Positions 1-64,000 of a DNA stretch of 64,000 nucleotides are shown here, one piece after another (positions within the stretch are counted from its first letter, which is position 1; each line of letters begins with the position of its first letter). This DNA is from a virus (taxonomy: Duplodnaviria; Heunggongvirae; Uroviricota; Caudoviricetes). The notes under the pieces are model-generated. The model worked only from the letters and a program-made list of their open reading frames with translations, had not been told where the DNA came from and did no database searches. Made by a program: the position numbers and the translations under genes. The stretch spans positions 201,787 through 265,786 of the IMG/VR virus record IMGVR_UViG_3300015214_000024; one strand, written 5' to 3'.

Positions 1-536
1 CATAGCTGTTGAGTTGTTAGCAGCCATTCAGACCCGAGGTGAATCCGAATATGAAATTGGCGATTTTGTAGAAATTTACGAAGGTATGGGCGAATGCGGG
101 TTTGGCGAAATTGTTGAAATCCTTGGCAAGGGCCGCTATATGATTAACCATTGGGATATGGCGAACCAAAACTTTTCTCATAAAAGCCCAAATAGCAGTA
201 TATCTGGCTTGTCAAGCAAAGAGGAAGCTATAGATTACTTTCTAATAAGAACTGGTCAGAAAAAATGAAATTAAGAAATATCTTTTTAGCATTAAAACAC
301 CAGTTACCTTTTACTCGTTTATTTCGAAATTTTGTTATCACTAGAAATGCCTGGGGTTTATTTCATCAAAATTCACACATAAATCAATCGACAGGCAACC
401 CTAAGGTTTGCTACAACACGATAAAATCGGCAACTAAAGCTGCTGAGTCGATGAAAAAGAAGCACAATAAACATTTCAGTGTTTATAAATGTGTTTTTTG
501 TAATGGATACCATATAGGTAAGAATCGAGATAACAA

Positions 537-782
537 ATGAATAATGAATTAAAAATCACAGTGAGTGGTATGACTGGAACGGGTAAGAGTCATTTATCAC
601 AATTGCTTAGTGAATTTTTAGAAGCAGTAGGATTTAACGTTGAAATTGATAACGACGAGTTTATTGATCTTAGCGAAAGATTGATGGAAGTAGTGTCAGA
701 TATGGCACTACAGACTAAAATAGTTATCGAGGAAGTAAACATACCCCGCCCAGCCAGAAGGGGAAATTATCAGGAGATATAA
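537..782 (+). CDS. small P-loop-motif protein
   Basis: GMTGTGKS Walker A in an 81 aa ORF. Confidence 0.45.
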   Translation: MNNELKITVSGMTGTGKSHLSQLLSEFLEAVGFNVEIDNDEFIDLSERLMEVVSDMALQTKIVIEEVNIPRPARRGNYQEI

Positions 783-1213
783 GACCAATTGGAGGAAAAC
801 ACAATGTTCTATGTAAAGAAATACGATGAAAATGGTGATAAGCTAGGCAAGATACGACACGATGATATCTTGGATGCATTTATGAATATGGGTCAACATT
901 ATCGTAATTCTGATGTAGAAACTGCCAAAATGGTCGGTACTGATGGTAAAGTGTATTCTGTCTACATCAAATTTGATTAAAAGGGTGTAAGTAAAATGTG
1001 TGATCATCGAGCCTATTTTTGGGAAACTAAATCTTATGAAGACTGGAACGGTGACATTCAAGAAGAACAGAACTATGTTTCGGAAATGACATTTGTGGAT
1101 CTTGATTTACATCGATACCACTGTACTCAATGCAAAGAAGTTTTTTATTATTCAGGCGCAGCTCGAGCCTATTATGAAGACGGAGTTAAGACTGATATTA
1201 TAGGATTGGATAA

Positions 1214-1402
1214 ATGAAACACACCGTTGTGGCAGGGGAAACTCTTTGGAGTATTGCTGAAAAATACTTAGGCGATCCATTTAAATGGCCTCTATTATAT
1301 CGATTAAATTACCAAACAATCATTAAGGCCCAAAAACTTCCTGGTCGTCAAAAATTTCGCGGCCCTGATTGGATATACCCAGGTACAGTTTTGGAAGTCT
1401 AA
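1214..1402 (+). CDS. LysM domain protein
   Basis: HTVVAGETLWSIAEKYLGDPFKW...N...IYPGTVL LysM pattern. Confidence 0.85.
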   Translation: MKHTVVAGETLWSIAEKYLGDPFKWPLLYRLNYQTIIKAQKLPGRQKFRGPDWIYPGTVLEV

Positions 1403-2319
1403 ATATGACTGCCTTAGACCGATGGGAGAAAGAGTTTTCTTTTAGGCTGAGTATTGACCGCTCTCCGGAAAATGACCAATATGATCGATTCAAAGATGAA
1501 TTGAATCAGCATCGAATTCCTTATATGATGATGGGAAGCCAATTAGGGTTCAAATCATCAGAAGATTTAGCAGCCGCTACTCTTTTATATTAGACCACCT
1601 TGGCTTGACTTTCGAACAGTTTACCATTATAACGCCGTTTAATGTCTATGTCCTGACGTTAAACGGCCGCCCTTCTATGAAGGCGTTAAACCATACAAAG
1701 TCTTTAAATATACGATATATGTTTGGAGACACGGAATGAATTTTGTTGTTAAGAGTGATGTTAATGATCCAAGTAAACATTTAGTCTATGTTGACCAAAT
1801 TAACGTAGGTATTGTAAGCTATCACGAATTATCTAAAACTGGATGGTATGAAGATGGGGATCGTGGTCATTTTGTTTTGATGTTTGATATTGAGTATGAT
1901 GATCTGATAAACTGCATTAGGAAATATTATGGATAAAGCGTTTAGAAGAGCCCGGCGTAGCTTCACCCAAGAACTGATAAGGAATGATGAGCGTATGCGG
2001 GAACGCTTACCCTATCACGTAATATTCAAGGACTATAATAAAAAATCTCATATCAGAGATGCAGTCCTCAATAGTGATTTAGATATCGAAATATGGAGCA
2101 GTGGCGATCTGCTTTGTTTTAAAAATGAACAAGAATATTTGGCTGCGGTTTTAATTTCGTGAATAATCATTTCCCGTTCGATCTCACAATAATTCGGACA
2201 TATGACGAATTTGATCCAGTTAAGGATCTGAAAGCATTACTTGACAAAATGGGAATAGAGTATATATTCGGCGTTGATACTTTTTATTTTAAAACTGATG
2301 ATGAAAGAGAGTTAGCCCG

Positions 2320-2898
2320 ATGGGTAAAGTGAAGACTGTAGCATTATATGCAGGATCATTTGATCCAATCACTCGCGGCCATTTGGATATTCTTGACAAA
2401 GCATTGGCCACCTTTGACGAGGTGCATCTTTCAATCGGTGTAAACCCGAAAAAAACTCGCTTATTTGATATTAAATCTATGATGGCTTTTATAGTTAATT
2501 TTGGGTCATTGATGGAGCATTTTGGCGCAGATACCTCAATAAAGCCAATTATGAAAACTGTTGGCACTTGGGAATATGAATGTTCTCATCCTGGTGTTCC
2601 AGTAGTTTTAAGAAATTTTATTGGCAGCATAACTCAACACGCTGCTGATCTAAAAGCTACTCATCTAGTCAGGGGCTTGCGCCAGGCAAGCGATTTTAAT
2701 GACGAATTTTCACTCACTGGCGTAATTGGCCACGTTAATAGTGATTTAATTATGACTCACTTTATTTGTAACGAGCGCTTTCTTCATATCAGTTCAAGCA
2801 CTGCTCGTGAATTGGCATCCTTGGGTGAAAATACCAGTTGGCTTGTCACGCCATTTGTTGAACGCGCTTTAAAGGATAAATTTAGTGATACTTTCTAA
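2320..2898 (+). CDS. coaD: phosphopantetheine adenylyltransferase
   Basis: YAGSFDPITRGHLDI, VRGLR, ISSS motifs. Confidence 0.9.
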   Translation: MGKVKTVALYAGSFDPITRGHLDILDKALATFDEVHLSIGVNPKKTRLFDIKSMMAFIVNFGSLMEHFGADTSIKPIMKTVGTWEYECSHPGVPVVLRNFIGSITQHAADLKATHLVRGLRQASDFNDEFSLTGVIGHVNSDLIMTHFICNERFLHISSSTARELASLGENTSWLVTPFVERALKDKFSDTF

Positions 2899-3166
2899 TG
2901 AAGAATATTGGGCAAACCGGCAACAGATTTTTATGGATTCTGATTTTGGTAAAGAAACTGAAGCAGAGTTTCCATATAAAATTCAATTTAATGATACAAA
3001 TAAATGTATAAGATGTTTTGATATATACAAAAACGAAATCCCAAGTCAGAACAGAAAAATGTTTCACTTTGGAATTTTATATTTTAAATATTGGTCAGAC
3101 TACCAGTTAGCTTTGGCGGTCCTGGCATCGATGGAAAAAATGAACGTCCCTAAAATTAATTAAGGG

Positions 3167-3420
3167 GAAATAGCTTGGTTTGGCATAGGTGCTAACTATT
3201 GGAGGACGCTCCAACATTGGTTGAATGAAGAGGCAGTAATCTTCGCCCGGCGCAAAATAAAGATCGGTGGGTTCCGAGCTTGGTCGGACAAGTAAGTTGG
3301 TGGGTTGCGCCTCACCTTTCTCAGCCTCCAGAGATTAATCTGCTGGTAGATTATTGGAAACAGTATGAACCCGAAAGGGAAGAGACAGAAATTACGGAAA
3401 CGGTGTAAGCCCGTTATTTT
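3167..3420 (+). ncRNA. candidate structured RNA
   Basis: GC-richer intergenic block closed by GAAATAGC/GTTATTTT with at least 5 internal hairpins. Confidence 0.45.
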
Positions 3421-4287
3421 ATAGGAGGTCTTGGTGGAAATTGTAATGGATGGCTATAAAATGTACATTATCAAGCACAAAGACAATGGGCAGATGATGA
3501 GATTTTTCCACGAGCAGAATTTACGCTGCGATTATGATTACTCAGCAGGTGAATATTGTTTTTACAATGAGGCAGACTATCTGGCTGCAATGATAATGAT
3601 ATGAGCAAGAAACGATTTGTGAAATTAATTCGAATCCAGGGTGAATATGCCAGACGGGTAGAATTTAAAGATTCATTAGATAAGCACGGCGTAAAATATA
3701 CTCAATATCATAACAATATTGGGCAGGAATTTATTTTTCACAAACCATCAGAATATGCGGCAGCAATGTTATTGATATGACTTACAGGCAATTTAGTTTT
3801 AAAGATGTTGACCCAAATACTCGTGTTGTGATCTTGGATGATTTTCAGCCTATGCATTTTTTTCATAAAATTTGGAAGTTAGAAGTTGATCGCGCAAATG
3901 ATATAAGTGAAGGATTGGCAGCTAATGAAATACAATACCAAGCCTATCTGAATAGAGACAATGGTAAGATAGTTTTCCATTTCAATAGTGAAGAAGATTA
4001 CACTATTGCAAAGTTTTTAGTATGAATGTAGATAAGCATCTTGAAAGATTATCGAGGCATTTTGCTACAACGTTTCCATATTTTATAAAAAAAGATTATT
4101 GTGAGTCAGATTGGTCTGATTTTTATCAATCCTTGAAAGATTATAATATTGTAACTGTTGCCCACGATGGTGGCTTTTATTTCAGAAATCACGATGATTA
4201 TTTGTTGGCACTTTTGTTGAAGTAAAGGTTGACAAAAGGTTTTCCATTTGCTAATATTAATTCATAATTTATAAACAAATATAGAAT

Positions 4288-4701
4288 ATGAAAATCTACA
4301 ATTGCCTTTATTGTGGCACTGAAAATAAATGGTATCACAGTAAGACAAACAAATACTGTAATAATGTTTGTCAAGGAAAATATAAATGGCAGTTTGAAAC
4401 ATTGCCGAGAATTCTAGCAGGTGGTGGTAAAGATCCATCAACGTTAAAAAAGTTTCTTATAGAAACAAGAGGCGAGGAATGTGAAGGTTGTAAAGTTGGA
4501 CCAATTTATAATGATTTGCCATTAGTATTACAGCTTGATCATATTGATGGTAATAGTGATAATAATTTGCCAAATAATTTAAGATTGTTGTGCCCTAATT
4601 GTCATTCACAAACTGATACATATGCGGCCAAAGGACAGGGCACTAGATATCATAAAAAGAATAATAAAAGAAATTTATATTTGCAAGCTTATAAAGCATA
4701 A
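4288..4701 (+). CDS. HNH endonuclease
   Basis: CEGC, LQLDHIDGNSDNN...NLRLLCPNCH. Confidence 0.9.
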   Translation: MKIYNCLYCGTENKWYHSKTNKYCNNVCQGKYKWQFETLPRILAGGGKDPSTLKKFLIETRGEECEGCKVGPIYNDLPLVLQLDHIDGNSDNNLPNNLRLLCPNCHSQTDTYAAKGQGTRYHKKNNKRNLYLQAYKA

Positions 4702-4712
4702 ATAAAATATAT

Positions 4713-4786
4713 GGGCGGTTAGTTAAATGGTATAACCTTGCTTTTACACAGCAATGTCGGGGGTTCAATTCCCTCACTGCCTACCA
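4713..4786 (+). tRNA. tRNA-Val(TAC)
   Basis: cloverleaf, loop TTTACAC, CCA end. Confidence 0.9.
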
Positions 4787-4790
4787 CCAC

Positions 4791-4819
4791 ACAAAGCCCA
4801 TCCTTGTGATGGGCTTTGT
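4791..4819 (+). terminator. 12-bp hairpin after tRNA
   Basis: ACAAAGCCCATC/GATGGGCTTTGT. Confidence 0.55.
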
Positions 4820-4870
4820 CGTGATAAGCACTTTTTTGTAATAAATCCTTAATATTAGGAGTTTGGTGTA

Positions 4871-5368
4871 GTGAAGATCGCGTTAATTGGTATGCCCACC
4901 AGTGGCAAATCAACAATTTCAAATGAAATCACTAGACTTACTAATTATTCTCATATTGATCTTGATCATATGTTAGAGAACCGATTCGGAACAACATTGC
5001 AAGAATTTATTAATTCATATGGTGAAAATGAATTTGTAGATCAAGAAAACTCATTAATGCTTGAAATTAAATATCCAGAAGATTGCATTATTTCCACAGG
5101 CGGAAGCGTCATTTATGCCACAAGCGCGATGGAAAGGCTGAAAGCTGATGGTGTTCATTTTGTATATTTAAAAACCTCCATTTCAAAATTGGAGAAACGT
5201 TTGCACAACCAACGTGATATGCGTGGCATCATTATGCGCGGCTGTAAAAATTGGTCAGAGCTATTAGCAAATAGAAGTGTACTTTATAGTAAATATGCGG
5301 ATACCGTCATTGAAACTGACGGTTTATCTTTGAGTGATATCAGTCAAAAAATTATTGATCTGATGTGA
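4871..5368 (+). CDS. shikimate kinase-like NMP kinase fold protein
   Basis: GMPTSGKST, DLD, STGGS. Confidence 0.8.
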   Translation: MKIALIGMPTSGKSTISNEITRLTNYSHIDLDHMLENRFGTTLQEFINSYGENEFVDQENSLMLEIKYPEDCIISTGGSVIYATSAMERLKADGVHFVYLKTSISKLEKRLHNQRDMRGIIMRGCKNWSELLANRSVLYSKYADTVIETDGLSLSDISQKIIDLM

Positions 5369-6204
5369 TGGAGAAATTGAATCAAATGATCAAATATAAA
5401 ACTATTTGGATTAGTGATCTTCACCTTGGGAGTAAAGGAGCGTCTGCAAAAGAACTCCTTTCTTTTTTGAAATATACCGAGAGTGATAATTTATATTTGG
5501 TTGGCGATATTATTGATATGTGGCAATTGAGTAAAAAATGGTATTGGCCAAAAGCGCATAATGAAGTAGTTCAAAAAGTCTTAAAAAAATCAAGAAAGGG
5601 AACTAATGTAATTTATGTTCCTGGTAATCACGATGAAACAGTTAGAGATTTCTTACCCTTAATGCTGGGCGACATTGCTGTTGAATATGAATCAGAATAT
5701 ATTTCAGTTATGGGTGAACGATTCTTAATCACTCACGGCGATCTTTACGATGTTATTACTCGATACCATAAATGGATAGCTAAATTGGGTGATGCAGGGT
5801 ATAATTTTTTAATTAGCGTTAATAGATATTTGAATTGGTTTAGGCGAAAATTTAAAATGGGTTATTGGAGTCTGAGCCAATACGTGAAAACAAAAGTTAA
5901 AAATGCAGCATCTTTTATTGGTGATTATGAAAATTCAGTAGCAGAAGCCTGCAAGCTACGAAAATATGACGGTATTATATGTGGGCATATTCATCACGCA
6001 GAAATGCGAACAATTGATGGCGTAAAATATTTCAATGATGGTGACTTTGTTGAATCAAAAACTGCATTAGTTGAAGAACTTGACGGATCATTTGTTATAC
6101 TTTCCTGGCAGGATGATTCATTAGTCGAAATCGCTCGTTGGTCACCAAACGCCACAAATGCAATTGCTCATAAAATACCAATAGTTTTGGTTAAGGATAA
6201 TTAA
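5365..6204 (+). CDS. PlcP/LpxH-family metallophosphoesterase (probable phospholipase C)
   Basis: SDLHLG, GDIID, PGNHD, HGD, CGHIH; coupled to a GT4 gene. Confidence 0.85.
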   Translation: MMEKLNQMIKYKTIWISDLHLGSKGASAKELLSFLKYTESDNLYLVGDIIDMWQLSKKWYWPKAHNEVVQKVLKKSRKGTNVIYVPGNHDETVRDFLPLMLGDIAVEYESEYISVMGERFLITHGDLYDVITRYHKWIAKLGDAGYNFLISVNRYLNWFRRKFKMGYWSLSQYVKTKVKNAASFIGDYENSVAEACKLRKYDGIICGHIHHAEMRTIDGVKYFNDGDFVESKTALVEELDGSFVILSWQDDSLVEIARWSPNATNAIAHKIPIVLVKDN

Positions 6205-7199
6205 TGAAAATATTAATAATTAGTGATTTAACATCTAAACAAATTAACGGTGTGGTCACTACTTTTCAAAATACAATTAAGGAATTGAAAAGTAGAGATT
6301 ATGAAGTGAATGAAATCAATGCTGATATGTTCAGAAGCCTGCCCTGTCCGGGATATAGGGAAATTAGACTATCGTCTGTGACTCCTAAAATCATCGGTCA
6401 ACATATTGAAAATTTTAATCCAGATTATATTCATATTGCCACTGAAGGCCCGATTGGGTTGGCGGCGCGTTCATACTTGCGTTCAATCGGTGACAAATGG
6501 TCATCAAGCTTTCACACTAAATTTGCTGAATTTGTTGAGGCTAAAATTGGCTTTGGTGCGAATCTAATATGGAAATTTTTGAAATGGGCATATAGGGACG
6601 ATGCATTCATTTTAACAACTACCTCATCGATGCGAGACGAGCTTGTCTCTCACGGTTTTAATCGAGAAAGAATAAGAACTTGGTCAAGAGGTGTTGATCC
6701 TGATATTTTTGTGCCTAATCCTTTTGGGCAAAAGGATTTAATTTTCCTAAATGTTGGACGAGTGTCTGTTGAAAAAGGCTTGGAGGATTTTTATAAACTC
6801 AATCTACCTGGTCATAAGATTCAAGTCGGCGAAGGCCCTGAATTGGAAAAATATAAGAAAAAATATCCAGATGTGGAATTTGTTGGTGCAAAGCGTGGCA
6901 AAGAGTTGGCTGCGTATTATAGAAATGCATCTGTTATGGTATTTCCTAGTAGGGCTGATACTTTTGGTGTAGTTATTATTGAGTCAATGAGGTGTGGAAC
7001 CCCGGTTGCGGCTTATCCGGTTACTGGACCAATTGATATTATTCAAAATGGTAAAAATGGTTTTATGAGTGAAAATCTATCTGACGCCATTGATGAATGT
7101 TTAAAAATTGACCGCAAAAAAGTGCTATTCAATTCAAATCAATATAATTGGAAAGATGCTACTGATAAATTCGTTAAAGCACTTATACGTAGAAAGTGA
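6204..7199 (+). CDS. GT4 glycosyltransferase (Agt-like glycolipid synthase)
   Basis: QINGVV, HIATEGPIG, VGRVSVEK, FPSRADTFGVVIIES. Confidence 0.85.
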   Translation: MKILIISDLTSKQINGVVTTFQNTIKELKSRDYEVNEINADMFRSLPCPGYREIRLSSVTPKIIGQHIENFNPDYIHIATEGPIGLAARSYLRSIGDKWSSSFHTKFAEFVEAKIGFGANLIWKFLKWAYRDDAFILTTTSSMRDELVSHGFNRERIRTWSRGVDPDIFVPNPFGQKDLIFLNVGRVSVEKGLEDFYKLNLPGHKIQVGEGPELEKYKKKYPDVEFVGAKRGKELAAYYRNASVMVFPSRADTFGVVIIESMRCGTPVAAYPVTGPIDIIQNGKNGFMSENLSDAIDECLKIDRKKVLFNSNQYNWKDATDKFVKALIRRK

Positions 7200-7213
7200 T
7201 AACTACTTAGTGA

Positions 7214-7780
7214 TTAATTAACTGGATCAGTGATCACTATTGTATTGCCACGTAGCATAACATTGTCTGGATTGAAATCAAAATACTCAAAATTCTTAGC
7301 AATCAAGTCTAAAGCTTTTTTAATACCTGGCTGATTTTTATCAAGCTCGTCAATTTTGGCCAACATTGTTTCCGTGCCTTCTGGGCTCATATGCGATCTT
7401 GAATTTTTAACATAGTTTAGATAGTTGTAAACTGGCGCTAGACCTAACTGTATGTATTTGGCTTTATCAACTGGTTCGAGACGTTCTATCCTTATAGCAG
7501 TATATCGGTCATTAATTTGGAACATTTTTCCTTTGATTTTTGGAAAGTGATCATTAGGATTGGATAGAGTGAGGTTGATGAATTTCTTGTACGATGAATC
7601 GTCATTGTCGAAAATTTTAACAATAGTATTTTCGCCAGGTTTAGCCCACACGCTGGCATATGCACCGCGGCCAATTTTTTCATAGCCGTTAGATTTCAAT
7701 ATGTTACCTGCCAGCCCACGTGTCCTGGGCATATCTAATTCATTTAAAATTTTGTTATTGACAAACTCATCCAATCGCAT
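7214..7780 (-). CDS. protein kinase-like protein, late gene with internal-protein-like N-terminus
   Basis: IGRGAYASVW Gly loop, VK, DFNPDNVM, ITDP; ATAAATA upstream on - strand. Confidence 0.7.
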   Translation of the reverse strand: MRLDEFVNNKILNELDMPRTRGLAGNILKSNGYEKIGRGAYASVWAKPGENTIVKIFDNDDSSYKKFINLTLSNPNDHFPKIKGKMFQINDRYTAIRIERLEPVDKAKYIQLGLAPVYNYLNYVKNSRSHMSPEGTETMLAKIDELDKNQPGIKKALDLIAKNFEYFDFNPDNVMLRGNTIVITDPVN

Positions 7781-7859
7781 ATATTATGGTCCATATAAAC
7801 ACACCGATATTTATTGAAAAATAAATTCGAAAAATTTACAAAAAGTTTAGAAAAAGTGG

Positions 7860-7895
7860 TTGACACGGAATAAATAGTTTTGTAAAGTATAAATA
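7860..7895 (+). promoter_or_regulatory. overlapping sigma70-like (TTGACA-N17-TAAAGT) and T4-late-like (TATAAATA) promoters for the tRNA array
   Basis: motifs at 7860-7865, 7883-7888 and 7888-7895. Confidence 0.65.
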
Positions 7896-7939
7896 CATTA
7901 GCGCAGGAAGCGCATTTTAAAAGGAATAGGGAACTTCAA

Positions 7940-8044
7940 ATGTTTACGAAATTTGGACAATTTAAGGGACAGAAAGCTGTTGCGACAGTCGCAGCGGATC
8001 GTATGACCTTTGATTGGGCCATTACGGAGGGTGTTCGAGAATAA
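7940..8044 (+). CDS. 34-aa attenuator leader peptide MFTKFGQFKGQKAVATVAADRMTFDWAITEGVRE
   Basis: AGGGA RBS, ATG to TAA, immediately followed by antiterminator/terminator. Confidence 0.75.
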   Translation: MFTKFGQFKGQKAVATVAADRMTFDWAITEGVRE

Positions 8045-8106
8045 AGTTTAAGAAAAAACTTAATTCGAAGGGCACCCGGGAAAAGGAAACTTTCCCGGGT
8101 TTTTTA
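8029..8106 (+). terminator. attenuator: intrinsic terminator 8074-8105 with competing antiterminator 8029-8077
   Basis: ACCCGGGAAA/TTTCCCGGGT plus T run; GGGTGTTCGA pairs with TCGAA(GGG)CACCC, which overlaps the terminator 5' arm. Confidence 0.8.
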
Positions 8107-8116
8107 TTACTTAAAT

Positions 8117-8191
8117 GGACGATTAGCTCAGCGGTAGAGCGGCACCTCGACACGGTGAAGGCCACTGGTTCAATCCCAGTATCGTCCACCA
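8117..8191 (+). tRNA. tRNA-Val(GAC), C at position 33
   Basis: cloverleaf, loop TCGACAC, CCA. Confidence 0.85.
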
Positions 8192-8198
8192 AATATAT

Positions 8199-8273
8199 GG
8201 CCCTGTAGCTCAGTGGTAGAGCGGTAGACTGAAAATCTGCGCGTCGGCAGTTCGATCCTGCCTGGGGCCACCA
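8199..8273 (+). tRNA. tRNA-Phe(GAA)
   Basis: loop CTGAAAA, CCA. Confidence 0.95.
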
Positions 8274-8452
8274 AGTGGAAATGCGGAACGAGACCGCTGG
8301 TAACCACTTTAAATAAACCTAAATGGGCGTGATGTGGATGAAATTGGTGGCGGTAACACCAAGAGTAAAAATCATCAATAGAGGACAAAATGATCCTCTA
8401 TAGCGGTCAAGCCAAAACGCTGGCAATATAGATCGCTGGATACAAAAGCGAA
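8274..8452 (+). ncRNA. candidate multi-hairpin RNA between tRNAs
   Basis: AGTGG/CCACT, GCGG/CCGC, TAGAGGA/TCCTCTA hairpins. Confidence 0.35.
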
Positions 8453-8457
8453 AATAT

Positions 8458-8531
8458 GGTCCTGTAATTCAATGGTAGAATAGCCGCCTGATAAGCGGTC
8501 AACGAAAGTTCGATTCTTTCCTGGACCACCA
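8458..8531 (+). tRNA. tRNA-Ile(GAT)
   Basis: loop CTGATAA, CCA. Confidence 0.92.
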
Positions 8532-8544
8532 ATTTATTTTGACG

Positions 8545-8616
8545 CGCGAAGGACAAGATGGTTAGTCACAGGTCTCATAAGCCTGATCCTGGTGGGTTCG
8601 AGCACCACTCTCGCAA
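8545..8616 (+). tRNA. tRNA-Met/Ile2(CAT), divergent
   Basis: CAGGT-CTCATAA-GCCTG; weak acceptor with C1:A72. Confidence 0.7.
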
Positions 8617-8622
8617 CAAAAT

Positions 8623-8696
8623 GGCTCTATGATATATGGGTATTATGCTTGACTGTCTATCAGGCAAACCGGGTTCGAGTCCCGGTAGAGTCGCCA
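8623..8696 (+). tRNA. tRNA-Asp(GTC)
   Basis: loop CTGTCTA, GCCA end. Confidence 0.88.
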
Positions 8697-8699
8697 ATT

Positions 8700-8775
8700 G
8701 CCCCAAAAGCTCAACTGGAAGAGCAGACCGCTTCTAACGGTAAGGGTGTGGGTTCGAGTCCTACTTGGGGCGCCA
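8700..8775 (+). tRNA. tRNA-Arg(TCT)
   Basis: loop CTTCTAA, GCCA end. Confidence 0.9.
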
Positions 8776-9127
8776 ATTACTGTTTCGGAGGATAACGAAA
8801 TGACTATGCAGGAAGCAAGAAGCTAAAATTAGGAAAAAAGTTCAAAAAAATGGTTCCACTTTATAGGCATTTTGCTCGAGAGTGGGAAGAAGAACTTGAT
8901 TTTAGTGAAGAAATGCTGTATGAATTATACTTAAACGAGTCAAAAGGAATTGGCTCCATAAGTAGGACCAACGGTTTTGCTCACGGAAAGAAGATTTTAA
9001 GCATTACTGTTGAGATGTGGAAAGAGGATCTTTGGATAACATTGTTTCCGTGGGAATTATTCGAAGATCCTCAATTACCAGATTGGTGGATCATTAGTGT
9101 ATTCTCAATCGATAAAAAATAGGTGTT

Positions 9128-9532
9128 TTGATGGTTTGTTTAATTTTAGGTGATAGTATAGCAGTTGGTACCCACCAAGCATTGGCGTATCAGCATACTG
9201 AATGCATACGCCAAGCTAAAGTTGGCATTTCATCAAAAGTAATTGACAGGTATCCTGTAGTTGAAAACGCTGACACTGTTGTAATTTCTGCCGGATCAAA
9301 TGATGATCCAAGAAATAATAACGTTCCAACATTTGAACATATCAGGACAAAATATATTGGTAAAAAGGTAGTTTGGATACTTCCTAGAAACCGAACTTTA
9401 GCCAATCAAGTATTACAAGTTGCCAGAAAATATGGTGATGCTTATGTTGATGGTGTTGGGTTTAAGTCAAATGACAATTTACACCCAGCTAGTTATGCAA
9501 GTATGGCTCGGGCAGTCAAAACTAAAATGTAA
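9128..9532 (+). CDS. SGNH/GDSL hydrolase-like protein
   Basis: GDS, G, GSND, DNLHP blocks. Confidence 0.8.
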   Translation: MMVCLILGDSIAVGTHQALAYQHTECIRQAKVGISSKVIDRYPVVENADTVVISAGSNDDPRNNNVPTFEHIRTKYIGKKVVWILPRNRTLANQVLQVARKYGDAYVDGVGFKSNDNLHPASYASMARAVKTKM

Positions 9533-9599
9533 ATTTTCTAAAGAATTGATTCTTTAATTAGTATGGTGAAAGTTTGGCCTGAAAACAAACTTAGAAAAT

Positions 9600-9675
9600 G
9601 GGAAATTAGCTCATCTGGGAGAGCACTTGATTTGCATTCAAGAGGTGATCGGTTCGAGTCCGATATTCTCCACCA
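9600..9675 (+). tRNA. tRNA-Ala(TGC)
   Basis: loop TTTGCAT, G3:U70, CCA. Confidence 0.9.
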
Positions 9676-9679
9676 TTAT

Positions 9680-9786
9680 GTATAGTAAGATCCCAGGGCG
9701 GGTCGACGGATAAATCCACAGTATTCATTTAATGAATATGCTAATGGTATCGTTTTAGGTTGGTTCGATCCCAGCACTATACACCA
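9680..9786 (+). ncRNA. tRNA-like RNA with expanded anticodon arm
   Basis: GTATAGT/ACTATAC acceptor, ACCA end, T-arm GTTGG-TTCGATC-CCAGC, no 7-nt anticodon loop. Confidence 0.7.
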
Positions 9787-9873
9787 ACCAAAGATGCGTA
9801 GGATGCAGATACTTCGATACTTTGTCTCGTACACAAACCAAAAAAAGACTGTATTCGCTTTTATCACTTTGGT
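9787..9873 (+). ncRNA. YrlA/Y-RNA-like repeat copy 1 (anticodon-like hairpin only)
   Basis: GCGTAG...TACTTCG...TTCG...TTTATC scaffold with closing stem. Confidence 0.7.
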
Positions 9874-9880
9874 AATTATT

Positions 9881-10024
9881 TTGATCAGTAGCGTAGGATT
9901 GGGTTACTTCGATTGCAACTCGACCGATGGGGGTTCGATTCCCTCTTCCTCCACAAACTTTATGGGGGAATAGCTTAATGGACAAAGCGGTAAAATTTCT
10001 CGATTCGCCTTTATCTCTGATCAA
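9881..10024 (+). ncRNA. YrlA/Y-RNA-like copy 2 with circularly permuted tRNA-Cys(GCA)
   Basis: order: anticodon arm, T-arm, 3' acceptor, loop, 5' acceptor, D-arm, inside the scaffold. Confidence 0.85.
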
Positions 10025-10032
10025 TCTTTTAT

Positions 10033-10135
10033 GGGGATGCTGGACGCGCCAGCCCTGGGAACCCGGGGTATCCCGCAATTTAAATTAATTTGCTTTGCGC
10101 GCGGCGAGACGGTTCAATTCCGTTTATCTCCACCA
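10033..10135 (+). ncRNA. tRNA-like RNA with Ala identity and no canonical anticodon arm
   Basis: GGGGATG/TATCTCC (G3:U70), ACCA, T-arm. Confidence 0.65.
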
Positions 10136-10147
10136 AAACAAGAAAAC

Positions 10148-10279
10148 GGCAGCGTAACTTAGTCTATACTAGTTAACATTGACTAAGCCATCGAGTGAAA
10201 GTAGTAGAGTTTGGTGTAGGCATACACTTAAAACTGATTTAGTCTCTACATTAATATTGAAGCGGTGATGCTGCCACCA
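10148..10279 (+). ncRNA. closed-stem RNA ending in ACCA
   Basis: GGCAGCGT/ATGCTGCC then ACCA; internal CTTAGTC/GACTAAG and GTAGAG/CTCTAC stems. Confidence 0.55.
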
Positions 10280-10284
10280 ATAAT

Positions 10285-10371
10285 GCCGAGAAAGCTGTGC
10301 GCGGTGCCAGCAGAATCCATAACAGACGATGGGGTGATCCTTAGTAGGCGGTTCGACTCCGCATCTCGGCA
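10285..10371 (+). ncRNA. atypical tRNA-like RNA, anticodon unassignable
   Basis: GCCGAGA/TCTCGGC acceptor, T-loop TTCGACT, 8-nt loop AACAGACG. Confidence 0.6.
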
Positions 10372-10383
10372 CAAATATAATAT

Positions 10384-10455
10384 ACCCCTGCCCACTGGAT
10401 GGGACCTGACGCTACGAACGTCGGTGAGCTGGTTCGAGTCCGGCCAGGGGTGCCA
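10384..10455 (+). tRNA. tRNA-Arg(ACG), shortened D region
   Basis: loop CTACGAA, GCCA. Confidence 0.85.
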
Positions 10456-10466
10456 GAATAATTTGA

Positions 10467-10544
10467 GTCTATATTCTCCCCGGGAAGTCCGTTTAAAACC
10501 CACAAGTCCGGCTAAGACAGGTGCTGGAGGTTCGGAATATAGAC
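10467..10544 (+). ncRNA. small closed-stem RNA candidate
   Basis: GTCTATATTC/GAATATAGAC 10-bp stem between two tRNAs. Confidence 0.45.
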
Positions 10545-10552
10545 CAAACAAT

Positions 10553-10628
10553 GCCCTATTGGTGAAACTGGATATCACAGGACTTTGCGAAGGTCCAGTC
10601 TCAGGTTCGAGTCCTGAGTAGGGCGCCA
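10553..10628 (+). tRNA. tRNA-Arg(GCG)
   Basis: GGACT-TTGCGAA-GGTCC, GCCA. Confidence 0.85.
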
Positions 10629-10639
10629 TTTTAAATTAT

Positions 10640-10727
10640 GGACACGTTGAGCAGTAGGTTGGCTCACCTGACTCTTAATCAGACGCGCGAAAGCGCCTTG
10701 TGGGTTCGAACCCCACCGTGTCCTCCA
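10640..10727 (+). tRNA. tRNA with CTT (Lys) anticodon and long variable arm
   Basis: loop CTCTTAA; GCGC-GAAA-GCGC variable arm; TCCA end. Confidence 0.8.
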
Positions 10728-10977
10728 GTTTGCTTAGGCCTGACTGTAAAGAAGGCCGCCGCGTGGTTAACAAGAAAACGAATTTAAATTCGTCGAAAGT
10801 TGAAAAAGTTGCTAACAGATTTGCGGAGCAACTGAGCACCTGACTTTTAGGTACTCCCCTTTTATTTTGTTTTTCACCATTATAAAAGGCACAATTGGCA
10901 TACCAGGTAGGTTATTAATAACTCCAAAAGTGTCACCGGGTTACTATCTTCCCGGAAATTTAGGAGATAGATAGTTT

Positions 10978-11050
10978 GGGGCCTTAGCTCAGCTGGGAGA
11001 GCGCTTCGATGGCATTGAAGAGGTCAAGGGTTCGATCCCCTTAGGCTCCA
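10978..11050 (+). tRNA. tRNA-Ala(GGC)
   Basis: loop ATGGCAT, G3:U70. Confidence 0.92.
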
Positions 11051-11059
11051 CAAAAATTT

Positions 11060-11142
11060 CGGTATGCGATGGCTGATTGGAGAAGCCTATGACCTGCGCG
11101 GTTATGATAGTGCGCACCTTGGGTTCGATTCCCACATACCGT
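11060..11142 (+). tRNA. atypical tRNA, possible second GCG anticodon
   Basis: CGGTATG/CATACCG acceptor, ATGAC-CTGCGCG-GTTAT, T-arm. Confidence 0.5.
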
Positions 11143-11152
11143 CCTAATTTGT

Positions 11153-11226
11153 TGCCCATTCCTCTAATGGTAAGAGAACTGGCTTTGAACCAGACAATTG
11201 AGGTTCGATCCCTCGATGGGCATCCA
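11153..11226 (+). tRNA. tRNA-Gln(TTG)
   Basis: loop CTTTGAA, CCA. Confidence 0.9.
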
Positions 11227-11311
11227 AATCTTTGAGTAAGTCAAGCACGTGGTAAAGGATGGCGGTGAGCTGATGTGTAGCGTTGCCATCTACTTAACAA
11301 ACAACTTTTAT

Positions 11312-11383
11312 GCTAGTGTAGTTCAGTGGTAGAACGCTGCTCTCATAAGGCGGATGTCGCAAGTTCAATTCTTGCCACTAGCA
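11312..11383 (+). tRNA. tRNA-Met/Ile2(CAT)
   Basis: loop CTCATAA. Confidence 0.88.
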
Positions 11384-11468
11384 CAACAATATATTGAGCG
11401 GTCTAGAACTACGTAAAAGGGGTGGCATAGCTGAGTTCAGCGGCGCCCTTACCGCCAATTAAAAATAT

Positions 11469-11541
<73 letters not shown>

Positions 11542-11543
11542 CA

Positions 11544-11676
11544 TAATCCAGTAGCGTAGGATACAGATACTTCGGTAAAACTTTTGTCTCAGAAACAAAA
11601 CTAGTTGGTTCAAATCCAACAAATATTCCCCGAAAAGGAATATATGTTCTCTGTGTTCGGTCTTATCTCTGGATTA
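11544..11676 (+). ncRNA. YrlA/Y-RNA-like copy 3 (anticodon-like hairpin, T-arm, extra hairpin)
   Basis: same scaffold; TTTTGT-CTCAGAA-ACAAAA, GTTGG-TTCAAAT-CCAAC. Confidence 0.75.
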
Positions 11677-11681
11677 CTTAT

Positions 11682-11754
11682 GGGGCCATAGCTCAGTTGG
11701 GAGAGCGACACACTTGCAATGTGTAGGTCGGGGGTTCGACTCCCCCTGGCTCCA
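11682..11754 (+). tRNA. tRNA-Ala(TGC)
   Basis: loop CTTGCAA. Confidence 0.93.
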
Positions 11755-11755
11755 C

Positions 11756-11897
11756 AAAAACCAGCAGCGTAGAAATGAGTTACTTCGACTGTTAATCGAC
11801 TGGTTGTGGGTTCGAATCCCACTCTCTCCTCCACTATGGAGAGATAGCTCAATGGTAGAGCGGTAAATTTCTTGTTTCGATTTTTTCTCTGGTTTTT
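11756..11897 (+). ncRNA. YrlA/Y-RNA-like copy 4 with circularly permuted tRNA-Asn(GTT)
   Basis: TCGA-CTGTTAA-TCGA, T-arm, TCTCTCC-TCCA, loop, GGAGAGA-TAGCTCAATGGTAGAGC. Confidence 0.88.
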
Positions 11898-11945
11898 CTT
11901 ATACTTAAATTCAATTCCATAAATAAAGATAAAAGGATATCTATT

Positions 11946-12299
11946 ATGCGCTGGAATGAAATTAACGAAGATTCGCCAAGACCGTTTGACAAACCAGCTA
12001 ACTATGCTGCGCCGAAGAGTGATGATGTAAATAAAACAGAAAACGACGAAGCTGGAATAATTTTTGGACATCAAGTGCCTAATTGGGCTATTGATGATGA
12101 TAAAGTTGCAGTTTTTGGGTCTAATTCAAATTTTATGCAAGCTCAAGTTTTTAAATCAAAGTCCGGAAAGTTTTTCGTAGATTTTGGTAAAGAAAGAACT
12201 CAGGAATTTAATTATGCTGGCCAGGTTGAAAATGCTCTAAGAAAGCTGCGAATAACCTCATTCGAGCGTATTGATTATTATAGACCATCGTCCTACTAA
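11946..12299 (+). CDS. hypothetical late protein with internal-protein-like N-terminus
   Basis: MRWNEINE; ATAAATA upstream. Confidence 0.6.
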   Translation: MRWNEINEDSPRPFDKPANYAAPKSDDVNKTENDEAGIIFGHQVPNWAIDDDKVAVFGSNSNFMQAQVFKSKSGKFFVDFGKERTQEFNYAGQVENALRKLRITSFERIDYYRPSSY

Positions 12300-12314
12300 G
12301 AGTGAAATGGAACG

Positions 12315-12992
12315 ATGAGATTCAATGAATTCATAATTGAAAGCAAACAAATAGCATTAGCTAAAAAAGCATTCCAGCAACTTTCTCCCGAAGCTAAGAA
12401 AGCAATCGAGGACTGGGAGTCAGTTAATTGGATTGGTGGCAAGCTTGAGCAGCATTTTAAAGCTAATGATGAAATCGCTCAAGAAATAGAACGAGCTTTT
12501 AAGCCAGTTAGAGATTCAATTCCAGGTCAAACTTTGAAATTATATCGTGGTATAATTTATGATGATAATTTTAAAACCTGGGAAAACAAATATTTGGAAT
12601 CTTGGTCAAGCGATCGACGAGTTGCTGAACATTTTGCTGGACTCCGTAGTAGGCAGAACGGCCCTTCATCACTACATAAGGTCATATCTGAACCAGAAGT
12701 TGACACTCTTGTTAAGAAATATGAAAAAACTGGTTTTTTGAAATATGCTGGCAAATATTATGTACGCAACAAAGACTTACCTCAATATTACAACATTTAT
12801 GACAAGAACAAGCAATTTGTCACAGATGGCGATAATTTGAAAGCTGATCTTATGAGTGACCAAGAATGGGCTAAAAAATCAAACGATTCAAAACTTGCCA
12901 AAGGCGAAGTTATTGAAAAAGAAATTGATAAAAATAAAATAGTTTGGTTAACTAATAATTTGAATTCAAAAGAATACCTTGTTAGAAAGTAA
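12315..12992 (+). CDS. putative ADP-ribosyltransferase, internal-protein-like N-terminus
   Basis: MRFNEFIIE; LYRG, SWS, terminal KEYLV fit the R-S-E ART pattern. Confidence 0.55.
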   Translation: MRFNEFIIESKQIALAKKAFQQLSPEAKKAIEDWESVNWIGGKLEQHFKANDEIAQEIERAFKPVRDSIPGQTLKLYRGIIYDDNFKTWENKYLESWSSDRRVAEHFAGLRSRQNGPSSLHKVISEPEVDTLVKKYEKTGFLKYAGKYYVRNKDLPQYYNIYDKNKQFVTDGDNLKADLMSDQEWAKKSNDSKLAKGEVIEKEIDKNKIVWLTNNLNSKEYLVRK

Positions 12993-12993
12993 T

Positions 12994-13125
12994 TTACAAG
13001 ATTCCAGTGACAAATTGAACAAGTGGAATCCACCAAGTAATTGCCGTGAACGGTGGTGGACACTTTAGTAAATTGGGTCTCACGACGCGGCAACGTCCCA
13101 GGTTCAAGTCCTGGCTGGTAAGCCA
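12994..13125 (+). ncRNA. expanded tRNA-like RNA with possible pseudoknot
   Basis: TTACAAG/CTGGTAA acceptor, GCCA, T-arm CCAGG-TTCAAGT-CCTGG, CCACCA/TGGTGG. Confidence 0.6.
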
Positions 13126-13153
13126 TAAAACTTAGCAATCATCAATATCACAT

Positions 13154-13225
13154 ACCGAAGTAGCTCAATGGTAGAGCGCCGGCTTCCAATCCCGGGCGTT
13201 GTGGGTTCGATTCCTACCTTCGGTG
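13154..13225 (+). tRNA. tRNA-Trp(CCA), mismatch at loop-closing pair
   Basis: loop TTCCAAT, A1-U72, G73. Confidence 0.7.
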
Positions 13226-13240
13226 CAATAAATATATTTT

Positions 13241-13879
13241 ATGAAATATATTATCTATAAAATCACAAATAATTTGGATGGAAAAATTTACATCGGTAAA
13301 CATCAAACAATGAATATTGATGACGGCTATATGGGCTCTGGTAAATTAATCAGACGAGCGATCCAAAAGTATGGTGTTGAAAATTTCACTAAGGAAATTT
13401 TGTTTGTTTTGGATTCTGAAGAAGAGATGAATTTAAAAGAAGCAGAAATTGTCACGGAAGAATTTATAAGCAAAAATAATACTTATAATTTGTGTTCCGG
13501 AGGCAAAGGCGGCTTCTCATATATCAATAGAAATGGGCTTGGAGTTTCAGAAAATCAAAAAGAAGCTTCACGTAAATTTGCCTATAGAAATCTTGAAAAA
13601 ATTAATGCTCCGGAAAATATAGATTTGAAGCGGGCGGCGATGGCTAAAGTTAATCAAATTAGAATTGATCGAGGCATAAAACCATTTCTTGGCAAGAAAC
13701 ACTCAGAAGAAACTATTGCCAAAATGAAAGAATCCAGCAAGGGCAAAAGCACTGGTAGCAAAAATTCGCAATTTGGAACAATGTGGATTACTGATGGATC
13801 AGTGAACAAAAAAATAGATAGGGATTCTATAATCCCAACTGGATGGAAGCCGGGAAGATTGATGAAAAATATACCCTAA
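13241..13879 (+). CDS. GIY-YIG (Seg-like) homing endonuclease with NUMOD3
   Basis: IIYKITN...IYIGKH, YMGSG, HSEETIAKM. Confidence 0.92.
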   Translation: MKYIIYKITNNLDGKIYIGKHQTMNIDDGYMGSGKLIRRAIQKYGVENFTKEILFVLDSEEEMNLKEAEIVTEEFISKNNTYNLCSGGKGGFSYINRNGLGVSENQKEASRKFAYRNLEKINAPENIDLKRAAMAKVNQIRIDRGIKPFLGKKHSEETIAKMKESSKGKSTGSKNSQFGTMWITDGSVNKKIDRDSIIPTGWKPGRLMKNIP

Positions 13880-13944
13880 GTGTTACGGTAGCACGACGAG
13901 TTCCAACCTCGTTAGCGTGGGTTCGACTCCTACAGGGTATGCCA
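13871..13944 (+). tRNA. tRNA-Trp(CCA)
   Basis: ACGAG-TTCCAAC-CTCGT, GCCA. Confidence 0.88.
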
Positions 13945-14016
13945 AATTTAAGGCTTGACTTTGGCCAACCATTAGTGTAAATCAAAAACCTACAACAAAA
14001 TAGTTTGGAGGTTTAA

Positions 14017-14523
14017 ATGAGCACTGCTCTTGCATTTATTACTGGTTTGGCAACTGCCTACCTTTTTACCTGGCCAGCGTTGGCCATTCTTTTCGTCATT
14101 GGTTTGATTTTTGAACACAATCACCGCAGTGGTTGGGCGATTTTCTTTGGTCTTGTGGCAATGTTTGCTGGATATTTTTATTTCGGCCTCACCTTGTCGA
14201 CGGTACTACTTTATGGTGCTGGCTATTTGGGTATTGGTTTAGTTTGGAGTTTCTGGCGTTACGGGCGTTATGTTCGTTCAGAAGTTGCTCGAATTAAGGC
14301 TGATACTTATATTAAGGAAAGCGAATATGCTAGTTATGCTAAGGGCTTGTCCCCAGCTAAGCATATCGGTAAGATCACATCGTGGATTATCATTTGGCCA
14401 CTAAGTGTTGCAAATATGCTTGTTGGTGACATTGTGGACTTTGTCCAGTATGGTGTGACTAAGCTTTTCAAGATGGTTTATGTCAAGATCTATACCAGTT
14501 TGGTTGCTGATCTTATTAAGTGA
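14017..14523 (+). CDS. multi-pass membrane protein
   Basis: several hydrophobic segments, GGAGG RBS. Confidence 0.75.
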   Translation: MSTALAFITGLATAYLFTWPALAILFVIGLIFEHNHRSGWAIFFGLVAMFAGYFYFGLTLSTVLLYGAGYLGIGLVWSFWRYGRYVRSEVARIKADTYIKESEYASYAKGLSPAKHIGKITSWIIIWPLSVANMLVGDIVDFVQYGVTKLFKMVYVKIYTSLVADLIK

Positions 14524-14553
14524 TACGTGATGGGGCTTAGGCCCCATCAAAAT

Positions 14554-14630
14554 GGTTCGTTAGTCGAGTTGGTTAAGACGCTTGCCTGTCACGCAAGAGA
14601 TCACGGGTTCAAGTCCCGTACGGATCGCCA
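14554..14630 (+). tRNA. tRNA-Asp(GTC)
   Basis: loop CTGTCAC, GCCA. Confidence 0.95.
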
Positions 14631-15110
14631 TTAAATTGTCCCCGTATGACGCAGAATATGTTTGAAAGGGAGAATGAGATGATTGAAGAAATTCAAAAGC
14701 TTAAAAATACTAAGGCAGGTTGCCTTGACCCAATGCAGAATTTGATCGCTTGTGAAGTATTTGAACATTCAACCCTTATGGGAGTAGAAGAACTTTACCA
14801 ACAGATGTATCAAGAATATTGGGATGACGCAAATCAATGCGTTGAGGATGAATATGAGGAAGCTATGAAAAATGGTGAAACTTATTACCATCCAGAGTGG
14901 CATAGGTTTGAAATTGGTGAGGTAACTCGCCAAGACGCTATGAAATCTGCGTACCAACAAGGATGGATTAGGTTAATCTATAATCCACTTGAGCAGAAGC
15001 TGTATGCTGAAAGTGTTCAGAAAATTTTAAATTCTCGAAAGGGATATTTAGAATTTATTGCTGAATGTCTGGACAAAGATTGCACTTTGCAACTGTCCGC
15101 TCAAAAATAA

Positions 15111-15266
15111 TTTACCTATAGGGCTGATGAAACTGTATGAAAAATAACAGCATTATCCCTCTTAGTAGTCGCACGGTGCATTACCGCTCCGCCTGCTTGG
15201 GTGTAACCAAGGCAGGAATTATATTCCCCGGCGTGTATGTGATGGTCTCCGCTTCTAGTAGGTAAA
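15111..15266 (+). ncRNA. closed-stem RNA candidate
   Basis: TTTACCTAT/GTAGGTAAA closure, internal CCTGCTTGG/CCAAGGCAGG hairpin. Confidence 0.5.
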
Positions 15267-15270
15267 CGTT

Positions 15271-15341
15271 GGGGCATCTAACGGGTTAGACTCTGCGCTT
15301 GCACCGCGGAAGAAGGGGTTCGACTCCCCTATGCTCCACCA
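15271..15341 (+). tRNA. tRNA-Ala(TGC), shortened D region
   Basis: loop CTTGCAC, G3:U70, CCA. Confidence 0.82.
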
Positions 15342-15896
15342 TTATGAAAGGATCGTTATGAACATTTATAAAATGTTGGATGAGTTCCCGTATGGGATTG
15401 TGGTCCTTGAGGGGGATTATGTTAAGCATATTTGTCTTTATCCTTCAATGCCCACACAAGCTGATGCTGAAGGATTGTACGATGAACTTCAAAAAGATCC
15501 GGAGCACGGAATGATTGGTGAAGATTTATCCAAGATGAATTTTTGTCCAGCCTCTGGCGAATTATTAAAAGAAGCTATAAGGGCATTTTCAAGTGAAAGC
15601 TATGAATAATAAGGATTTTGTAGAATATACCACTGATCCAGATTTATGGCCAGATCTTGTTGAGATCAGTGATATTTTAGTACGCTTCCCATTTTATATG
15701 AAATGTGATCAGTTCTCAGATGCGGTGTTATTGGCTGAACAATTTGACCGATATTTTGAAGACCAAGATTTGTTTATGGTGTGCAGACAATATGATAATT
15801 TTGTTTTCTTTGAGTCAGAAGAAGCAAGGGCTATTGCGGCAATAATTAAATAAAAGTAGTTGACAGACTATAAATAACATAGTAGATTATACAAAT

Positions 15897-15971
15897 AACC
15901 AGCAGCGTAAAATACGGTTACTTCGTTTATTTGGAAAACACACCGTACTGTATTTGACTTTATCTCTGGTT
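15897..15971 (+). ncRNA. YrlA/Y-RNA-like copy 5 (minimal scaffold)
   Basis: CCAGCAGCGTAA...TTACTTCG...TTTATCTCTGG, downstream of TTGACA and TATAAATA promoters. Confidence 0.75.
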
Positions 15972-15974
15972 TAT

Positions 15975-16048
15975 GCGGGATTAGCATAGTGGTAATGCAG
16001 CAGCCTTCCAAGCTGAATAGAGGGGTTCGATTCCCCTATCCCGCTCCA
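15975..16048 (+). tRNA. tRNA-Gly(TCC)
   Basis: loop CTTCCAA, TCCA. Confidence 0.95.
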
Positions 16049-16118
16049 TTAGGACAGTGGCAAGCTGAAAAGCCTAAGTACACGGCGTCTCCTAATTACC
16101 CTTTTAAGGAACTGCATT

Positions 16119-16310
16119 ATGTTTGAGCCATATGCAATTTTAGGACTTTCATTTGAAGAAGCTACTATGCTTGCAAATGAGAATGGATATTCAATTTTAG
16201 TTGAAGTTGAAGATGGTATGTGGTGCGGAGTCGCGCTGGATTATAATTTAAAACGAATTAAAGTTGAAGTTGAAGATGCACACATTGTTAATGTGAAAGG
16301 TTTAGGTTGA
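16119..16310 (+). CDS. small protein resembling I78/potato-type protease inhibitors
   Basis: LGL...DG...LDY...RI.V.V....IV.V...G pattern. Confidence 0.4.
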   Translation: MFEPYAILGLSFEEATMLANENGYSILVEVEDGMWCGVALDYNLKRIKVEVEDAHIVNVKGLG

Positions 16311-16534
16311 TGGATTTTGTATCAGCTGGCACAATGACCCACGAACAAGAATCAAATATTGTTGAATATCAGATTGTTGATATTGATTATTGGGAGCAAG
16401 ATGCTATTTTGTTCATTGGCGGTCAGCGTTTATATTTTCAATGGGATGCAAAAAATCCACCAACATTGATAGATGCTTTGAACTATTTTAAGAATGAAAT
16501 AGATTCAAAATATGGAATAACAAAATAAATTTAT

Positions 16535-16609
16535 GCGGGTGTAGCTCAGGGGTAGAGCATTTCCTTGCCAAGGAAAATGTCGAGGGTTCGAATCCCTTCT
16601 CCCGCTCCA
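16535..16609 (+). tRNA. tRNA-Gly(GCC)
   Basis: loop TTGCCAA, TCCA. Confidence 0.95.
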
Positions 16610-16695
16610 AAAAGCCGCAAGTAGGTTAGTTGAAATAGACTAGAGTGGCATCCGTCCACACTTAAATATTTAAGTGCAAAGGGGATACCTACATT

Positions 16696-16771
16696 GCCTT
16701 TATAGCTCAGCTGGTAGAGCAACTGATTTGTAATCAGTAGGTCCGGGGTTCGAATCCTCGTGGGGGCACCA
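16696..16771 (+). tRNA. tRNA-Thr(TGT)
   Basis: loop TTTGTAA, CCA. Confidence 0.95.
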
Positions 16772-16780
16772 AAATAATAT

Positions 16781-16855
16781 GCCGGTGTAGCACAATGGTA
16801 GTGCAGCGACCTTGTAAGTCGAAGGTTGCGGGTTCGAGTCCTTTCTCCGGCACCA
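16781..16855 (+). tRNA. tRNA-Thr(TGT)
   Basis: loop CTTGTAA, CCA. Confidence 0.9.
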
Positions 16856-17260
16856 AATATAGAAAGTAATTAATATGCAATTGGGTATGATTATTAGTAT
16901 ATTATTTGCATTTGGTGCAATAATTTCTCTTTTTGCACATCATCATTACAGTAAAAAATTTAAAAAACTCCCAACAGGACCAGAGCAGGATCATTTTCGC
17001 AAACTTGCAATGATCACATTGGGAATGATCGCAGGCTTTGCGTTGGCAGTATTTGTTTCATCGTCAACTATCGATGATCGCAAACCATACCAATATCCTA
17101 TTATAGACCGAATTGATATTCAATATCAGTATGAATATATTGATGTTTGGGAAAATCCTAAGACTAAGTGTAGATATTTAATACACCATACTCGACTATC
17201 AACATCAAAACCTGAAATAAATTACCTACCCTCCGGTAAGCCAGATTGTCCAGAAAACAG

Positions 17261-17488
17261 ATGAAATACTTGACAGATGGTGCAAGACACCTTATATGTG
17301 ATCCATATTCAATAGAAAATCTGCATAAAATGGCAGATGATTTGGATATAAAACGATGTTGGTTTCACGATGGGAAATTTCCACATTATGATATACCAAA
17401 GCGTAGAATAAATGAAATTGAGGCTAAATGTGAAATAATAAAATCTGAAGATATTATTCGAATTATTAAAAAGACAATGCCACTTTAG
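17261..17488 (+). CDS. DUF4031-like protein
   Basis: HL...ENLHKMADDL.IKRCWFH...HYDI. Confidence 0.7.
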   Translation: MKYLTDGARHLICDPYSIENLHKMADDLDIKRCWFHDGKFPHYDIPKRRINEIEAKCEIIKSEDIIRIIKKTMPL

Positions 17489-17553
17489 CAATCTTGGTGA
17501 TGCGGACGGTTGAAGCCCGTCTCAGACTGGTTCGAAACCAGTAGGTGGCACCA
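17479..17553 (+). tRNA. tRNA-Phe(GAA), divergent
   Basis: GACGG-TTGAAGC-CCGTC, CCA. Confidence 0.85.
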
Positions 17554-17836
17554 AAAAAGCCTATCGAGGTTCACTCCGTGCCAGTGTAGCAAAACGGAGA
17601 GTTTGAGTTTTCGAGCTTTCTCATTCCTTAAGAAAGGATCTGTAGTGCAGCGTTATCGAGTTGAAATATGGATAAAACGCGGTGATTGTGGTAAATGGGA
17701 AACTGATTTTACTTCTGATGATTTGAATCATATTCAGCAAGTCCTTTCAGGAAGACAGAAACCACTCAAGGATCCTATTAGAATTTTAATGATTGAAGAT
17801 ATTACTAGCTTTTTTGAGTTAGTTTAAATGGGTTGG

Positions 17837-17911
17837 TGCGGGGTAGAGCAGTCAGGTCAGCTTGCGAGTCTCATAAACTCGAGGTCGTTGGTTCAAATCC
17901 AACCCCCGCAA
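17837..17911 (+). tRNA. tRNA-Met(CAT), initiator-like body
   Basis: TGCGGGG/CCCCGCA, loop CTCATAA. Confidence 0.85.
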
Positions 17912-18159
17912 CTAGAAAGGAATTGATTATGTCAAATGCCGAAGTAATATGGGAAAGCAAGTTGGATGACAAATGGGACTGTATTGTCACTCGAGTATCT
18001 GAATATCAAGGCCGTTTAATTGTTTCTGATAAAGATGAAATTATTTTAAATGAAAGTGTGCCATTAGCATATGGTGCTGCTTTCGGACCAGATATTGACG
18101 ACGTTGCCCAATGGCAAGACAAGTGCGTCGAGGTCGTGGACAAATATCAAATGAATTGA

Positions 18160-18234
18160 CGCGGGGTAGAGCAGAGGCAGCTTACTTGGCTCATAACCAA
18201 GTGGTCGGGGGTTCGAGTCCCTCTCCCGCAACCA
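18160..18234 (+). tRNA. tRNA-fMet(CAT)
   Basis: C1:A72 mismatch, loop CTCATAA, ACCA. Confidence 0.88.
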
Positions 18235-18324
18235 ACTATATTCTGTTCACAAAACGGCGTGGGGATGCTCGCGTGATCATAGCGCTCACTGATCTGAACG
18301 GGAAAACACCTACAGAATATAGTT
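18235..18324 (+). ncRNA. closed-stem multi-junction RNA candidate
   Basis: ACTATATTCTGT/ACAGAATATAGT stem enclosing three hairpins. Confidence 0.55.
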
Positions 18325-18327
18325 AAC

Positions 18328-18400
18328 GCTTTGTAAGCATTGCTGGCGATGCGCCGGATTCGTAACCCGGAGATAATGAGTTCGATTCTCGTACAAAGCA
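18328..18400 (+). tRNA. tRNA-Thr(CGT)
   Basis: loop TTCGTAA. Confidence 0.85.
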
Positions 18401-18401
18401 C

Positions 18402-18577
18402 GGGCCTGAACGCCAAGGAGGAATGGCAACGCAGGAAAGGAGCGTCGGGGTAACACCTAACGCGCATTAAATCTAGGTTGAGGTATTTTTGTAGCTCGTG
18501 GTAGTTCCTAAATCAACCGAAAGCCCTTGGTAATGCTTGGGTTGCGCTAATCGCCGGTTCGAATCCGGTCGGGTCCA
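18402..18577 (+). ncRNA. 176-nt tRNA-like RNA with Ala identity and large inserted domain
   Basis: GGGCCTG/CGGGTCC-A (G3:U70), T-arm GCCGG-TTCGAAT-CCGGT, GCAACGCAGG/CTTGGGTTGC stem. Confidence 0.65.
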
Positions 18578-19153
18578 CAGGGCACCAGCATCTACGCTCT
18601 GCTTTTGAAAATCCTTATTACCCGATAAGGGCGTAATTTATTACCAAAAGTATTCCGGTGCTGCTTCCGATTGATGATTGGGTGTCATTAATCAAACGTG
18701 GAAGGCGCTGGCCGCGAGTCCAGCAAGCAACTTGTGGAGAACAAGAACTCGCTATTTTTTTAAAGGAGAGCAAATATGAAACAGGTAAACTATCGACAAT
18801 GTGGTTTAGCCCAGGATCGCTCTCGCGTAATCGGATGGATCGAAGAGCGCGGAGCCAAAATGGGTGCTCGCGTTGAAATTGAAGAACTTGGCGGCTTTTG
18901 GGAAGTCGTTGGAGTCGGCACCACGGTCCGCACCAAGTCTGAAGTTCAAGAAGCGCAGAACCGCGCTCGTCAACCTTTCTGTGCCTTAAAATCATATAGA
19001 GGTAACAAATAATTGACTTTTTATTGTTCCCTATTGTATTATTGCAATAGGGAACAAGGGTTAATAGTACCAATAGCCAAACCAGTAACCCCGAAAGACC
19101 CACAGGTAGAAATGCCGGTTGAAGCTGTTAGGGCTATTACTTAGGGATTTGAG

Positions 19154-19711
19154 ATGGAATTTAAAAAAGGCGCAATTACTGTAATTGATGATATTTTTAC
19201 TACACAAGATTGTAGTGATATACTTGATTATTACGATAACAATAGACACGATCTAGTACATCGAACAGATCATCGAAACAAAAAATTTCTATCAATTGTA
19301 GATCCTAAAACTAATTTGCCACGTGATGGCATTGCTAAAAATATAGCTATCAAGCTTTTAACTTGGATGGATTTTAGATACCGGATCGAATGGGGTCATA
19401 TTGAAGAGCGTGAACCGGGTTCCCATTTGCCATACCACTACGATTTACATTCAAATAGTACGGTTTTCACATCTGTCACATATTTGAATGATGATTATGA
19501 TGGCGGTTATACTATCATTAGACCGCACGGTGAAGAAAGTGATAAGTATAACATTAGAGTAATTCCAAAGGCTGGAAGAACTGTGTTCTTTCACGGTGCA
19601 TACAATTACCATTGTGTAACTGAAGTAGAGAAAAGTAATAGGTACGTGATACCAATGTGGTATATGTTTATGCCTTTGGACTTGCCAGAAAAACTTAAAT
19701 GGTGGATTTGA
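19154..19711 (+). CDS. 2OG-Fe(II) oxygenase
   Basis: HYD, YLNDDYDGG, HCV, R. Confidence 0.9.
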   Translation: MEFKKGAITVIDDIFTTQDCSDILDYYDNNRHDLVHRTDHRNKKFLSIVDPKTNLPRDGIAKNIAIKLLTWMDFRYRIEWGHIEEREPGSHLPYHYDLHSNSTVFTSVTYLNDDYDGGYTIIRPHGEESDKYNIRVIPKAGRTVFFHGAYNYHCVTEVEKSNRYVIPMWYMFMPLDLPEKLKWWI

Positions 19712-19715
19712 TAAA

Positions 19716-20273
19716 ATGGAATTCAAAAAGGGATCTATCAGTGTTATAGATGATATTTTCACACAAGACGAATGCTCAAGGCTGATAAAATATTATAATG
19801 ATAATTTTGATAGAGCTATAATTCGCCCAGATTATCGAAATTTAAAATTCCTTGAAATTGTAAGTCATTATGACCAAAAGCCTTTTGATGATTTTTGTAA
19901 AAAAAATGTATCAAAAATTATGGATTGGATGGATTATCGATACAGGATTCAGCGCGCTCACATAGAACGTCGCCATCCAGGATCGTATATGAAGTGGCAT
20001 TTGGATTCAGCTTTTGATTTAACGGTTTTTACATCAGTTACATATCTGAATGATGATTATGATGGTGGTCACACTGTAATTAGACCACACGGTGATGAAA
20101 CTGACGATCACAATATTGAAATAGTACCAAGAGTTGGACGAACTGTATTCTTCCACGGTGCATATCACGATCATTGTGTGAGCGAAGTGAGCGGGGGAGA
20201 GCGATATACCATACCAATGTGGTATATGACTATGCCGCCAGATCTTCCTGATAAACATAAATGGTGGTTATAA
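19716..20273 (+). CDS. 2OG-Fe(II) oxygenase, tandem paralog
   Basis: HLD, YLNDDYDGG, HCV, R; same length as neighbour. Confidence 0.9.
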   Translation: MEFKKGSISVIDDIFTQDECSRLIKYYNDNFDRAIIRPDYRNLKFLEIVSHYDQKPFDDFCKKNVSKIMDWMDYRYRIQRAHIERRHPGSYMKWHLDSAFDLTVFTSVTYLNDDYDGGHTVIRPHGDETDDHNIEIVPRVGRTVFFHGAYHDHCVSEVSGGERYTIPMWYMTMPPDLPDKHKWWL

Positions 20274-20279
20274 AATCAT

Positions 20280-20366
20280 ATCTCGGTAATGCTCAAAGGT
20301 AAGAGCTAGGACCTGTCGTATCAATATAGGCAGGCCTGGATGCAGGTTCAATCCCTGTCCGAGGTG
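20280..20366 (+). ncRNA. tRNA-like RNA with elongated anticodon stem
   Basis: ATCTCGG/CCGAGGT, D-arm GCTC/GAGC, T-arm, CCTGTC/GGCAGG extension. Confidence 0.65.
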
Positions 20367-21046
20367 CAAACGGCAAAAACTGGATTGGTACTGGTTGACA
20401 TACGCCAATTCAGATATTAGAATGAAGGCCAATTTAAGATACTATAAATTGGTTGTTTTGCCACCAATAGGAGAAAAAATCAATGGGACATCGTAACAAA
20501 GAGCGTATTGATTTCTCCAATTTTAAACGAATGGAAGCATTGAAACTTCCAGCAAATCGTGATGAATGGTTTCCTGCTCATCGCCAAAATGATTGTTTAG
20601 AAATCTATCTCAGCGAAACGATGGATCATAAGAAAAACTTCTTAACAGTGGTCGGCGTGAACGATGGCGATGATGGATATATTGTAAAATGGTTTGATGG
20701 GCACGACAATCCGGATGCTTTTGAATTATTCACAAGATTGATGAATATGGAAATCATATTTAAAAAGAATCTATATGATTTAGGAATGTATGATGACTAA
20801 GCCATATAAAATAATGCAGATAGCAAGTAATGATGATATTGAATATTTTGGTCGGTCATTATCTAAATCAATGAACGTTGAATTACCAAGATTGCTGATG
20901 CTTAGTGAAGTTGAAGCGATTTTGTCGAAAATGCACAATAATAAAGTGCAGGTCAGTTCAATTGTTAAAGACACTATTGAAGAACGATATATTGTTTTTC
21001 AAGACGAATTAACATATTGTGAATTTATGTTATTGGTATAAAATTT

Positions 21047-21120
21047 GGGAGTATAGCACAACGGTAGTGCGTCCGACTGATAATCGGCCGATCCAAGTTC
21101 GATTCTTGGTATTCCCACCA
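21047..21120 (+). tRNA. tRNA-Ile(GAT)
   Basis: loop CTGATAA, CCA. Confidence 0.92.
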
Positions 21121-21121
21121 T

Positions 21122-21195
21122 TGCCCTTTCCTCTAATGGTAAGAGACGCGGCTCTGAACCGTTCAATCGGGGTTCGAATCCCTGAAGGGCATCCA
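21122..21195 (+). tRNA. tRNA-Gln(CTG)
   Basis: loop CTCTGAA, CCA. Confidence 0.9.
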
Positions 21196-21272
21196 TTCAC
21201 CAATCAGTATCCAGCGCTGAATAAGATTGGACTAAGGTAGCGTAAAAATTAACCGCGCGCTAGGTTGGTGAA

Positions 21273-22094
21273 TTACTTTTTCTTCTTTTTCTTTTTAGAA
21301 TATTTGGCCCAAGCAAAGCCAACTATCGGAATGAGTAACGACCCCCAAGCCCATTCCCAATTGGCAGATAACCATTTGGTTATGCGTTGCTTGGTAGTAA
21401 TGTTTACATTTACTTTACCAACGTATGTGTCTAAATATCGTTCAGCTTTTTCGCCATCAACTGTAATAATAGCCGTTACTGTAATTTTAACTTCTTTGCC
21501 TGGTCCGCTGGAAAGTGGCTTTAGTGACCATTTCCAAGTTGTATCCTGATCACCCATAATAATTTGACGCTGTGGTGTAAGATTGATCACGTCAAAGTCT
21601 CTAGCCTCAAGTCTAACTTCGACAATTCTAGATATTTGGATGTTTTGAGTAATTTGTTGCCCTTCTGGTAAATGTTCTTTCAACTGATCTATTGAAATTG
21701 AAGGATTGATTTTCACCACAACTTCGATATCATCATTAATGTTTGCTTCTTGTGGAACGCTATATCCAAAAGATGATTGCGATAACTGTCGAGCGATGTC
21801 GTCAGATGAAAATACGCTTTTAGTTGGTAATTCGGATCTGTTGGTTTGTGCTGTGTGAATGCTTGTATTTTCTTGAACACTACTAGCAGGTTCTATATTA
21901 TTTAAATATTCATAATTATCACTAATTGACTGCTCATTGGTGTAGTCTTCAGCGGTTTCTGTGGTGACTTGTTCAGATTGTGAATCAAGTTGATAGCCTA
22001 TATTCGAGTGTTCATACTGAATATTTTTCATTACTGCGCATCCAGTACATAGACTGCATATTAATACGAATAAAAATAGACTTAGTTTTTTCAT
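21273..22094 (-). CDS. putative lipoprotein with C-terminal membrane anchor
   Basis: signal peptide with CTGC lipobox-like motif, C-terminal TM then poly-K; TATAAATA upstream. Confidence 0.7.
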   Translation of the reverse strand: MKKLSLFLFVLICSLCTGCAVMKNIQYEHSNIGYQLDSQSEQVTTETAEDYTNEQSISDNYEYLNNIEPASSVQENTSIHTAQTNRSELPTKSVFSSDDIARQLSQSSFGYSVPQEANINDDIEVVVKINPSISIDQLKEHLPEGQQITQNIQISRIVEVRLEARDFDVINLTPQRQIIMGDQDTTWKWSLKPLSSGPGKEVKITVTAIITVDGEKAERYLDTYVGKVNVNITTKQRITKWLSANWEWAWGSLLIPIVGFAWAKYSKKKKKKK

Positions 22095-22118
22095 TCTGTT
22101 ATTTATAAGGATAACTAT

Positions 22119-22202
22119 TCTCCCTACTACTGGTAGGTCTAGTAACGTGACTTTGAATCACGGGTGCGCGGACGCGCAAAGGTTCGAATCCTTGAGGGAG
22201 AT
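22119..22202 (+). tRNA. tRNA with TTG (Gln) anticodon and long variable arm
   Basis: CGTGA-CTTTGAA-TCACG; GCGC-GGAC-GCGC arm. Confidence 0.78.
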
Positions 22203-22221
22203 CAAATTTGAGGTATTGATA

Positions 22222-22905
22222 ATGAAAACTTTTACATATGCTATTGGAGATATACACGGTCGATTGGACCTTTTGGTTAAATCGATTGAACTGATTGAGC
22301 ATCACCGTTTACAGAATGATGCATATGCTATAGTTGTATTTTTGGGAGACTACGTTGATCGTGGCCCGAACAGCAAAGAAGTGTGTGATATTTTAATGGC
22401 CGGACCAAATACTGAAAATACTGAATGGATTATACTCCAAGGAAATCACGAAATAATGTTAATTGAAGCTGGTCTAGGCGGTTTTTCTGAACAGAAATTT
22501 TGGCTTAATAATGGCGGTCAAGAAACGCTTAGCAGTTTTGGTGGCTATCGGGAAATGATTCCATATATCAAATGGATGCAAAATTTAACAAAATATTACT
22601 ATGATGGTGAACGTGTATTTGTTCACGCTGGCATTAAAGACGGTGTTCCATTAGAGCAAACGCCTGAGGCTGTGTTACAATGGATAAGATATCCTGATGA
22701 ATATGAGCCTAATTCCCCTTTAGGTTATTTGGTTCACGGTCACACTCCTAAAATGGGCCAGCCTTTGATTCTAAAAACCAGGTGTGATTTAGACGTCTGG
22801 GGAGTCGCTACTGGTAAAGTATGTGTTGGCGTTTTTGAAAAGGGCATCCCGGGCGGCCCGATTGATTTATTGGAAGCCAATATGGGATATAGAGCACTTG
22901 ACTAA
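22222..22905 (+). CDS. Ser/Thr protein phosphatase (PphA/NinI-like)
   Basis: GDIHG, GDYVDRGPNS, GNHE, HAG, HGHTP. Confidence 0.92.
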   Translation: MKTFTYAIGDIHGRLDLLVKSIELIEHHRLQNDAYAIVVFLGDYVDRGPNSKEVCDILMAGPNTENTEWIILQGNHEIMLIEAGLGGFSEQKFWLNNGGQETLSSFGGYREMIPYIKWMQNLTKYYYDGERVFVHAGIKDGVPLEQTPEAVLQWIRYPDEYEPNSPLGYLVHGHTPKMGQPLILKTRCDLDVWGVATGKVCVGVFEKGIPGGPIDLLEANMGYRALD

Positions 22906-22956
22906 CTAGGTCATCTTTGCTATATCAATGGGTGTGATTAACAGTAAGGAAATATA

Positions 22957-23532
22957 ATGACAATTCTCCGTTGGGATAAACCGAAAAAAGTGATGACCGC
23001 CCAGCAATGGGGTGAGCATTATGGTTTTGATGGCGGCCCCATTGGTGGTTATGCCCCAAATATGAGTGAAGCTGACCAGCTTTCCTGGAAAGCCAAAATC
23101 ACCGGTAAAAAACTTGGATTCCCGCAGGTAGAGATTCGAAAGACTACTGAACGTGGTAGTCAGGTAGTAATTATTATCAATTTGGGCGCTGGATATAATT
23201 ACAAGTATTATCGAGCGGTTGATGATGATTATACTAAGTACGCTGATTATGCTGATTATTTGGCACAGGAAGGTGCCCATTATCATCAAAAATATCCTCA
23301 ACAATATCCCACTCTTCAGGATGGCATTGATTTTATTTCCGAATGTGGTGATGAAGAAGGATTTTGGCGTTGCAAATATCCCACGAAAGGGATCAATGTT
23401 CATATAGCTACGAACGGCCCAATTCAAATGACTTTTGATGAAATGATGGATATGCAAAAGGCCATTGAAGAAGCAAAAGTAGCACTTACTAGTTTAGAGA
23501 TTGCACCAAGCTATGCTAAAAAAACTGGCTAA
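22957..23532 (+). CDS. hypothetical protein
   Basis: 191 aa ORF with RBS and upstream TTGACT promoter. Confidence 0.7.
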   Translation: MTILRWDKPKKVMTAQQWGEHYGFDGGPIGGYAPNMSEADQLSWKAKITGKKLGFPQVEIRKTTERGSQVVIIINLGAGYNYKYYRAVDDDYTKYADYADYLAQEGAHYHQKYPQQYPTLQDGIDFISECGDEEGFWRCKYPTKGINVHIATNGPIQMTFDEMMDMQKAIEEAKVALTSLEIAPSYAKKTG

Positions 23533-23795
23533 TCTTTTTATATCAATATATGAATTCCTTTATAGAGGATATGAATTTGCCACATTTCAGCATTTTAAAT
23601 TGGGTGAATATGAAATTCATTATCTAATTGATTGCGGTGCTGGTTATATGGGCGGTGTAGATACCGTAGCGGCTTGTAGTGTGAAAGATGCATTAAAAAG
23701 TCATCGACAACACGATGTAGAAGCAGTATATTGCGATGGTGAGTTAGTATATGCTGCCAGCTGGGCTGATATACAAAGTTTAGATTGAGAGATGT

Positions 23796-24131
23796 ATGCC
23801 CATAATTTATGAACCAAAACCAGAAACTTGGCAAGATGCAGTATTTCGTATCTGTTCAAATTTGAATGATGAAGAAATTAAAACCTTGAAAGAAAATAGC
23901 TATGCACTATTTCACCACGGCCTGGGCACTAGTATCCGAAACAACTGGGACCTGTGGGATGAAACGTCATCATTGTATAAATCATTTCAGAATGACCTTG
24001 GTTTGACACACGCTGACGATATGAGTGGTATTATTCTTCGTAGTGCAGAAGCTACTGCTAAAGGTGAACCAGTACAATGTAAAGAATGGGCTGGAGAATA
24101 TTTAAAATATTGGGAACAGTGCAATAAATAA
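23796..24131 (+). CDS. DUF6794-like protein
   Basis: HHGLGTSIRNNWDLW, HADDMSGIIL. Confidence 0.55.
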   Translation: MPIIYEPKPETWQDAVFRICSNLNDEEIKTLKENSYALFHHGLGTSIRNNWDLWDETSSLYKSFQNDLGLTHADDMSGIILRSAEATAKGEPVQCKEWAGEYLKYWEQCNK

Positions 24132-24138
24132 AATATAT

Positions 24139-24211
<73 letters not shown>

Positions 24212-24212
24212 C

Positions 24213-24397
24213 AATTATTACAGTGTAACCGCGGAATAGCACTGTGTTGGCAAACGGCATCAATTTAGCCAGACTATAGGTTTGAAATTGGCTGTTCGGA
24301 CCCCATACTGGTAGGATGGCAAAGTCGTGCACCTATTGGTTGGTGGCTACGTGATTAATCACATATAATGAGGTTGGGCCAAAATACTGTAATAATT
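24213..24397 (+). ncRNA. closed-stem RNA candidate filling a tRNA spacer
   Basis: AATTATTACAGT/ACTGTAATAATT 12-bp closure. Confidence 0.6.
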
Positions 24398-24400
24398 AAT

Positions 24401-24476
24401 GCTGTTGTAGCTCAGTGGTAGTAGCACTTCATTGGTAATGAAGAGGTCGTGGGTTCAATCCCCACCAACAGCACCA
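24401..24476 (+). tRNA. tRNA-Thr(GGT)
   Basis: loop TTGGTAA, CCA. Confidence 0.92.
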
Positions 24477-24520
24477 GATAAATATTTGTACTTTGAGGCA
24501 CAAATAAAGAGGATCATCAA

Positions 24521-24667
24521 ATGTCATACCCAAATGTATCTGATCACGAAAGTAGAATTGCTGCGCTTGAATCAAGAATTGAAGCACTTGAAGGTCAATC
24601 ATCATCTGACAATAGCCTGCTTCAATTTTTGGCTAAATTGAAGAAGTGGTTCCCATTTATTAGATAA
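24521..24667 (+). CDS. unlisted 48-aa coiled-coil late protein
   Basis: GAGGA RBS, ATAAATA upstream, HESRIAALESRIEALE. Confidence 0.65.
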   Translation: MSYPNVSDHESRIAALESRIEALEGQSSSDNSLLQFLAKLKKWFPFIR

Positions 24668-24740
24668 TAGTGTGGCCCGATGGGCAGAGCTCGGTCGCTC
24701 CGAGATAGAGTTATAGTTTCTGTACACTGAAACTGCGTAT

Positions 24741-24817
24741 GCCCGAGTAGCTCTTCTGGTGAAGACACTTGCTTTACACGCAAGTTAAGGTGAGTTCGAT
24801 CCTCACCTCGGGTACCA
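24741..24817 (+). tRNA. tRNA-Val(TAC)
   Basis: loop TTTACAC, CCA. Confidence 0.88.
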
Positions 24818-25283
24818 AATTTTAGAAAGACATATTATGAAAGTCCAAATTGATCTAAAAGTTCTTGAAAATTTAATCGAAGCTCTTGAATTTTATGCAA
24901 ATCCTGACACTTATTGGGCTTGCAGTTTTATGTTTGATCGACCGACTGGTGGCTTTGATGAAGATTTTTCAGACCACCAAGAATATAAAGATTTCTTGGA
25001 TGGATCTGCTCCTGATTGCTATTATGAAGACAGGGAAAGGCCAGGAAAGACTGCACGTATTGCGTTACGTGATTATGATACTAATCCTGCCATACCAGTT
25101 GAAGGTGAAGAATGATAGATTTATTTTTTATCTTCATAATGTTAATAATGGGCGGCTGTATGGGCTACAGTCTCGGACGCCACCCTGGTAAGAATGTTTT
25201 TGATAAATTTATGTTTATGATAGAACAAACTTGCAGAGAAGATTTGACAGACGATAAGAAATAAGTTAGTATAAAGAATACAT

Positions 25284-25358
25284 TGCCCGGTAGTTCAATG
25301 GTGGAACACTAGACTTTGAATCTGGGGGTTGTAGGTTCGAGTCCTACCCGGGCATCCA
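25284..25358 (+). tRNA. tRNA-Gln(TTG)
   Basis: loop CTTTGAA, CCA. Confidence 0.92.
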
Positions 25359-26120
25359 AGTTGGTTCATTCGGATTTAGGTTCGGGTGGTCAATGGCTCC
25401 TATTAGGACCAACGCCCAAGGGATTAATCCACGCCGTTGCTCTTCTGATAGATCAGTATGTTGACACAGGCTTGTATTTCCTTGTTAGAAAACAAGGTGG
25501 CGGAACGGATGTTCTTTTGAATTTAGGAGGCTTCGTTCGTGAAGCCTCCTTTTCCTTTGAGTGGAGAGTATATGACTGACGAAGTTGAAATGTTCAGGAC
25601 CGAAGAAGAAGCAAAAGAATATTGGGACGATGTTACTCTTCGTGCAGATATTATCGAAGGTGTAGTCCGAACACTAATCGTAGCCAAGGATGGCACGTAT
25701 AATCGCAACAGCGATGCATCATTTGATCGGTTTGATATCAGGTCTGCGGTAGCGATGGCGCTTAGCCTTTATACTGACAAGAACCTTGAATTGATTGAAA
25801 TGATGAACAAAGTCACAACACGTGATTGACTTTAATTTCCTAAAAGTTTAATATCCTTTTCTACAAGATAGGAAAGTTTATGAATCCGCCAGCAAAAGAC
25901 AAGTCGCCCATTGACGATTTCATTGGACCATTTTCTAAGAAACATCACGTTATTGCTGAAATTCTAAGTCCAGGACTTTGGTCTGAGTCATCTCACGAAC
26001 ACGTTAATTGGTGTTTGTGGGCTAAACAGTCTTTTTATCGTCGAAATACATATTTTGGCGTGCAATTTTGGTTTAAGCGTGTAGATGCGTTAGAACAAGC
26101 TGATAAAATCATTAAGGCTA

Positions 26121-26882
26121 TTGAGGAGATTGAAAGTGAATGATAAATTTGAAAAACTGATCGATCGCCTTAGCCAAAAGATACGGCTTTCGGCTAATCC
26201 AGTTCCCGGATTTATTGTTGGTTTGAGTGGGACTGATTCAATCGTCACATTTATACTTCTTTATGAAGCCTTGAAGCGCTACAATCGCGAAGATCGTCTT
26301 TATGGTATTCATTACGTTAATGAATATCGAAAAAAGCCATCGTGGTTTGAAAAAGATATTATTCCTTGGTTGGCGGAAACTTATCCAAACACTCGGCTTG
26401 AAGTCCATACACCATTAGGTGGAAATTTTGATCAACAACGATGGGCTGATTTACATTTACGGGCATTGAATGAAATTGTTGTAAACGGGTTTGGTGAAAA
26501 GAAACTAAAGTTATTTGATCCTGGGCAAAACTACTGGGTTTCTGGTTGTATGAATGCCACTGAAAAAGCTCTTGGAAATTACAGCATTTTATCCAATAGC
26601 GTAAGCATTCAGCCCATTCAGACAATTTACAAGGGAGAAATTTTGGATATTTGTGTCGAACATAATGTTCCTGAAATTGCTATCGAAATGTCGCAAATTC
26701 CTGACTGCTTCTGTGGTCGAGAAGAAATTGCTGCTCACAATGTTCGTTTGATTGATGAAATTATCACTTACAAGTTGGATCCTTCAAAATATGATCCAGA
26801 ATTGCTGGCTGAAGTTTATGCCTATGTTCAAGAAACTAAGCGAGCCAATGATTTCAAAAACAGGACACCATTTAACGTATGA
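26121..26882 (+). CDS. NAD synthetase-like (NadE fold) adenine-nucleotide alpha hydrolase
   Basis: VGLSGTDS PP-loop, NATE..LG, QPI..IYK.EI. Confidence 0.65.
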   Translation: MRRLKVNDKFEKLIDRLSQKIRLSANPVPGFIVGLSGTDSIVTFILLYEALKRYNREDRLYGIHYVNEYRKKPSWFEKDIIPWLAETYPNTRLEVHTPLGGNFDQQRWADLHLRALNEIVVNGFGEKKLKLFDPGQNYWVSGCMNATEKALGNYSILSNSVSIQPIQTIYKGEILDICVEHNVPEIAIEMSQIPDCFCGREEIAAHNVRLIDEIITYKLDPSKYDPELLAEVYAYVQETKRANDFKNRTPFNV

Positions 26883-27532
26883 TTATCCATACTACGTTAA
26901 TTCGACAGCGCCCGGGTGGAAAAATGGTGGGTATGCTTGGCGTATTAAAATATACTGGTGGTGATCTTTCAGGAATAGCTCAAGCATTATATAAACCATC
27001 AAGGATATATAGTGCTTGGCTTTCAATCAAACATTGGAAGAAAGTTACACATTGCGCAACATTATTTTATGATATTAGTAAGCATCAAGAACTTAGCTAT
27101 GAATTACAAAAGTATGGAATCCAGGCCAATCATTCAGAATTTAAGCATTACAATTCAATGAAGGCTAAATTATATTTAGAAGATCACGAAGCTACTGTGT
27201 TAAGAATTATAGCTTGACACGAATATTTGATAGCTGTATAACGACATTATTACGGCAGTTGGTAGTGTGTAACAGGTTCGATCCCTGACCAATTTGTAAT
27301 AGAATTGAGTAAGCCCACACAAATTTTTAGAAAGGTTGAAATGTCAAAGCGTATCTTTAAGCGTTGTGAAGCAATTCAAATACTTAATGATCTTTTTGAT
27401 CCAGACTATATGGATGAATCGGATCGAATTGATTACACCAAGTGGTCAAACGACCAACTTGAAGGTGAGCTTTGTTGCTCAGGCTATATCCACGATGAGG
27501 ATATGGGCGGAGTGGTAAATTAAAAAAAAAAT

Positions 27533-27605
27533 GGACGGTTAGCTCAGTAGGTAGAGCGGGATCCTTTTAAGTTCTTGGCCGGGGGTTCGAATCCCTCACC
27601 GTCTA
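27533..27605 (+). tRNA. tRNA-Lys(TTT)
   Basis: loop CTTTTAA. Confidence 0.85.
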
Positions 27606-28211
27606 CAGGAGAATAATCAATGATGGACCACTTTAAAACAGTTTTGGCGGTTACCTTCTTTTTTGCCATTTTAGGCGCAACTCTTGGTCCTCTTTTTGGT
27701 TTTCAACAAGTTATAAACCAGAAGCAAGAATGTTATACTCACACTGAATATGACAATACATTTTCATACGGTTGTGCAGGTCTTGGTTTGGTGTCGGGGC
27801 TTGTCCTTGTTTATCAAGAAGTTCGCCGCAATAAGGGTAAGAAAATAGATGATGACACAAAAAGAGATCAATCAGAAGATTGATGATATAGCCAAATGGG
27901 TCAAGCAAGGCCATAGTCAAAGTCCATCAAATTGCCGACTTTTGTTGGCTGAAATCCAACGCCTACGAGAATTAGCGAACACACTACGATGAACGAGAAG
28001 CGATTCTATGTATATGCCAGTTTCTTTAATGGCAAACGCGGCTGGTATAGAATCCGTGGAGTAGATTCTGGTGGCAATTATATTGGCAATTTCCCTGAAG
28101 GTGTTGATAAATTACCAGGTATGAAGTTTTGCCAAGATAGACCAAAAGGCAAACAAGTTAGTGAACACGTGGTCAAAGAATATTTTGGATATGTAGGCAA
28201 GGAGGTCGAAA

Positions 28212-28421
28212 ATGTCAGTTGAGTATAGGTTTTCTGAAGAAGAAGTTCAGGAACGCTTTGACGAAATTATGGATCTAGTTGATAAAGAACGTGCCCACGT
28301 GATTATTACTCGCGATGGGGTAGATGTAGCTGCGCTAATTCCGTATGAAGATTGGGAGTTTTATCAATCACTAATTAATAGTGATTGGAAAGAAGTTGGA
28401 GAGCGTAATGAAGAAGGTTAA
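28212..28421 (+). CDS. orphan Phd/YefM-family antitoxin-like protein
   Basis: FDEIMDLV...VIITRDG..VAALIPYEDWE. Confidence 0.7.
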   Translation: MSVEYRFSEEEVQERFDEIMDLVDKERAHVIITRDGVDVAALIPYEDWEFYQSLINSDWKEVGERNEEG

Positions 28422-29311
28422 TGTAGAAATTACCAATCGTGGCGCTGTTTATGTTAATGATACGCGGATCACAGGACGCCATACTAAATGGGGTGTCCAC
28501 AATGTCGTATGCAGGTTGGATAAAATTCGCCTTGATAGTGTCCGCCAAGCAATCATAGATGCCGGTTATGGTCATATTAGGCTTGATGATCAGTATTGTG
28601 AGGAAATGGGAATTTGATAGCTATGAATAGCTATGCTGATCTTAAAAAGAAATATGAAGATCAATTCAAAAATGGCGAACTTTTAGGCCATAGTGAATTA
28701 GCGGAAACTTATAGAGACAGTAACACGTTATGGTTAAAGATTAAAAACAGGCATTCTGGCAACATAGTGCAATCTAATGTTATTGAAGCTATTTTTGATT
28801 GGTCGGAATATGTTGGTATTAGAACTGAAAGCTCATTGTTGAGAAATCCACTTGGATGGCGACGTCATCCAAGTATTATGTTTTGTGATGAGTATTTTAC
28901 TGCAATATTTCCAAGATATGATTGGCAGAAAACCGCAGCAATAATTACTTGGGGTGAGTATTTTACGACGAGAAAATTAAATGTTCCTTCGAGCCAAAGT
29001 TATTGAAGTCAACAATCATTTCGATATTTCTATGATTTCATCTATTGTTATTGGTACTAATGATGCTGATGGTTTTAAGCGATGGATGGATAGAAATTAT
29101 TTGTTTATTACGCTTGGCAGTTTTGGCACGATGGTTTGTCCAGTTGCTAATTTTGATCAATATGTAAAGCTACTATACCAAAGAAGTAACCAACCTAACA
29201 TTGATAAAATTATTAAAAAGTGGGGAATTTATGACCCAAATCAAAAAACTTTTCTTGAAAAAACAAAAGGGTGGTTGACATTCAATTTTGGTTCGTTTAT
29301 AGACGTGTAAT

Positions 29312-29384
29312 GCCTCTGTAGCTCAGTGGATAGAGCGCCGTGCTTCGAACGCGGAGGTCGTAGGTTCGATCCCTACCAGGGGCT
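29312..29384 (+). tRNA. tRNA-Arg(TCG)
   Basis: loop CTTCGAA. Confidence 0.92.
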
Positions 29385-29403
29385 CAAATGATAGGAGAGA
29401 ATA

Positions 29404-30105
29404 ATGTCAGTTAGAGCAGCTTTAGCAAAACTTGCCGCGTGTGCGTGTGGATGTGCGGTTATTGGCGGCGGCGCCGTTCACGTCGCTGAAGCACAACGCC
29501 CAGGTATTTTGAAAACTGTTAAGCCTGTCAAAACGGCTAAACATACTCCATCACGCACTGTTAGACGACACCGCACGGTTGTTACTTATAGACCAAGTCG
29601 TACAGAACCGGTTCAATCAGCCCAAGTTACTCAGGTTATAAATGTTATGCCGCAAGCATTGCCAGAGCAGCAAATGGTCAATGCTGGTGGCGGCGCGACG
29701 GCGACGGTTGTTAGTGGTAGTTCTGGTTCTTCTGGATTTTCTGGATCGTTTGGCGGCTTTGGCGGCGGCTTTTTTGGTGGTTCGAGTGGCGGTTCAGTAA
29801 TCATATCATCCACCTCAAGTGGTAGTACAAGTACGTCGACTAGTTCTAGTTCTTCATCAAGTTCAAGTACATCAACGAGCTCGAGCACTTCTGGTGGTAT
29901 TAGCACATCTGGTGGTTTTGGCTCGTCAAGTTCTTCGTCGAGTAGTACAAGTGGTGGGTGGTCAACTTCTACGTCAGGGGGATCGACTGGAAATCCACCA
30001 GTCGACGTTCCTGAACCGTCTTCAGTAATTTTGTTTGGATTGGGAGTTTTGGGTCTAATTGTAGGCAGGAAGCTTTCAACCCCCAAGAGAGATACCATAA
30101 GCTGA
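29404..30105 (+). CDS. Ser/Gly/Thr-rich PEP-CTERM protein
   Basis: C-terminal VPEPSS, TM helix, RK; N-terminal signal. Confidence 0.9.
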   Translation: MSVRAALAKLAACACGCAVIGGGAVHVAEAQRPGILKTVKPVKTAKHTPSRTVRRHRTVVTYRPSRTEPVQSAQVTQVINVMPQALPEQQMVNAGGGATATVVSGSSGSSGFSGSFGGFGGGFFGGSSGGSVIISSTSSGSTSTSTSSSSSSSSSTSTSSSTSGGISTSGGFGSSSSSSSSTSGGWSTSTSGGSTGNPPVDVPEPSSVILFGLGVLGLIVGRKLSTPKRDTIS

Positions 30106-30410
30106 GCTATCGCGGGGCAACTCGAGGAAGTTCAGGATTGGCGTGGGAAACGAGTGGGAGAGGTAGTAGGCTTGGATCAGTATGTCAAGCCGAAGAATGC
30201 CATAGTAAGACGTATCGTTCTTTGCTATGGTTCTCGCTAATCACCACCGTGATTGAGCCAACAAGCCAAACAGGACCTGGCAATTTCCCAGTTATAGGTC
30301 CGGGTTGGTGCAGCCCTGAAGCGATAAGCTTCGTGGATAATTCCGGGGCCAGACGTATGTCTGAGACGAATGATAGCATAATACAGAATCCTGGCTATAG
30401 GCTTATGGTA
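30093..30410 (+). ncRNA. rnpB: RNase P RNA
   Basis: P1 TACCATAAGCT/GGCTTATGGTA; GAGGAAGTTCAGG and ACAGAATCCTGGCTA (P4); AGACGAATGAT. Confidence 0.9.
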
Positions 30411-31125
30411 ACTTGAAAGAAAGGCAAATAAATGTTTGGACGTAAAAAGAAAGAAATCAATACCGGATCCTACACTGTCGACTTTTCAGATAAAACTCAA
30501 TCAGTAAATAATACTGATACAGTTTTAGAATCATATTTCAATGATCCAGTTGAGGAAGATGGACCTCAAGAAGATTTCAATCCAATCGACAAACTATACT
30601 ATTTCCTGTCAGATTTGATGGATGTGTATGAGGATTGGTCTGTTTCTGAATCCGGAATCGACAATGAAGGATATACCAATTATACTGTAATACATAGAAC
30701 AAAACCAATAACTGTCAATTTTAACAGTTATAATAATGAAAATGAAGCAACAGTTTTAATTTCTGGTGAAGATGTTGAAAATATTATAGGATATGATATG
30801 ACAGCAGATTTGGCTGATAAAATATATGATATAATCAACGAGGTTGAGGAAAGATTGGAAGAAGAGCGCGAAGTTAGAAATAACGAATCAGCTCAACGAA
30901 TTCTTGATATGCTTGGATATGGAGAAGATTGATGAAACTTTCTGAAACACAGCTTGATCAAATGATCACACTCTGGCACGATGATAAATCAATTCTTTGT
31001 GAACTCCACGAATTTTTGGGTTTGTCTAAAGAAGATTATTCTAAATGGGTTAAAACTCCTAGTTTTCAACCTGAAAGTGATTTGGATGAAGATGAAGTTA
31101 ATTTCATTCTGAGTATGAAAGGAAG

Positions 31126-32358
31126 ATGTTAATGTCGGTTCACATTTTTGGCGGTGGAACCTTTTTTCACGTTCGCAACCATATGGCGCTTTGCGCACCA
31201 GCATTTGGTAAAACTGCTCGATATATTAATACCTTTTATGACGATGCATTCTTGCATTTGACAAAAATGGCTGATCCAAATTCAATTCTTGATACCAATG
31301 AAGATGTTGAATATAAGCTTGATAAGCTCATTGAGGATCCTTATTGCAAGATCATCTATTTCAATGTTGCACTTTGTGATTATGAGGGATCTATCTTGGA
31401 TGGCACTCTTGAAGATTGTATAACTCCATCAGGAAAATACGCTCCTCGACTTAAAACTCGAGAAGGTCTACAGCATATGCGCCTCACGCCGGCAGCTAAG
31501 TTGATTGGCAAGATTCGCAAGACTCGCAAGGATATTTTTGTTGTTGGATTTAAGACGACCTGCAACGCAACACCTGATGAGCAATATCTTGCAGCATTGA
31601 ATATGTTGAAAGAAAATTCTATCAACTTGGTTCTCGCGAACGATACAGGTAATCGTCGAAATATGATTGTTGCTCCAGAAGAAACTCGCTATTGCGTTAC
31701 TACTGATCGAAATAAAGCACTTACAACTTTGGTAGAAATGACCAATAGCAGGTCTCGAAACACTTTTACCCGATCGACGGTAATTGATGGCGATCTTGTT
31801 CCTTGGAATTCAAATGAAATTCCTGACAATTTGCGACAGGTGGTCAATCACTGCATCAAAAGAGGAGCATACAAGCCCTTCCGGGGATCAACTGCTGGTC
31901 ACTTTGCAGTCAAGGTGAATGAACACGAAGTTTTGACATCTGTTCGCAAGACAAATTATAATGATTTGGATAAAAGCGGATTGGTTCGAATTGAATACGA
32001 CGGTCTCGATAAAGTCATTGCGCACGGCGCGAAGCCAAGTGTTGGAGGTCAGAGTCAGAGAATTGTGTTTGACGAGCATCCAGATTTGGACTGTATTGTA
32101 CATTTCCATTGTCCTACTAAGGAAAATGTTCGTGATTCGCTATCACACGTGGATCAGGCGCCATCAGAATGCGGGTCACACCAATGCGGGTCAAGAACAT
32201 CAAAAGGATTAAAGTCTTTTGGGAATCTGGAAGCAGTGATGCTTGATAATCACGGGCCAAATATTGTCTTTTCTAAGGATACCCCAGCTCAAGAAGTTAT
32301 TGATTTTATTGAAGCAAACTTTGATCTTGAAGCTAAGACTGGTGGCTTGGTAAGTTAA
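31126..32358 (+). CDS. CoaB/DFP-like ligase domain fused to class II aldolase-like domain
   Basis: GGGT, NVALCDY, VVGFK, LVLAND; C-terminal KPSV, IVHFH, NHG. Confidence 0.7.
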   Translation: MLMSVHIFGGGTFFHVRNHMALCAPAFGKTARYINTFYDDAFLHLTKMADPNSILDTNEDVEYKLDKLIEDPYCKIIYFNVALCDYEGSILDGTLEDCITPSGKYAPRLKTREGLQHMRLTPAAKLIGKIRKTRKDIFVVGFKTTCNATPDEQYLAALNMLKENSINLVLANDTGNRRNMIVAPEETRYCVTTDRNKALTTLVEMTNSRSRNTFTRSTVIDGDLVPWNSNEIPDNLRQVVNHCIKRGAYKPFRGSTAGHFAVKVNEHEVLTSVRKTNYNDLDKSGLVRIEYDGLDKVIAHGAKPSVGGQSQRIVFDEHPDLDCIVHFHCPTKENVRDSLSHVDQAPSECGSHQCGSRTSKGLKSFGNLEAVMLDNHGPNIVFSKDTPAQEVIDFIEANFDLEAKTGGLVS

Positions 32359-33200
32359 TTCTTACCAAGCAACTCTTTCCAAGTAATTTGAATTCCGCGT
32401 TTTTTGTAAGCCTCGACTGGATTTGAATAAACTCCGGTTGGGGTTTCATTATTTCTAAAATATGTCAACCATTCTCTTGATGTTTTTGAATTTGTTGATT
32501 TGAAATATTCTTTAAATTCATCCAATGGCATAATATTTTCCATATAACGTTGTGATAATGCTTCTTGTGCTTTAATTTGGGCCTCCGTTTTTGGCAATCC
32601 TTTTCTTTTTAAAGACCATCGCTTTTTAGTTTCTTCGGAATGTTTATAGCCTTTACGCTTTTCGGCAATTTCTTTATATTGCTCGTCAGACAACAATTTT
32701 CGTCCCTTTAATGAATTGCTAATTTTTTTCTTTGTTTCTTCGGATATGGTGCGCCCTTTTTGATGTTGTGGGGCCGCCATCTGTGCTTCAGTTTTTGGTT
32801 TACCTTTTCGCTGTTGGCTTAATAATTGCTTGGTAGATTCTGAATGAATCATTCCAGCAGTGCTTTCGCCACCATTCGTTAAGTTACTCAATGGCCCTAA
32901 ATTTAAATTATATCTTCCAATAACTTTAATGAAATGTATTTCCCACAATTGTGCTTCTTGTTTGGAAAGATTTTCTTTTAATTTAATAATTATCGGTTTC
33001 TGGCCTAAATCTAATATATGTTTAATTTTTCCATTTTTTATAGGATTACAATTAGAATTCAAGCTGTCAGTTTTTAAATGAGCTTGATATCGTTTACCTT
33101 TGCCCATTCCAATATAAAATGGCTCAAAATCAAAATTTTCTCCATTATAAGAAAAATTTCCTGGCTTTCTTGGATCTAAATATGCGTAAACATAAAACAT
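32355..33200 (-). CDS. GIY-YIG-type homing endonuclease with NUMOD3 repeats
   Basis: FYVYAYLDP...FYIGMG, NLTNGGE, SEETKKK repeats. Confidence 0.88.
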   Translation of the reverse strand: MFYVYAYLDPRKPGNFSYNGENFDFEPFYIGMGKGKRYQAHLKTDSLNSNCNPIKNGKIKHILDLGQKPIIIKLKENLSKQEAQLWEIHFIKVIGRYNLNLGPLSNLTNGGESTAGMIHSESTKQLLSQQRKGKPKTEAQMAAPQHQKGRTISEETKKKISNSLKGRKLLSDEQYKEIAEKRKGYKHSEETKKRWSLKRKGLPKTEAQIKAQEALSQRYMENIMPLDEFKEYFKSTNSKTSREWLTYFRNNETPTGVYSNPVEAYKKRGIQITWKELLGKN

Positions 33201-34203
33201 TTTACTTGACCTTTTTAGGTTATTTAGTTATAAATGCGGTGCAAATACAAATTGGAGATATTAATGTCAGATACTGAAAGTTATTATTCTACCCATAATG
33301 CTGTTTGGAGCGAATCGAAGGGTGAATGGATTGAATATGAAAATTCAAATCCACCATTTCGAACCAAATTTCCAATGTGGCTTATTGTAGGAGCATATGA
33401 GATTTGGATTCTTCCAATTCTTCGCTTCCCTGCCAAGATTGAAGCTGCTATTACTCGAAAGCTTGATCGTATGGATGAAAACCATCAGAATCGAGCCAGG
33501 TAATGGTTACGTATCGAATTAAACGCCGCTCGTGCGGTGATTATGAAATTCACCGCAAGGTAGGCTTCTTTTTCTGGAAGCACGATGGTGGCGACCGCAG
33601 GCTAAAATCCGAAGACCGTTCGAGAGGGTTTCGATATTGGTACGACACATATGAACAGGCTAAGAGAGGCCTTGCTGCTCGAGAAGATTTTGACAAGCTT
33701 TCGGCAGCCGAAGGTGGTACTTTGGGTGAAAAGATTTTCTATAAACCTTTCCCTGAAAAGGAAGATTGATAGTTGACATAGTTTTGTCCATTTAGTATAA
33801 ATGGAATATTGATAAAAACCATACTGATCCAAACGTTGTAGGTTGTCAACAAAGGAGAAGTAAAATGGTTAGATTATCAAAAGCTGTCCTAGCTCGTCAG
33901 ATCAGGTCAGAAGTTCATTATCCAGATGATGGGGATACCCTCGGAATTATGGTAGAACGCTATGGCCCTGGCGCATATTTGGACATTGTTTACGATTATA
34001 GTGATGTGACTGTTCGTATCATTACAAATCGTGAAGAAACAGACGATGAATATAATGCTAGAATTGAAGCACACCGAGTAGCTTTGCAGGCTGAAACCGA
34101 CAGGAAAAAGAAAGCAAAGGCGAAAAAGGAAGCTGAAGAACGAGCATTGTATGAAAAGTTGAGAGAAAAGTATGGAGAGTGATCTCCATACTTTCTACTT
34201 TAT

Positions 34204-34268
34204 GCAGTCTTAGTTTAAGATAAAATATTGATTAATCAATGATCTAGGTTCAAATCCTGGCGACTGTA
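34204..34268 (+). pseudogene. degenerate tRNA lacking an anticodon loop
   Basis: GCAGTC/GACTGT acceptor, T-arm, collapsed ATTGAT-TA-ATCAAT arm. Confidence 0.55.
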
Positions 34269-34270
34269 CA

Positions 34271-34446
34271 AACAGACCAAAAAGGCGATAAGCCTGCAGG
34301 AAGGCAGAAACTGCGGCCTTGAATATGGAAGATACCTTTTCAGTCTTCTGTATAAAGTAGATCCGGAATATATTTGATATTCTCGGACTGGTATAGCTTT
34401 GTCGTGAAAAGGGGGGCTATACGAAAGACATAGGTTTTGGTTTGTT
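34271..34446 (+). ncRNA. closed-stem multi-hairpin RNA candidate
   Basis: AACAGACCAAAA/TTTTGGTTTGTT closure and 4-5 internal hairpins. Confidence 0.55.
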
Positions 34447-34571
34447 GATAGGGTGGCATTTGTGCCGCCCTTTCTTATTATGATTGACAGGTAAATTGGT
34501 ATCTGCTATATCATAACCAAGCTAACTAAGGTGGTTGGCTGTTCATTATTGTTTTCTTGAAAGGAAAATGA

Positions 34572-35951
34572 ATGTTTAGCACTATGACTTTGGCCATTGG
34601 TGGCATTGTCCTAGCAGCATTTGTAGGTATTCTATTTTTTGCTGCTTTGATTTTCCGCCGCGTGGTCCCAACAAATATGGTACATATCGTTCAGTCGTCT
34701 AAAAAGACTGTTTCATATGGCCGTGGACGTACTGAAGGTAATACGTATTACGAAATTCCTTCTTCGATTCCTTTTTTCGGTGTTACTGTTACTCAGTTCC
34801 CAGAATCAGTTTTCGATATTAACTTGAAAGATTATGATGCTTACGACGTTGATCGTTTGCCATTCCTAGTCGACGTTCGTGCGTTCTTCCGCATTAGCGA
34901 TTCACAGATTGCCGCCCAGCGCGTTTCGAACTTTAATGAGCTTCGTGACCAGCTTTCAGGTGTCCTCCAGGGCGCTATCCGTAACGTTCTTGCACAATAT
35001 ACACTTGATCACATTATGAGCGACCGCGCAACTCTTGGTAAACAGTTCTCTGATGTTGTTGATGGTGGCTTGACTGAATGGGGTGTTTCAACCGTCAAGA
35101 CGATTGAATTTATGGACATTCGTGATGCTCGCGATTCACAGGTTATCCACAATATTATGGCTAAGAAAAAGTCATTTATTGAAATGGAAAGCCGTATTGA
35201 AGTTGCTAACAACAAACAGGCTGCTGAATCAAAAGAAATCGAAGCTCAGCGTCAGATTGCCCTTTCAAAGGCAGAAGCTGAACAGACTGTTGGTATTCGC
35301 GAAGCTGAGCGTGACAAGACTGTTGGTATTGCTAACGAAAAGTCAAACCAGGAAGTTCAGGCTGAAGCAAAGGTGACTACTGAACGCCAGATGGAAGTTC
35401 GCAAGGTTGCCGAAGTTAAGCAAGCTGAAATCAACCGCGATGTTGCTGCCGTTAAGGCAGAACAGGACCAAAAGGTTCAGGTCATTGCTGCTGAGGCTGA
35501 TAAAGAATCACAGATTCAAATCGCCGAAGGTAAGTTGGAAGCTACTAAGAAAGAAGCACAAGGTGTTGAAGCTCTTGGTAACGCTAAGGCCGAGGCTGAA
35601 AAGGCACTGTTGCTTGCACCAGTTAACGCCCAGTTGACTCTTGCTAAGGAAATTGGTGAGAATGAAGGTTACCAGAAATATCTCATCGAGATCCGTAAGG
35701 TTGAAGCTGGTGAAAATGTCGGTAAGGAAATGGCTGGTGCGATGTCACAAGCTGACCTTAAGATCATTGCCAACAGTGGTGATGTACAGGGCGGCATTGG
35801 AAAATTGGCTGATGTGTTTACCCCAGCCGGTGGAACCAGCCTTGCTGGTATGTTGAGCGCATTTGCTCAAACTCCTGAAGGCGCCGCAGTAGTTGAGGGT
35901 ATCACAGCAAAGCTTAATGCCCCTGCTGAAACCGGTAAGAAAGCTAAGTAA
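34572..35951 (+). CDS. SPFH/flotillin (band 7) membrane protein
   Basis: N-terminal TM, SPFH domain, AE-rich coiled coil. Confidence 0.9.
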   Translation: MFSTMTLAIGGIVLAAFVGILFFAALIFRRVVPTNMVHIVQSSKKTVSYGRGRTEGNTYYEIPSSIPFFGVTVTQFPESVFDINLKDYDAYDVDRLPFLVDVRAFFRISDSQIAAQRVSNFNELRDQLSGVLQGAIRNVLAQYTLDHIMSDRATLGKQFSDVVDGGLTEWGVSTVKTIEFMDIRDARDSQVIHNIMAKKKSFIEMESRIEVANNKQAAESKEIEAQRQIALSKAEAEQTVGIREAERDKTVGIANEKSNQEVQAEAKVTTERQMEVRKVAEVKQAEINRDVAAVKAEQDQKVQVIAAEADKESQIQIAEGKLEATKKEAQGVEALGNAKAEAEKALLLAPVNAQLTLAKEIGENEGYQKYLIEIRKVEAGENVGKEMAGAMSQADLKIIANSGDVQGGIGKLADVFTPAGGTSLAGMLSAFAQTPEGAAVVEGITAKLNAPAETGKKAK

Positions 35952-35976
35952 AGCTTTTAAACCGAAAAAAAAACGA

Positions 35977-36007
35977 AAAGTGGCGGGGCTTGACCCTGCC
36001 ACTTTTC
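35977..36007 (+). terminator. intrinsic terminator
   Basis: GAAAAGTGGCGGGG/CCCTGCCACTTTTC. Confidence 0.7.
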
Positions 36008-36398
36008 TATGTTAGTGTCTGAAACACTAACAATAGGAGCGCAGTGTGAAATTCATCTTGGAATTCTCTGATTCAGATTTTGAAGAAAAAGGATGGGAAC
36101 GTCCATCAACTGAATTTTCGTTCGACTTGAATCTACCATTTGATTATGATAGTGACGCTTGGTGGGATTGGGATGACAGTGTTCTTCTTGATCAAGTTAG
36201 TGATATGGAAGAGTACGGCGTTCACGATTACACAGCTGGCGGCGATAAAGATGGAAATTGGACTCAATTTGGATATCATTCCTATGAAATCAAGCAAGAT
36301 AAATGGGAAGAAGTAGTTCAAAAATGGCACGAATGGTTTGTTGAGCAAGGTTTTCGGCCTGGTGAAATTACATCGGAAGAAATTAAGGAAGAAGAATA

Positions 36399-36815
36399 AT
36401 GGAAGTTTTAGTTACTACTGTTGGCGCGGTTCGTGATCACGGCGATACTCTTACTATCGTGACAGTTGGTGAGCACGAAGTTGTCGCTAACAAGAAGGAA
36501 GATGGGACCCCGCGATGGACTGCTGGAGAACTTGTTGTTTATGTCCCAGAAGGGGCCATCATTCCAGATGATGTGCTCAAAGAGCGTGGATATTGGGATG
36601 AAGTAAAGGGTAAGGGCTTGCTTGAAGGCAAGCGTGGAAATCGTGTGAAAATGCGTCGTTTTGCTGGCTTCGAATCTCGCGGTTTATTGTTCAAAGTTCT
36701 TCCATCAGTAGATGCGATTCCGGAAAATCATATTCAGCGTGGCTGTGATTACCAAGGCGTGAACTTGGGTGATAATGTTATGGAATTTCTTGGAATTACG
36801 GAGCATACTGTATGA
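36399..36815 (+). CDS. stand-alone OB-fold tRNA-binding-like domain (as at N-terminus of DRB0094-family RNA ligases)
   Basis: GELVVYVPEGAIIP, RVK.RRFAG.ESRGLL, GDNV.EFLGI. Confidence 0.7.
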   Translation: MEVLVTTVGAVRDHGDTLTIVTVGEHEVVANKKEDGTPRWTAGELVVYVPEGAIIPDDVLKERGYWDEVKGKGLLEGKRGNRVKMRRFAGFESRGLLFKVLPSVDAIPENHIQRGCDYQGVNLGDNVMEFLGITEHTV

Positions 36816-37374
36816 TTGAGAAATATACTGATACCGATCTTTACAGCCAGGAATGGCGGCCATCTGACGATCAAATCTTGGCTGCTGCCAGAGTTATAGA
36901 TAGTGACCTTCGTTTCTACGGACTTCTTAGGGAGTATCCTACATACGAAGAAATGCTCATCAGTGATCCAATTGGAGCCAGCGAATGGGGTGGTACGATA
37001 GAACGAATGTTGCTTGCTGCCCACAAGGCCCAAAATGATGATTAACTACGCAGGTATTCGTTCAGTCAAAGCTGGAGAAAAAATCATACCTATAGTTTGG
37101 GTGAAGGATATTGATATTTCGACCATAGAAGAAGGTCATATTACTATATCTACATATGAGGGAGAAATACATAAATCATATGGATTTGATGCTATTGAAA
37201 CCGTTATGGTTTTTAAGCCGAGTGCTCTTGAAGGTCGACGCCTAAAGTGGAAAAAGAATGCTTGGCGTTTTCATAACTTCATAATTCACCCACTTTTAGA
37301 AATCCTTTCAACATTAGGTTTCAAACGCCAAGCGGTGAGATTACACGATTGGGGTACTCCAACGCCTCGTGGAT

Positions 37375-38259
37375 TTAAAGATACTTCTTCTTAATTTCCA
37401 TCCAAGATGTTTTAATTCCTCTTCTTGAATATGCCACTATCGGATTTCGTGGTATGTTGTTAGGAAGTGGATTGTTATTAATATATTCTTGCCATTTTGA
37501 ATAACTATTGACATTGATAGATTTTAGAAAAAATAGAAAATCTTCGAAACTGATATAGTTTTCTCTTAATTTCTCTTTAGTCTCATCTGAAAGTTTTTTA
37601 CCAAGATTGGCCTTTCGTAGTTTTTCTTTAACGCTGTCAGGTCTTGTTCTACCTGTCAATGCTACTCTTATCTTTTCAATAGACTCAGCTGATGGCTTGG
37701 CTCGATTTATTGCTGATCGTCTAAGTATTTCTTTGGTTTTTTCAGAAGCTTTAGATCCTTTTTTAGCCTTACTTATTTTGGCTTTAGCTTCATCAGTATG
37801 ACCTTTGCCCAATCGCGCAGCTTGTATGGATAAAACTTGCTTTTCGCGATAAACTGGATCATTCCACTTGGAAGTTTGTATTTCACTTTTAGTTTTGGCA
37901 ACATTATTTTTAGCGTAGTTCTTCTTATAAGTAGTTTTTTGTTTTTCGATACTACGTTCATCATTATAGAAATTAGTTCTACCGATTTGCTTATTAAGCC
38001 ACTGGTTTGAACTGTGACAATGAAAACACTCTTGAAATTTAATTTCTAAATTTATGATCTGATCAACACCGCCAGCAGCTAAGATTTCAATCACATCTGG
38101 CTCGCCATTAAATGCTCGGAATTCTTTCACATAATGACTTGATGTGAAATATGTTTTCCATAAATTTGATGGATGAGCACTTTTTCCATATTGGCATCCA
38201 ACATACCATTTGTCTATTTTAGACCATCCAATTATGTAAAGATAAGGCAAATTTTCCAT
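37375..38259 (-). CDS. homing endonuclease (GIY-YIG variant) with NUMOD3 repeats
   Basis: YLYIIGW...WYVG, YFTSS, NUMOD3-like repeats. Confidence 0.82.
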   Translation of the reverse strand: MENLPYLYIIGWSKIDKWYVGCQYGKSAHPSNLWKTYFTSSHYVKEFRAFNGEPDVIEILAAGGVDQIINLEIKFQECFHCHSSNQWLNKQIGRTNFYNDERSIEKQKTTYKKNYAKNNVAKTKSEIQTSKWNDPVYREKQVLSIQAARLGKGHTDEAKAKISKAKKGSKASEKTKEILRRSAINRAKPSAESIEKIRVALTGRTRPDSVKEKLRKANLGKKLSDETKEKLRENYISFEDFLFFLKSINVNSYSKWQEYINNNPLPNNIPRNPIVAYSRRGIKTSWMEIKKKYL

Positions 38260-39704
38260 ATTTTAATCAACCATTCTATAGTTTAAATTTATTTATAGAC
38301 TTTTGAAATGATATAAAGTATAGTTAATGGCAATTAACTAAGGACAGAAATATGGCACATATATATTATTTTAAAGAAAAAAAGAGAAACGAAGATTCTT
38401 ACTCTGCCGGGATTCTTTCTATCCCTAAAGGCCCATATTGCTCCCCTGAATTATTGCCAGTGATTGGTAAAATTTTTCAAGATTCTGATCAAACCTTTTA
38501 TGAAATTGTTGACATAAAATTTAATGCTAAAATGACAAGTCAAATTACGAACTCAATTGATCAAATTTATGATGTGTATTGTGATCAACTTTAAATCTTA
38601 TGATTGGACCACTCCAGTGCCGAGAGGTTTTAGAGATTAAAAAGATGACAGATTATTCCATATCAAATACTTTTACCTTTTTCGCAAATGGTGAAGCTGA
38701 TATTCTTGAACTGCTTGAAATGGTTAAACGTTATGACGGCCCTGGACATATTGGAAATCAAATTAGAATCATTAATATGATTTACACCATTAATATGTCA
38801 ATTGAGATTGAAAAATATAGAAGAATAGCTGACCAATATCTTGCTTGGAAGGATCTATTAAGTATTTTAAATTCTTGGGAGGAAGCTTGGTTGGCGGTTG
38901 TGACGGCAAATCCAACCAGAGCTAAATTTTGCTGTAATGAAACTGTGATAAATTATACTAAGCTAATTTCTTGATCAGGACCCTAATTAAATAAGTATAT
39001 AATATAGCAGAGGGAAAGAAAAATGAATTATAGGAATCTTGACATCTTCTAGTGATACACAACTAGGAGAATGACAGATGAAATATACGTATCCATTTAC
39101 CGCAATTTTCAAATGCGGTTATACTACCGAAGTGAACAATTCTTCTGAGCTTCGAGCGCTCGTGAAAGAATATGGAGCATTTGGCTATGAATGGATTGAA
39201 ACATCATTTAGCCGAGCATATCGCTATAAGCCTTTTTGTGAAACATATCCAAAGGACTATGTTCCACGTTTCGAATCAGCTCACTATTTCGAATGGATCG
39301 TTCGAGATTTTTATGGTTTAAAAGTCGACTATGCTTTAGTTGAATTTGATGAAAAACCGTACCGAGCTTGGTGGGCTTCCGGTCGATATGAGGAACAGAG
39401 AAAGGCTGCTGAAAGAGGCCTGCCGATTCCATACGTTCGCAGCCGCTGGAGGGCAAACCGCAAATATCCAAAGAATGGCCGCCGCGGCGTCGCGGCAAGA
39501 AACAGCCAGGATAAAAAGATTTTTAATAAAAACAAGAGCCAAAATAATTTCGATGAATGATTTTGGTTGACAATGAACTAGTCCTTGTACTATAATGATC
39601 CAATAAGGGCTAGTTTAGAGGCGTAAGACACCTCGCTGATGACGCCAATCGAGAAGAACGGCAAACCGGGAGGGACCGGGAGTTTATCAGTAAAACGTTT
39701 GTTT

Positions 39705-39804
39705 AGGTCTTTAGTGTAATGGAAGCACTTTATTAGCAGGCACTTAATTTATTAGGACCTGGTAAGCGGAAATAAGAGTCACGGTTCGATCCCGTGAAGA
39801 CCTG
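39705..39804 (+). ncRNA. tRNA-like RNA with expanded anticodon arm
   Basis: AGGTCTT/AAGACCT, D-arm GTGT/GCAC, T-arm CACGG-TTCGATC-CCGTG. Confidence 0.7.
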
Positions 39805-39806
39805 CA

Positions 39807-39957
39807 AAACCTAGTAGCGTAGGAATGAGATACTTCGATAGGAAAACCTTCGTGTCGCTGGTTCGATTCCAGCTCTCCCCACCAGCTTTTATGGGGAGAT
39901 AGCTCAGACGGTAGAGCAGAGGAAAGAAAAACTTGTTTCGCTTTTATCTCTAGGTTT
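39807..39957 (+). ncRNA. YrlA/Y-RNA-like copy 6 with circularly permuted Phe-like tRNA
   Basis: scaffold; T-arm, TCTCCCC-ACCA, loop, GGGGAGA-TAGCTCAGACGGTAGAGC. Confidence 0.85.
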
Positions 39958-40885
39958 CTTTTTTAGGATGTGGGAAGATGGCAATTTCAAAGAGTCACGA
40001 AGAGAATAAACAGCGTTTAGATGAGTTGTCTGATCGACAGCAATATATGAATGAATTCTTTGATGAAATGATGACTTTGATACAACGTCCTTCCAACTTA
40101 CACGTATTGAAGTCTCAGCCATATTTTAATATGATGAAAAAACTTACTTTTATACACGAATTGAGATCTAAAATCTCAAAGCGAGGAAATGAATTAAGTT
40201 TAAAATCTATTCTAACATCGGAAGATTTGGAAGAACTGCATTCTATTAGAATTATAGACTCTGGCCATATTGATTGTATATGGATTTCTATCAGAGAATT
40301 TTTAGCACAAACCAAATTAAAAATCAACATCGACGAACGCCGCACTTGATTGTTTAGTTGACACACACTTACAATTAGTGTAAAAGGTGTTGATTTGAAA
40401 ACTTTCAAAGGAGAGAAGTCGTGATTGAACAGCTTCCAAAAAATATAGCAAAGGCTCGGAAAGAAGTCACCAATTTTCTAAGCAAGCGATTGTCATTGCA
40501 CGAGCTTGCGTCTTATCACAAATGTACTTCTGAATGGCACCAGCATAAGCCAAACGAATATAACAGCGAATGCCTGAGATTGCTAAATGAATATTGCGCA
40601 GAACGTGGATTTAAAATTGAAAACTTTTATTAATATGATTTATAATCAACAAACTATAATTAGTGAGAAATTTCGAGCTCAAATATCAGTTGATGAATTT
40701 CTTGATAGCCAGCCGTCTATTTTTGAAATTCAAGCATATATTCAAATGGCTCGTAACGACTTAGTAACTAATCCAAATGACATTTATGCAGCTCACGTAA
40801 TTCGTCTATTATCTGGCGATACTGATTGATTACTAGTTGGCAGTATGCTATAAAGATAGTGACAATACTAATGGAGTATAATTGA

Positions 40886-41395
40886 GTGAAAATTTTGACA
40901 TCGCAAAGCTATTACGGTTATAACGTTGAAGTAAAAACGCCAGAAGCGCCGGAAGAATTGAATTATATTTGTAATTTGGCTATAGCTCAAAAATTATATG
41001 TAAATGAGGATTATACATTTTATAAACTATTGAATAATGAACGGCAATATATCAGACAGATGGCGGCGATGTCTATCCACGATGCTTTGTATGGATTAGC
41101 CATTGTCTGGGATTATTCTAGACGAATTGTTGATCGCGGCTTCGCTGAAAGTATGGAGCAAATGGAATCTTTTGGTTTTTTGCCACAAGCTGTTGGCGTA
41201 TTTGTACCACCACGCCAGCGTGGTGGTTTAATTGGATCATTAATGGTTAATAATATTTTGGATTCTTTTGCCCAGCCAGTATTTTGCATTGGCGATTCCC
41301 TACAGGAACAGGCATTTTGGATGTCAGATCGAGTAGATAAGACTTATATTAAATTTATGCTTACAGAAAAAGCAACAGTCCGGATCAATTTTTGA
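40886..41395 (+). CDS. possible GNAT-fold acetyltransferase
   Basis: VFVPPRQRGGLIGSLMV resembles GNAT motif A. Confidence 0.45.
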   Translation: MKILTSQSYYGYNVEVKTPEAPEELNYICNLAIAQKLYVNEDYTFYKLLNNERQYIRQMAAMSIHDALYGLAIVWDYSRRIVDRGFAESMEQMESFGFLPQAVGVFVPPRQRGGLIGSLMVNNILDSFAQPVFCIGDSLQEQAFWMSDRVDKTYIKFMLTEKATVRINF

Positions 41396-42248
41396 AAGGA
41401 TATTGAAAAATGTTAGATTCAATGATGGAATTATCAAAAGATAAGCTTTCAGAAATTATAAAAGAATATATTGAAGATTCTATCGCTCTATTGAACCAAG
41501 AGAGACGGTCCTATGAAAAGCGAGCAATTGAAGTAGTAACTCGTCCACGCTTGTTCGGTCTTCGAGCCCCAATGGCGATTAATCCCACTCCTGAAGAGGC
41601 TGTCAGAATAGTCAAAGAAAGACTCAAATGGTATGGATATTCACGACATAGTTATATGGCTCGCAGAGTTCAAGCAACTATGTTTCAGGATATGATTGAC
41701 CGAGGCGATGCTGATTCGAAGTTTTTAATTTCGGTTGATGACCATTCAATGCTGATGAATTGTGACTATTCATCAAAAGCATCTTGGAATGCAAACCGAT
41801 GGGATGCTAAAAATGATCCAGAATTAGCTGATATGTTTAATTAAAATCGACTTTGTATAATTTTTATAATATAGTCTAATAGTAAAAGTATGTCCTGATT
41901 ACAGGCTTGATAGCTTTTACCAATAAACCAGACTATAAGGAGATATGCTATGTCTGATGAAGTAACATTTAATGATGAATCTGGCTTGAATTGGAATGAC
42001 ATTTCAAGTGAAGATTATCGAGTTTATGAATTTGCTGATACTCAAATTAAGATCCAATCACCCTTAAAACTTAACGTAAGTAGGAGCGGCGGCCATCGAA
42101 TTTTTGATGCGAATGGCGTTAGTCACTACATTCCTGGTGGATGGCGGCATCTCTATTGGGAAGCGCGCCCAGGAAGTCCAAATTTTGTGAAATGATATAA
42201 CTGCGGATGGTAGATAACTACCATCCGCATTTTTCTTGGGAGAAATAT

Positions 42249-42416
42249 ATGTGGGAATATGCTATTTGTGAACGCACTTGGAATGAACTTATGAACGAGT
42301 CATCACTTAACAACTTTGGCAAAGATGGGTGGGAATTAGTTCAAGTCATTAAGTCAGGCCCACGGGAATCGGAACGTCAATATATCTTTAAAAGACTCAA
42401 GGGCAAAAATGCTTGA
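42249..42416 (+). CDS. DUF4177-like protein
   Basis: WEY...LNNFGKDGWELVQV...YIFKR. Confidence 0.7.
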   Translation: MWEYAICERTWNELMNESSLNNFGKDGWELVQVIKSGPRESERQYIFKRLKGKNA

Positions 42417-42447
42417 CACATAGTATTGTCTATCATATATTGGAATC

Positions 42448-42661
42448 GTCCGGTGGGAGGTTCGACTCCGCCCATCCAATGCTTGTCTGAAACCTGGTCA
42501 GCCGGCCCAGCGAGTAAGAAGTCTGGAGAGACTCGCGGAATATATAACCTTTATCCGTGCTAAGCAGCCTAAATGCCGTTTTAACTCTCCGGGGGAGATA
42601 GGTATTTAGAGTCCGAGGGTTCGATTCCTGATGGTAGGCGTGAGATTAATCTTGCGAGGAC
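42448..42661 (+). ncRNA. structured RNA with two T-loop hairpins
   Basis: own TTGACA promoter; GTTCGACT and GTTCGATT loops; GTCC/GGAC closure. Confidence 0.6.
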
Positions 42662-43021
42662 ACAAATTTTTCAAGTCATAGGAGAGCTAGATGAGTAAAT
42701 TGATCCCAAATCGTAAACTTGAATATGCAATTGAAGTGCCTATGACTAAAGCAGAGGCACGTAAAGACGCACTTAAAACATTTAAGACTTTTGGAAGCAT
42801 TGTCCAAACATCTTTCGCCGCCCTTCTAATCGGGTTACTTTCTATTCCAGTTATCATTGCTGCTGAATGGGCAGCTTTAGTACCATTAGTTGGTATATTT
42901 CTATTCCTTCTTTATATTCAATATGATAATTATTATAGTTTCAATCGGAACCGAATCCTTTATAAGGATATAAAAGAAACTCGGGACCAGCTTGACGATT
43001 TTTTAAAGGAAAAAGGATATC

Positions 43022-43342
43022 TTGATACTTAATAAACATTTGGATCAGATTCCGGAGGATGCCATTTATATTGGAAGGGGATCAAAATGGGGTAATCCAT
43101 TTAAGATAGGTGTTGATGGTAGCCGGTCTCAAGTTATTTTCCTATACGAAGAATGGCTTAAAACACAGGATGAACTTATTGATTCAATTGATGAACTTAA
43201 GGACAAAAGTCTTGTATGTTTTTGCAAGCCAAAACCGTGTCACGGTGATATTTTAATTAAAGTTCAGCGTATGGATTTTAATGATAGGAAGTTGTGGAAA
43301 GAAAACTTTTTTGACCGTAGAAATTTTTTTCAAGGGGCATAA
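43022..43342 (+). CDS. DUF4326 protein
   Basis: YIGRGSKWGNPF, LVCFCKPKPCHGDIL. Confidence 0.88.
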   Translation: MILNKHLDQIPEDAIYIGRGSKWGNPFKIGVDGSRSQVIFLYEEWLKTQDELIDSIDELKDKSLVCFCKPKPCHGDILIKVQRMDFNDRKLWKENFFDRRNFFQGA

Positions 43343-44156
43343 TATGATATCTGATGATATAATTGGTAAACTTATCACATCTATACAGCGCAACACAAGT
43401 GAGTGGACTGTTGATAATGATCTTCTAATTCACAAATCTAGGATTTTTATCGGCAATTTTAATAATCCATCGTGTTTAATTATCCATATTGCTGGTATCA
43501 AATATGGAGTTATTTCTAATACCATTGATGCAAAACAAGCAAAAATGTTATCCGAAACTATTATGGAAATTTATAATAATACTGTTGACTTATACGTCAA
43601 TTCAATCGTGGATCAGCTCTAATGATGAGTCAGATTATAAAAATAATTGAAATTTTTGGTGCTGAAATAACAAGCACTGAATATTTTTGTCAAAAGGGTG
43701 AGAATTCAATCTTTTTAGATTTTGAAAATGAATTCTGCTGGGCATCAATATCATATAACAAAGATACTAAAGACTTATCAAGTGCAGCAATTGAAGATAA
43801 AGGCCGTAAATTTTATTTTCAACTTAACATTCCTGGTTCTGTTTATGAAACAGATCCAGAAGCATCGCTTTTAGATAGCTATGAAGCTTATCTTGAAAAA
43901 TCGAAATTAATATGGGAAAATAAACTGACATAAATTTCATTATGTATAAATAGACAGTTATATTCCTAATAGGAGACTATTATGGCTTGTAAAAATTGTA
44001 AATGTCATATCACAGAAGATGATATTCGAAAAATGGACTACAAACGACTCAATCAGCTATTAAATGAAATGGTTGATGACGAAGTTTGCGATGATACACA
44101 GGCTAACCTCCAAGGAATGATTGAAAAGGCTAAAAAAGTTAAGTGAGGGTCTGGTT

Positions 44157-45152
44157 ATGCGCTCGAATGAAATTAAAAAACTAAAAGAACAAATTGCTTT
44201 TTTGACTAAAAAGATTGAAGAGGATTTGATTCTCAAATCAGTAAAGCCGGGCGAGATTGTTTTAACTGATCCCACTAACGATGAAGTGCCTGTTTTACAA
44301 AAGGCTGATAATGAAGAGCGTATTAAAATTTTGGCCAGAATTGAAGATGACATTAAAGATGATGAAGATTTGAACGAAAAGAGCGGCTATTCAGCTAAAT
44401 CAGCTCATTCAGGCAAAGACCTCGGTAAGCCAGGTAAAAATTTCAAGAAAATTGCCGATAAAGCCGCCAAGGAATATGGCTCAAAAGAAGCTGGAAAGCG
44501 CGTCGCAGGTGTAGTCTTGGCCAAACTTAGAAAAGAATCAGTAGATCCTTCAAAGGCACTTATGCTTGAAGGTATGGAAATGGCCTTAACTGGCGAGCTT
44601 GACGAAAAACTTAAACCATCAATGGGCGTTGGTGCTTACATTGACGACTTTGTCCATTCAAAGAATAAACGATTTGCTGGTAAATCAAAAGCTCAGCGTA
44701 TCAAAATGGCTAAAGGTGCTTATTACGGTGCTACTAAAGAATCAGTAAATGAAGCAGGTGATGAGTGGTATCAAAAAGGATATCAGCATTATAAAAATGG
44801 CGGTGAACCGAGAAGTCCAGCGTTTTTTGGTAAAATGGATTCGTATCATTCATTTAAAAAAGGTTTTGAAGCTGCTAAGAATGAAAAACCAGTTAATGAA
44901 GCTGCCGAAGATAGTGAACATTTTGTTATCACTCCAGAATTAATGCTCCGTTCAATGGAATGGGCAAAAGAAGATGCTGGAGAAGATATTCAACTTCACA
45001 AATATATTGAAGCGTTGTCAGAAATGATGGCTACCAAGGATGTTTTGGATAGTGATGATTATGAAGCTATTGTTTCAAAAGTTACACCAAACGATCCTAA
45101 TGTCAACGACAATGGACCGGAATCTCCACCAGAACAAGAAAGCACATATTAA
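44157..45152 (+). CDS. charged modular late protein, probable head-internal protein
   Basis: TATAAATA at about 43945; MRSNEI start; modules delimited by LNE/LDE/VNE. Confidence 0.6.
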   Translation: MRSNEIKKLKEQIAFLTKKIEEDLILKSVKPGEIVLTDPTNDEVPVLQKADNEERIKILARIEDDIKDDEDLNEKSGYSAKSAHSGKDLGKPGKNFKKIADKAAKEYGSKEAGKRVAGVVLAKLRKESVDPSKALMLEGMEMALTGELDEKLKPSMGVGAYIDDFVHSKNKRFAGKSKAQRIKMAKGAYYGATKESVNEAGDEWYQKGYQHYKNGGEPRSPAFFGKMDSYHSFKKGFEAAKNEKPVNEAAEDSEHFVITPELMLRSMEWAKEDAGEDIQLHKYIEALSEMMATKDVLDSDDYEAIVSKVTPNDPNVNDNGPESPPEQESTY

Positions 45153-45477
45153 TGGATTACAGACAAGCATTAATGTACCATTTGGTACGATATGAAATGA
45201 TGGTGTCGTTAGTTGGTGGTTTACCACTAACGACATATACTAAGCAAGAATTGCAAGAATTTATTAAATTAACAATGGATAATATTGAAAATTACCCATT
45301 AGAGAAGCTTAACCGTTGGTTTGGTTTTATCCAAGGAATTATTATAGCGTGTGGTTTTACAACAGTTCAAGCCGAACGTGATGCTACACGACCACATTTT
45401 AAACATTTAGATTTTCCCGCTTGAATTTATCTTTTCTTTATGTTATATTGATTTAAATCAATATTGAAAGGAAGAAA

Positions 45478-46233
45478 ATGATCCCGGTGTATAATGTGAA
45501 TGGCTTACCATTCTGGTCTCAAGAAGACATCAAACTTAGAAATTATCTGAAGGATCATTTTGCATCCAAAGTATTTGGAATTCTTGAACAGGAGAATCCA
45601 GCTTGGAAGATGCTTGAAATTGAAGCACCACTTCTAACACCAGTAAGTTTAATCAATCCAAACTACACAAATGAAGATGTGTGGATGCAAGAACGTATGG
45701 ATAATGAGATTAACCATTTAGTTCTTCGTCCAGAAACGACTCCTGGTTCATATGCCTATGCTAAGCATCTTTTAGAATCGCATTCAATTTACAAGCCACC
45801 ATTTATTGTCTGGCAGGCAGGTAAAAGCTTCCGTCGCGAGCAGGACCAAGTTAGTAAGAATATGCGTTTGAAGGAATTCTATCAACAAGAATTCCAGTGC
45901 ATCTACACTGCTGACACTATGAATGATTATCACACTGCTGTTCTTGATCCAATCAAGGATATGTTGGCAGATGCCTGCAATCTAAGTGCTCGAGTGATTG
46001 CCAGTGACCGTCTTCCTTCATATAGTGAGATTACGATGGATGTTGAGGTATTCAACGGTGACAAATATATGGAAGTTTGCTCCATCAGCCGCCGCACTGA
46101 TTTCCCAACTAAAGCAAGATTCCAAACCAAGAAAGGTTTGGTAGAGAAAGATTTGATGGTTCTTGAAATTGCTATTGGTTTGGACCGCGTGATCTATAAT
46201 AGGAATCATATTGACAGATCACGCCCATTTTAA
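45478..46233 (+). CDS. class II aminoacyl-tRNA synthetase core, GlyRS(alpha2)-like
   Basis: LRPETTPG, GKSFRRE motif 2, EFYQQEFQ, IGLDR motif 3. Confidence 0.8.
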   Translation: MIPVYNVNGLPFWSQEDIKLRNYLKDHFASKVFGILEQENPAWKMLEIEAPLLTPVSLINPNYTNEDVWMQERMDNEINHLVLRPETTPGSYAYAKHLLESHSIYKPPFIVWQAGKSFRREQDQVSKNMRLKEFYQQEFQCIYTADTMNDYHTAVLDPIKDMLADACNLSARVIASDRLPSYSEITMDVEVFNGDKYMEVCSISRRTDFPTKARFQTKKGLVEKDLMVLEIAIGLDRVIYNRNHIDRSRPF

Positions 46234-46246
46234 TTAGAGTGGATAA

Positions 46247-48235
46247 ATGACGAAACTTAATAAAGAACAACAAGAAGCAGTAGATCACAAAGATGGGCCT
46301 TGTATTGTTTTGGCCGGGCCCGGCGCCGGCAAGACGGCAGTATTGACTCGTCGCACCGCAAAACTGGTAGATTCAGGCGTAGCACCTGAACGAGTATTGT
46401 TATTAACGTTTACTCGTTTGGCTGCTAAGGAGATGCTTGATCGGGCAAAAGCCATCAACCCATTGTGCGAAAAAGTTGACGGCGGCACGTTTCACAGTCT
46501 TGCTACCCGCATAGTCAATCAAAATAATCATTTGTTTGGTAAAACCAAGCCATTTACTATTCTTGATGTTGAGGATAACCAGACAATAGTCAAACAGTTG
46601 ACTAATGAAGTCAGAAATGGATCCACAGATGAGGATTGGCCATCGCCATCAATGATTCAGCGAATTATTAGTTTTTCAACTAACACTCGAATGACTATTG
46701 CTGAATCTATTTTTTCAGTATCTCCTAATTATGTTCATCTCACCCAAAAACTTGAAACTATACGTGACAAATATTTTGATTATAAAATTGAACGTGGATT
46801 ATTGGACTATGATGATTGTTTGGAATATTTTTCTGCACTCTTGAGTAATGAAGATATCGCTCCAGCAATTAGGGCCAAATGGGACTATGTCTTAGTTGAT
46901 GAATATCAGGATACTAACCAACTCCAACTTGAGATCGTATATGGGCTGGTACACAAATCTAAAGCCAATATTATGGTTGTGGGTGATCCAGCCCAAAGTA
47001 TATATTCTTTTCGTGGATCTGCCCCAGAAACTATGACGGGCTTTAGAAATCGTTTCCCTAAATCTAAAATAATCAATCTTGATACCAACTATCGATCCAC
47101 ACCAGAGATTGTTGATGTGGTAAATTCAATTGATAAGCGACTTGGTATTGGTTTTAATAGAACATTACATTCATTTCAAAAGAGTAGTGATGACTTACCT
47201 AACTTTGTTGAATGTGGAAATGTTAATTCGCAGGCTGTCACATTGGCTGATAATATACTTGAAAGCAAAAATTCAGGTAAATGTATGTTATCTCAAAACG
47301 CTGTAATTGTTAGAGCTATGGCGTATGCTCGCCCTATTGAGATTGAATTTACAAAACGTAAAATACCTTATAAAATTGTCGGTGGATTGCGTATTGACGA
47401 GGCTGCCCACGTTAAGGATCTGCTCTCATTGGCCCGAATCGCAACGAATCCACAGCACGAACCCGCTTGGCTTCGAATATTGACGAGATTTAAAAAGCTT
47501 GGTGCAAAAACAGCAAATGAAATATCCAGTCTGATGGCTAATGCTGTTGGAATCCAGGATGTTGTTGATCAGCTTGAAAATTACCCTTCTAAGAAATTTG
47601 ATTTTAAACCCGTGATCAATTCTCTAAAGGAGTTTGATAAAAGTGATCTAACTCCTGCTGAAAAACTAGAACTTTGTGTCCAATATATGGAACCAATTTG
47701 GTCTACCATAAAAGAATGGAAAGATGATTGGAAGGACCGTAAAAAGGATCTTGAATCTATAATATCAATAGCTAATGATCATTCTACTGTAGAATCGTTT
47801 CTATCAACTATTACTCTTGATTATTCCGTTGACAACAAAAAGATTCACGAAAAAGAACCAAGATATGAAGATGATATGATTACTATTACTACTGTTCACG
47901 GTTCTAAGGGCCTTGAATGGCCAAGGGTTCATATTCCATCTTTTATATCTGGTCACATACCTTCAACTTATACTCTTGACACAAAAGAAGAAATGCGTAT
48001 ATTGTATGTCGCAGTGAGTAGAGCAAAGAAAGAATTGTTTATCTACAAACCGCTGTTCAATCCGCAAGGATCATTTTCACAAGAATCTGAATTTGAACCG
48101 ATGATTAAGCCACATTGTAATGTGGTTAGAGTTAAAAAGGGATCTCCTTTAGGGAGTGACAGAATAAATTCATCAACTAAAATTGATATGAAGGCAGTGC
48201 TGGCCGCGAAGATGAAAAAACGCCAAACTGCTTGA
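46247..48235 (+). CDS. uvrD: UvrD/Rep/PcrA SF1 helicase
   Basis: [41 protein letters not shown]. Confidence 0.95.
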
Positions 48236-48290
48236 CTTGCTTTTAAGACAATACTATTATCAGTTAGAAATTAACACAGAAAGGAAATAT

Positions 48291-48917
48291 ATGACTCTTG
48301 TGCCAATGGTTGTAGAACAGACCAATCGCGGTGAACGTTCATACGACATTTATAGCCGACTCCTCAAAGAGCGAATTATCTTTATGAACGGCCAAGTTGA
48401 GGATCATATGGCTCAGGTCATTTGTGCCCAGCTTCTTTTCTTAGAAGCCGAAAGTCGAGAAAAGGACATCTATCTTTACATCAATTCTCCTGGTGGTGTA
48501 GTAACGGCTGGCCTTGCAATCTATGATACTATGCAATTTATCAAGCCTGACGTTTCTACTATCGTAATGGGCCAGGCTTGTTCAATGGGATCATTTTTGG
48601 CACAGGCTGGTGCTCCTGGTAAGCGATTGGTCCTACCTGAATCGCGAACAATGATTCACCGCGTCAGTGGCGGCACGCCTGGGACTCGTGGTTCCATTCA
48701 CGTTCAAGAGCTTGAATTTGAAGATGCGAAAAGAGCATATGAAGAAGGCAAACGTATTAATGAACGATTGACTGAACTCTATGTTCGCCATAACACTGCT
48801 GGTAAGACTTACGAAGAATTGTTTGAAACTATGAAGTTTGACACATTTCTTTCAGCAAATGAAGCAGTTAGTAATGGTTTGGCTGATCGAGTCGTCCCTA
48901 ACCGAGACGCGATATAA
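48291..48917 (+). CDS. clpP: Clp protease proteolytic subunit
   Basis: [27 protein letters not shown]. Confidence 0.95.
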
Positions 48918-48947
48918 ATAAATTAGGATCCATTGGATCCTAATTTT

Positions 48948-49016
48948 GCCCCAGCCGAGGGAGCGGGTGCGAGTTTCCTAAACTTGCTTTTGTAGGTTCG
49001 AATCCTACCTGGGGTA
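48948..49016 (+). tRNA. tRNA-Arg(CCT), shortened D region
   Basis: CGAGT-TTCCTAA-ACTTG. Confidence 0.78.
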
Positions 49017-49021
49017 CTATA

Positions 49022-49378
49022 TTAAAATAAACACGAATCTAATATATCTTTAGATACCATTTTCCCCTGAATATGACTTACTTTATTGATTCTTGCTTTG
49101 TTAAGACGATGTAAACCGTCAATCACCGTGTGCCGCCAAGCGCCTACACTCATATCATACCACTTTGTAATTAACACTGGAATATTGATATTAATAGTTT
49201 CGTAATCGTCTGGGACAGGCTCATCAAAGTTTAAGACCCAAGTTAAGTCACTCACTCGATACAACTCTGGCTTGAGGTGCGCCGTCAATTTAAACAATTT
49301 ATTGATGTCATAAGATTTGCCATCGTGAACAAACGTGCTTGATGGGTCTTCTTTATATATTTCAAATAATCTCATCAC
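49022..49378 (-). CDS. ParB/Srx-like domain protein with internal-protein-like N-terminus
   Basis: MRLFEIYKE; PVLI...VIDGLHRL; ATAAATA upstream. Confidence 0.7.
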   Translation of the reverse strand: MMRLFEIYKEDPSSTFVHDGKSYDINKLFKLTAHLKPELYRVSDLTWVLNFDEPVPDDYETININIPVLITKWYDMSVGAWRHTVIDGLHRLNKARINKVSHIQGKMVSKDILDSCLF

Positions 49379-49474
49379 ACCATTCCTTAATTGTCTGATA
49401 TTTATCAGTGTTGACAGAAGAAGATATTGTGTTATACTGGAAACACTGATATAATTCTCTAGAAAGGAATATTA

Positions 49475-50269
49475 ATGGGTTGTTGGTCCGAAAGTTGCGC
49501 AATTTCAGGTCTCGAAATTGGAGCATATTGTGAAGCGGTAGTTATGGTAGTTAAGCCGGTATCAGAAGATGCTTATACTGAGTATGGTTCCTTTTCCCGT
49601 TTCGTCCCAGTATGTCCGCCAACATTTGGTGTATATTCTGATTATGGTGATATAGAGGGTGAAGATGCGCGGCCTGAACAGCTCGATTCTAAATTTTTCC
49701 TTGATCAGCTGGAAAAAGCTCGGCGAATTTACGATCCAAACAAAACAGATCATATGGAATATATGGGTCAGTTTTGGTGGTGTCGAAAAGACGTTTGGGA
49801 TTATTGTGATGCTCTACCTCTTGAATTTTCTTATGGCGACAATCCAAAGACCATAGGCGAGGCAGTCGAGAAACAGAGAATTAATATTAAGAAATATGTT
49901 GATGTACAGCTCGATATTCAAAATTCTGTTGATGATGAGGAAGGAAAACTTCGCCGCCTTTTTAGGAGCATATCAAGTGCTCGAGATATATTCGGATTAG
50001 GTCACATTGATGGCAATTTTGTAATTGGTTTGAAGCAAAAGCTTGATTTTGCTATTGAACAAGGGGACCTTGAAACCATTAACAATGTTGTAGAATCAGC
50101 ATTGCGAGTGCTGAAGGTGTCTCTGATGTGTTACGAACTTCGGAAAATTGTTTGCCCAAGCACTAGGGCAGGGCCTCAACACGGTGGTTATGAAGCCATT
50201 CTGTCATTAAATAAATTCACATTGGCTAAGTGCCAAGAATATTTCGCCGAATATGGTGAAGAAGACTGA
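49475..50269 (+). CDS. hypothetical protein
   Basis: 264 aa ORF with RBS and TTGACA-N17-TATACT promoter. Confidence 0.75.
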   Translation: MGCWSESCAISGLEIGAYCEAVVMVVKPVSEDAYTEYGSFSRFVPVCPPTFGVYSDYGDIEGEDARPEQLDSKFFLDQLEKARRIYDPNKTDHMEYMGQFWWCRKDVWDYCDALPLEFSYGDNPKTIGEAVEKQRINIKKYVDVQLDIQNSVDDEEGKLRRLFRSISSARDIFGLGHIDGNFVIGLKQKLDFAIEQGDLETINNVVESALRVLKVSLMCYELRKIVCPSTRAGPQHGGYEAILSLNKFTLAKCQEYFAEYGEED

Positions 50270-50461
50270 AGCCTGAGTCTGCCATAAAGGGCCGGCAGTA
50301 GGAGAAAGAGCCAGCTCAGGTAGCAGTGATCTTAAACACGTTGTGAAACGTTAAGGCTTACGTTCCGCCCCGTTGGGTAGGCAGCGCACCAATAAATGGA
50401 AGTATTTCCACAAGTTGGATGGTTTAGGTAAGGGATCAGCTACGGCGAATCACTGTTCAGT
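50265..50461 (+). ncRNA. structured RNA candidate
   Basis: ACTGAA/TTCAGT, CCTGAG/CTCAGG, CTGCC/GGCAG, CAGTGAT/ATCACTG stems. Confidence 0.55.
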
Positions 50462-50483
50462 TTTAATTTAAAGGAATGTAATT

Positions 50484-50870
50484 ATGGGTCTATTATCAAT
50501 CGCATTACTTATACCGCTGTTTATTAAGCATTTTATTGCCGATTTCAAACTTCAGCCACCCTATATGTATAAAAATAAGGGAAATTTGTTTCATCCAGGA
50601 GGATGGATCCACGCAGGCATCCACGCAACGATGTCTTTTTTAATCATTTTGTCCTTTTCGATATTTGTTCAAATTTCTGTTTGGACTATTTTGGCAGTAT
50701 GTGTTGCTGAATTATTTGTCCATTATTCGATGGATTATATCAAAGTAAATGTTTGTAAGAAAAATGGATATACTCCAACAACTCACGAAGAATGGTTTAC
50801 TTGGCTCGGTATTGATCAAACAGTTCATAGCTTGACTTATTTGGCAATGGTTGCTATATTGTTGGTATGA
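50484..50870 (+). CDS. DUF3307 membrane protein
   Basis: HFIADF.LQ, HAGIH, HY..D..K, GIDQTVH. Confidence 0.85.
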   Translation: MGLLSIALLIPLFIKHFIADFKLQPPYMYKNKGNLFHPGGWIHAGIHATMSFLIILSFSIFVQISVWTILAVCVAELFVHYSMDYIKVNVCKKNGYTPTTHEEWFTWLGIDQTVHSLTYLAMVAILLV

Positions 50871-51048
50871 AATAGCCAAAGTTGGTGACGTTGAGTCCAA
50901 TTAATTGGGCACCTCTCGAGGCGAGGGTTGTGAAGCCAAAAGTAAGTATGCGAGTAGAGTCGACCGAAAGTTGAACAGTCCGCTAATATGGTCAATTAAT
51001 TCGACGGGATCGTTCCCCGAAGGAAAATATATTAGGCTTTGGTTATTT
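50870..51048 (+). ncRNA. closed-stem RNA candidate
   Basis: AAATAGCCAAAG/CTTTGGTTATTT closure. Confidence 0.55.
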
Positions 51049-51950
51049 TTCATAGATGTATCAATATGTCACTAATCGCCGGATGGAGAAGCCGCGGTAT
51101 TATATCGGTTAGAATTTGTTGAAAGAACAATAATATGGAAAATAACCATTTACTCAGAACAGTATATGTAGTGTTTGATGAATTTAACGGTTTCAAAACT
51201 AAAAATGGTTGGAATAAATCATTTCGGTTAGCTAAAATTTTTACACATAAGACATATGCACTTAATACACACGATGTCAAGAAAGAGCTTAAAAAGCCTG
51301 ATACAACAGTAAGACTTGTACCAATTCAAATGATGATTGAAGAGGCAGACTATACTGCACTGAAATTGGGTGGTTATTTGGAGGGTCCTGAATTGTGAGA
51401 AATATACTTGAATATCCAATTACAAAGGATGAAGTGATTGACGCTATCAATGAAGCAATAGCTTATTGGACCAATCCTCTTTCTGTTGGTGACATTGTGC
51501 CATTGGCGTTGACAAAGGCTAAAGAGTTCATTATAGAAAATGGACCTGATGAATTTTATGAAGATTTTGATCCAAGGAGCAAGCAATGAGTGTTATTGAA
51601 CTGATTCAAACTATTCGAAATGTAAATGTTATTGAAGACACGATCGTGGATTATAGCCAAACTGATCGAAATCAGAAATTGGCTGATTCACTTGGCCGTG
51701 TTGATGTTACTGAATTAACTTCAGAGGAAGCATTAAATCTTGGATTTGGTATTTGGGATGAAGAAACTAATTTGCATTTGATTCCATATTATCTTTATGA
51801 TTTTCTTGAATATGGTCAAGAATTAGAATCCATCTCTGGTGACACTAGGATTGTTACTCCTGAATATAAAGACAATTCGAGCAGTAATTATATTGATAGT
51901 GACTATCGATTTGGTTGCTTGGCTTATGGATTCAGGCCAAAGGAATAATT

Positions 51951-52376
51951 ATGGAAGAAGATAATATCAAGCTCTATTGTATTTTTGCAAAAGAGTCTTT
52001 GGCAAAAATGAATGGCAATCGTGGAAAAATGGCAGCTCAGGCTGGCCACGCCTATTTGCATTCTTGGTGGGAAGCCAATTACGCACATAATGTTGAACCG
52101 TTCACTACTGAAGATGTAATTATCGCAAAACGAAAGTGTGATCAAGCACAAGACTATTATAATAGTCCCAGAGCATACAAGATTTGTCTCGTAGTTGACA
52201 CCGTTGACGAGCTCAAGGCCATTCAAGAAGAGTATAAGAACATTTGCGGTACTAGCTTGGTCACTGATGCTGGCTTTACAGTGTTTAATGAGCCCACTAT
52301 TACTTGCTTAGGAGTTGGCCCATTGCGTGATTCTCTAAAAACTGATTCATTGAAGAAATTAAAGACTTTGATATGA
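51951..52376 (+). CDS. peptidyl-tRNA hydrolase PTH2 family
   Basis: GKMAAQAGHA, KICL, DAGFT, TCLGVGP. Confidence 0.88.
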   Translation: MEEDNIKLYCIFAKESLAKMNGNRGKMAAQAGHAYLHSWWEANYAHNVEPFTTEDVIIAKRKCDQAQDYYNSPRAYKICLVVDTVDELKAIQEEYKNICGTSLVTDAGFTVFNEPTITCLGVGPLRDSLKTDSLKKLKTLI

Positions 52377-53227
52377 GGATTGTAAAAATCCCACGGGGTG
52401 ATGGCAAAATTTCCATCAATTGTCAGTATCCATATGGCGAGTATCCAAACGGCGGAACTGCAAAAATTTTAGAACAAGACATCCAAACTACTTGTAAAAT
52501 AATTTTTAAAAACGGGCTGGATTCAACAATACGCCGTGGAGAAATGGTCACTACTTCTGGAAGCCGCGGCCGAAAGCTCAAAAAACCGAGATATATTGGC
52601 CGTTGCTTTGCTTTTGTCTGTGATGAGGCTATTTCAGACTTATTTACAGAGACTACTTTTGTCCTAATGAGGTAAACTGTGAGAGAACCATATGGTCATA
52701 TTGAAAGCTGTGATTCATTGGAGCATTTCTTCTATACTTCCGATATGACCAAACATCTATACAATAGGGTGGAATATCCTGGATTAGTATTGGCTCTTGA
52801 GCAAGAAAAAATCCTCAAAAAGATGTCAAATCAAAATTATAAATTCCAACTTACCGAAGATAATGGGAGCGGCCCGTTTAATAAAACCATTTTTATTAAT
52901 TTAATTTTCTTAGACGATTTGACTAAAACCGAATATGAATTGGTGAGATAAAATTATGGCAGAAATTAAAACTATAATGAATAGGCGATTCGAAAATTGC
53001 AGCAAAGCTTCAGAATATTTTAAAGAATTGAAAGATTTGGTGGCTCAATTGGGTTTTGATACCAGTATTGTTAAAACTTATGATGAATATGAATACCGTT
53101 GCAGTCACAGATATCACGATTACACTGAAGTTTATATTATGACTGACGATCCGGTAATCATAACGGCTTTGACTTTGGTAGATTAGTCCATTACAAAAAT
53201 TTCAATATAAATAAGTGTATTAATGTT

Positions 53228-53296
53228 GCCCCATCCAGCGGATCTGGGCTGGAGACTTCTAATCTCTATGAAAGGGTTCGACTCCTTTATGGGGCG
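53228..53296 (+). tRNA. tRNA-Arg(TCT), shortened D region
   Basis: GAGA-CTTCTAA-TCTC. Confidence 0.8.
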
Positions 53297-53315
53297 CAAA
53301 TAGAATACAGGTAAT

Positions 53316-53981
53316 TTGACAATGACAAGTAAAACAATCGGTCCATCATCTGCTTTTTTTTCAAATTATCTAAATACTTACCCACCAAGGGAAGGATTAC
53401 TCTTTCAAATTGAAAATGGAATTATAACTGATAATTTGGGCAACACTCAAACATCAACAAACACGCCTACATATAATTCAAATGGTTGGTTAGATTTTAA
53501 TGGTACTAATCAAAGATTACTATATAGCACTACCTCTGGTAATTACGGAATCACAGTACCGTACAGTATTGAATTTGAGGCTTGGTCAAATATAAGTATG
53601 TCAGGTAGACCATATGGTTGTTTGTTTATGACCGTTGGATATAACGGCGGAACGCCAAACACCTCAAGCACTGCTAATATAAGAATCGGCCCCTGGACCA
53701 TTGATAACTTAGTAGCTGCCATATCTTCTTATAGTTACAGTATTAAGACGCCAATGCCAGTCAATACTTGGTTTAAAGTTGGTGTAATGGTCTACAATAA
53801 TGGTGGTACACGACTCAGAACTTACTATAATGATGCTCAAGTTACTGATGTTGCTGTTACACCTTTAGCGCCTACGAATGACCCATTAAGTATTGGCAAT
53901 TCAATAGGAGATGATCCTTATTGGATTAACGGTCGAATAAGAAATATGTATATTGGTCGCTCATTATTCTGGGACATATAA
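53316..53981 (+). CDS. LamG/concanavalin-like beta-sandwich protein
   Basis: LDFNGTNQ, NTWFKVGV.Y, LSIGN, NGRIRN. Confidence 0.7.
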   Translation: MTMTSKTIGPSSAFFSNYLNTYPPREGLLFQIENGIITDNLGNTQTSTNTPTYNSNGWLDFNGTNQRLLYSTTSGNYGITVPYSIEFEAWSNISMSGRPYGCLFMTVGYNGGTPNTSSTANIRIGPWTIDNLVAAISSYSYSIKTPMPVNTWFKVGVMVYNNGGTRLRTYYNDAQVTDVAVTPLAPTNDPLSIGNSIGDDPYWINGRIRNMYIGRSLFWDI

Positions 53982-54726
53982 TGGCTGATGGATACTGTAT
54001 AATTAGAAAGCAATATTTTCTTAGTGATTATATTGGCTGGGAAGAATTAGAAATGGATGTGTTTTTGGATTTGAAAGCATATCAATTTATTGCAGCCGGA
54101 TTAGGAATTAATATAGCTTTTAAAGCCGATACTATATTAGACTCCACTAACATTGTTGTTGGGTCTGGTTATTTGTCTAAAGGAAAAAATTTATTAATAT
54201 CAATTCCTAACGATTTCTCAAACTATTTTACTTCTGATGTGATAAGGCAGATGGTTAAATAGATAAAATCAAAAGAAAATCAGAAAAAAATAGAGTTCTT
54301 CCATTAAAAAACCGGCAGGGGTCGCCTACCGGTTTTATAAATATACTTGGAACAACTTTTGTGATGATCCAATAATATGTCGTAGCAAACATATTTATTA
54401 TTCATCTCAAAAAAGTTGTTCCTTAATTTAAATCCCCGCGAAAAAAGCCGGGAAACAAAAGGAACTAAAAAAAATGAAAGAATTAAATCCAAATGAATAC
54501 GGCCATATTGGGCAACACAATAGAGTTTGGAACCTTAAGCGACATATCGTCGCTGAGCTACATTCTCGTGGTGGCAAAGTAACGATATCAGAATTGCAAA
54601 CGATTGTTATGGGTAATAAATCGTATGGGTCACAAACTGATTTTAGTGTTACATTGCAAGGTATGCTAAATGCTGGTGACTTGAGTCCAAGTTTCGAGAC
54701 CCCTCACGGTTGGATGGACGCACATT

Positions 54727-55461
54727 TCACGTTAAATCAAAATGAACACATTCTTCAAGTGATCGAAGAATTGACAAATTGATTATTTTAGATATGATCA
54801 TTAATTTTTCATTTTGCTGCTTTTCAGCATATGAATTTTTAGGATCTAAATAAAGGTCATGATCGGGCAGGTAAAAGTCAGGATAATATTTTCTATTCTT
54901 GCCTGCTCGATCTTGATATAAAATAGGTCCAGGGCGTTCCCATTTTAATTCTAATTCATCTAATCGATCTGCTAAAGCATCTTCCCAAGAACTATCAAAT
55001 ATGAATGTTCTACCTTTCTTGTCTGTATAGTTATGAGACATTTTACATTTACGCTGATGATTACTTTTCAATGCTCGTTCGGATATTTTTTGTTTTGTTT
55101 CAGCAGTATGTTTACGACCTTTCATATGTGTCCGGTCAATATGCTTGTAAGTACCGTTTTTATGAAGTTTACTGATGGACGAGGAACGTTTTAAATTTGA
55201 TTCCTCAGTGATGTAAGTCCTGGCGATTTTTACATTGTTGACGTGGTCCGGCCGTAACGGGTTTGAATGACACCATTTGATATGATTTGCTCTTTTAGAT
55301 TTAATTGGCAAACTGGTATCGCAATGAGGACAGAACTCATTTTGAATAGAATGTTTCTTTCCCTTTTGGCAAATTTTTGATCCATAATGTTTGGAAATGT
55401 TGTTGACAGTGACGACACTTCTGCATAATATACAAGAAACGGTGGGTTTCATACTAATCAC
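54727..55461 (-). CDS. homing endonuclease-like PD-(D/E)XK protein with Zn fingers and NUMOD3
   Basis: CILC, CPHC, HTAETKQKIS, DSSWE, YYPDFYL..DPK. Confidence 0.82.
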   Translation of the reverse strand: MISMKPTVSCILCRSVVTVNNISKHYGSKICQKGKKHSIQNEFCPHCDTSLPIKSKRANHIKWCHSNPLRPDHVNNVKIARTYITEESNLKRSSSISKLHKNGTYKHIDRTHMKGRKHTAETKQKISERALKSNHQRKCKMSHNYTDKKGRTFIFDSSWEDALADRLDELELKWERPGPILYQDRAGKNRKYYPDFYLPDHDLYLDPKNSYAEKQQNEKLMIISKIINLSILRSLEECVHFDLT

Positions 55462-55527
55462 TTTTTATTTTTAAAGTCATAATATAGCTTGACACTTTAT
55501 AGAAAGTCAATTAATGTAATTACTAAT

Positions 55528-55602
55528 GCGCCTATGGTGAAAGGGATATCATAAGGGTCTTCTAAACCTTTGGTCCAGGTTCGAATCCTGGTAGGCGCGC
55601 CA
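55528..55602 (+). tRNA. tRNA-Arg(TCT)
   Basis: loop CTTCTAA, GCCA. Confidence 0.92.
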
Positions 55603-56097
55603 TCTTTTTTTTGAAAGGACAATGTATGAGAAATTTTTGGCTTGGCGTAGTTTCAATGTATATGGCTACAGCTCTTCTTTTTTCAATTGCAAGTTCCTTT
55701 GCTATGCCACCAGCTATGAATGTTTGGGGTCACATTTATTATGGTGCTGTTTGGCCAGCCTGGCCACTGTCATCAATTGCCAACACTAACATTGTACCAA
55801 TACCCACTTGGGCATTCACTTTTGACGATGACTGATCCATTTAAAACACTAATTATTGGATATTCAGTTCAAGATCTATCAAAAATCCATTCTGGAATAG
55901 AGTTAGACCAATATCTGGCTAATCGAATTTCATATGAAAAAGCTGATACTGTCCTGCAAATTATGCAAAATAAAAATTTTTCTGCCTATAAAATTATAGG
56001 AAGTGACGATCCGAATATTGAGCCCACCGGTGCTTTTGAATTACATTTTCACGATGAACAAACTTATTTAGAATTTCAATTCCTATTGTGAGGTAAT

Positions 56098-56880
56098 ATG
56101 CGTATCATTGGCGGAAAAGATTATTATGATAGTGCGATTGCATATGGTATTGATCCAGGCATCGTTTTTGTCCGCGATAGTCGAAAACTAACTAATGGAC
56201 AGATGGATCGAATTGGAAGATATTCAGGAATTTCTGTTTCACTAACTCATAAAGACGATGTCGGGAAAACTCCCTATTATGGGAGCAAACGTCGCGTATC
56301 AACATCGATGTACGATTCATACAAGCAAATTGACGGCATTTACTATAAACTCGTAGATCACACTGTTATCTTCTGTGGCAAACTTTATCAGGGTTTGGAA
56401 ATCCAAGAATACGAGTCTATGAAAGCTTCGACTTCGACTTATTTTTGGTCATTTGAAAAATTGAAGAAGTGGGCTGAACCTAAAAATTTGGTACCTGGTA
56501 CTGCTACACCTTATTGGAATAGGGCGAATGACAATAGAGACCCATTCAATGTAGTTGAATTGAAAAAAGACATCATTAATGCACTGATTGATAATAATAT
56601 TTCGATTGCTATGAAGGCAGGCCCTGGAGATAGTTCAGTTAGCCGTGGTCGAACTGGATGGTCAGAGGCTGATAGTGGATGGATAGCTGATTTTGCTGGA
56701 TTGTCTCAAATCGGATTTCAGAGTGCCCTGGACCCATATACTGCATTTCAAGAACTTTCTATGTGGGTTGGTGGTACATTAGCAACCAATGGGCCCAACA
56801 CGATAACTATCACTGATGATAAGGTCAAAATCGCCAAGCACGGGTTTGACAAAATGTCATTTAGGAAGCCAAAAGCTTGA
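56098..56880 (+). CDS. hypothetical protein
   Basis: 260 aa ORF with GAGGT RBS. Confidence 0.75.
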   Translation: MRIIGGKDYYDSAIAYGIDPGIVFVRDSRKLTNGQMDRIGRYSGISVSLTHKDDVGKTPYYGSKRRVSTSMYDSYKQIDGIYYKLVDHTVIFCGKLYQGLEIQEYESMKASTSTYFWSFEKLKKWAEPKNLVPGTATPYWNRANDNRDPFNVVELKKDIINALIDNNISIAMKAGPGDSSVSRGRTGWSEADSGWIADFAGLSQIGFQSALDPYTAFQELSMWVGGTLATNGPNTITITDDKVKIAKHGFDKMSFRKPKA

Positions 56881-57347
56881 CATAATACTCCTGTTATTGT
56901 ATCAACGGTATGTTAAAAGGAGGTTTATTTGCTTACTCGAATTTCTAAAAAGAAGCTTTTCTTTCGAAATATCTTGGCCAAAATTGGGTTGGCCAAACCA
57001 CTTTACAAATATGACTTTTCAGCATCCTGCCCTGGTGGCATTATTGGTGATTTCAGTCAAGATGGTTTGATTGGACGAATGGATGCTCGAGATCAAATAA
57101 TACAGGCATTAAAAGATGCTTCAATCTCCCATACATATTACAGCGTAGACAAGGTGTTGACAAATATTTCCACCATTGATCGACATTTGAAAGTTTATCC
57201 AGATAGTGATTATGCCAAAGATCTCAAAGCTGCCAAAGGCCTCCAGAAATTTATGTGGAGATTTGGCGGAATGCTTTTTGGTTATGATTATTATTTGTAT
57301 TTTGAACGTGAAAGTGATATAATTGCTTTCCAAATTGTGAGGTAATA

Positions 57348-57941
57348 ATGTTTAATTATTCGGAACGTAGAACTGATTCTCACGTCTATTTTGTGGGCGG
57401 ACCGTTCAGTCAATGGTATAAGGATAAAAACCCTACCAAGTACCAATTTACTCAATTTTTGTTGACAGATGAAGATTATTTGTATGATTTCAACTGTGCA
57501 GAGCAATATATGATGGCCAGTAAGGCGAAGCTTTTTCCTTGTGAGGAAAATGATGTTATTTTTGAAGCTATTATGAATAGCAAGCATCCAGATCAACAAA
57601 AAGAACTTGGCCGCCAAGTTAAAAATTTCGATCCAGAAATTTGGAATACTAATGCGAGAACGATAGTTTTCCGTGGCAACATTCAGAAATTTAAAATTCC
57701 TGAACTTTTTGATTATATTATGGATACTGAAGATCGAATTATCGTAGAAGGAGCAATCTATGATCCAGTATGGGGAGTCAAACTTCGATGGAATGATCCA
57801 GCAATTGAGGACCTAGCCAACTGGCGCGGGACCAATTGGCTAGGTCAAGTTTTGATGAAAGTTCGAAAAACTCTTAAGGAAGATCCTGGTCATTTTGCAT
57901 TTGGATATGACATTGATTGGTCAAAAGAGCCGTGGAAATAA
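57348..57941 (+). CDS. NADAR (YbiA) family hydrolase
   Basis: FSQW, AEQYMMASKA, K.LGR.V.NF, VE...YD.VWG, GTNWLG. Confidence 0.92.
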   Translation: MFNYSERRTDSHVYFVGGPFSQWYKDKNPTKYQFTQFLLTDEDYLYDFNCAEQYMMASKAKLFPCEENDVIFEAIMNSKHPDQQKELGRQVKNFDPEIWNTNARTIVFRGNIQKFKIPELFDYIMDTEDRIIVEGAIYDPVWGVKLRWNDPAIEDLANWRGTNWLGQVLMKVRKTLKEDPGHFAFGYDIDWSKEPWK

Positions 57942-59404
57942 AAGAATTCCATAATAGAATAATTTTATGGGCACGTGGTAATCCAAATTTGTATCCTGAA
58001 GAAATTGAGCAGATTGAAAATTTTGGCAAATTATTACGCTTTCACGGTATAGAATATACAGAAGGAAAGTTTGAAACTTTAAAAGAATCGAATGTGAATT
58101 ATGGAATACAAACAATCCACGTCTTACATTTGTTATTCGATGATGCAAACTTTACTGCATATAAAATAATTAAGGATTAATATGAGATCTGTTTATTTTA
58201 GTATTGATTGTTATGATACCGTAAATGCTTGTATGATCGAATGTATGAAGATCAAAAAAGCTTTGAAGGATCAAAAAGTTAATGTGGATATTAGAACTAA
58301 AAAAGACAGGTATGATCATATTAAATTTTATGAGATAGTGTTTAAATCTGATGAAGATTATATGATTTACCAATTTATTAAGTAAGGAAAAACTATGTCA
58401 ACTCGTATGCCAGTGAGAATATTAACAGCAATGCCGAACGATGCTAATCCAGATGGCGATATATTTGGTGGATGGCTAATGAGCCAGATGGACTTGGCCG
58501 CCGGCGCAATATGCAAACGACGAGCTGGCGGGCGAGTCGTTACTGTTGCGGTTGAAGGATTTAAATTTCTTGCACCAGTTCACATAGGTGATGAGGTAGT
58601 GATTTATGCTGAAATAGTCAAAACAGGAACGACGTCCCTTACAAGTAAAGTTTGTACTTATACTCGTGATGGCTGTACGGGTGACGAGACCAAAGTATGT
58701 GAAGCGGTTTATGTTTTTGTCCACGTCGGCGCCGACCTAAAGCCTACACCAATCCCCCAAGATGAAGTTTCTGAAGCTGTAGGACTGAATGGGGAAATGA
58801 CTGAAATTGCCCGCAAGGCATATCAATTTATACGCTCTGGCGGAAATGACGGTACTGGTCGACCAATGACACATCCGGCCCAAGAAGCTTTAGTTGCTGA
58901 AGTTGGTCGTTTGATTGGATATTTGATCGATGAAGCCAAAAATTAAATTTAGTTTAAAAAATCATCCAACTGAACACGATGCGTATGTTGCTTGGGAATT
59001 AGCTAAGGATTTGTTAGACGAATATCAAATACTATACTATGCTGATGTAATGAATCAAGAAATATTTGTTACAACTGAATTTACCGGAAAGATGGTATTT
59101 TCAAAAGTTTTCAGCATCTCCTTTCAAGACGAAAATGATTTAATGGCATTTCGACTAATCAAGGATTGAAATGAGATACGTATCTTTTGATCTATATTCC
59201 CACGGAAGTGAACCAGCAGCCCATATGGCTTTTAGATCAGCTATGAAGTTATTAGACCATTACAGCATACCATATAGTCAAACTATTGAAGACGTTTATT
59301 TCAACGAACCTCCAAATAAACATCGACGAACATATTACACCGTACATAAAATATTTTTTTATAATGAAGAAGATTATTTGGCATATATCCTAATTAAGGA
59401 TTGA
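57917..59404 (+). other. second cluster of the small paralogous ORF family
   Basis: 57917-58180, 58182-58385, 58930-59169, 59171-59404 end F...D/E..AY/F.(L/I)IK(D). Confidence 0.7.
58395..58946 (+). CDS. acyl-CoA thioesterase (YciA-like hotdog fold)
   Basis: MPNDANPDGDIFGGWLMSQMDLA, VVTVAV, F.APV.IGD. Confidence 0.92.
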   Translation: MSTRMPVRILTAMPNDANPDGDIFGGWLMSQMDLAAGAICKRRAGGRVVTVAVEGFKFLAPVHIGDEVVIYAEIVKTGTTSLTSKVCTYTRDGCTGDETKVCEAVYVFVHVGADLKPTPIPQDEVSEAVGLNGEMTEIARKAYQFIRSGGNDGTGRPMTHPAQEALVAEVGRLIGYLIDEAKN

Positions 59405-59434
59405 CTTGTGGACTATTAATGCTAATATACCAAG

Positions 59435-59755
59435 ATACCAACTAACCCTTGAAGATGTGGCGGTAAAAGTTACGTACCGCCATTAAGGGGAGGGAGTATA
59501 TTAAACCCAAGTCTGTTCTACATTGATATGAAAATATCAGCGCGCAGGATGGCCAAGGTAGGGAAAGTGAACGGTAATTTAATATTGCCACCCCTTGCAA
59601 AGGGACCGTGGGAGGCGGCGGAATGAGTACCTATAGCGGAGCCGGAAAACTATGCGTAAGTCCGATGGCGTTACAGATGGCAGGCGATTGACACGTCGTA
59701 GGGAAGGGAAAACCTACTGGATTGGTGACAATTCATAAAAAGGGTTAGTTGGTAT
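59435..59755 (+). ncRNA. large (about 320 nt) structured RNA candidate
   Basis: perfect 16-bp closure ATACCAACTAACCCTT/AAGGGTTAGTTGGTAT after a TTGACT promoter. Confidence 0.7.
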
Positions 59756-59789
59756 AAATATCTTGTAATTTAATCTGCAGGATATTTTT

Positions 59790-60605
59790 ATGCGTCTTTT
59801 TGAATTCACCCAAATTGATGAGTATTTGGACAAAACCCCAGTAAAAAACCAGCAAGATCCAGATTCTGGATTATGGTTGAATGAAAAAGGGGAGACTTGG
59901 AGATCATCAAGCCCATATCTCTATGCTATAAAAAATCCAAGCGGCCGCCCAGGATACGTGGGACAAATCCATATTCCAGCCAGTTTGTATCGTGAACATA
60001 TTCAGGATATGCAACGACGTTGGCCTGATGCCCCATCGTCATTGTTTAGCGATGATCTTAATAAATTGATGCCAATTCTTACACCGGTTTATTCCGATCC
60101 TCGTAAAGCCGCCTGGGTTGCGCAAGAAGTATTGCTGGATACTGGAAATAAAAAAGCCGAAGATATTATCTTAGGATATTTAGATTGGAGATATAGCGGC
60201 AGGCACGATAAAAATGATGCTCACCTTTGGTTTGAATTGTTGAACAATGTCCCATCATTTACTGGCCAACCATTGACTGGTGATGACGCTGATGAATATC
60301 TTGGAGACAAGGAGCAATTAGCTAAAGATCGTGCCGAACGTGAAGCTGCTTTGAAAAAGAAAGTTACATTGGCTAAAAATGCCGGAAATTATGAATCAGA
60401 TAGAAAAAAACAAATTAAACGTGATTTGATGGCTTGGTTCACTCGTATGGGTCCAGCAGTTGCGAAGAAAAAGTTCGGAAAACCATTGACAGGTGAAGAA
60501 CTTTCTGCTAAATTGGACAAAGAAATTGAAGATAAAGGAATTAATTTCTTTTTAACAGGCCCTGGGTCAGTTAAGTTAAAGGATATTGGTTCACTTAAAT
60601 TTTAA
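59790..60605 (+). CDS. late protein with internal-protein-like N-terminus
   Basis: TATAAATA at 59753; MRLFEFTQIDE. Confidence 0.65.
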   Translation: MRLFEFTQIDEYLDKTPVKNQQDPDSGLWLNEKGETWRSSSPYLYAIKNPSGRPGYVGQIHIPASLYREHIQDMQRRWPDAPSSLFSDDLNKLMPILTPVYSDPRKAAWVAQEVLLDTGNKKAEDIILGYLDWRYSGRHDKNDAHLWFELLNNVPSFTGQPLTGDDADEYLGDKEQLAKDRAEREAALKKKVTLAKNAGNYESDRKKQIKRDLMAWFTRMGPAVAKKKFGKPLTGEELSAKLDKEIEDKGINFFLTGPGSVKLKDIGSLKF

Positions 60606-60610
60606 AAATT

Positions 60611-60688
60611 GGGTCGGTGGTGAGAATGGATTAGTCCGTCACGTCGCAACCGTGAAGAATGCAGGTTCGAGTCCTGCCCGATCCTCCA
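60611..60688 (+). tRNA. tRNA-Cys(GCA), C at position 33
   Basis: TCACG-TCGCAAC-CGTGA, U73, CCA. Confidence 0.78.
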
Positions 60689-60848
60689 ATAAGGTTGGCG
60701 AGGCTACGCCGTAGACCGGCAACCCTTAAATATCTGGCCGGTCGACCAATAGCATTTTATGGTATTGCTAGTAGGATCAGATGTTGCCTTATTTTATAAG
60801 GATAAATAATGTATGAAAAAAGGTCCATACGATTTATTTTAACTAATT

Positions 60849-60920
60849 GCCTCGGTGGCAGAGTGGCTTATGCGCTTGGCTGCAACCCAAGTTACGTCGG
60901 TTCAATTCCGGCCCGGGGCT
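60849..60920 (+). tRNA. tRNA-Cys(GCA)
   Basis: loop CTGCAAC, U73. Confidence 0.9.
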
Positions 60921-60931
60921 CAAATACTCAA

Positions 60932-61171
60932 GTGATCATTTTCGGATCACGGATCATCGCCGATGACTTGAACCACCTACCAATCCTTATTAATAGGGGC
61001 AACTGTGTAGAAGTTATGCGATATCTGGATAGTCTCCTGCGTGGATGCAGCCTGAAGTAGGGAGATGAAGGCAAGCAGATTATCATTAATTTGCCCAAGT
61101 TCCGGTTGCAGAGGGTGTGGACCCACAGAGAGGTGAAATTCTTTTAGGGGGCGAGCTTGAGCGTCCCCCTA
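60932..61171 (+). ncRNA. multi-hairpin RNA candidate
   Basis: GTGATC/GATCAC, TCTCCTGC/GTAGGGAGA, TAGGGGGCG/CGTCCCCCTA stems. Confidence 0.4.
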
Positions 61172-61193
61172 TTCTCTTTTAAAGAAAGACTAA

Positions 61194-61793
61194 ATGAGAC
61201 CTATTCCTGTTTCGCGTCGCCGCGCACTTTTCAATGCATCACCAAATCAATTAATTCGTGTCTATTCACGTCAACATAAAGACGCCTGGTCTAAAGCTCA
61301 AGATATTGGCTATTTTACTGGGGATCACGGAATCTTAGATATTGACGAAGAAACCGGAATTGATTTCACTTATCATAAGCCTTATGATTGGATGAAAGAC
61401 CAGATGGCTAAAGTCATCCCTGATTTCTCAGGAGAACGCCCAGTTTGGGCGTATTTGAAACGGCCTTTACATAAAGGATGGTGGAAGCTTCGACCAGATT
61501 TTATTCAATTTACAGCATTGGTGCCAAGAAAGCGTATTCTTTTTTCAGATTATGAGCTTTGGCACCATCCGTTAAATAATTGGCCTATTTTTGAAACTGA
61601 ACAAGAAGATGATGAGTGGTGGGACAAAAAGCCGAGACCTGATCCATCATACACTTGGCACAAGTGTTTGGATATAAGTCAGGAACAAAATTACAAAAAT
61701 AGCTATTGTGGATATACTGATCTAATCCAAGGCTGTATTGATCGTCTGTATGTTGATGAAATCGTTTCTATCAAATATAATAAATTGACTTAA
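61194..61793 (+). CDS. DUF3841-like protein
   Basis: YDWMKDQM, PVWA, VP...ILFSDYELWH.PLN. Confidence 0.7.
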   Translation: MRPIPVSRRRALFNASPNQLIRVYSRQHKDAWSKAQDIGYFTGDHGILDIDEETGIDFTYHKPYDWMKDQMAKVIPDFSGERPVWAYLKRPLHKGWWKLRPDFIQFTALVPRKRILFSDYELWHHPLNNWPIFETEQEDDEWWDKKPRPDPSYTWHKCLDISQEQNYKNSYCGYTDLIQGCIDRLYVDEIVSIKYNKLT

Positions 61794-63542
61794 ACATTTA
61801 TTTTTTGTATTCTTTATTAAAGAACAAAGAAAGTAAATGGTAAGATGTCACTATTGTTTAGTATTCCTGGAATTATAGCTCTGGTGGTGCTATTTTGGCA
61901 ACATCGTATAGATTTAGTTTATTTCGTTAAGAGCAAAATAGATGATATAAATTATTTTCTTAAATCGCAACTGGGTCAATTTTACACAATTGACCAAGCG
62001 GTATTTAGACCATTTCTTTATTATACTTCGGCGAATTTTTCATCATTCACATCATCGGCTGCGTCTATCACTAGCACACTTTATGGATTGAATTCGTCCA
62101 TATCTAATAGTACAATTAGTGCAACCAATGGTACTGATTTAATTTTAAGTAATTCAAATCACCAAGTAACAGTTACACAGCTTGCTAAAGCAATTAATGA
62201 ACTTCAAATGGTTCGTCAAGAATTATGTGAAATGAAGGTTAAATATCATACCCGGTTACACCAATTGGAACAAATAATTCAGGAGAAAGAAAAATGACAT
62301 TGATTAGTTTTATTGCAGGTTTGCTTGTTGGATGGAATTTCCTCAAACAGCCACAATTTATTGCGGATTTCATTGCTTCACGTTTGAAGAAATGATTAAT
62401 TTTATCTCAAAGCGTCGTAAATGGCGCTTTTTGAAGCTCGGACACATTAAATATGGGTCCGAGTTTCATACTTTAGTTGCTAATAATCTTGAAAAGCAAG
62501 AAATCGACCAACTTCTTTATAAATCGTCAATCAACACCAATTTAGTCCATAGTGTTAAACAGGTCAAATACATTTTTCCTGATAAGTTAACCGAAGATGA
62601 AATTTCTACAAAAACGGTAGATATTGAGTTAGAAGAAACTTGGACGATTTTTTTCTTCGATGAGCTTGATTGGACGCAAATTCAAATACTTAGATAAAAT
62701 AGTGACCTATTAAATCTGTTGACTTTAACAAGTCAGTCGTGTTATAACAGCCAAACTAAGGCTAATACCAGAAAAAGGTTTTAGGTCGCATTATATTATA
62801 TGTTAAGGATTTGAACCGAATGAAAAGAACTTTTTTCGTAATACAGAATAGCGCTGATCCAAATATTTTTTATAAGGAGAAGCGAGGCTCTTGGACCACA
62901 AATCACGGTCACGCTGCAACTTTAGTTGAAACAACTTTCAAAGATGCCAAAAAATTTAAAAGTATTAAAGAAATTCACAATTCGTTAGAAAAATATTTCA
63001 ATAATAAACTCAAGGGTCACATATCTGACCTAAGTTCTGGATTTAAAATAATCCGCCACACGGAAGAAGTGATTGTTTCTTCTAAAGAAGAAGCCTTGAC
63101 TGATGAAACATCAGCATTGATTAATGATGTGGTTTCAGTGTCAAAAATGGTCAAAGATACCCACTATTCAACCATAGAACTTTTTAATAAGATTAGAAAA
63201 GATCCAAACCTTTCCGAATACAAATATATCTTATCCACTCCATATGATAGGCTTTCAACAAGCCAACTGATGGTATTATTTGAATCTCACGAACTTAACC
63301 CTATCAAATACAAGGGAAATTTTGCTTTTGATAAGGAAGAATATTGGACCGCAGCAAAATTACTTTGTGACGTTCCATTTAAATCTTTTAATTTGACAGA
63401 ATAGATTATCTATGTTATAAATAGGACTGTAATAAAGAAAGACGTTATTCAATCAAAGCAGTAAGAGGAGCTCTTACCGACAAATTTATTATCAAATATA
63501 TTTGCCTCTAAGTCTCCTCCTTTTAATTAAGGAGAAAATACT

Positions 63543-64000
63543 ATGGGATATTCACGTTGGAATGCTGATGATTACACCAGCTATTCAAGCACAGTTGCTA
63601 CTAAATCAACAGCTCAAATCTTCACATCAAATCGGATAGATGAGGCGCTCGATCCTCGTCATATTACAGTTAGGGAAAGCCGTGACTCGGTGCAAAACCC
63701 TAATGCTACACCAATTATCATCGCCAGCGATGTTACTGGATCAATGGGTATGATTTCAGATCATATCGTCCGTTCTGGACTTGGAACCCTTGTTGGAGAA
63801 ATTATCAATCGTCAACCAGTCCAAGATCCGCAAATTTGTTGTATGGCTATTGGTGATATTTTTTATGACCGGGCACCACTACAGGTAACTCAATTTGAAC
63901 CTGATGTAGGAATTACCTCACAGCTTGAAAAGATGTTTCTCGAAGGCGGCGGTGGTGGCAATCGCAGCGAATCATATCAACTTCCTTGGTATTTTGCAAC
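63543..64000 (+). CDS. VWA-domain protein, truncated by window end (unlisted)
   Basis: AAGGAG RBS; MGYSRW...RESRDS...DVTGSMG (MIDAS)...GD...EGGGGGN..ESY. Confidence 0.85.
   Translation, partial: MGYSRWNADDYTSYSSTVATKSTAQIFTSNRIDEALDPRHITVRESRDSVQNPNATPIIIASDVTGSMGMISDHIVRSGLGTLVGEIINRQPVQDPQICCMAIGDIFYDRAPLQVTQFEPDVGITSQLEKMFLEGGGGGNRSESYQLPWYFA

What the first reader, a model, noticed from the sequence alone, without database searches (positions are those of the whole stretch)
7860..8117. Leader-peptide attenuator whose codons mirror the downstream tRNA array: a candidate sensor of the tRNA pool
Seen: promoter, RBS, a 34-codon ORF (7940-8044, below the ORF track cutoff), a 10-bp terminator with T-tail (8074-8105) 11 nt before the first tRNA, and an antiterminator (GGGTGTTCGA 8029-8038 with TCGAA-GGG-CACCC 8065-8077, plus AAGTTT/AAACTT inside) that overlaps the terminator arm. 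The peptide MFTKFGQFKGQKAVATVAADRMTFDWAITEGVRE contains all 12 amino acids with standard tRNAs in the following array to 29.4 kb (V,F,I,M,D,R,A,K,Q,W,G,T). It has no L,S,Y,H,P,N,C, which are also absent from that array. Glu (2 codons near the end) is the only exception. Synonymous codons sample the isoacceptors: Thr ACG/ACA/ACC, Lys AAA/AAG, Gln CAA/CAG, Ala all four, Gly GGA/GGT, Arg CGT/CGA. Known: trp/his/pheST attenuators sense one or a few amino acids through tandem codons. Inference: a ribosome reaching the end covers 8029-8038 and lets the terminator form; stalling from loss of any of these tRNAs (e.g. host anticodon nucleases) causes read-through into the replacement tRNAs. I know of no described multi-tRNA attenuator controlling a phage tRNA operon.
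Basis: partly seen in the sequence, partly recalled or inferred. Interest (0 to 1): 0.95.

Follow-up and report, generated by a model that had tools for sequence, protein, structure and literature searches.

The report
Leader-peptide attenuator gating phage tRNA array
In this giant phage each main block of tRNA genes sits behind a tiny 'test' gene written in the amino acids those tRNAs carry and wired to a switchable transcription stop, so the phage probably makes tRNAs only when ribosomes run short of them, a trp-operon-style control I found no published account of for tRNA genes.

Summary
Confirmed and extended. The promoter, 34-codon ORF (7940-8044), antiterminator (8029-8077) and terminator (8074-8105) lie before a 34-gene tRNA array in a 455-kb T4-like jumbo phage. 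Modelled ribosome stalls at codons ~5-27 favour the antiterminator; passing codon ~29 restores the terminator. Codons 2-28 are all readable by array tRNAs (27/27, P=2.5e-6), and both Glu codons fall past the switch. Out-of-sample tests agree. Three more cassettes in this genome match their own blocks (His/Tyr/Glu, Leu/Pro/Asn, Ser; P 4e-8 to 5e-6). A relative that partitions its tRNAs differently has leaders that follow suit. Phages with one mixed array have one 18-20-amino-acid leader, including cultured Sinorhizobium phage Phosso. Orthologues keep the frame and 10 of 11 replacements within the set. Caveats: no translation or induction data; folding margin is boundary-dependent; 4 of 21 anticodons are unsampled; internal promoter-like sites (first at 15860) may uncouple distal tRNAs; the nuclease trigger is unproven. 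Best reading (~0.85): a multivalent ribosome-mediated attenuator sensing charged-tRNA supply. No paper found; this scan noted the same class before, on this genome and in about 200 others (unchecked AI notes).

The parts
7860..7895 (+). Composite promoter: sigma70-like -35/-10 plus T4-late-like TAAATA elements (7870-7876, 7888-7895)
   Evidence: TTGAC plus TAAATA recurs at the three sister cassettes; function not tested
7921..7933 (+). Shine-Dalgarno-like purine stretch
   Evidence: AGGA kept in orthologues
7940..8044 (+). Leader ORF, 34 codons; codons 2-28 are the modelled sensing zone, codons 30-34 overlap the antiterminator 5' arm
   Evidence: orthologues P0001, P0005, P0003
7977..7997 (+). 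Hairpin inside the ORF, candidate RNA-polymerase pause hairpin (speculative)
   Evidence: 5-bp core 7981-7985/7989-7993 kept in L366 and L372
8029..8077 (+). Antiterminator hairpin (-21 kcal/mol); sequesters 8074-8077 of the terminator
   Evidence: outer 6 pairs invariant, one A-U to U-A change at 8041/8064
8074..8105 (+). Intrinsic terminator: 10-bp stem (-16.7 kcal/mol) and T run
8117..15800 (+). Proximal tRNA block (Val, Phe, Ile, Met, Asp, Arg, Ala, Lys, Gln, Trp) with interspersed ORFs; no TTGAC-type promoter found between the terminator and 15860
   Evidence: a weaker consensus match at 10353
15860..15900 (+). Internal composite promoter-like site without leader ORF or terminator
15975..29385 (+). 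Distal tRNA block (all Gly and Thr tRNAs, further Phe, Met, Ile, Gln, Lys, Val, Arg); promoter-like sites at 19013, 20395, 25244, 25826 and a terminator-like hairpin near 25525-25555

Best explanation
A multivalent ribosome-mediated transcription attenuator that switches on a phage tRNA operon when charged tRNAs for its 12 amino acids run short. Shown in sequence or by computation: the anatomy, the mutually competing hairpins, the codon-array match and its covariation. Inferred: RNA polymerase starts near 7882-7897 and a coupled ribosome translates the leader. If decoding of codons ~5-28 is fast, the ribosome covers 8029-8036, the full terminator forms and transcription stops at about 8105. 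If a cognate charged tRNA is scarce, the ribosome lags, the antiterminator (which is transcribed first) takes the terminator's four basal pairs, and polymerase reads into the tRNA genes; the new tRNAs relieve the stall (negative feedback). The cause of the shortage (host tRNA cleavage, phage demand, starvation) is not determined. This cassette is one of four that together sample 19 amino acids, each gating the block with the matching tRNAs.
For: Stall model: terminator basal pairing <=0.13 for stalls at codons 5-27 and ~1.0 from codon 29; the switch stays between codons 27 and 30 for footprints of +9 to +18. Only 1-3% of recoded or shuffled leaders compete as well with the full terminator. Codons 2-28: 27/27 in set and all readable by array anticodons. 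Sister leaders match only their own block: 15/20, 9/14, 7/11, P=4e-8, 5e-6, 3e-6. Four of five promoter+SD-ORF+terminator hits genome-wide head tRNA blocks; the four blocks share no amino acid (permutation minimum 8). G002 partitions differently (Asn and Cys in, Gln out): its leader A has 49/52 in set and 0/52 from the other set. Single mixed-array phages have all-amino-acid leaders; G001 has 18 different residues in 18 codons. All 8 tRNA-followed hits of a terminator-only pattern search have a leader ending 27-36 nt upstream. Stop-to-U-run spacing is 52-59 nt in 14 of 16 cassettes. In 9 of 10 cassettes modelled the terminator arm pairs with the ORF's 3' end. Orthologues keep the frame and 10 of 11 replacements in set (P~0.005). 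Weak: RNA-library contigs of one study bridge leader, terminator and tRNAs.
Against: No direct evidence of translation, termination or induction. The equilibrium margin depends on folding boundaries (terminator basal pairing 0.08-0.54 in naked RNA), and in the three sister cassettes the full terminator wins at equilibrium, so the switch there needs kinetic control. Six terminator pairs survive in the antiterminated fold. Met, Arg, Trp and Ile have one codon each in the zone, and Ile28 is at its edge. Both relatives carry Asn at codon 3 with no Asn tRNA in the part of their arrays seen. All Gly and Thr tRNAs lie behind an internal promoter-like site. Val(UAC) at 4713 and the Cys tRNAs have no leader. 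G002 leader A shows no ORF-dependent switch in the model. Many comparison loci are related, so not independent.
Confidence: 0.85

Rival explanations
1. Same switch, but a general translation-health sensor: any slowing or block of ribosomes (initiation failure, ribosome-targeting toxins, uncoupling) turns the array on, and the codon match gives little specificity in practice.
For: The naked RNA tends to fold the antiterminator and there is no trp-like protector hairpin, so the untranslated default is predicted ON. All-amino-acid leaders in G001, G003, G004 and Phosso report on the whole pool. Several amino acids have a single codon.
Against: A purely general sensor would not need four leaders each matching its own block, nor compositions that follow re-partitioned arrays, nor replacements confined to the set.
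Confidence: 0.09
2. A constitutive terminator bypassed by a phage antitermination factor or by internal promoters; the ORF is incidental or vestigial.
For: Internal promoter-like sites exist. In a transcript cut before the terminator's 3' arm, 23% of synonymous recodings also pair with the C-rich arm, so that pairing alone is unremarkable.
Against: Composition statistics, four-fold recurrence, covariation, frame conservation and fixed spacing.
Confidence: 0.04
3. The peptide or the terminated ~210-nt RNA is the functional product, acting in trans.
For: Precedent in an alphaproteobacterium: rnTrpL and peTrpL of Sinorhizobium meliloti (PMC6614838, PMC7968998). Close orthologues are 74-82% identical.
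Against: Homologous leaders L345/L362 differ at 13 nonsynonymous vs 4 synonymous codons yet keep all 20 amino acids (joint chance ~2%); the four leaders of this genome share no peptide sequence.
Confidence: 0.02

Closest known systems
Leader-peptide attenuators of amino-acid operons (his, trp, leu, phe; multivalent thr and ilvGMEDA)
   Same: Short leader ORF with control codons, competing antiterminator and intrinsic terminator; stalling gives read-through (his mechanism as in PMC4046918; the others from established knowledge).
   Different: Controls tRNA genes in a phage; samples 12 amino acids mostly as dispersed codons rather than tandem runs of 1-3; no protector hairpin, so the untranslated default is predicted ON (his default is OFF); no Rfam leader family matches.
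E. coli pheST attenuator (from established knowledge, not retrieved)
   Same: Leader peptide senses charged tRNA and controls part of the translation machinery. In this phage leuS lies inside the Leu/Pro/Asn block, and ileS/lysS lie downstream of the Ser leader, which has three Ile codons.
   Different: One amino acid and synthetase genes; here tRNA genes and a four-cassette regulon.
T-box riboswitches
   Same: Terminator/antiterminator switch responding to tRNA charging; dual-specificity cases exist (PMC4052509).
   Different: T-boxes bind uncharged tRNA directly with no translated leader; no T-box match here. A ribosome-based sensor would also fire when tRNA is destroyed, which a T-box would not (inference).
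Phage tRNAs as counter-defence (T5 tRNA-Lys vs PARIS, PMC11464382; T5/SP15 tRNA-Tyr vs retron-Eco7, PMC11555353)
   Same: Phage tRNAs replace host tRNAs cut by defence nucleases; expression level matters.
   Different: These papers describe no leader or attenuation (0 hits for either term); the SP15 tRNA is driven by a strong promoter.

Membership tests
Ribosome-mediated (leader-peptide) transcription attenuators, class level | Short ORF with SD between promoter and regulated genes | tested here: met
   frame kept in orthologues, single-base indels only outside the ORF
Ribosome-mediated attenuators, class level | Control codons cognate to what the downstream genes supply | tested here: met
   27/27, P=2.5e-6; three sister cassettes and G002
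Ribosome-mediated attenuators, class level | Intrinsic terminator between leader and first gene | tested here: met
   10-bp stem plus T6 at 8074-8105; by sequence only
Ribosome-mediated attenuators, class level | Competing antiterminator whose 5' arm is covered by a ribosome at the leader's end | tested here: met
   in silico; margin boundary-dependent; one compensatory change
Ribosome-mediated attenuators, class level | Leader is translated and stalling causes read-through in vivo | not testable with these tools
   only assembled contigs available
trp/his/pheST/thr/ilv leader families | Tandem runs of one to three control codons | tested here: not met
   12 amino acids, dispersed; only the Ser sister leader has a run
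trp/his/pheST/thr/ilv leader families | Protector hairpin giving termination when untranslated | tested here: not met
   naked RNA keeps the antiterminator 5' arm free to pair
trp/his/pheST/thr/ilv leader families | Match to the Rfam leader models; regulated genes are biosynthetic or synthetase genes | tested here: not met
   His_leader 12.9 bits vs cut-off 49, no other leader family; downstream genes are tRNAs
T-box riboswitch | Stem I with specifier loop and T-box bulge antiterminator | tested here: not met
   no Rfam match at gathering or E<=10

The most novel reading that the evidence does not exclude
Jumbo phages run a ribosome-based surveillance regulon over the host tRNA pool: tRNA genes are sorted into blocks, each gated by a leader that decodes that block's amino acids, so the phage detects which tRNAs a host defence nuclease (or its own demand) has removed and supplies just that block. 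This would be an inducible, self-correcting counter-defence whose leaders also record which tRNAs are under threat.
Probability: 0.5. Interest if true: 0.95.

Novelty: new variant of a known kind. Interest (0 to 1): 0.88.

Why it matters
Why phages carry tRNAs is a long-open question (PMC13015707), and recent work shows they rescue infection from tRNA-cutting defences (PMC11464382, PMC11555353). An attenuator wired to the tRNAs' own codons says these genes are selected as on-demand replacements, and makes the question testable: the inducing condition identifies the selective pressure. It extends attenuation from amino-acid and synthetase genes to tRNA genes, with 12- to 20-valent sensing. A cultured phage (Sinorhizobium phage Phosso, PV764938.1) carries the cassette, annotated only as a hypothetical protein, and the ~250-nt module could serve as a reporter of tRNA-pool damage.

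Tried and rejected
blastn against cultured phages matched only tRNA genes. The glycosyltransferase query gave distant, non-syntenic loci; a promoter-SD-start pattern was too loose; the terminator pattern found nothing in metagenome contigs; the thrS query gave two uninformative loci. No convincing cassette was seen in the fetched tRNA regions of GAP32 or Vibrio phage 2.275.O, so the trait is not universal in this group. Order and copy number of tRNAs do not correlate with leader codon order or count (rho -0.27 and 0.05): rejected. Arm sequestration in a truncated transcript is a poor statistic (23% of recodings pass, and it barely resolves the focal switch); the full-terminator test was used instead. 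The uncovered stretch upstream of 7884 in RNA contigs and a low-depth variant soil contig were not used as evidence. My recollection that a Clostridium T-box operon includes tRNA genes could not be checked (papers not held). Ten literature searches found no description of attenuator-controlled tRNA genes; the library lacks most subscription papers. No protein fold was attempted for a 34-residue non-conserved peptide.

Full report
Setting. The window is C1:201787-265786 of a 455,147-bp virus record, 39% G+C, with about 70 tRNA genes. Its major capsid protein is 69.5% identical to that of Sinorhizobium phage Phosso and about 65% to the GAP32/CBB jumbo phages. It encodes ThrRS, a short LeuRS, class I LysRS, IleRS, SerRS and GluRS. 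LysRS is closest (44-47%) to Sphingomonadales and other Alphaproteobacteria, a weak host hint.

Observation. The promoter is composite: a sigma70-like pair plus TAAATA elements like T4 late promoters. Only 8 of 165 TTGAC-type sites in the genome carry TAAATA, and three of these head attenuator cassettes; the fourth cassette has the same elements but a -10 outside that pattern. The 34 tRNAs at 8117-29385 cover exactly the 12 amino acids listed. A Met(CAU)-like gene at 8543 and degenerate Leu(CAG)-like and Ala(UGC)-like elements at 11566 and 15271 are extras.

RNA switch. 8029-8077 folds into a -21 kcal/mol hairpin that is complete before the terminator's 3' arm is made and takes its four basal pairs; without that 5' arm the full terminator forms. 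With a ribosome footprint masked codon by codon, basal terminator pairing is 0.13 or less for A-site codons 5-27, about 0.5 at Ile28 and 1.0 from Thr29; other footprints move the switch only between codons 27 and 30. Both Glu codons therefore lie outside the sensing zone. The naked-RNA margin depends on the boundaries chosen (0.08-0.54), but only 1-3% of recoded or shuffled leaders compete as well. There is no protector hairpin, so the untranslated default is predicted ON, unlike his (PMC4046918).

Codon match. Codons 2-28 are 27/27 in the array's amino-acid set (62% expected; P=2.5e-6) and all readable by array anticodons with standard wobble; 17 of 21 anticodon types are sampled. Covering all 12 given purity is not itself rare (9%).

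Out-of-sample test in the same genome. The tRNA genes are sorted into blocks with no amino acid shared (permutation mean 15, minimum 8). Each other main block has the same cassette: C1:180103+ (21 codons, 9/14 His/Tyr/Glu), C1:191195+ (28 codons, 15/20 Leu/Pro/Asn), C1:300358- (15 codons, 7/11 Ser). Each leader matches only its own block. In each, the matching codons end just before the modelled switch and the tail encodes the purine-rich arm that pairs with the terminator. A genome-wide scan for promoter, SD-led short ORF and terminator gave five hits, four of them these. I found these cassettes before reading the scan's notes, which agree.

Covariation in relatives. G002 (543 kb) has two main blocks split differently: Thr/Asn/Phe/Met/Ile/Ala/Arg/Lys/Gly/Val/Cys/Trp and Gln/Tyr/His/Leu/Ser/Pro. 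Its first leader has 49/52 residues in its own set, all 12 present, and none from the other set; the second has 22/40 (P=5e-4), all six present. Gln and Asn have changed blocks relative to this phage and the first leader follows. G001, G003, G004 and Phosso have one mixed array and one leader with 18-20 amino-acid types; G001 has 18 different residues in 18 consecutive codons (0 of a million simulations), the others P=0.003-0.035. Phosso's leader lacks Cys and its Cys tRNAs lie outside that array; it is annotated as hypothetical CDS 599. A search by terminator pattern alone gave 44 viral hits; all 8 followed by tRNAs had a leader ending 27-36 nt before the stem, though these fall in about four lineages. 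Pair L345/L362 differs at 13 nonsynonymous and 4 synonymous codons yet keeps all 20 amino acids, with Lys and Glu moved to new positions: selection appears to act on repertoire, not peptide sequence.

Orthologues. A search of protein representatives found syntenic orthologues (P0001, P0005, P0003) followed by Val, Phe, Ile, Asp tRNAs. Single-base indels fall only outside the ORF, with one 3-nt deletion inside. Ten of 11 distinct replacements in the zone stay in the set (49% expected, P about 0.005). The exception is Thr3 to Asn. Glu34 varies. The outer six antiterminator pairs are invariant, with one A-U to U-A change inside.

Expression. Contigs from two straw metatranscriptome samples of one study span 7884-9078 and 7912-8141, bridging the terminator. 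Contigs cannot show strand, ends or level and DNA may be present, so this is only compatible with read-through.

Limits. Promoter-like sites at 15860 (composite, no leader), 19013, 20395, 25244 and 25826 and a terminator-like hairpin near 25550 suggest that the attenuator controls mainly the first 7-8 kb; all Gly and Thr tRNAs lie beyond 15860. Nothing here shows translation or induction, or distinguishes nuclease attack from starvation or phage demand.

Comparison and verdict. It works like a multivalent thr/ilv/pheST-type attenuator and meets the class-level anatomy, but is not a member of those families or a T-box. Ten searches found no paper on attenuator-controlled tRNA genes, and recent phage-tRNA papers do not mention leaders or attenuation. 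The scan's own notes report this class in about 200 genomes; these are unchecked and not used as support. Verdict: real, a new variant of a known mechanism, confidence 0.85, interest 0.88.

Noticed in passing
G000:C1:178752-178830 (+), outside the window: Six-codon ORF with a strong SD and three Thr codons, followed by a 13-bp hairpin, just upstream of the phage thrS: candidate Thr-sensing leader.
   Followed up: partly
   Followed up: partly
G000:C1:300358 (-) and 297529-293386; C1:196112-197377: The Ser leader also has three Ile codons, and ileS and lysS lie downstream on the same strand; a short (421-aa) leuS lies inside the Leu/Pro/Asn block.
   Followed up: partly
window 15860-15975: Composite promoter of the same type as the leader promoters, 115 nt before tRNA-Gly(UCC), with no leader ORF or terminator.
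   Followed up: partly
window 4713-4786, 55528-55602, 60611-60921: Val(UAC), Arg(UCU) and two Cys tRNAs lie outside the attenuated blocks with no leader found; Cys is the one amino acid with no cassette.
   Followed up: partly
window 11060-11144, 11566-11628, 15271-15338, 22119-22203, 34204-34268, 48948-49016; G000:C1:290.2 kb: Several atypical or degenerate tRNA-like elements with odd arms or anticodon loops.
   Followed up: no
L368:1714-2238 and L369:1082-1606: In these relatives a 174-aa ORF is inserted between the terminator and the first tRNA of the array.
   Followed up: no
G000:C1:15281 and 165512; G001, G003, G004, Phosso, GAP32: CUA-anticodon (amber suppressor-like) tRNAs recur in this phage group, mostly outside the attenuated blocks.
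   Followed up: no
window 29404-30105; 13241-13879; 5365-7199: A PEP-CTERM protein right after the last array tRNA, a GIY-YIG/NUMOD3 endonuclease inside the array, and a metallophosphoesterase-GT4 glycosyltransferase pair upstream.
   Followed up: no
PV764938.1 419754-419918: Phosso CDS 599 (hypothetical) is a leader of this kind, followed by a terminator and then further promoter-like sites before the first tRNA.
   Followed up: yes

Follow-up and report, generated by a model that had tools for sequence, protein, structure and literature searches.

Seven related small RNA genes in a large uncultured phage, six of them among tRNA genes, are likely Y RNAs of the phage Ro60

The 455-kb genome of an uncultured phage encodes seven related small RNA genes, six of which lie among tRNA genes. 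These six, here called e1 to e6, are all on the plus strand of the stretch of DNA that was analysed (64,000 nucleotides; IMGVR_UViG_3300015214_000024:201787-265786), referred to below as the 64-kb window, and each was found where the original prediction had placed it. The phage is rich in translation genes and encodes more than 40 tRNAs as well as IF3 and an aminoacyl-tRNA synthetase. The first element, e1 (9787..9873), directly follows a non-canonical tRNA-like RNA (9679..9786) that was recognised by its fold. This RNA has an acceptor stem, a D arm, a T arm and an ACCA end at 9786, together with an odd central arm, and neither ARAGORN nor Rfam called it. Element e2 (9881..10024) begins 7 nt past e1. 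Elements e3 (11544..11676) and e4 (11756..11897) alternate with two tRNA genes: tRNA-Lys(UUU) (11469..11542) lies 1 nt 5' of e3, and tRNA-Ala(UGC) (11682..11755) lies 5 nt past e3 and 0 nt before e4. Element e5 (15897..15971) is followed after 3 nt by tRNA-Gly(UCC) (15975..16048), and e6 (39807..39957) is preceded at a distance of 2 nt by a tRNA-like RNA (39705..39804; Rfam tRNA model, 39.4 bits) in which a 38-nt insert replaces the anticodon loop. All these flanking genes are on the plus strand as well. As predicted, e1 to e4 and e6 directly follow a tRNA or tRNA-like RNA or lie a few nucleotides from another copy, and one element, e5, has its own promoter (TTGACA-17-TAGATT, 15860-15888).

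The six elements share a two-stem scaffold. The outer stem has 6–9 bp, depending on the element, and the inner stem is paired at eight of eight positions in each of e1 to e6. Stem sequences vary between copies and the pairs covary. Between the stems, GCGUA(G/A) and (A/U)UACUUCG are invariant, and the 3' side of the scaffold has a conserved U-rich loop at its end, followed by CU. A covariance model (R1), seeded with eight minimal elements of which only two came from the window, recovered six of six elements in a scan of the 64 kb (E-values from 1.4e-10 to 1.9e-18) and gave no other match there. The scores were 69.7 bits for e1 (E 6e-18), 47 bits for e2 (E 3e-11), 47.7 bits for e3 (E 1.9e-11), 52.4 bits for e4 (E 7.8e-13), 71.4 bits for e5 (E 1.9e-18) and 44.7 bits for e6 (E 1.4e-10). 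Scanning relatives with such a model, a check that had been proposed, also yielded further members in other phages. Across 44 family members from 15 sources, 93.4% of the cells were paired, 16 of 17 pairs had changes on both sides, and the observed pairing value was reached by 0 of 500 shuffles; when partner columns were shifted by 1–3 positions, pairing fell to 40–50%. RNAalifold, run on an unfitted MAFFT alignment of 14 long members, predicted unaided the outer stem, the inner stem, a T arm, a 7-bp acceptor stem and a D arm, and pairing was kept despite changes on both sides in 23 of the 29 predicted pairs. The coordinates, R1 and the covariation thus confirm that the six dispersed elements share a scaffold with compensatory stem changes. 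The scaffold has the general form of a Y RNA, in which the two RNA ends pair into a stem, here with covarying helices on both sides of an asymmetric internal loop, and its single-stranded motifs are kept in unrelated phages.

Beyond the scaffold, the elements differ. Both e1 and e5 are minimal Y-like RNAs; the module of e1 is a single hairpin with a 7-nt anticodon-loop-like loop (CUCGUAC), without T, acceptor or D arms. In e2, which is of YrlA type, the scaffold leads through UUAC to a hairpin (loop UUGCAAC) and a T arm; a closed acceptor stem of 7 bp with G3:U70 and A73 comes next, and a D arm last. Also of YrlA type, e4 has a hairpin with the loop CUGUUAA and then a T arm, an acceptor stem of 7 bp with the loop UCCA+CUAU, and a D arm. 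In e6, which has the canonical YrlA topology, the scaffold runs into an analogue of the anticodon stem without a separate hairpin, followed by a T arm, a 7-bp acceptor stem and a D arm; ACCA and a spacer of 8 nt make up the acceptor loop. Element e3 is a partial type (fold z of -3.4) that lacks the D arm; its scaffold is followed by a hairpin resembling an anticodon arm (loop CUCAGAA), then by a T arm and a closed stem of 7 bp. The acceptor loops of e4 and e6 encode NCCA and a tRNA-leader-like spacer that ends in ...UAU before G+1.

ARAGORN called none of the six elements as a tRNA, and the Rfam tRNA model gave only partial matches of 24–29 bits, inside e2, e3 and e4 (in e3, 29.3 bits at 11566-11628). 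Functional or permuted tRNA genes were considered and rejected, given the closed acceptor stem and the scaffold at the anticodon-stem position; what had been described as whole permuted tRNAs (e2, e4 and e6) has the ordinary YrlA layout. As the tRNA-like modules are at most 72–79% identical to any resident tRNA (median about 63%), and as module subtypes are conserved between phages, they are, judged by sequence, old paralogues and not recent captures of resident tRNAs. The original prediction was therefore right that tRNA-like modules are present, but overstated them as exchangeable.

No TROVE gene lies in the window, as had been noted from the sequence, and a genome-wide search locates a full-length Ro60 gene upstream, at a distance of about 25 kb from the window and in the orientation of the RNAs (genome positions 174,679-176,238). 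The 519-aa product has the organisation of Ro60 proteins (about 500 aa), a TROVE HEAT-repeat ring followed by a vWA domain. It matches PF05731 (TROVE) with 62.9 bits (E 4e-17), the Ro60 of Thermus phage phiLo (PDB 9KOP) over its full length (E 6e-33) and phrog_850 (E 2e-46); the vWA match is weak (VWA_2, 20.2 bits vs a Pfam cut-off of 27). The phage thus encodes the Ro60 orthologue expected in a genome with Y RNAs, and the seventh copy, outside the window, adjoins this gene on its strand (genome 174,347-174,565, motif at 174,361). Copy 7 has a promoter ahead of the motif (TTGACT-17-TATATT). Its inner stem (8 bp) and outer stem (6 bp) close about 200 nt downstream, which leaves about 115 nt between its end and the start codon of Ro60. 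Its module consists of about 160 nt of unrelated, non-tRNA hairpins. As no terminator was found between copy 7 and the Ro60 gene, the two are probably co-transcribed. The six window copies lie 35–65 kb downstream of the Ro60 gene on the same strand. A search of the phage genome for RtcB, also proposed earlier, found none, so the Salmonella-type rsr-yrlBA-rtcBA repair context is absent.

The association with TROVE is close and extends to many unrelated phages. Viral contigs were scanned by the RNA motif alone, and the ten records with true members were then tested for TROVE. Nine of these encode it, the background frequency being 94 of 50,697 phage records; in eight of the ten, elements lie within about 1 kb of the TROVE gene on the same strand, and in the ninth TROVE-bearing record a weak TROVE match lies about 10 kb from the element. 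The reverse test covered eight TROVE-encoding phage records, from seven cultured phages and one uncultured genome. R1 matches adjoined TROVE in CcrColossus (five copies), Xylella phage Usme (four), Microcystis phage Mvi-JY20 (two) and a 634-kb uncultured phage, and none was found near TROVE in crAss001 or Vibrio phage pv27. A passage of PMC12135203 that cites PMC4201824 names CcrColossus as a phage with a Y-like RNA. Arrays of 2–8 paralogues with differing modules are common in phages. In L083, L064, L061, CcrColossus and Usme the copies are arrayed beside TROVE with no tRNA nearby, and three other phage records (L072, L091 and L101) again have copies within tRNA arrays.

The elements resemble the YrlA of bacteria and phages (RF02553; PMC4201824; crystal structure by Wang et al. 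2018, bioRxiv 10.1101/312249) in the 5'/3' terminal stem with an asymmetric internal loop (4–5 nt vs about 8 nt), in YUAY after the second helix and in the same-strand link to a Ro60 gene, and near the 5' end they have a motif that partly matches GNCGAA(N)G. In e2, e4 and e6, the likeness extends to the order of T arm, closed acceptor-like stem and D arm, and to conserved T- and D-loop nucleotides. The 7-bp acceptor stem is also that of the M. smegmatis YrlA, which is cleaved by RNase P. The proposed search with the Rfam YrlA model matched e4 (40.5 bits, E 2e-6), e6 (37.6 bits, E 1.3e-6) and e2 (25.9 bits), but none of these reaches the gathering threshold of 69 bits, and e1, e3 and e5 gave no meaningful match. 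Copies from CcrColossus, Usme and L083 score in the same range as e4 and e6 (36–50 bits), and even the CcrColossus and Usme elements beside TROVE score only 40–50 bits. Unlike YrlA, the window copies carry (A/U)GCGUA(G/A)(G/A) at the site equivalent to GNCGAA(N)G, one core base off (CGUA vs CGAA), and the UACUUCG block is invariant; elsewhere in the family, some members from other phages read GCGAAG or GCGAAAG, with CGAA replacing CGUA. Many phage members have a 7-nt anticodon-loop-like hairpin, whereas YrlA has no anticodon loop, and several, here e1, e5 and copy 7, entirely lack the tRNA-like domain. The published definition of YrlA (Chen et al. 2014, PMC4201824) asks for a same-strand Ro60 gene no more than 4 kb away, whereas six of the seven phage paralogues are 35–65 kb away inside tRNA arrays and only copy 7 is adjacent.

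The copies without a tRNA-like domain fit the description of YrlB (Salmonella, M. smegmatis) and of phiLo Yrl1 and Yrl2 (PMC4201824, PMC12135203), which are short Ro60-bound RNAs with the Ro60-binding motif of YrlA, no full tRNA-like domain and several copies per locus upstream of Ro60; e1 and e5 differ in being distant from the Ro60 gene. Among solved structures, the phage protein is most similar to phiLo Ro60, for which binding to host PNPase and to two Y-like RNAs of the phage has been described (PMC12135203). However, the scaffold sequence belongs to a different lineage, as R1 gave only a marginal match in phiLo, away from the published Yrl positions. Elements e4 and e6 and three copies from L083 are laid out like a tRNA–tRNA junction, with a 3' tRNA half carrying NCCA, a short spacer resembling the tRNA leaders of the window's phage, and a 5' tRNA half. 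This recalls permuted or two-piece tRNA-like RNAs, e.g., permuted tmRNA, and the dimeric-tRNA origin model for YrlA. In that model, as cited in bioRxiv 10.1101/312249 (Sim and Wolin 2018), the acceptor stem comes from spacer sequence, whereas the acceptor strands of the phage copies are mutually complementary and thus form a real acceptor stem.

We put the probability at roughly 80% that the six elements and copy 7 are phage-encoded Y RNAs, most likely partners of the phage's own Ro60. The sub-threshold YrlA matches, the Ro60 gene with copy 7 and the linkage to TROVE elsewhere support the expanded and diversified phage Y-RNA family that had been proposed from sequence. Ro60–Y RNA particles are conserved from bacteria to humans. 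The scaffold would be the Ro60 docking site. From its terminal stem it passes through a 2-bp AG/CU step to an asymmetric internal loop, in which CGUA on the 5' strand faces about 8 U-rich nt on the 3' strand, and then to an 8-bp helix and YUAC; compared with the CGAA core of the published Ro60-binding motif, CGUA differs by one base. The distal module would be the effector or display part: in e2, e4 and e6 a putative L-shaped tRNA mimic arranged as in YrlA, with a hairpin or variable region ahead of the T arm, the closed 7-bp acceptor stem and the D arm; in e1 and e5 one hairpin; in e3 a hairpin, T arm and closed stem; and in copy 7 its long run of hairpins. The spacing suggests that six copies are transcribed in tRNA arrays and freed by the enzymes that cut the flanking tRNAs. 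Processing of the 3' end of the tRNA-like RNA at 9679..9786 would set the 5' end of e1, and an RNase P cut at the 5' end of tRNA-Gly(UCC) would set the 3' end of e5; copy 7 and e5 would be transcribed from their own promoters. Judged from the YrlA of M. smegmatis, the acceptor loop of e4 and e6 is probably cut by RNase P, which would leave a two-piece RNA with a CCA end. As in characterised Ro60–Y RNA particles, the phage RNAs would gate their Ro60 and link it to exoribonucleases of the host or to tRNA-binding factors, and may thereby act in RNA surveillance, repair or turnover during infection. RNA-library contigs span the element region, and adjacent coding DNA is covered at similar depth.

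It is quite unlikely that the elements are tRNA-mimic decoys or sensors that work without Ro60, directed at host tRNA-targeting nucleases or other tRNA-binding defence proteins, the Ro60 link being incidental. The 7-nt loops of e1 to e4 (Y-U-NNN-R-N), with CUGUUAA common to four phages, would suit such a role, as would the placement among tRNAs and other anticodon-less tRNA-like RNAs and the NCCA in the acceptor loops of e4 and e6. However, this leaves the strictly conserved non-tRNA scaffold and its adjacency to TROVE in most tested phages unexplained, and the minimal copies are almost nothing but scaffold. More doubtful still is a role as structural punctuation of tRNA operons, in which the copies would be processing, spacing or stabilising signals of polycistronic transcripts without a function in trans. 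Although the copies of this phage, like those of L072, L091 and L101, are separated from tRNAs by 0–12 nt, the TROVE-side arrays of most phages have no tRNA nearby, e5 and copy 7 have their own promoters, and punctuation does not require conserved tRNA-like tertiary nucleotides. That the elements are functionless today, as decaying relics of tandem tRNA duplication or a selfish MITE-like repeat, would fit their dispersal and the resemblance of the acceptor loops to tRNA–tRNA junctions but is highly improbable, as compensatory changes keep both stems across 44 members, unrelated phages keep the invariant single-stranded motifs, no transposase or target duplication is evident, and the outer stems differ from copy to copy, unlike the terminal inverted repeats that copies of a single mobile element would share.

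As likely Y RNAs of the phage Ro60, the elements would belong to a known RNA class; their expansion to seven, their placement and the variety of their tRNA-like heads appear not to have been described before. The insertion into tRNA arrays, recurring in other large phages, also looks new, as do the acceptor loops encoding NCCA with a leader-like spacer and the anticodon-loop-like hairpins. To our knowledge, phage Ro60–Y RNAs have barely been studied, with one structural paper, on phiLo. Defining the family by its scaffold finds Y RNAs without a tRNA-like domain, which earlier domain-based searches would tend to miss, and the multi-paralogue arrays with differing modules point to several effectors or targets. 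As the putative Y RNA genes are wired into tRNA operons, their synthesis and maturation would be tied to the tRNA machinery. The acceptor loops with NCCA, leader and G+1 directly support, at the sequence level, an origin of YrlA from tandem tRNAs and predict two-piece processing. CcrColossus and Xanthomonas and Xylella phages carry the same RNA family, so these ideas can be tested in culturable systems.

A more specific proposal, which we advance tentatively and consider rather unlikely, is that the RNAs form a Ro60-bound 'display set' of tRNA mimics, in which each paralogue would carry a different anticodon-loop-like hairpin and some would offer a true acceptor stem with a CCA end after RNase P cleavage at NCCA-spacer-G+1. 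Coupled to tRNA-operon transcription, the set might serve as decoys or sensors of host tRNA-targeting defence nucleases, or recruit tRNA enzymes to Ro60, possibly with aminoacylation. In e2, the acceptor stem has G3:U70, the identity pair of alanine, along with A73.

The six dispersed elements in the window (e1 to e6; 9787-9873, 9881-10024, 11544-11676, 11756-11897, 15897-15971 and 39807-39957, all on the plus strand) share a common frame. Its 5' half consists of an outer stem, a single bulged base, a 2-bp AG/CU step (U-A in e1), an invariant CGUA, an 8-bp inner stem and the motif (A/U)UACUUCG. In the 3' half, a variable module is followed by the strand that completes the inner stem, a U-rich loop of eight bases and the strand that completes the outer stem. 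A structural parser found the inner stem fully paired (8/8) and the outer stem closed by 6-9 pairs in all six copies, with stem sequences that differ from copy to copy. To model this scaffold, we seeded a covariance model (R1) with eight minimal members; six of these derive from other phages. R1 recovered all six elements with E-values from 1.4e-10 to 1.9e-18 and nothing else in the window, which confirms the six-element observation of the original prediction far beyond chance. The compensatory stem changes that had been proposed were borne out as well. In a model-fitted alignment of 44 members, 93.4% of the cells were paired and double changes occurred at 16 of the 17 pairs; no shuffle matched these values, and sliding the partner columns reduced pairing to 40-50%. 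Genome-wide searches with R1 shorten the long members, and scores obtained there are lower than those from direct cmsearch.

Next, we focused on the genome from which the window was taken, a record of 455,147 bp that is 100% complete according to CheckV; landfill metagenomes contain near-identical DNA and are probably its source. The original prediction had noted that the window has no Ro60 gene; one was found elsewhere in this genome (174,679-176,238), as an ORF of 519 amino acids with a TROVE match of 62.9 bits and a weak vWA match. Over its whole length, the protein matches Ro60 of Thermus phage phiLo (PDB 9KOP, E 6e-33), which binds two phage Y-like RNAs and the host PNPase (PMC12135203). 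No RtcB, the other gene whose presence had been raised, was found in the genome. A motif scan of the whole genome detected a sole further copy of the scaffold at position 174,361 (copy 7, genome 174,347-174,565), with a promoter (TTGACT-17-TATATT) in front of it. The inner and outer stems of copy 7 close approximately 200 nt downstream around a multi-hairpin module that is not tRNA-like and had no match in Rfam, even at an E-value of 10. The Ro60 ORF starts approximately 115 nt past copy 7, with no terminator in between.

The neighbours of this pair, in coordinates of the genome segment around the Ro60 locus (L150), include a 2H phosphoesterase of LigT/Acb1-like type that immediately precedes copy 7 (8773-9294), a 235-aa protein that overlaps the Ro60 stop codon and has no Pfam or PHROG match (11239-11946), IF3 (12008-12523), a class II aminoacyl-tRNA synthetase (13846-15030) and NAD-salvage genes. 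A tRNA with anticodon CUA (amber suppressor; 'Pyl' in ARAGORN) lies near the locus at 513-587 (genome 165,512-165,586), as do two tRNA-like genes at 18180-18255 and 18418-18492 (genome 183,179-183,254 and 183,417-183,491), whose anticodons are 4 nt and 2 nt long. Together, the three genes may point to recoding of stop codons or to suppression of frameshifts.

Linkage between the scaffold and TROVE extends to other phages. A scan of IMG/VR for the bare RNA motif, which specifies 14 bases, yielded chance matches for the most part, as was to be expected. Matches were used only if they passed the two-stem filter or the covariance model. The scan also yielded clear family members, often several per contig. 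TROVE was encoded in nine of the ten motif-found records tested; in eight of these nine the elements lie on the same strand within approximately 1 kb of the TROVE gene, and the ninth has a weak TROVE match approximately 10 kb from its elements. R1 added diverged copies, and it is common to find arrays of 3-8 elements (eight in phage record L083, six in L028 and four in L064). Conversely, the Ro60 protein matched 94 phage records in a tblastn search. R1 matches adjoin the TROVE gene in Caulobacter phage CcrColossus (five), Xylella phage Usme (four), Microcystis phage Mvi-JY20 (two) and a 634-kb uncultured phage, in which one copy also lies 100 kb away from its own Ro60 gene. R1 gave only marginal matches in phiLo and Brevundimonas phage Bambus, and none near TROVE in crAss001 and Vibrio phage pv27. 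According to PMC12135203, citing PMC4201824, CcrColossus has both a Ro60 homologue and a Y-like RNA. Phage Y-like RNAs beside Ro60, modular Y RNAs, several Y RNAs per locus and one RNase P-cut YrlA are already known. In the literature searched, we found no account of this conserved phage scaffold, of tRNA-less members or of arrays of up to eight copies.

The eight-copy array of L083 (4778-6200), directly downstream of the TROVE gene, recurs near-identically in L095 (3543-4536 and beyond); the contigs measure 186 kb and 358 kb, and copies of the minimal, NCCA-loop and tetraloop-closed types all occur in the array. In L028 (IMGVR_UViG_3300028602_000002), a phage of 115 kb that has direct terminal repeats, a tmRNA gene (10041-10389, 119.5 bits) lies approximately 0.8 kb from the six-copy Y-like RNA array and Ro60 gene.

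The family was further compared with YrlA, the bacterial and phage Y RNA with a tRNA-like domain (Rfam RF02553), to which the elements had been likened. At gathering thresholds Rfam reported only tRNAs and no YrlA; sub-threshold YrlA matches coincided with e4 (40.5 bits), e6 (37.6 bits) and e2 (25.9 bits). R1 matches in CcrColossus, Usme and L083 are likewise overlapped by Rfam YrlA matches, which score 36-50 bits and so fall into the sub-threshold range of e4 and e6. RNAalifold, applied to 14 long members aligned with MAFFT alone, found the outer and inner stems, the T and D arms and the 7-bp acceptor stem; at 23 of the 29 consensus pairs, both sides change and still pair. This consensus is the YrlA architecture of an asymmetric-loop stem, YUAY, variable region, T arm, closed acceptor stem and D arm (Chen et al. 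2014, PMC4201824). Compared with the Ro60 motif in the literature, GNCGAA(N)G, the phage motif has one changed core base; CGAA itself occurs in a few family members. For the elements themselves, we infer Ro60 binding, expression, RNA ends and function. Metatranscriptome contigs from four runs of one straw study cover e1/e2 and parts of the array, not e5; as adjacent coding DNA is covered at similar low depth, these contigs are uninformative on transcription.

All 38 tRNA genes that ARAGORN identified in the window are on the plus strand, and every window copy is adjoined at 0-7 nt, on at least one side, by a tRNA or tRNA-like gene. The simplest reading of this spacing is that tRNA-processing enzymes would release the tRNA-adjoining elements. 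The layout also occurs in L072 (tRNA-Asn followed by an element, and tRNA-Gly, element, tRNA-Trp), and elements likewise adjoin tRNA genes in L091 and L101. The literature search returned no account of Y RNAs placed inside tRNA operons far from Ro60. Short ORFs on both strands overlap some elements; these were treated as spurious because tRNAs are overlapped by short ORFs too. Interleaved with e1, e2 and e6 are at least five tRNA-shaped RNAs (9679-9786, 10029-10136, 10283-10375, 10384-10458 and 39705-39806). They have an acceptor stem, a T arm and usually a D arm, in some cases a CCA-like 3' end, and a long or odd central region where a normal anticodon arm is expected; they were uncalled by ARAGORN and missed or weakly scored by Rfam. 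Approximately 550 nt upstream of e5 lies a further tRNA-like element (15271-15341), with weak matches to tmRNA (RF00023, 31.9 bits), tRNA (30.1 bits) and a tymovirus TLS.

The modules fall into several types. Those of e2 and e4 contain a hairpin, T arm, acceptor stem and D arm, with a UUAC that can pair with GUAA after the D arm, and in e6 the scaffold leads straight into an anticodon-stem analogue, like in canonical YrlA. The e3 module combines a hairpin resembling an anticodon arm with a T arm and a closed stem of 7 bp and lacks a D arm, and e1 and e5 have a single hairpin only. The hairpins of e1-e4, like those of many relatives, have 7-nt loops of the form Y-U-NNN-R-N. The loop CUGUUAA is common to e4 and members in L028, L064 and Usme, which means that module subtypes predate these phages. 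Recent capture of resident tRNAs was rejected, as the reordered modules of e2, e4 and e6 reach at best 72-79% identity to any of the 38 window tRNAs (median approximately 63%), and the e6 module is no nearer to tRNA-Phe (73%) than to tRNA-Gly (77%). Judging from these identities, the tRNA-like modules are old paralogues.

The acceptor loops of e4, e6 and three L083 copies read N-CCA, then a short spacer ending in UAU, then G+1, which is the context found in front of the tRNA genes of this phage. YrlA of M. smegmatis, which has a 7-bp acceptor stem, undergoes RNase P cleavage and, in vivo, CCA addition (PMC4201824); by analogy, RNase P cleavage and a CCA end are likely for e4 and e6. YrlA has been described without a free CCA end and without an anticodon loop (bioRxiv 10.1101/312249), and our literature search found no account of genomically encoded NCCA-spacer junctions or anticodon-loop-like hairpins in Y RNAs. 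The closed acceptor stem of e2 (9881-10024) carries G3:U70 and A73, followed by CAA instead of CCA; G3:U70 with A73 is the alanine identity set, which is used by tmRNA too. In the module loop of e1, an A-run at position 9840 is one A shorter in related phage contigs from two straw RNA libraries, a variation in a part of the RNA that is neither paired nor conserved.

What the first reader, a model, noticed from the sequence alone, without database searches (positions are those of the whole stretch)
11756..11897. Complete circularly permuted tRNA-Asn(GTT) with intact anticodon loop and encoded CCA
Seen: order is anticodon arm (TCGA-CTGTTAA-TCGAC), variable loop, T-arm, TCTCTCC-TCCA, 4-nt linker, GGAGAGA, D-arm, GGT. 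Joining ...GAGCGGT to CGACTGTT... restores a perfect 5-bp GTCGA/TCGAC stem. No ordinary tRNA-Asn occurs in the window. Inference: RNase P (encoded at 30.1 kb) could open the acceptor loop to give a two-piece CCA-ended RNA, or excision and ligation could give a true tRNA as for permuted tRNA genes in algae and archaea. It could also be a nuclease decoy.
Basis: partly seen in the sequence, partly recalled or inferred. Interest (0 to 1): 0.82.

Follow-up and report, generated by a model that had tools for sequence, protein, structure and literature searches.

The report
Phage Y RNA shaped like tRNA-Asn
The "rearranged tRNA-Asn" is real, but it is most likely the tRNA-shaped middle of a Y RNA, the small partner RNA of the giant phage's own Ro60 ring protein, and not a working tRNA gene; it is unusual in keeping an Asn-type anticodon loop and a built-in CCA end.

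Summary
Observation confirmed. Window 11786-11833 plus 11838-11864 re-permute into a 75-nt cloverleaf that ARAGORN calls tRNA-Asn(GTT).

Interpretation partly supported. The element is one of seven copies of a conserved scaffold in a 455-kb phage genome: outer stem, GCGUAG, inner stem, UUACUUCG, then a variable module. The genome encodes a Ro60/TROVE protein, and one copy lies directly 5' of that gene.

- Rfam's YrlA (Y RNA-like) model matches full length at 40.5 bits, the same range as Ro60-adjacent mycobacterial YrlAs.
- A covariance model of 22 relatives gives 92% paired cells and 32 of 38 pairs with compensatory changes.
- 47 of 50 viral records carrying the same hairpin-plus-T-arm signature encode Ro60.
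- The phage has four ordinary tRNA-Asn genes just upstream of the window.
- It has no RtcB, no splicing endonuclease and no RNase P RNA.

Across 67 relatives found without constraining the loop, the hairpin keeps U33, R37 and A38, while positions 34-35 vary. GUU is the second commonest triplet. None of the 67 has an encoded CCA; the target does.

RNase P opening has a precedent in M. smegmatis YrlA. The scan reached the same reading earlier for the neighbouring Cys copy.

The parts
11756..11767 (+). Outer stem, 5' strand (AAAAACCAG, bulged C, AG); pairs with 11887-11897
   Evidence: MFE fold. Helix 1 in the 22-member alignment has 7 of 9 pairs with compensatory changes and 92.7% paired cells.
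11767..11772 (+). GCGUAG motif in the internal loop between outer and inner stem; a variant of the Ro60-contact motif GNCGAAN0-1G / CGAA
   Evidence: Near-invariant in scaffold copies. Relatives with the identical hairpin carry GCGAAG or GCCGAAG at this position. Motif definition from PMC4201824 and PMC12135203.
11772..11779 (+). Inner stem, 5' strand (GAAAUGAG); pairs with 11871-11878
   Evidence: Helix 2: 8 of 8 pairs with compensatory changes, 95.5% paired.
11780..11787 (+). UUACUUCG junction motif (contains the YUAY motif conserved in YrlA RNAs)
   Evidence: Invariant ACUUCG in alignment A2. YUAY is described in PMC4201824. UA forms the kink in the Salmonella YrlA crystal structure (bioRxiv 312249).
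11785..11799 (+). Anticodon-arm-like hairpin (the 'V' stem-loop of YrlA nomenclature): UCGA / CUGUUAA / UCGA; loop 11789-11795, GUU at 11791-11793
   Evidence: The identical 18-mer occurs in at least 14 otherwise divergent Y RNAs. Loop rules hold across 67 relatives. Anticodon-like hairpins occur in 18 of 39 members against 1.56 expected.
11800..11805 (+). C43 (can pair with G27 at 11863) and 5-nt variable loop UGGUU
   Evidence: The 27-43 column pair is GC 9, CG 4, UA 2, UG 1, unpaired 4 in A4. That alignment is fitted to the model.
11806..11822 (+). T arm (GUGGG UUCGAAU CCCAC)
   Evidence: Helix 5: 100% paired, 4 of 5 pairs covary. Matches the YrlA and tRNA models.
11823..11833 (+). Acceptor 3' strand UCUCUCC, discriminator U, encoded CCA
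   Evidence: N-CCA after a 7-nt acceptor strand occurs in 0 of the 73 distinct relatives listed (the 67 of the unconstrained scan plus copies from the GUU-specific scans). In the scaffold-defined alignment A4, by my own reading of the rows, five carry it, all from G000 and G001.
11834..11837 (+). CUAU linker closing the acceptor stem; resembles the 5' leader of this phage's pre-tRNAs; predicted RNase P site between 11837 and 11838
   Evidence: TAT at -3..-1 in 23 of 69 phage tRNAs, 2.8% expected. RNase P cleavage is inferred from M. smegmatis YrlA.
11838..11846 (+). Acceptor 5' strand GGAGAGA plus U8 A9
   Evidence: Helix 6: 7 of 7 pairs covary, 92.2% paired.
11847..11861 (+). D arm (GCUC AAUGGUA GAGC)
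   Evidence: Helix 7: 95.1% paired. Identical to the YrlA consensus D stem.
11862..11870 (+). G26 G27 U28 and the AAAUUU trailer junction; GGUAA can alternatively pair with UUACU (11780-11784)
   Evidence: Energy comparison: YrlA-style fold -38.5, true cloverleaf anticodon stem -33.0 kcal/mol.
11871..11878 (+). Inner stem, 3' strand (CUUGUUUC)
   Evidence: helix 2.
11879..11886 (+). U-rich 3' side of the internal loop (GAUUUUUU)
   Evidence: Conserved UUCG..UUUAUC block in the scaffold copies.
11887..11897 (+). Outer stem, 3' strand (CU CUGGUUUUU)
9787..9873 (+). Paralogous scaffold copy whose module is only an anticodon-like hairpin (loop CUCGUAC)
9882..10023 (+). Paralogous copy with a Cys-type (GCA) hairpin and full tRNA-like module (no CCA: ACAA)
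   Evidence: 120.5 bits with R1.
11545..11675 (+). Paralogous copy directly upstream (loop CUCAGAA; T arm and closed acceptor; reduced D arm)
   Evidence: 64.4 bits.
15896..15972 (+). Short paralogous copy without a tRNA-like module (YrlB-like)
   Evidence: 42.1 bits.
39808..39956 (+). Paralogous copy with tRNA-like module, ACCA and GCUUUUAU linker; anticodon position closed by a tetraloop
   Evidence: 116.5 bits.

Best explanation
Window 11756-11897 (+) encodes a Y RNA of the YrlA type, made by a 455-kb phage that also encodes its own Ro60/Rsr protein.

The paired 5' and 3' ends form the part that Ro60 would hold: outer stem, an internal loop carrying GCGUAG, then an inner stem. The middle is a tRNA-shaped module in the order natural to YrlA RNAs: anticodon-like hairpin, variable loop, T arm, acceptor stem closed by a short loop, D arm. 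That order is why it reads as a circularly permuted tRNA. It is not a gene for a decoding tRNA-Asn.

Shown here:
- the scaffold and all helices are conserved with compensatory changes
- the family co-occurs almost perfectly with Ro60 genes
- the hairpin obeys anticodon-loop rules across relatives
- the phage has four normal tRNA-Asn genes

Inferred:
1. Ro60 binds the scaffold (about 0.85).
2. Host RNase P cuts between U11837 and G11838. The module has a 7-bp acceptor stem, a pre-tRNA-like UAU leader and an encoded UCCA. The result would be two base-paired pieces with a CCA end after 3' trimming, as for M. smegmatis YrlA (about 0.5).
3. The hairpin presents a tRNA-Asn-type anticodon loop (C32 U33 G U U A37 A38) to some protein that reads anticodon loops, while Ro60 and an associated nuclease or repair enzyme are tethered to it (about 0.5; partner unknown).
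For: **Rfam.**
- RF02553 YrlA matches 11770-11889 over the full model at 40.5 bits, E 4e-8 to 6e-7.
- The same model gives 40.2-45.5 bits for three Mycobacteriaceae RNAs. Each lies directly 5' of a TROVE+Ro60-vWA gene.

**Scaffold copies and the Ro60 gene.**
- There are seven scaffold copies in the genome.
- One lies directly 5' of the 519-aa TROVE+vWA gene at G000:C1 174.7-176.2 kb.
- That protein's best solved relative is Thermus phage phiLo Ro60 (9KOP/9L5Y, E 6e-33, full length).
- phiLo Ro60 binds phage Y RNA-like RNAs (PMC12135203).

**Covariation (model R1, 22 members).**
- 92.0% of cells are paired, against 64.8% in shuffles and 42-46% with slid partners.
- 32 of 38 pairs have changes on both sides; 0 of 500 shuffles reach any measure.

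**Co-occurrence with Ro60.**
- TROVE is present in 10 of 13 records holding the scaffold. The 3 without are 13-52% complete fragments.
- TROVE is present in 0 of 3 records with chance motif matches.
- TROVE is present in 47 of 50 viral records holding ACUUCGA-N7-UCGA-N9-GGUUCRA, and in 15 of 16 that are at least 90% complete.
- In L083 and L142 the copies sit immediately 5' of the TROVE gene.

**The hairpin.** The search left the loop unconstrained; 67 distinct relatives resulted.
- U33 in 65, purine 37 in 66, A38 in 65, pyrimidine 32 in 57.
- Positions 34-35 take all four bases.
- G37 occurs only after G36: 11 of 13 against 0 of 54, Fisher 6e-11.
- The exact GUU hairpin 18-mer recurs in at least 14 divergent Y RNAs.
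- One is from a phage whose Ro60 is only 27% identical.

**Not needed for decoding.**
- Four tRNA-Asn(GTT) genes, all U1-A72/G73, against G1-C72/U73 in the module.
- The module is no closer to them (72%) than to tRNA-Lys (77%).

**Literature.**
- YrlA RNAs have T, closed acceptor and D arms in this order, plus a fourth 'V' stem-loop.
- M. smegmatis YrlA, with a 7-bp acceptor stem, is cut by RNase P and gets CCA (PMC4201824).
- The resemblance of YrlA to permuted tRNAs is noted in bioRxiv 312249.
Against: - The Rfam score is below the curated gathering score (40.5 against 69).
- The Ro60 gene is about 38 kb from this copy, not adjacent.
- The putative Ro60 motif is CGUA rather than the published CGAA.
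- No expression, binding or processing data exist for this uncultured phage.
- Nearest-neighbour energies favour pairing of UUACU with GGUAA (-38.5) over the true cloverleaf anticodon stem (-33.0 kcal/mol). In the unprocessed RNA the hairpin may therefore project as a side arm rather than stack as an anticodon arm.
- The alignment used for covariation was fitted to the model, which inflates pairing counts somewhat.
Confidence: 0.85

Rival explanations
1. A true circularly permuted tRNA-Asn gene. Leader and trailer are excised, the ends at 11864 and 11786 are ligated into a circle, and RNase P/Z opens the acceptor loop to give a decoding tRNA, as in Cyanidioschyzon merolae and Thermofilum.
For: - The re-permuted sequence is a flawless cloverleaf with CCA.
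- The phage encodes three Rnl2-family RNA ligase homologues.
- The literature raises this possibility for YrlA RNAs in general (bioRxiv 312249).
Against: - The leader/trailer junction has no bulge-helix-bulge geometry.
- The phage genome has no tRNA splicing endonuclease and no RtcB.
- Four ordinary tRNA-Asn genes are present.
- Acceptor-end features differ from all four.
- At least 14 relatives with the identical hairpin have acceptor stems sealed by tetraloops and no CCA, so they cannot become tRNAs.
- The flanks are a conserved, covarying, Ro60-linked scaffold rather than disposable spacers.
Confidence: 0.03
2. A two-piece (split) tRNA. After RNase P opening and trimming to CCA, the module is aminoacylated and acts in translation, or acts as a sink or sensor for AsnRS, with the scaffold only holding the halves together.
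For: - 7-bp acceptor stem, encoded UCCA, UAU leader and a GUU anticodon loop identical to tRNA-Asn loops.
- M. smegmatis YrlA acquires CCA in vivo.
- N-CCA after a 7-nt acceptor strand is absent from all 73 distinct relatives listed but appears in several paralogues of two huge phages. This suggests it is not accidental.
Against: - U73 and G1-C72 differ from the G73/U1-A72 shared by all four phage tRNA-Asn genes.
- A Ro60-binding stem branching from the anticodon stem should clash with the ribosome (inference).
- The predicted ground state sequesters G26/G27 in the scaffold helix.
Confidence: 0.07
3. Primarily a decoy or sponge. The displayed anticodon loop diverts an anticodon-loop-directed host enzyme (an anticodon nuclease or a modification enzyme) from real tRNAs. 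Ro60 would either be irrelevant or would dispose of or repair the cut RNA. This overlaps with the best explanation rather than excluding it.
For: - Loop positions 32, 33, 37 and 38 are held while 34-35 vary freely among paralogues and relatives, and the natural G36-G37 rule is kept.
- Reduced copies keep only the hairpin.
- The phage carries 69 tRNAs, a 2H phosphoesterase next to Ro60 and RNA ligases.
- Rsr/YrlA loci are linked to tRNA damage and repair (PMC7790460 abstract; bioRxiv 312249).
Against: - No nuclease or enzyme partner is identified.
- The GUU hairpin is identical in many distant phages. That fits a conserved housekeeping partner at least as well as an arms race.
- There is no experimental evidence.
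Confidence: 0.2
4. A functionless remnant of a rearranged tandem tRNA pair inside the tRNA island.
For: - The module looks like the 3' part of one tRNA joined by a normal spacer to the 5' part of the next.
- Model R1 positions 28-115 also hit real tRNA-tRNA junctions in the genome.
Against: - Every helix is intact.
- The flanks belong to a scaffold with compensatory changes across phages.
- The family tracks Ro60.
Confidence: 0.02

Closest known systems
Mycobacterium smegmatis YrlA (Chen et al. 2014, PMC4201824)
   Same: A Ro60-bound Y RNA whose tRNA-like module has a 7-bp acceptor stem. It is cleaved by RNase P at the tRNA 5' site and ends up with CCA. T arm precedes the closed acceptor stem, which precedes the D arm.
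   Different: - Here CCA is encoded rather than added.
- The linker mimics this phage's own pre-tRNA leaders.
- The hairpin 5' of the T arm is a perfect tRNA-Asn-type anticodon loop.
- The gene sits in a phage tRNA island 38 kb from Ro60.
- The Ro motif is CGUA, not CGAA.
Salmonella Typhimurium YrlA (Rfam RF02553; crystal structure 6CU1, bioRxiv 312249)
   Same: The same overall architecture and conserved D/T elbow nucleotides, YUAY motif and L-shaped tRNA mimicry. The 5'/3' stem continues from the anticodon-stem position to the Ro60 site.
   Different: Salmonella YrlA has a 6-bp closed acceptor stem, no anticodon loop and no CCA, and lies in the rsr-yrlBA-rtcBA operon. The target scores only 40.5 bits against the Rfam model.
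Thermus phage phiLo Ro60 with Yrl1/Yrl2 (PMC12135203)
   Same: A phage-encoded Ro60 (the closest solved relative of this phage's protein, E 6e-33) with phage-encoded Y RNA-like partners that have a stem, an internal loop with a CGAA-type motif, then a stem. It forms complexes with host PNPase.
   Different: The part of that paper read here does not describe a tRNA-like module for Yrl1/2 ('trna-like' 0 occurrences). Two RNAs lie next to the gene there, against seven dispersed copies here.
Circularly permuted tRNA genes of Cyanidioschyzon merolae and Thermofilum (Soma 2007; Chan 2011, as cited in bioRxiv 312249)
   Same: The 3' half precedes the 5' half, joined through a closed acceptor loop; leader and trailer pair.
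   Different: Those use a bulge-helix-bulge junction, a splicing endonuclease and a ligase, and they supply a tRNA that is needed. None of these holds here.
[quoted passage not shown]
   Same: A non-decoding tRNA-like RNA proposed to be functionally interchangeable with YrlA. This window also has a Band_7 gene (34572-35951) with a weak tRNA-like hit about 300 nt upstream.
   Different: b7a-tRNA is in normal tRNA order and has no Ro60 scaffold.

Membership tests
YrlA-type Y RNA (RF02553) | tRNA-like module in the order T arm, closed acceptor-like stem, D arm, with the conserved elbow nucleotides | tested here: met
YrlA-type Y RNA (RF02553) | 5' and 3' ends pair into a long interrupted stem that replaces or extends the anticodon stem | tested here: met
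   Outer and inner stems: 15 of 17 pairs with compensatory changes, 93-96% paired.
YrlA-type Y RNA (RF02553) | Ro60-contact motif GNCGAAN0-1G (CGAA core) near the 5' end | tested here: inconclusive
   The target has AGCGUAG (CGUA). Relatives with the identical hairpin have GCGAAG or GCCGAAG at the same position, so the motif looks homologous. Binding was not tested.
YrlA-type Y RNA (RF02553) | Conserved YUAY motif before the V stem-loop | tested here: met
   UUAC at 11780-11783; ACUUCG invariant in A2.
YrlA-type Y RNA (RF02553) | Encoded in a genome with, usually near, a Ro60/Rsr (TROVE) gene | tested here: met
   TROVE gene in the same genome, with a scaffold paralogue directly 5' of it. 47 of 50 and 10 of 13 related records have TROVE. 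This copy itself is 38 kb away.
YrlA-type Y RNA (RF02553) | Score at or above Rfam's gathering threshold (69 bits) | tested here: not met
   40.5 bits. Three Ro60-adjacent Mycobacteriaceae YrlAs also score only 40-46 bits, so the threshold is stricter than the family.
YrlA-type Y RNA (RF02553) | Physical binding to Ro60; tRNA-type modifications (psi55, D) | not testable with these tools
   Needs EMSA or RIP and modification mapping.
Circularly permuted tRNA gene (algal/archaeal type) | 3' half upstream of 5' half, joined through the acceptor loop; re-permutation gives a canonical tRNA | tested here: met
Circularly permuted tRNA gene (algal/archaeal type) | Bulge-helix-bulge motif at the leader/trailer junction | tested here: not met
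   The folds show a long helix with internal loops and no 3-nt bulge / 4-bp / 3-nt bulge arrangement at 11785/11864.
Circularly permuted tRNA gene (algal/archaeal type) | Splicing endonuclease and RtcB-type ligase available | tested here: not met
   PF01974 and PF01139 are absent from the phage genome while the control genomes gave matches. The host is unknown. Rnl2-family ligases are present.
Circularly permuted tRNA gene (algal/archaeal type) | Supplies an isoacceptor the genome otherwise lacks; carries its identity elements | tested here: not met
   Four tRNA-Asn(GTT) genes; the module has U73/G1-C72 against G73/U1-A72.

The most novel reading that the evidence does not exclude
The stem-loop called 'V' (variable arm) in YrlA Y RNAs may really be a displayed anticodon stem-loop. 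Positions 32, 33, 37 and 38, and the 36-37 rule, follow real tRNAs, while 34-35 are swapped among paralogues.

On this reading, phage Ro60-Y RNA particles are programmable baits or adaptors for proteins that read specific anticodon loops: anticodon nucleases, queuosine, t6A or m1G enzymes, or synthetases.

In this phage some copies, including the Asn one, have gone further and carry a processable tRNA 3' end. RNase P would convert them into nicked, CCA-ended full tRNA mimics.
Probability: 0.25. Interest if true: 0.75.

Novelty: new variant of a known kind. Interest (0 to 1): 0.5.

Why it matters
What the tRNA-like half of bacterial and phage Y RNAs binds is an open question; the effector of YrlA is unknown (bioRxiv 312249).

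This element and its roughly 90 relatives give a concrete handle. The hairpin next to the T arm behaves as an anticodon loop with a free triplet, and the Asn (GUU) version is kept letter for letter in distant phages. That narrows candidate partners to proteins that read anticodon loops, and it can be tested with simple loop swaps.

The target also looks like a snapshot of the proposed origin of YrlA from a tRNA dimer: 3' part of one tRNA, CCA, a normal spacer, then the 5' part of the next.

For annotation, it warns that 'permuted tRNAs' in phage tRNA islands are likely Y RNAs, and that Rfam's YrlA threshold misses them.

Tried and rejected
- A fixed-gap pattern joining the scaffold motif to the T loop found nothing in viral contigs. 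The gap is variable; a variable-gap version worked.
- The scaffold motif scan of genome contigs gave 108 loci, about what chance predicts. Only L063 and L083 had a 3' closure.
- Picking the lowest-energy hairpin per member was ambiguous, because G-U extended alternatives win. I replaced it with an existence test against shuffles and with the unconstrained-loop scan.
- Base-pair probabilities across members did not settle whether the 27-43 pair or the UAC/GUA pairing forms. The script's D-arm anchoring was also unreliable for some rows. I leave the three-dimensional position of the hairpin open.
- The RF02553 search of 151 Mycobacteriaceae genomes gave no hit above the gathering score. It was useful only as a calibration.
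- The module is not a recent copy of the phage's tRNA-Asn genes (72% identity).
- Two reviews (PMC6047535, PMC10870794) are not held. The tRNA-dimer origin model is cited second-hand from bioRxiv 312249.
- No promoter-like or terminator-like site beyond chance was found next to the element. It is probably co-transcribed with the flanking tRNAs (inference).

Full report
**What is there.**

Window 11756-11897 (+) reads, in order:
- a 9+2-bp outer-stem strand, then GCGUAG
- an 8-nt inner-stem strand, then UUACUUCG
- a hairpin UCGA/CUGUUAA/UCGA, then C-UGGUU
- a T arm
- UCUCUCC-U-CCA, then CUAU, then GGAGAGA-UA
- a D arm, then GGU-AAAUUU
- the complementary inner-stem strand, a U-rich stretch, and the complementary outer-stem strand

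Joining 11838-11864 to 11786-11833 gives a 75-nt sequence that ARAGORN calls tRNA-Asn(gtt), with every stem perfect and CCA encoded. In the native order neither ARAGORN nor Rfam at gathering threshold reports anything here.

**The element is not alone.**

The 5' flank motif CCAGYAGCGTAG occurs 8 times in the window with up to 2 mismatches, against 2.6 expected. Reading those places showed the same scaffold at 9882-10023, 11545-11675, 15896-15972 and 39808-39956, and later at 9787-9873.

The modules differ:
- Cys-type (GCA) hairpin plus a full tRNA-like body
- a reduced body with loop CUCAGAA
- no module at all
- a body whose anticodon position is closed by a tetraloop
- a hairpin only (loop CUCGUAC)

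A seventh copy lies at G000:C1:174352-174562, directly 5' of a 519-aa TROVE+vWA gene.

**Identity.**

In E-value mode Rfam's YrlA (Y RNA-like, RF02553) matches 11770-11889 across the whole model at 40.5 bits, E 4e-8 on the element and 6e-7 on 2.4 kb. That is below the curated 69 bits. The same model gives only 40.2-45.5 bits to three Mycobacteriaceae RNAs, each sitting directly 5' of a TROVE/Ro60-vWA gene. The score is therefore typical of divergent true YrlAs.

The window lies in a 455,147-bp viral record. Its TROVE protein is most similar, among solved structures, to Ro60 of Thermus phage phiLo (E 6e-33 over residues 5-510). That protein binds phage Y RNA-like RNAs and host PNPase (PMC12135203).

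**Relatives and covariation.**

Pattern scans found the scaffold in other viral contigs, often as tandem arrays: eight copies in L017, several in L141, L143 and L144. It also occurs in a Dehalococcoidia prophage, where three copies precede the TROVE gene, followed by terminase and portal genes.

I built a covariance model from 13 copies. It aligned 22 members at E<=1e-9. On that alignment:
- 92.0% of cells form standard pairs, against 64.8% in shuffles and 42-46% with slid partners
- 32 of 38 pairs change on both sides
- no shuffle reaches any measure

Outer stem, inner stem, T arm, acceptor stem and D arm are each supported. The alignment is fitted to the model, so these numbers lean towards the structure, but the gap to the slid controls is large.

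**Link to Ro60.**

TROVE is present in 10 of 13 records that hold the scaffold. The three without are fragments 13-52% complete. It is present in none of three records where the motif was a chance match inside other sequence.

I then searched viral contigs for ACUUCGA-N7-UCGA-N9-GGUUCRA, which says nothing about the Ro motif or the loop. It gave 71 loci, and 47 of 50 of their records encode TROVE, including 15 of 16 that are at least 90% complete. This is the strongest evidence that the element is a Ro60 partner RNA.

**The 'anticodon arm'.**

Chen et al. [quoted passage not shown]

In the 67 distinct relatives from the unconstrained scan:
- the 7-nt loop has U at position 2 in 65
- a purine at position 6 in 66
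- A at position 7 in 65
- a pyrimidine at position 1 in 57
- positions 3 and 4 take all four bases
- G at position 6 occurs only when position 5 is G (11 of 13 against 0 of 54; Fisher 6e-11)

From my own knowledge, the last point is the rule seen in real tRNAs (G36 with m1G37, U36 with t6A37).

In the scaffold-defined set, 18 of 39 members hold such a hairpin against 1.56 +/- 1.21 in shuffles, whereas other 7-nt-loop hairpins are at chance level (10 against 8.8).

The triplets are diverse: UGU 15, GUU 10, GCU 7, GAU 5, and 19 others. The exact 18-mer of the target's hairpin recurs in at least 14 otherwise divergent Y RNAs from viral and metagenome contigs. One is from a phage whose Ro60 is 27% identical to this one and whose Y RNA is 61% identical overall.

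So the GUU hairpin is a conserved type within the family, not a leftover of a local tRNA-Asn gene.

Where it sits in three dimensions is open:
- The 27-43 pair covaries (GC 9, CG 4, UA 2, UG 1), which fits a continuous anticodon stem.
- Nearest-neighbour energies prefer UUACU pairing with GGUAA, with the hairpin as a side arm (-38.5 against -33.0 kcal/mol).

**What is unusual in the target.**

None of the 73 distinct relatives listed has N-CCA after a 7-nt acceptor strand. That list is the 67 of the unconstrained scan plus copies from the GUU-specific scans. Their acceptor stems are closed by short loops such as UUCG, GCGA, GAAA and GCAA.

The target has a 7-bp stem, U73, CCA and a CUAU linker. 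By my own reading of the aligned rows printed, five members have this arrangement:
- two in this phage (the target and 39808-39956)
- three in the 358-kb phage of L017

The Cys copy has ACAA instead of N-CCA.

All these linkers end in UAU. TAT occupies -3..-1 of 23 of the phage's 69 tRNA genes (2.8% expected), and 45 of 69 encode CCA. The acceptor loop thus looks like a genuine tRNA-tRNA junction of this phage.

That fits the published proposal that YrlA arose from a dimeric tRNA transcript (cited in bioRxiv 312249). It also fits RNase P cleavage, which Chen et al. showed for M. smegmatis YrlA and attributed to its 7-bp acceptor stem.

**Why it is not a working tRNA-Asn gene.**

- The genome has 69 tRNAs, including four tRNA-Asn(GTT) genes at C1:194377, 194683, 195200 and 200174.
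- All four have U1-A72 and G73. The module has G1-C72 and U73.
- The module is no more similar to them (72%) than to tRNA-Lys (77%).
- The phage has no RtcB and no tRNA splicing endonuclease, although it has three Rnl2-family ligase homologues.
- The leader/trailer junction is a long helix with internal loops, not a bulge-helix-bulge.
Any cleavage would be by the host enzyme.

**Verdict.**

The element is a phage Y RNA of the YrlA family: a known kind, including in phages (PMC4201824; PMC12135203). The published literature already notes that YrlA RNAs look like permuted tRNAs.

The new features:
- It is a complete tRNA in permuted order, with a conserved Asn-type anticodon loop.
- It has an encoded, apparently processable CCA end.
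- It is one of seven paralogues scattered through a tRNA island.
- Family-wide, the 'V' stem-loop follows anticodon-loop rules.

Mechanism beyond Ro60 association is inferred. An earlier follow-up in this scan reached the same reading for the neighbouring Cys copy. I reached the Y RNA identification before reading it and tested its claims independently. One qualification follows: the triplet is not simply fast-changing, since the GUU version is widely conserved.

Noticed in passing
window 34204-34268 and 34572-35951: A weak tRNA-like hit (Rfam tRNA 40.5 bits, missed by ARAGORN) lies about 300 nt upstream of a 459-aa Band_7/SPFH gene. This recalls the 'band-7-associated tRNA' of RNA-repair loci, said to be interchangeable with YrlA (bioRxiv 312249).
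   Followed up: partly
window 9676-9786 and 10030-10135: Two tRNA-like bodies flank the Y RNA copies at 9787-10023. Each has a normal acceptor and T arm ending in ACCA/CCA but a much expanded D/anticodon region. ARAGORN does not call them; Rfam gives a tRNA hit at 27.8 bits for 9964-10132.
   Followed up: no
G000:C1:173820-174293 (L001:3-476), just before the Ro60 gene: A 2H phosphoesterase (2'-5' RNA ligase/LigT-like, with a weak Acb1 match) is encoded immediately upstream of the Ro60-proximal Y RNA copy and the Ro60 gene. Three Rnl2-family RNA ligase homologues lie elsewhere in the genome (C1:24.8, 51.6 and 340.3 kb).
   Followed up: partly
G000:C1 whole genome (15-313 kb): ARAGORN finds 69 tRNAs. 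They include two with a CUA anticodon (called Pyl; possible amber suppressors) and two odd calls with 4-nt and 2-nt anticodons at C1:183179 and C1:183417.
   Followed up: no
L017:3545-4965; also L143:1586-2622, L144:1887-2652, L141 (several): Other large phages carry tandem arrays of up to eight Y RNA-like genes within about 1.4 kb. The modules differ: some have CCA, some have sealed acceptors, some have no tRNA-like part.
   Followed up: partly
L153, L154, L157 (Mycobacteriaceae genomes): Rfam RF02553's gathering score (69 bits) misses Ro60-adjacent YrlAs, which score 40-46 bits. No hit above threshold was found in 151 Mycobacteriaceae genomes or in the 14 control genomes.
   Followed up: partly
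window 32355-33200 (-) and 37375-38259 (-): Two GIY-YIG/NUMOD3 homing-endonuclease-like genes lie on the minus strand within the otherwise plus-strand tRNA/Y RNA region.
   Followed up: no
G000 tRNA genes, positions -3..-1: One third of the phage's tRNA genes (23 of 69) are preceded by TAT and 45 of 69 by NAT, a strong leader preference that may reflect RNase P or transcript-processing requirements.
   Followed up: partly
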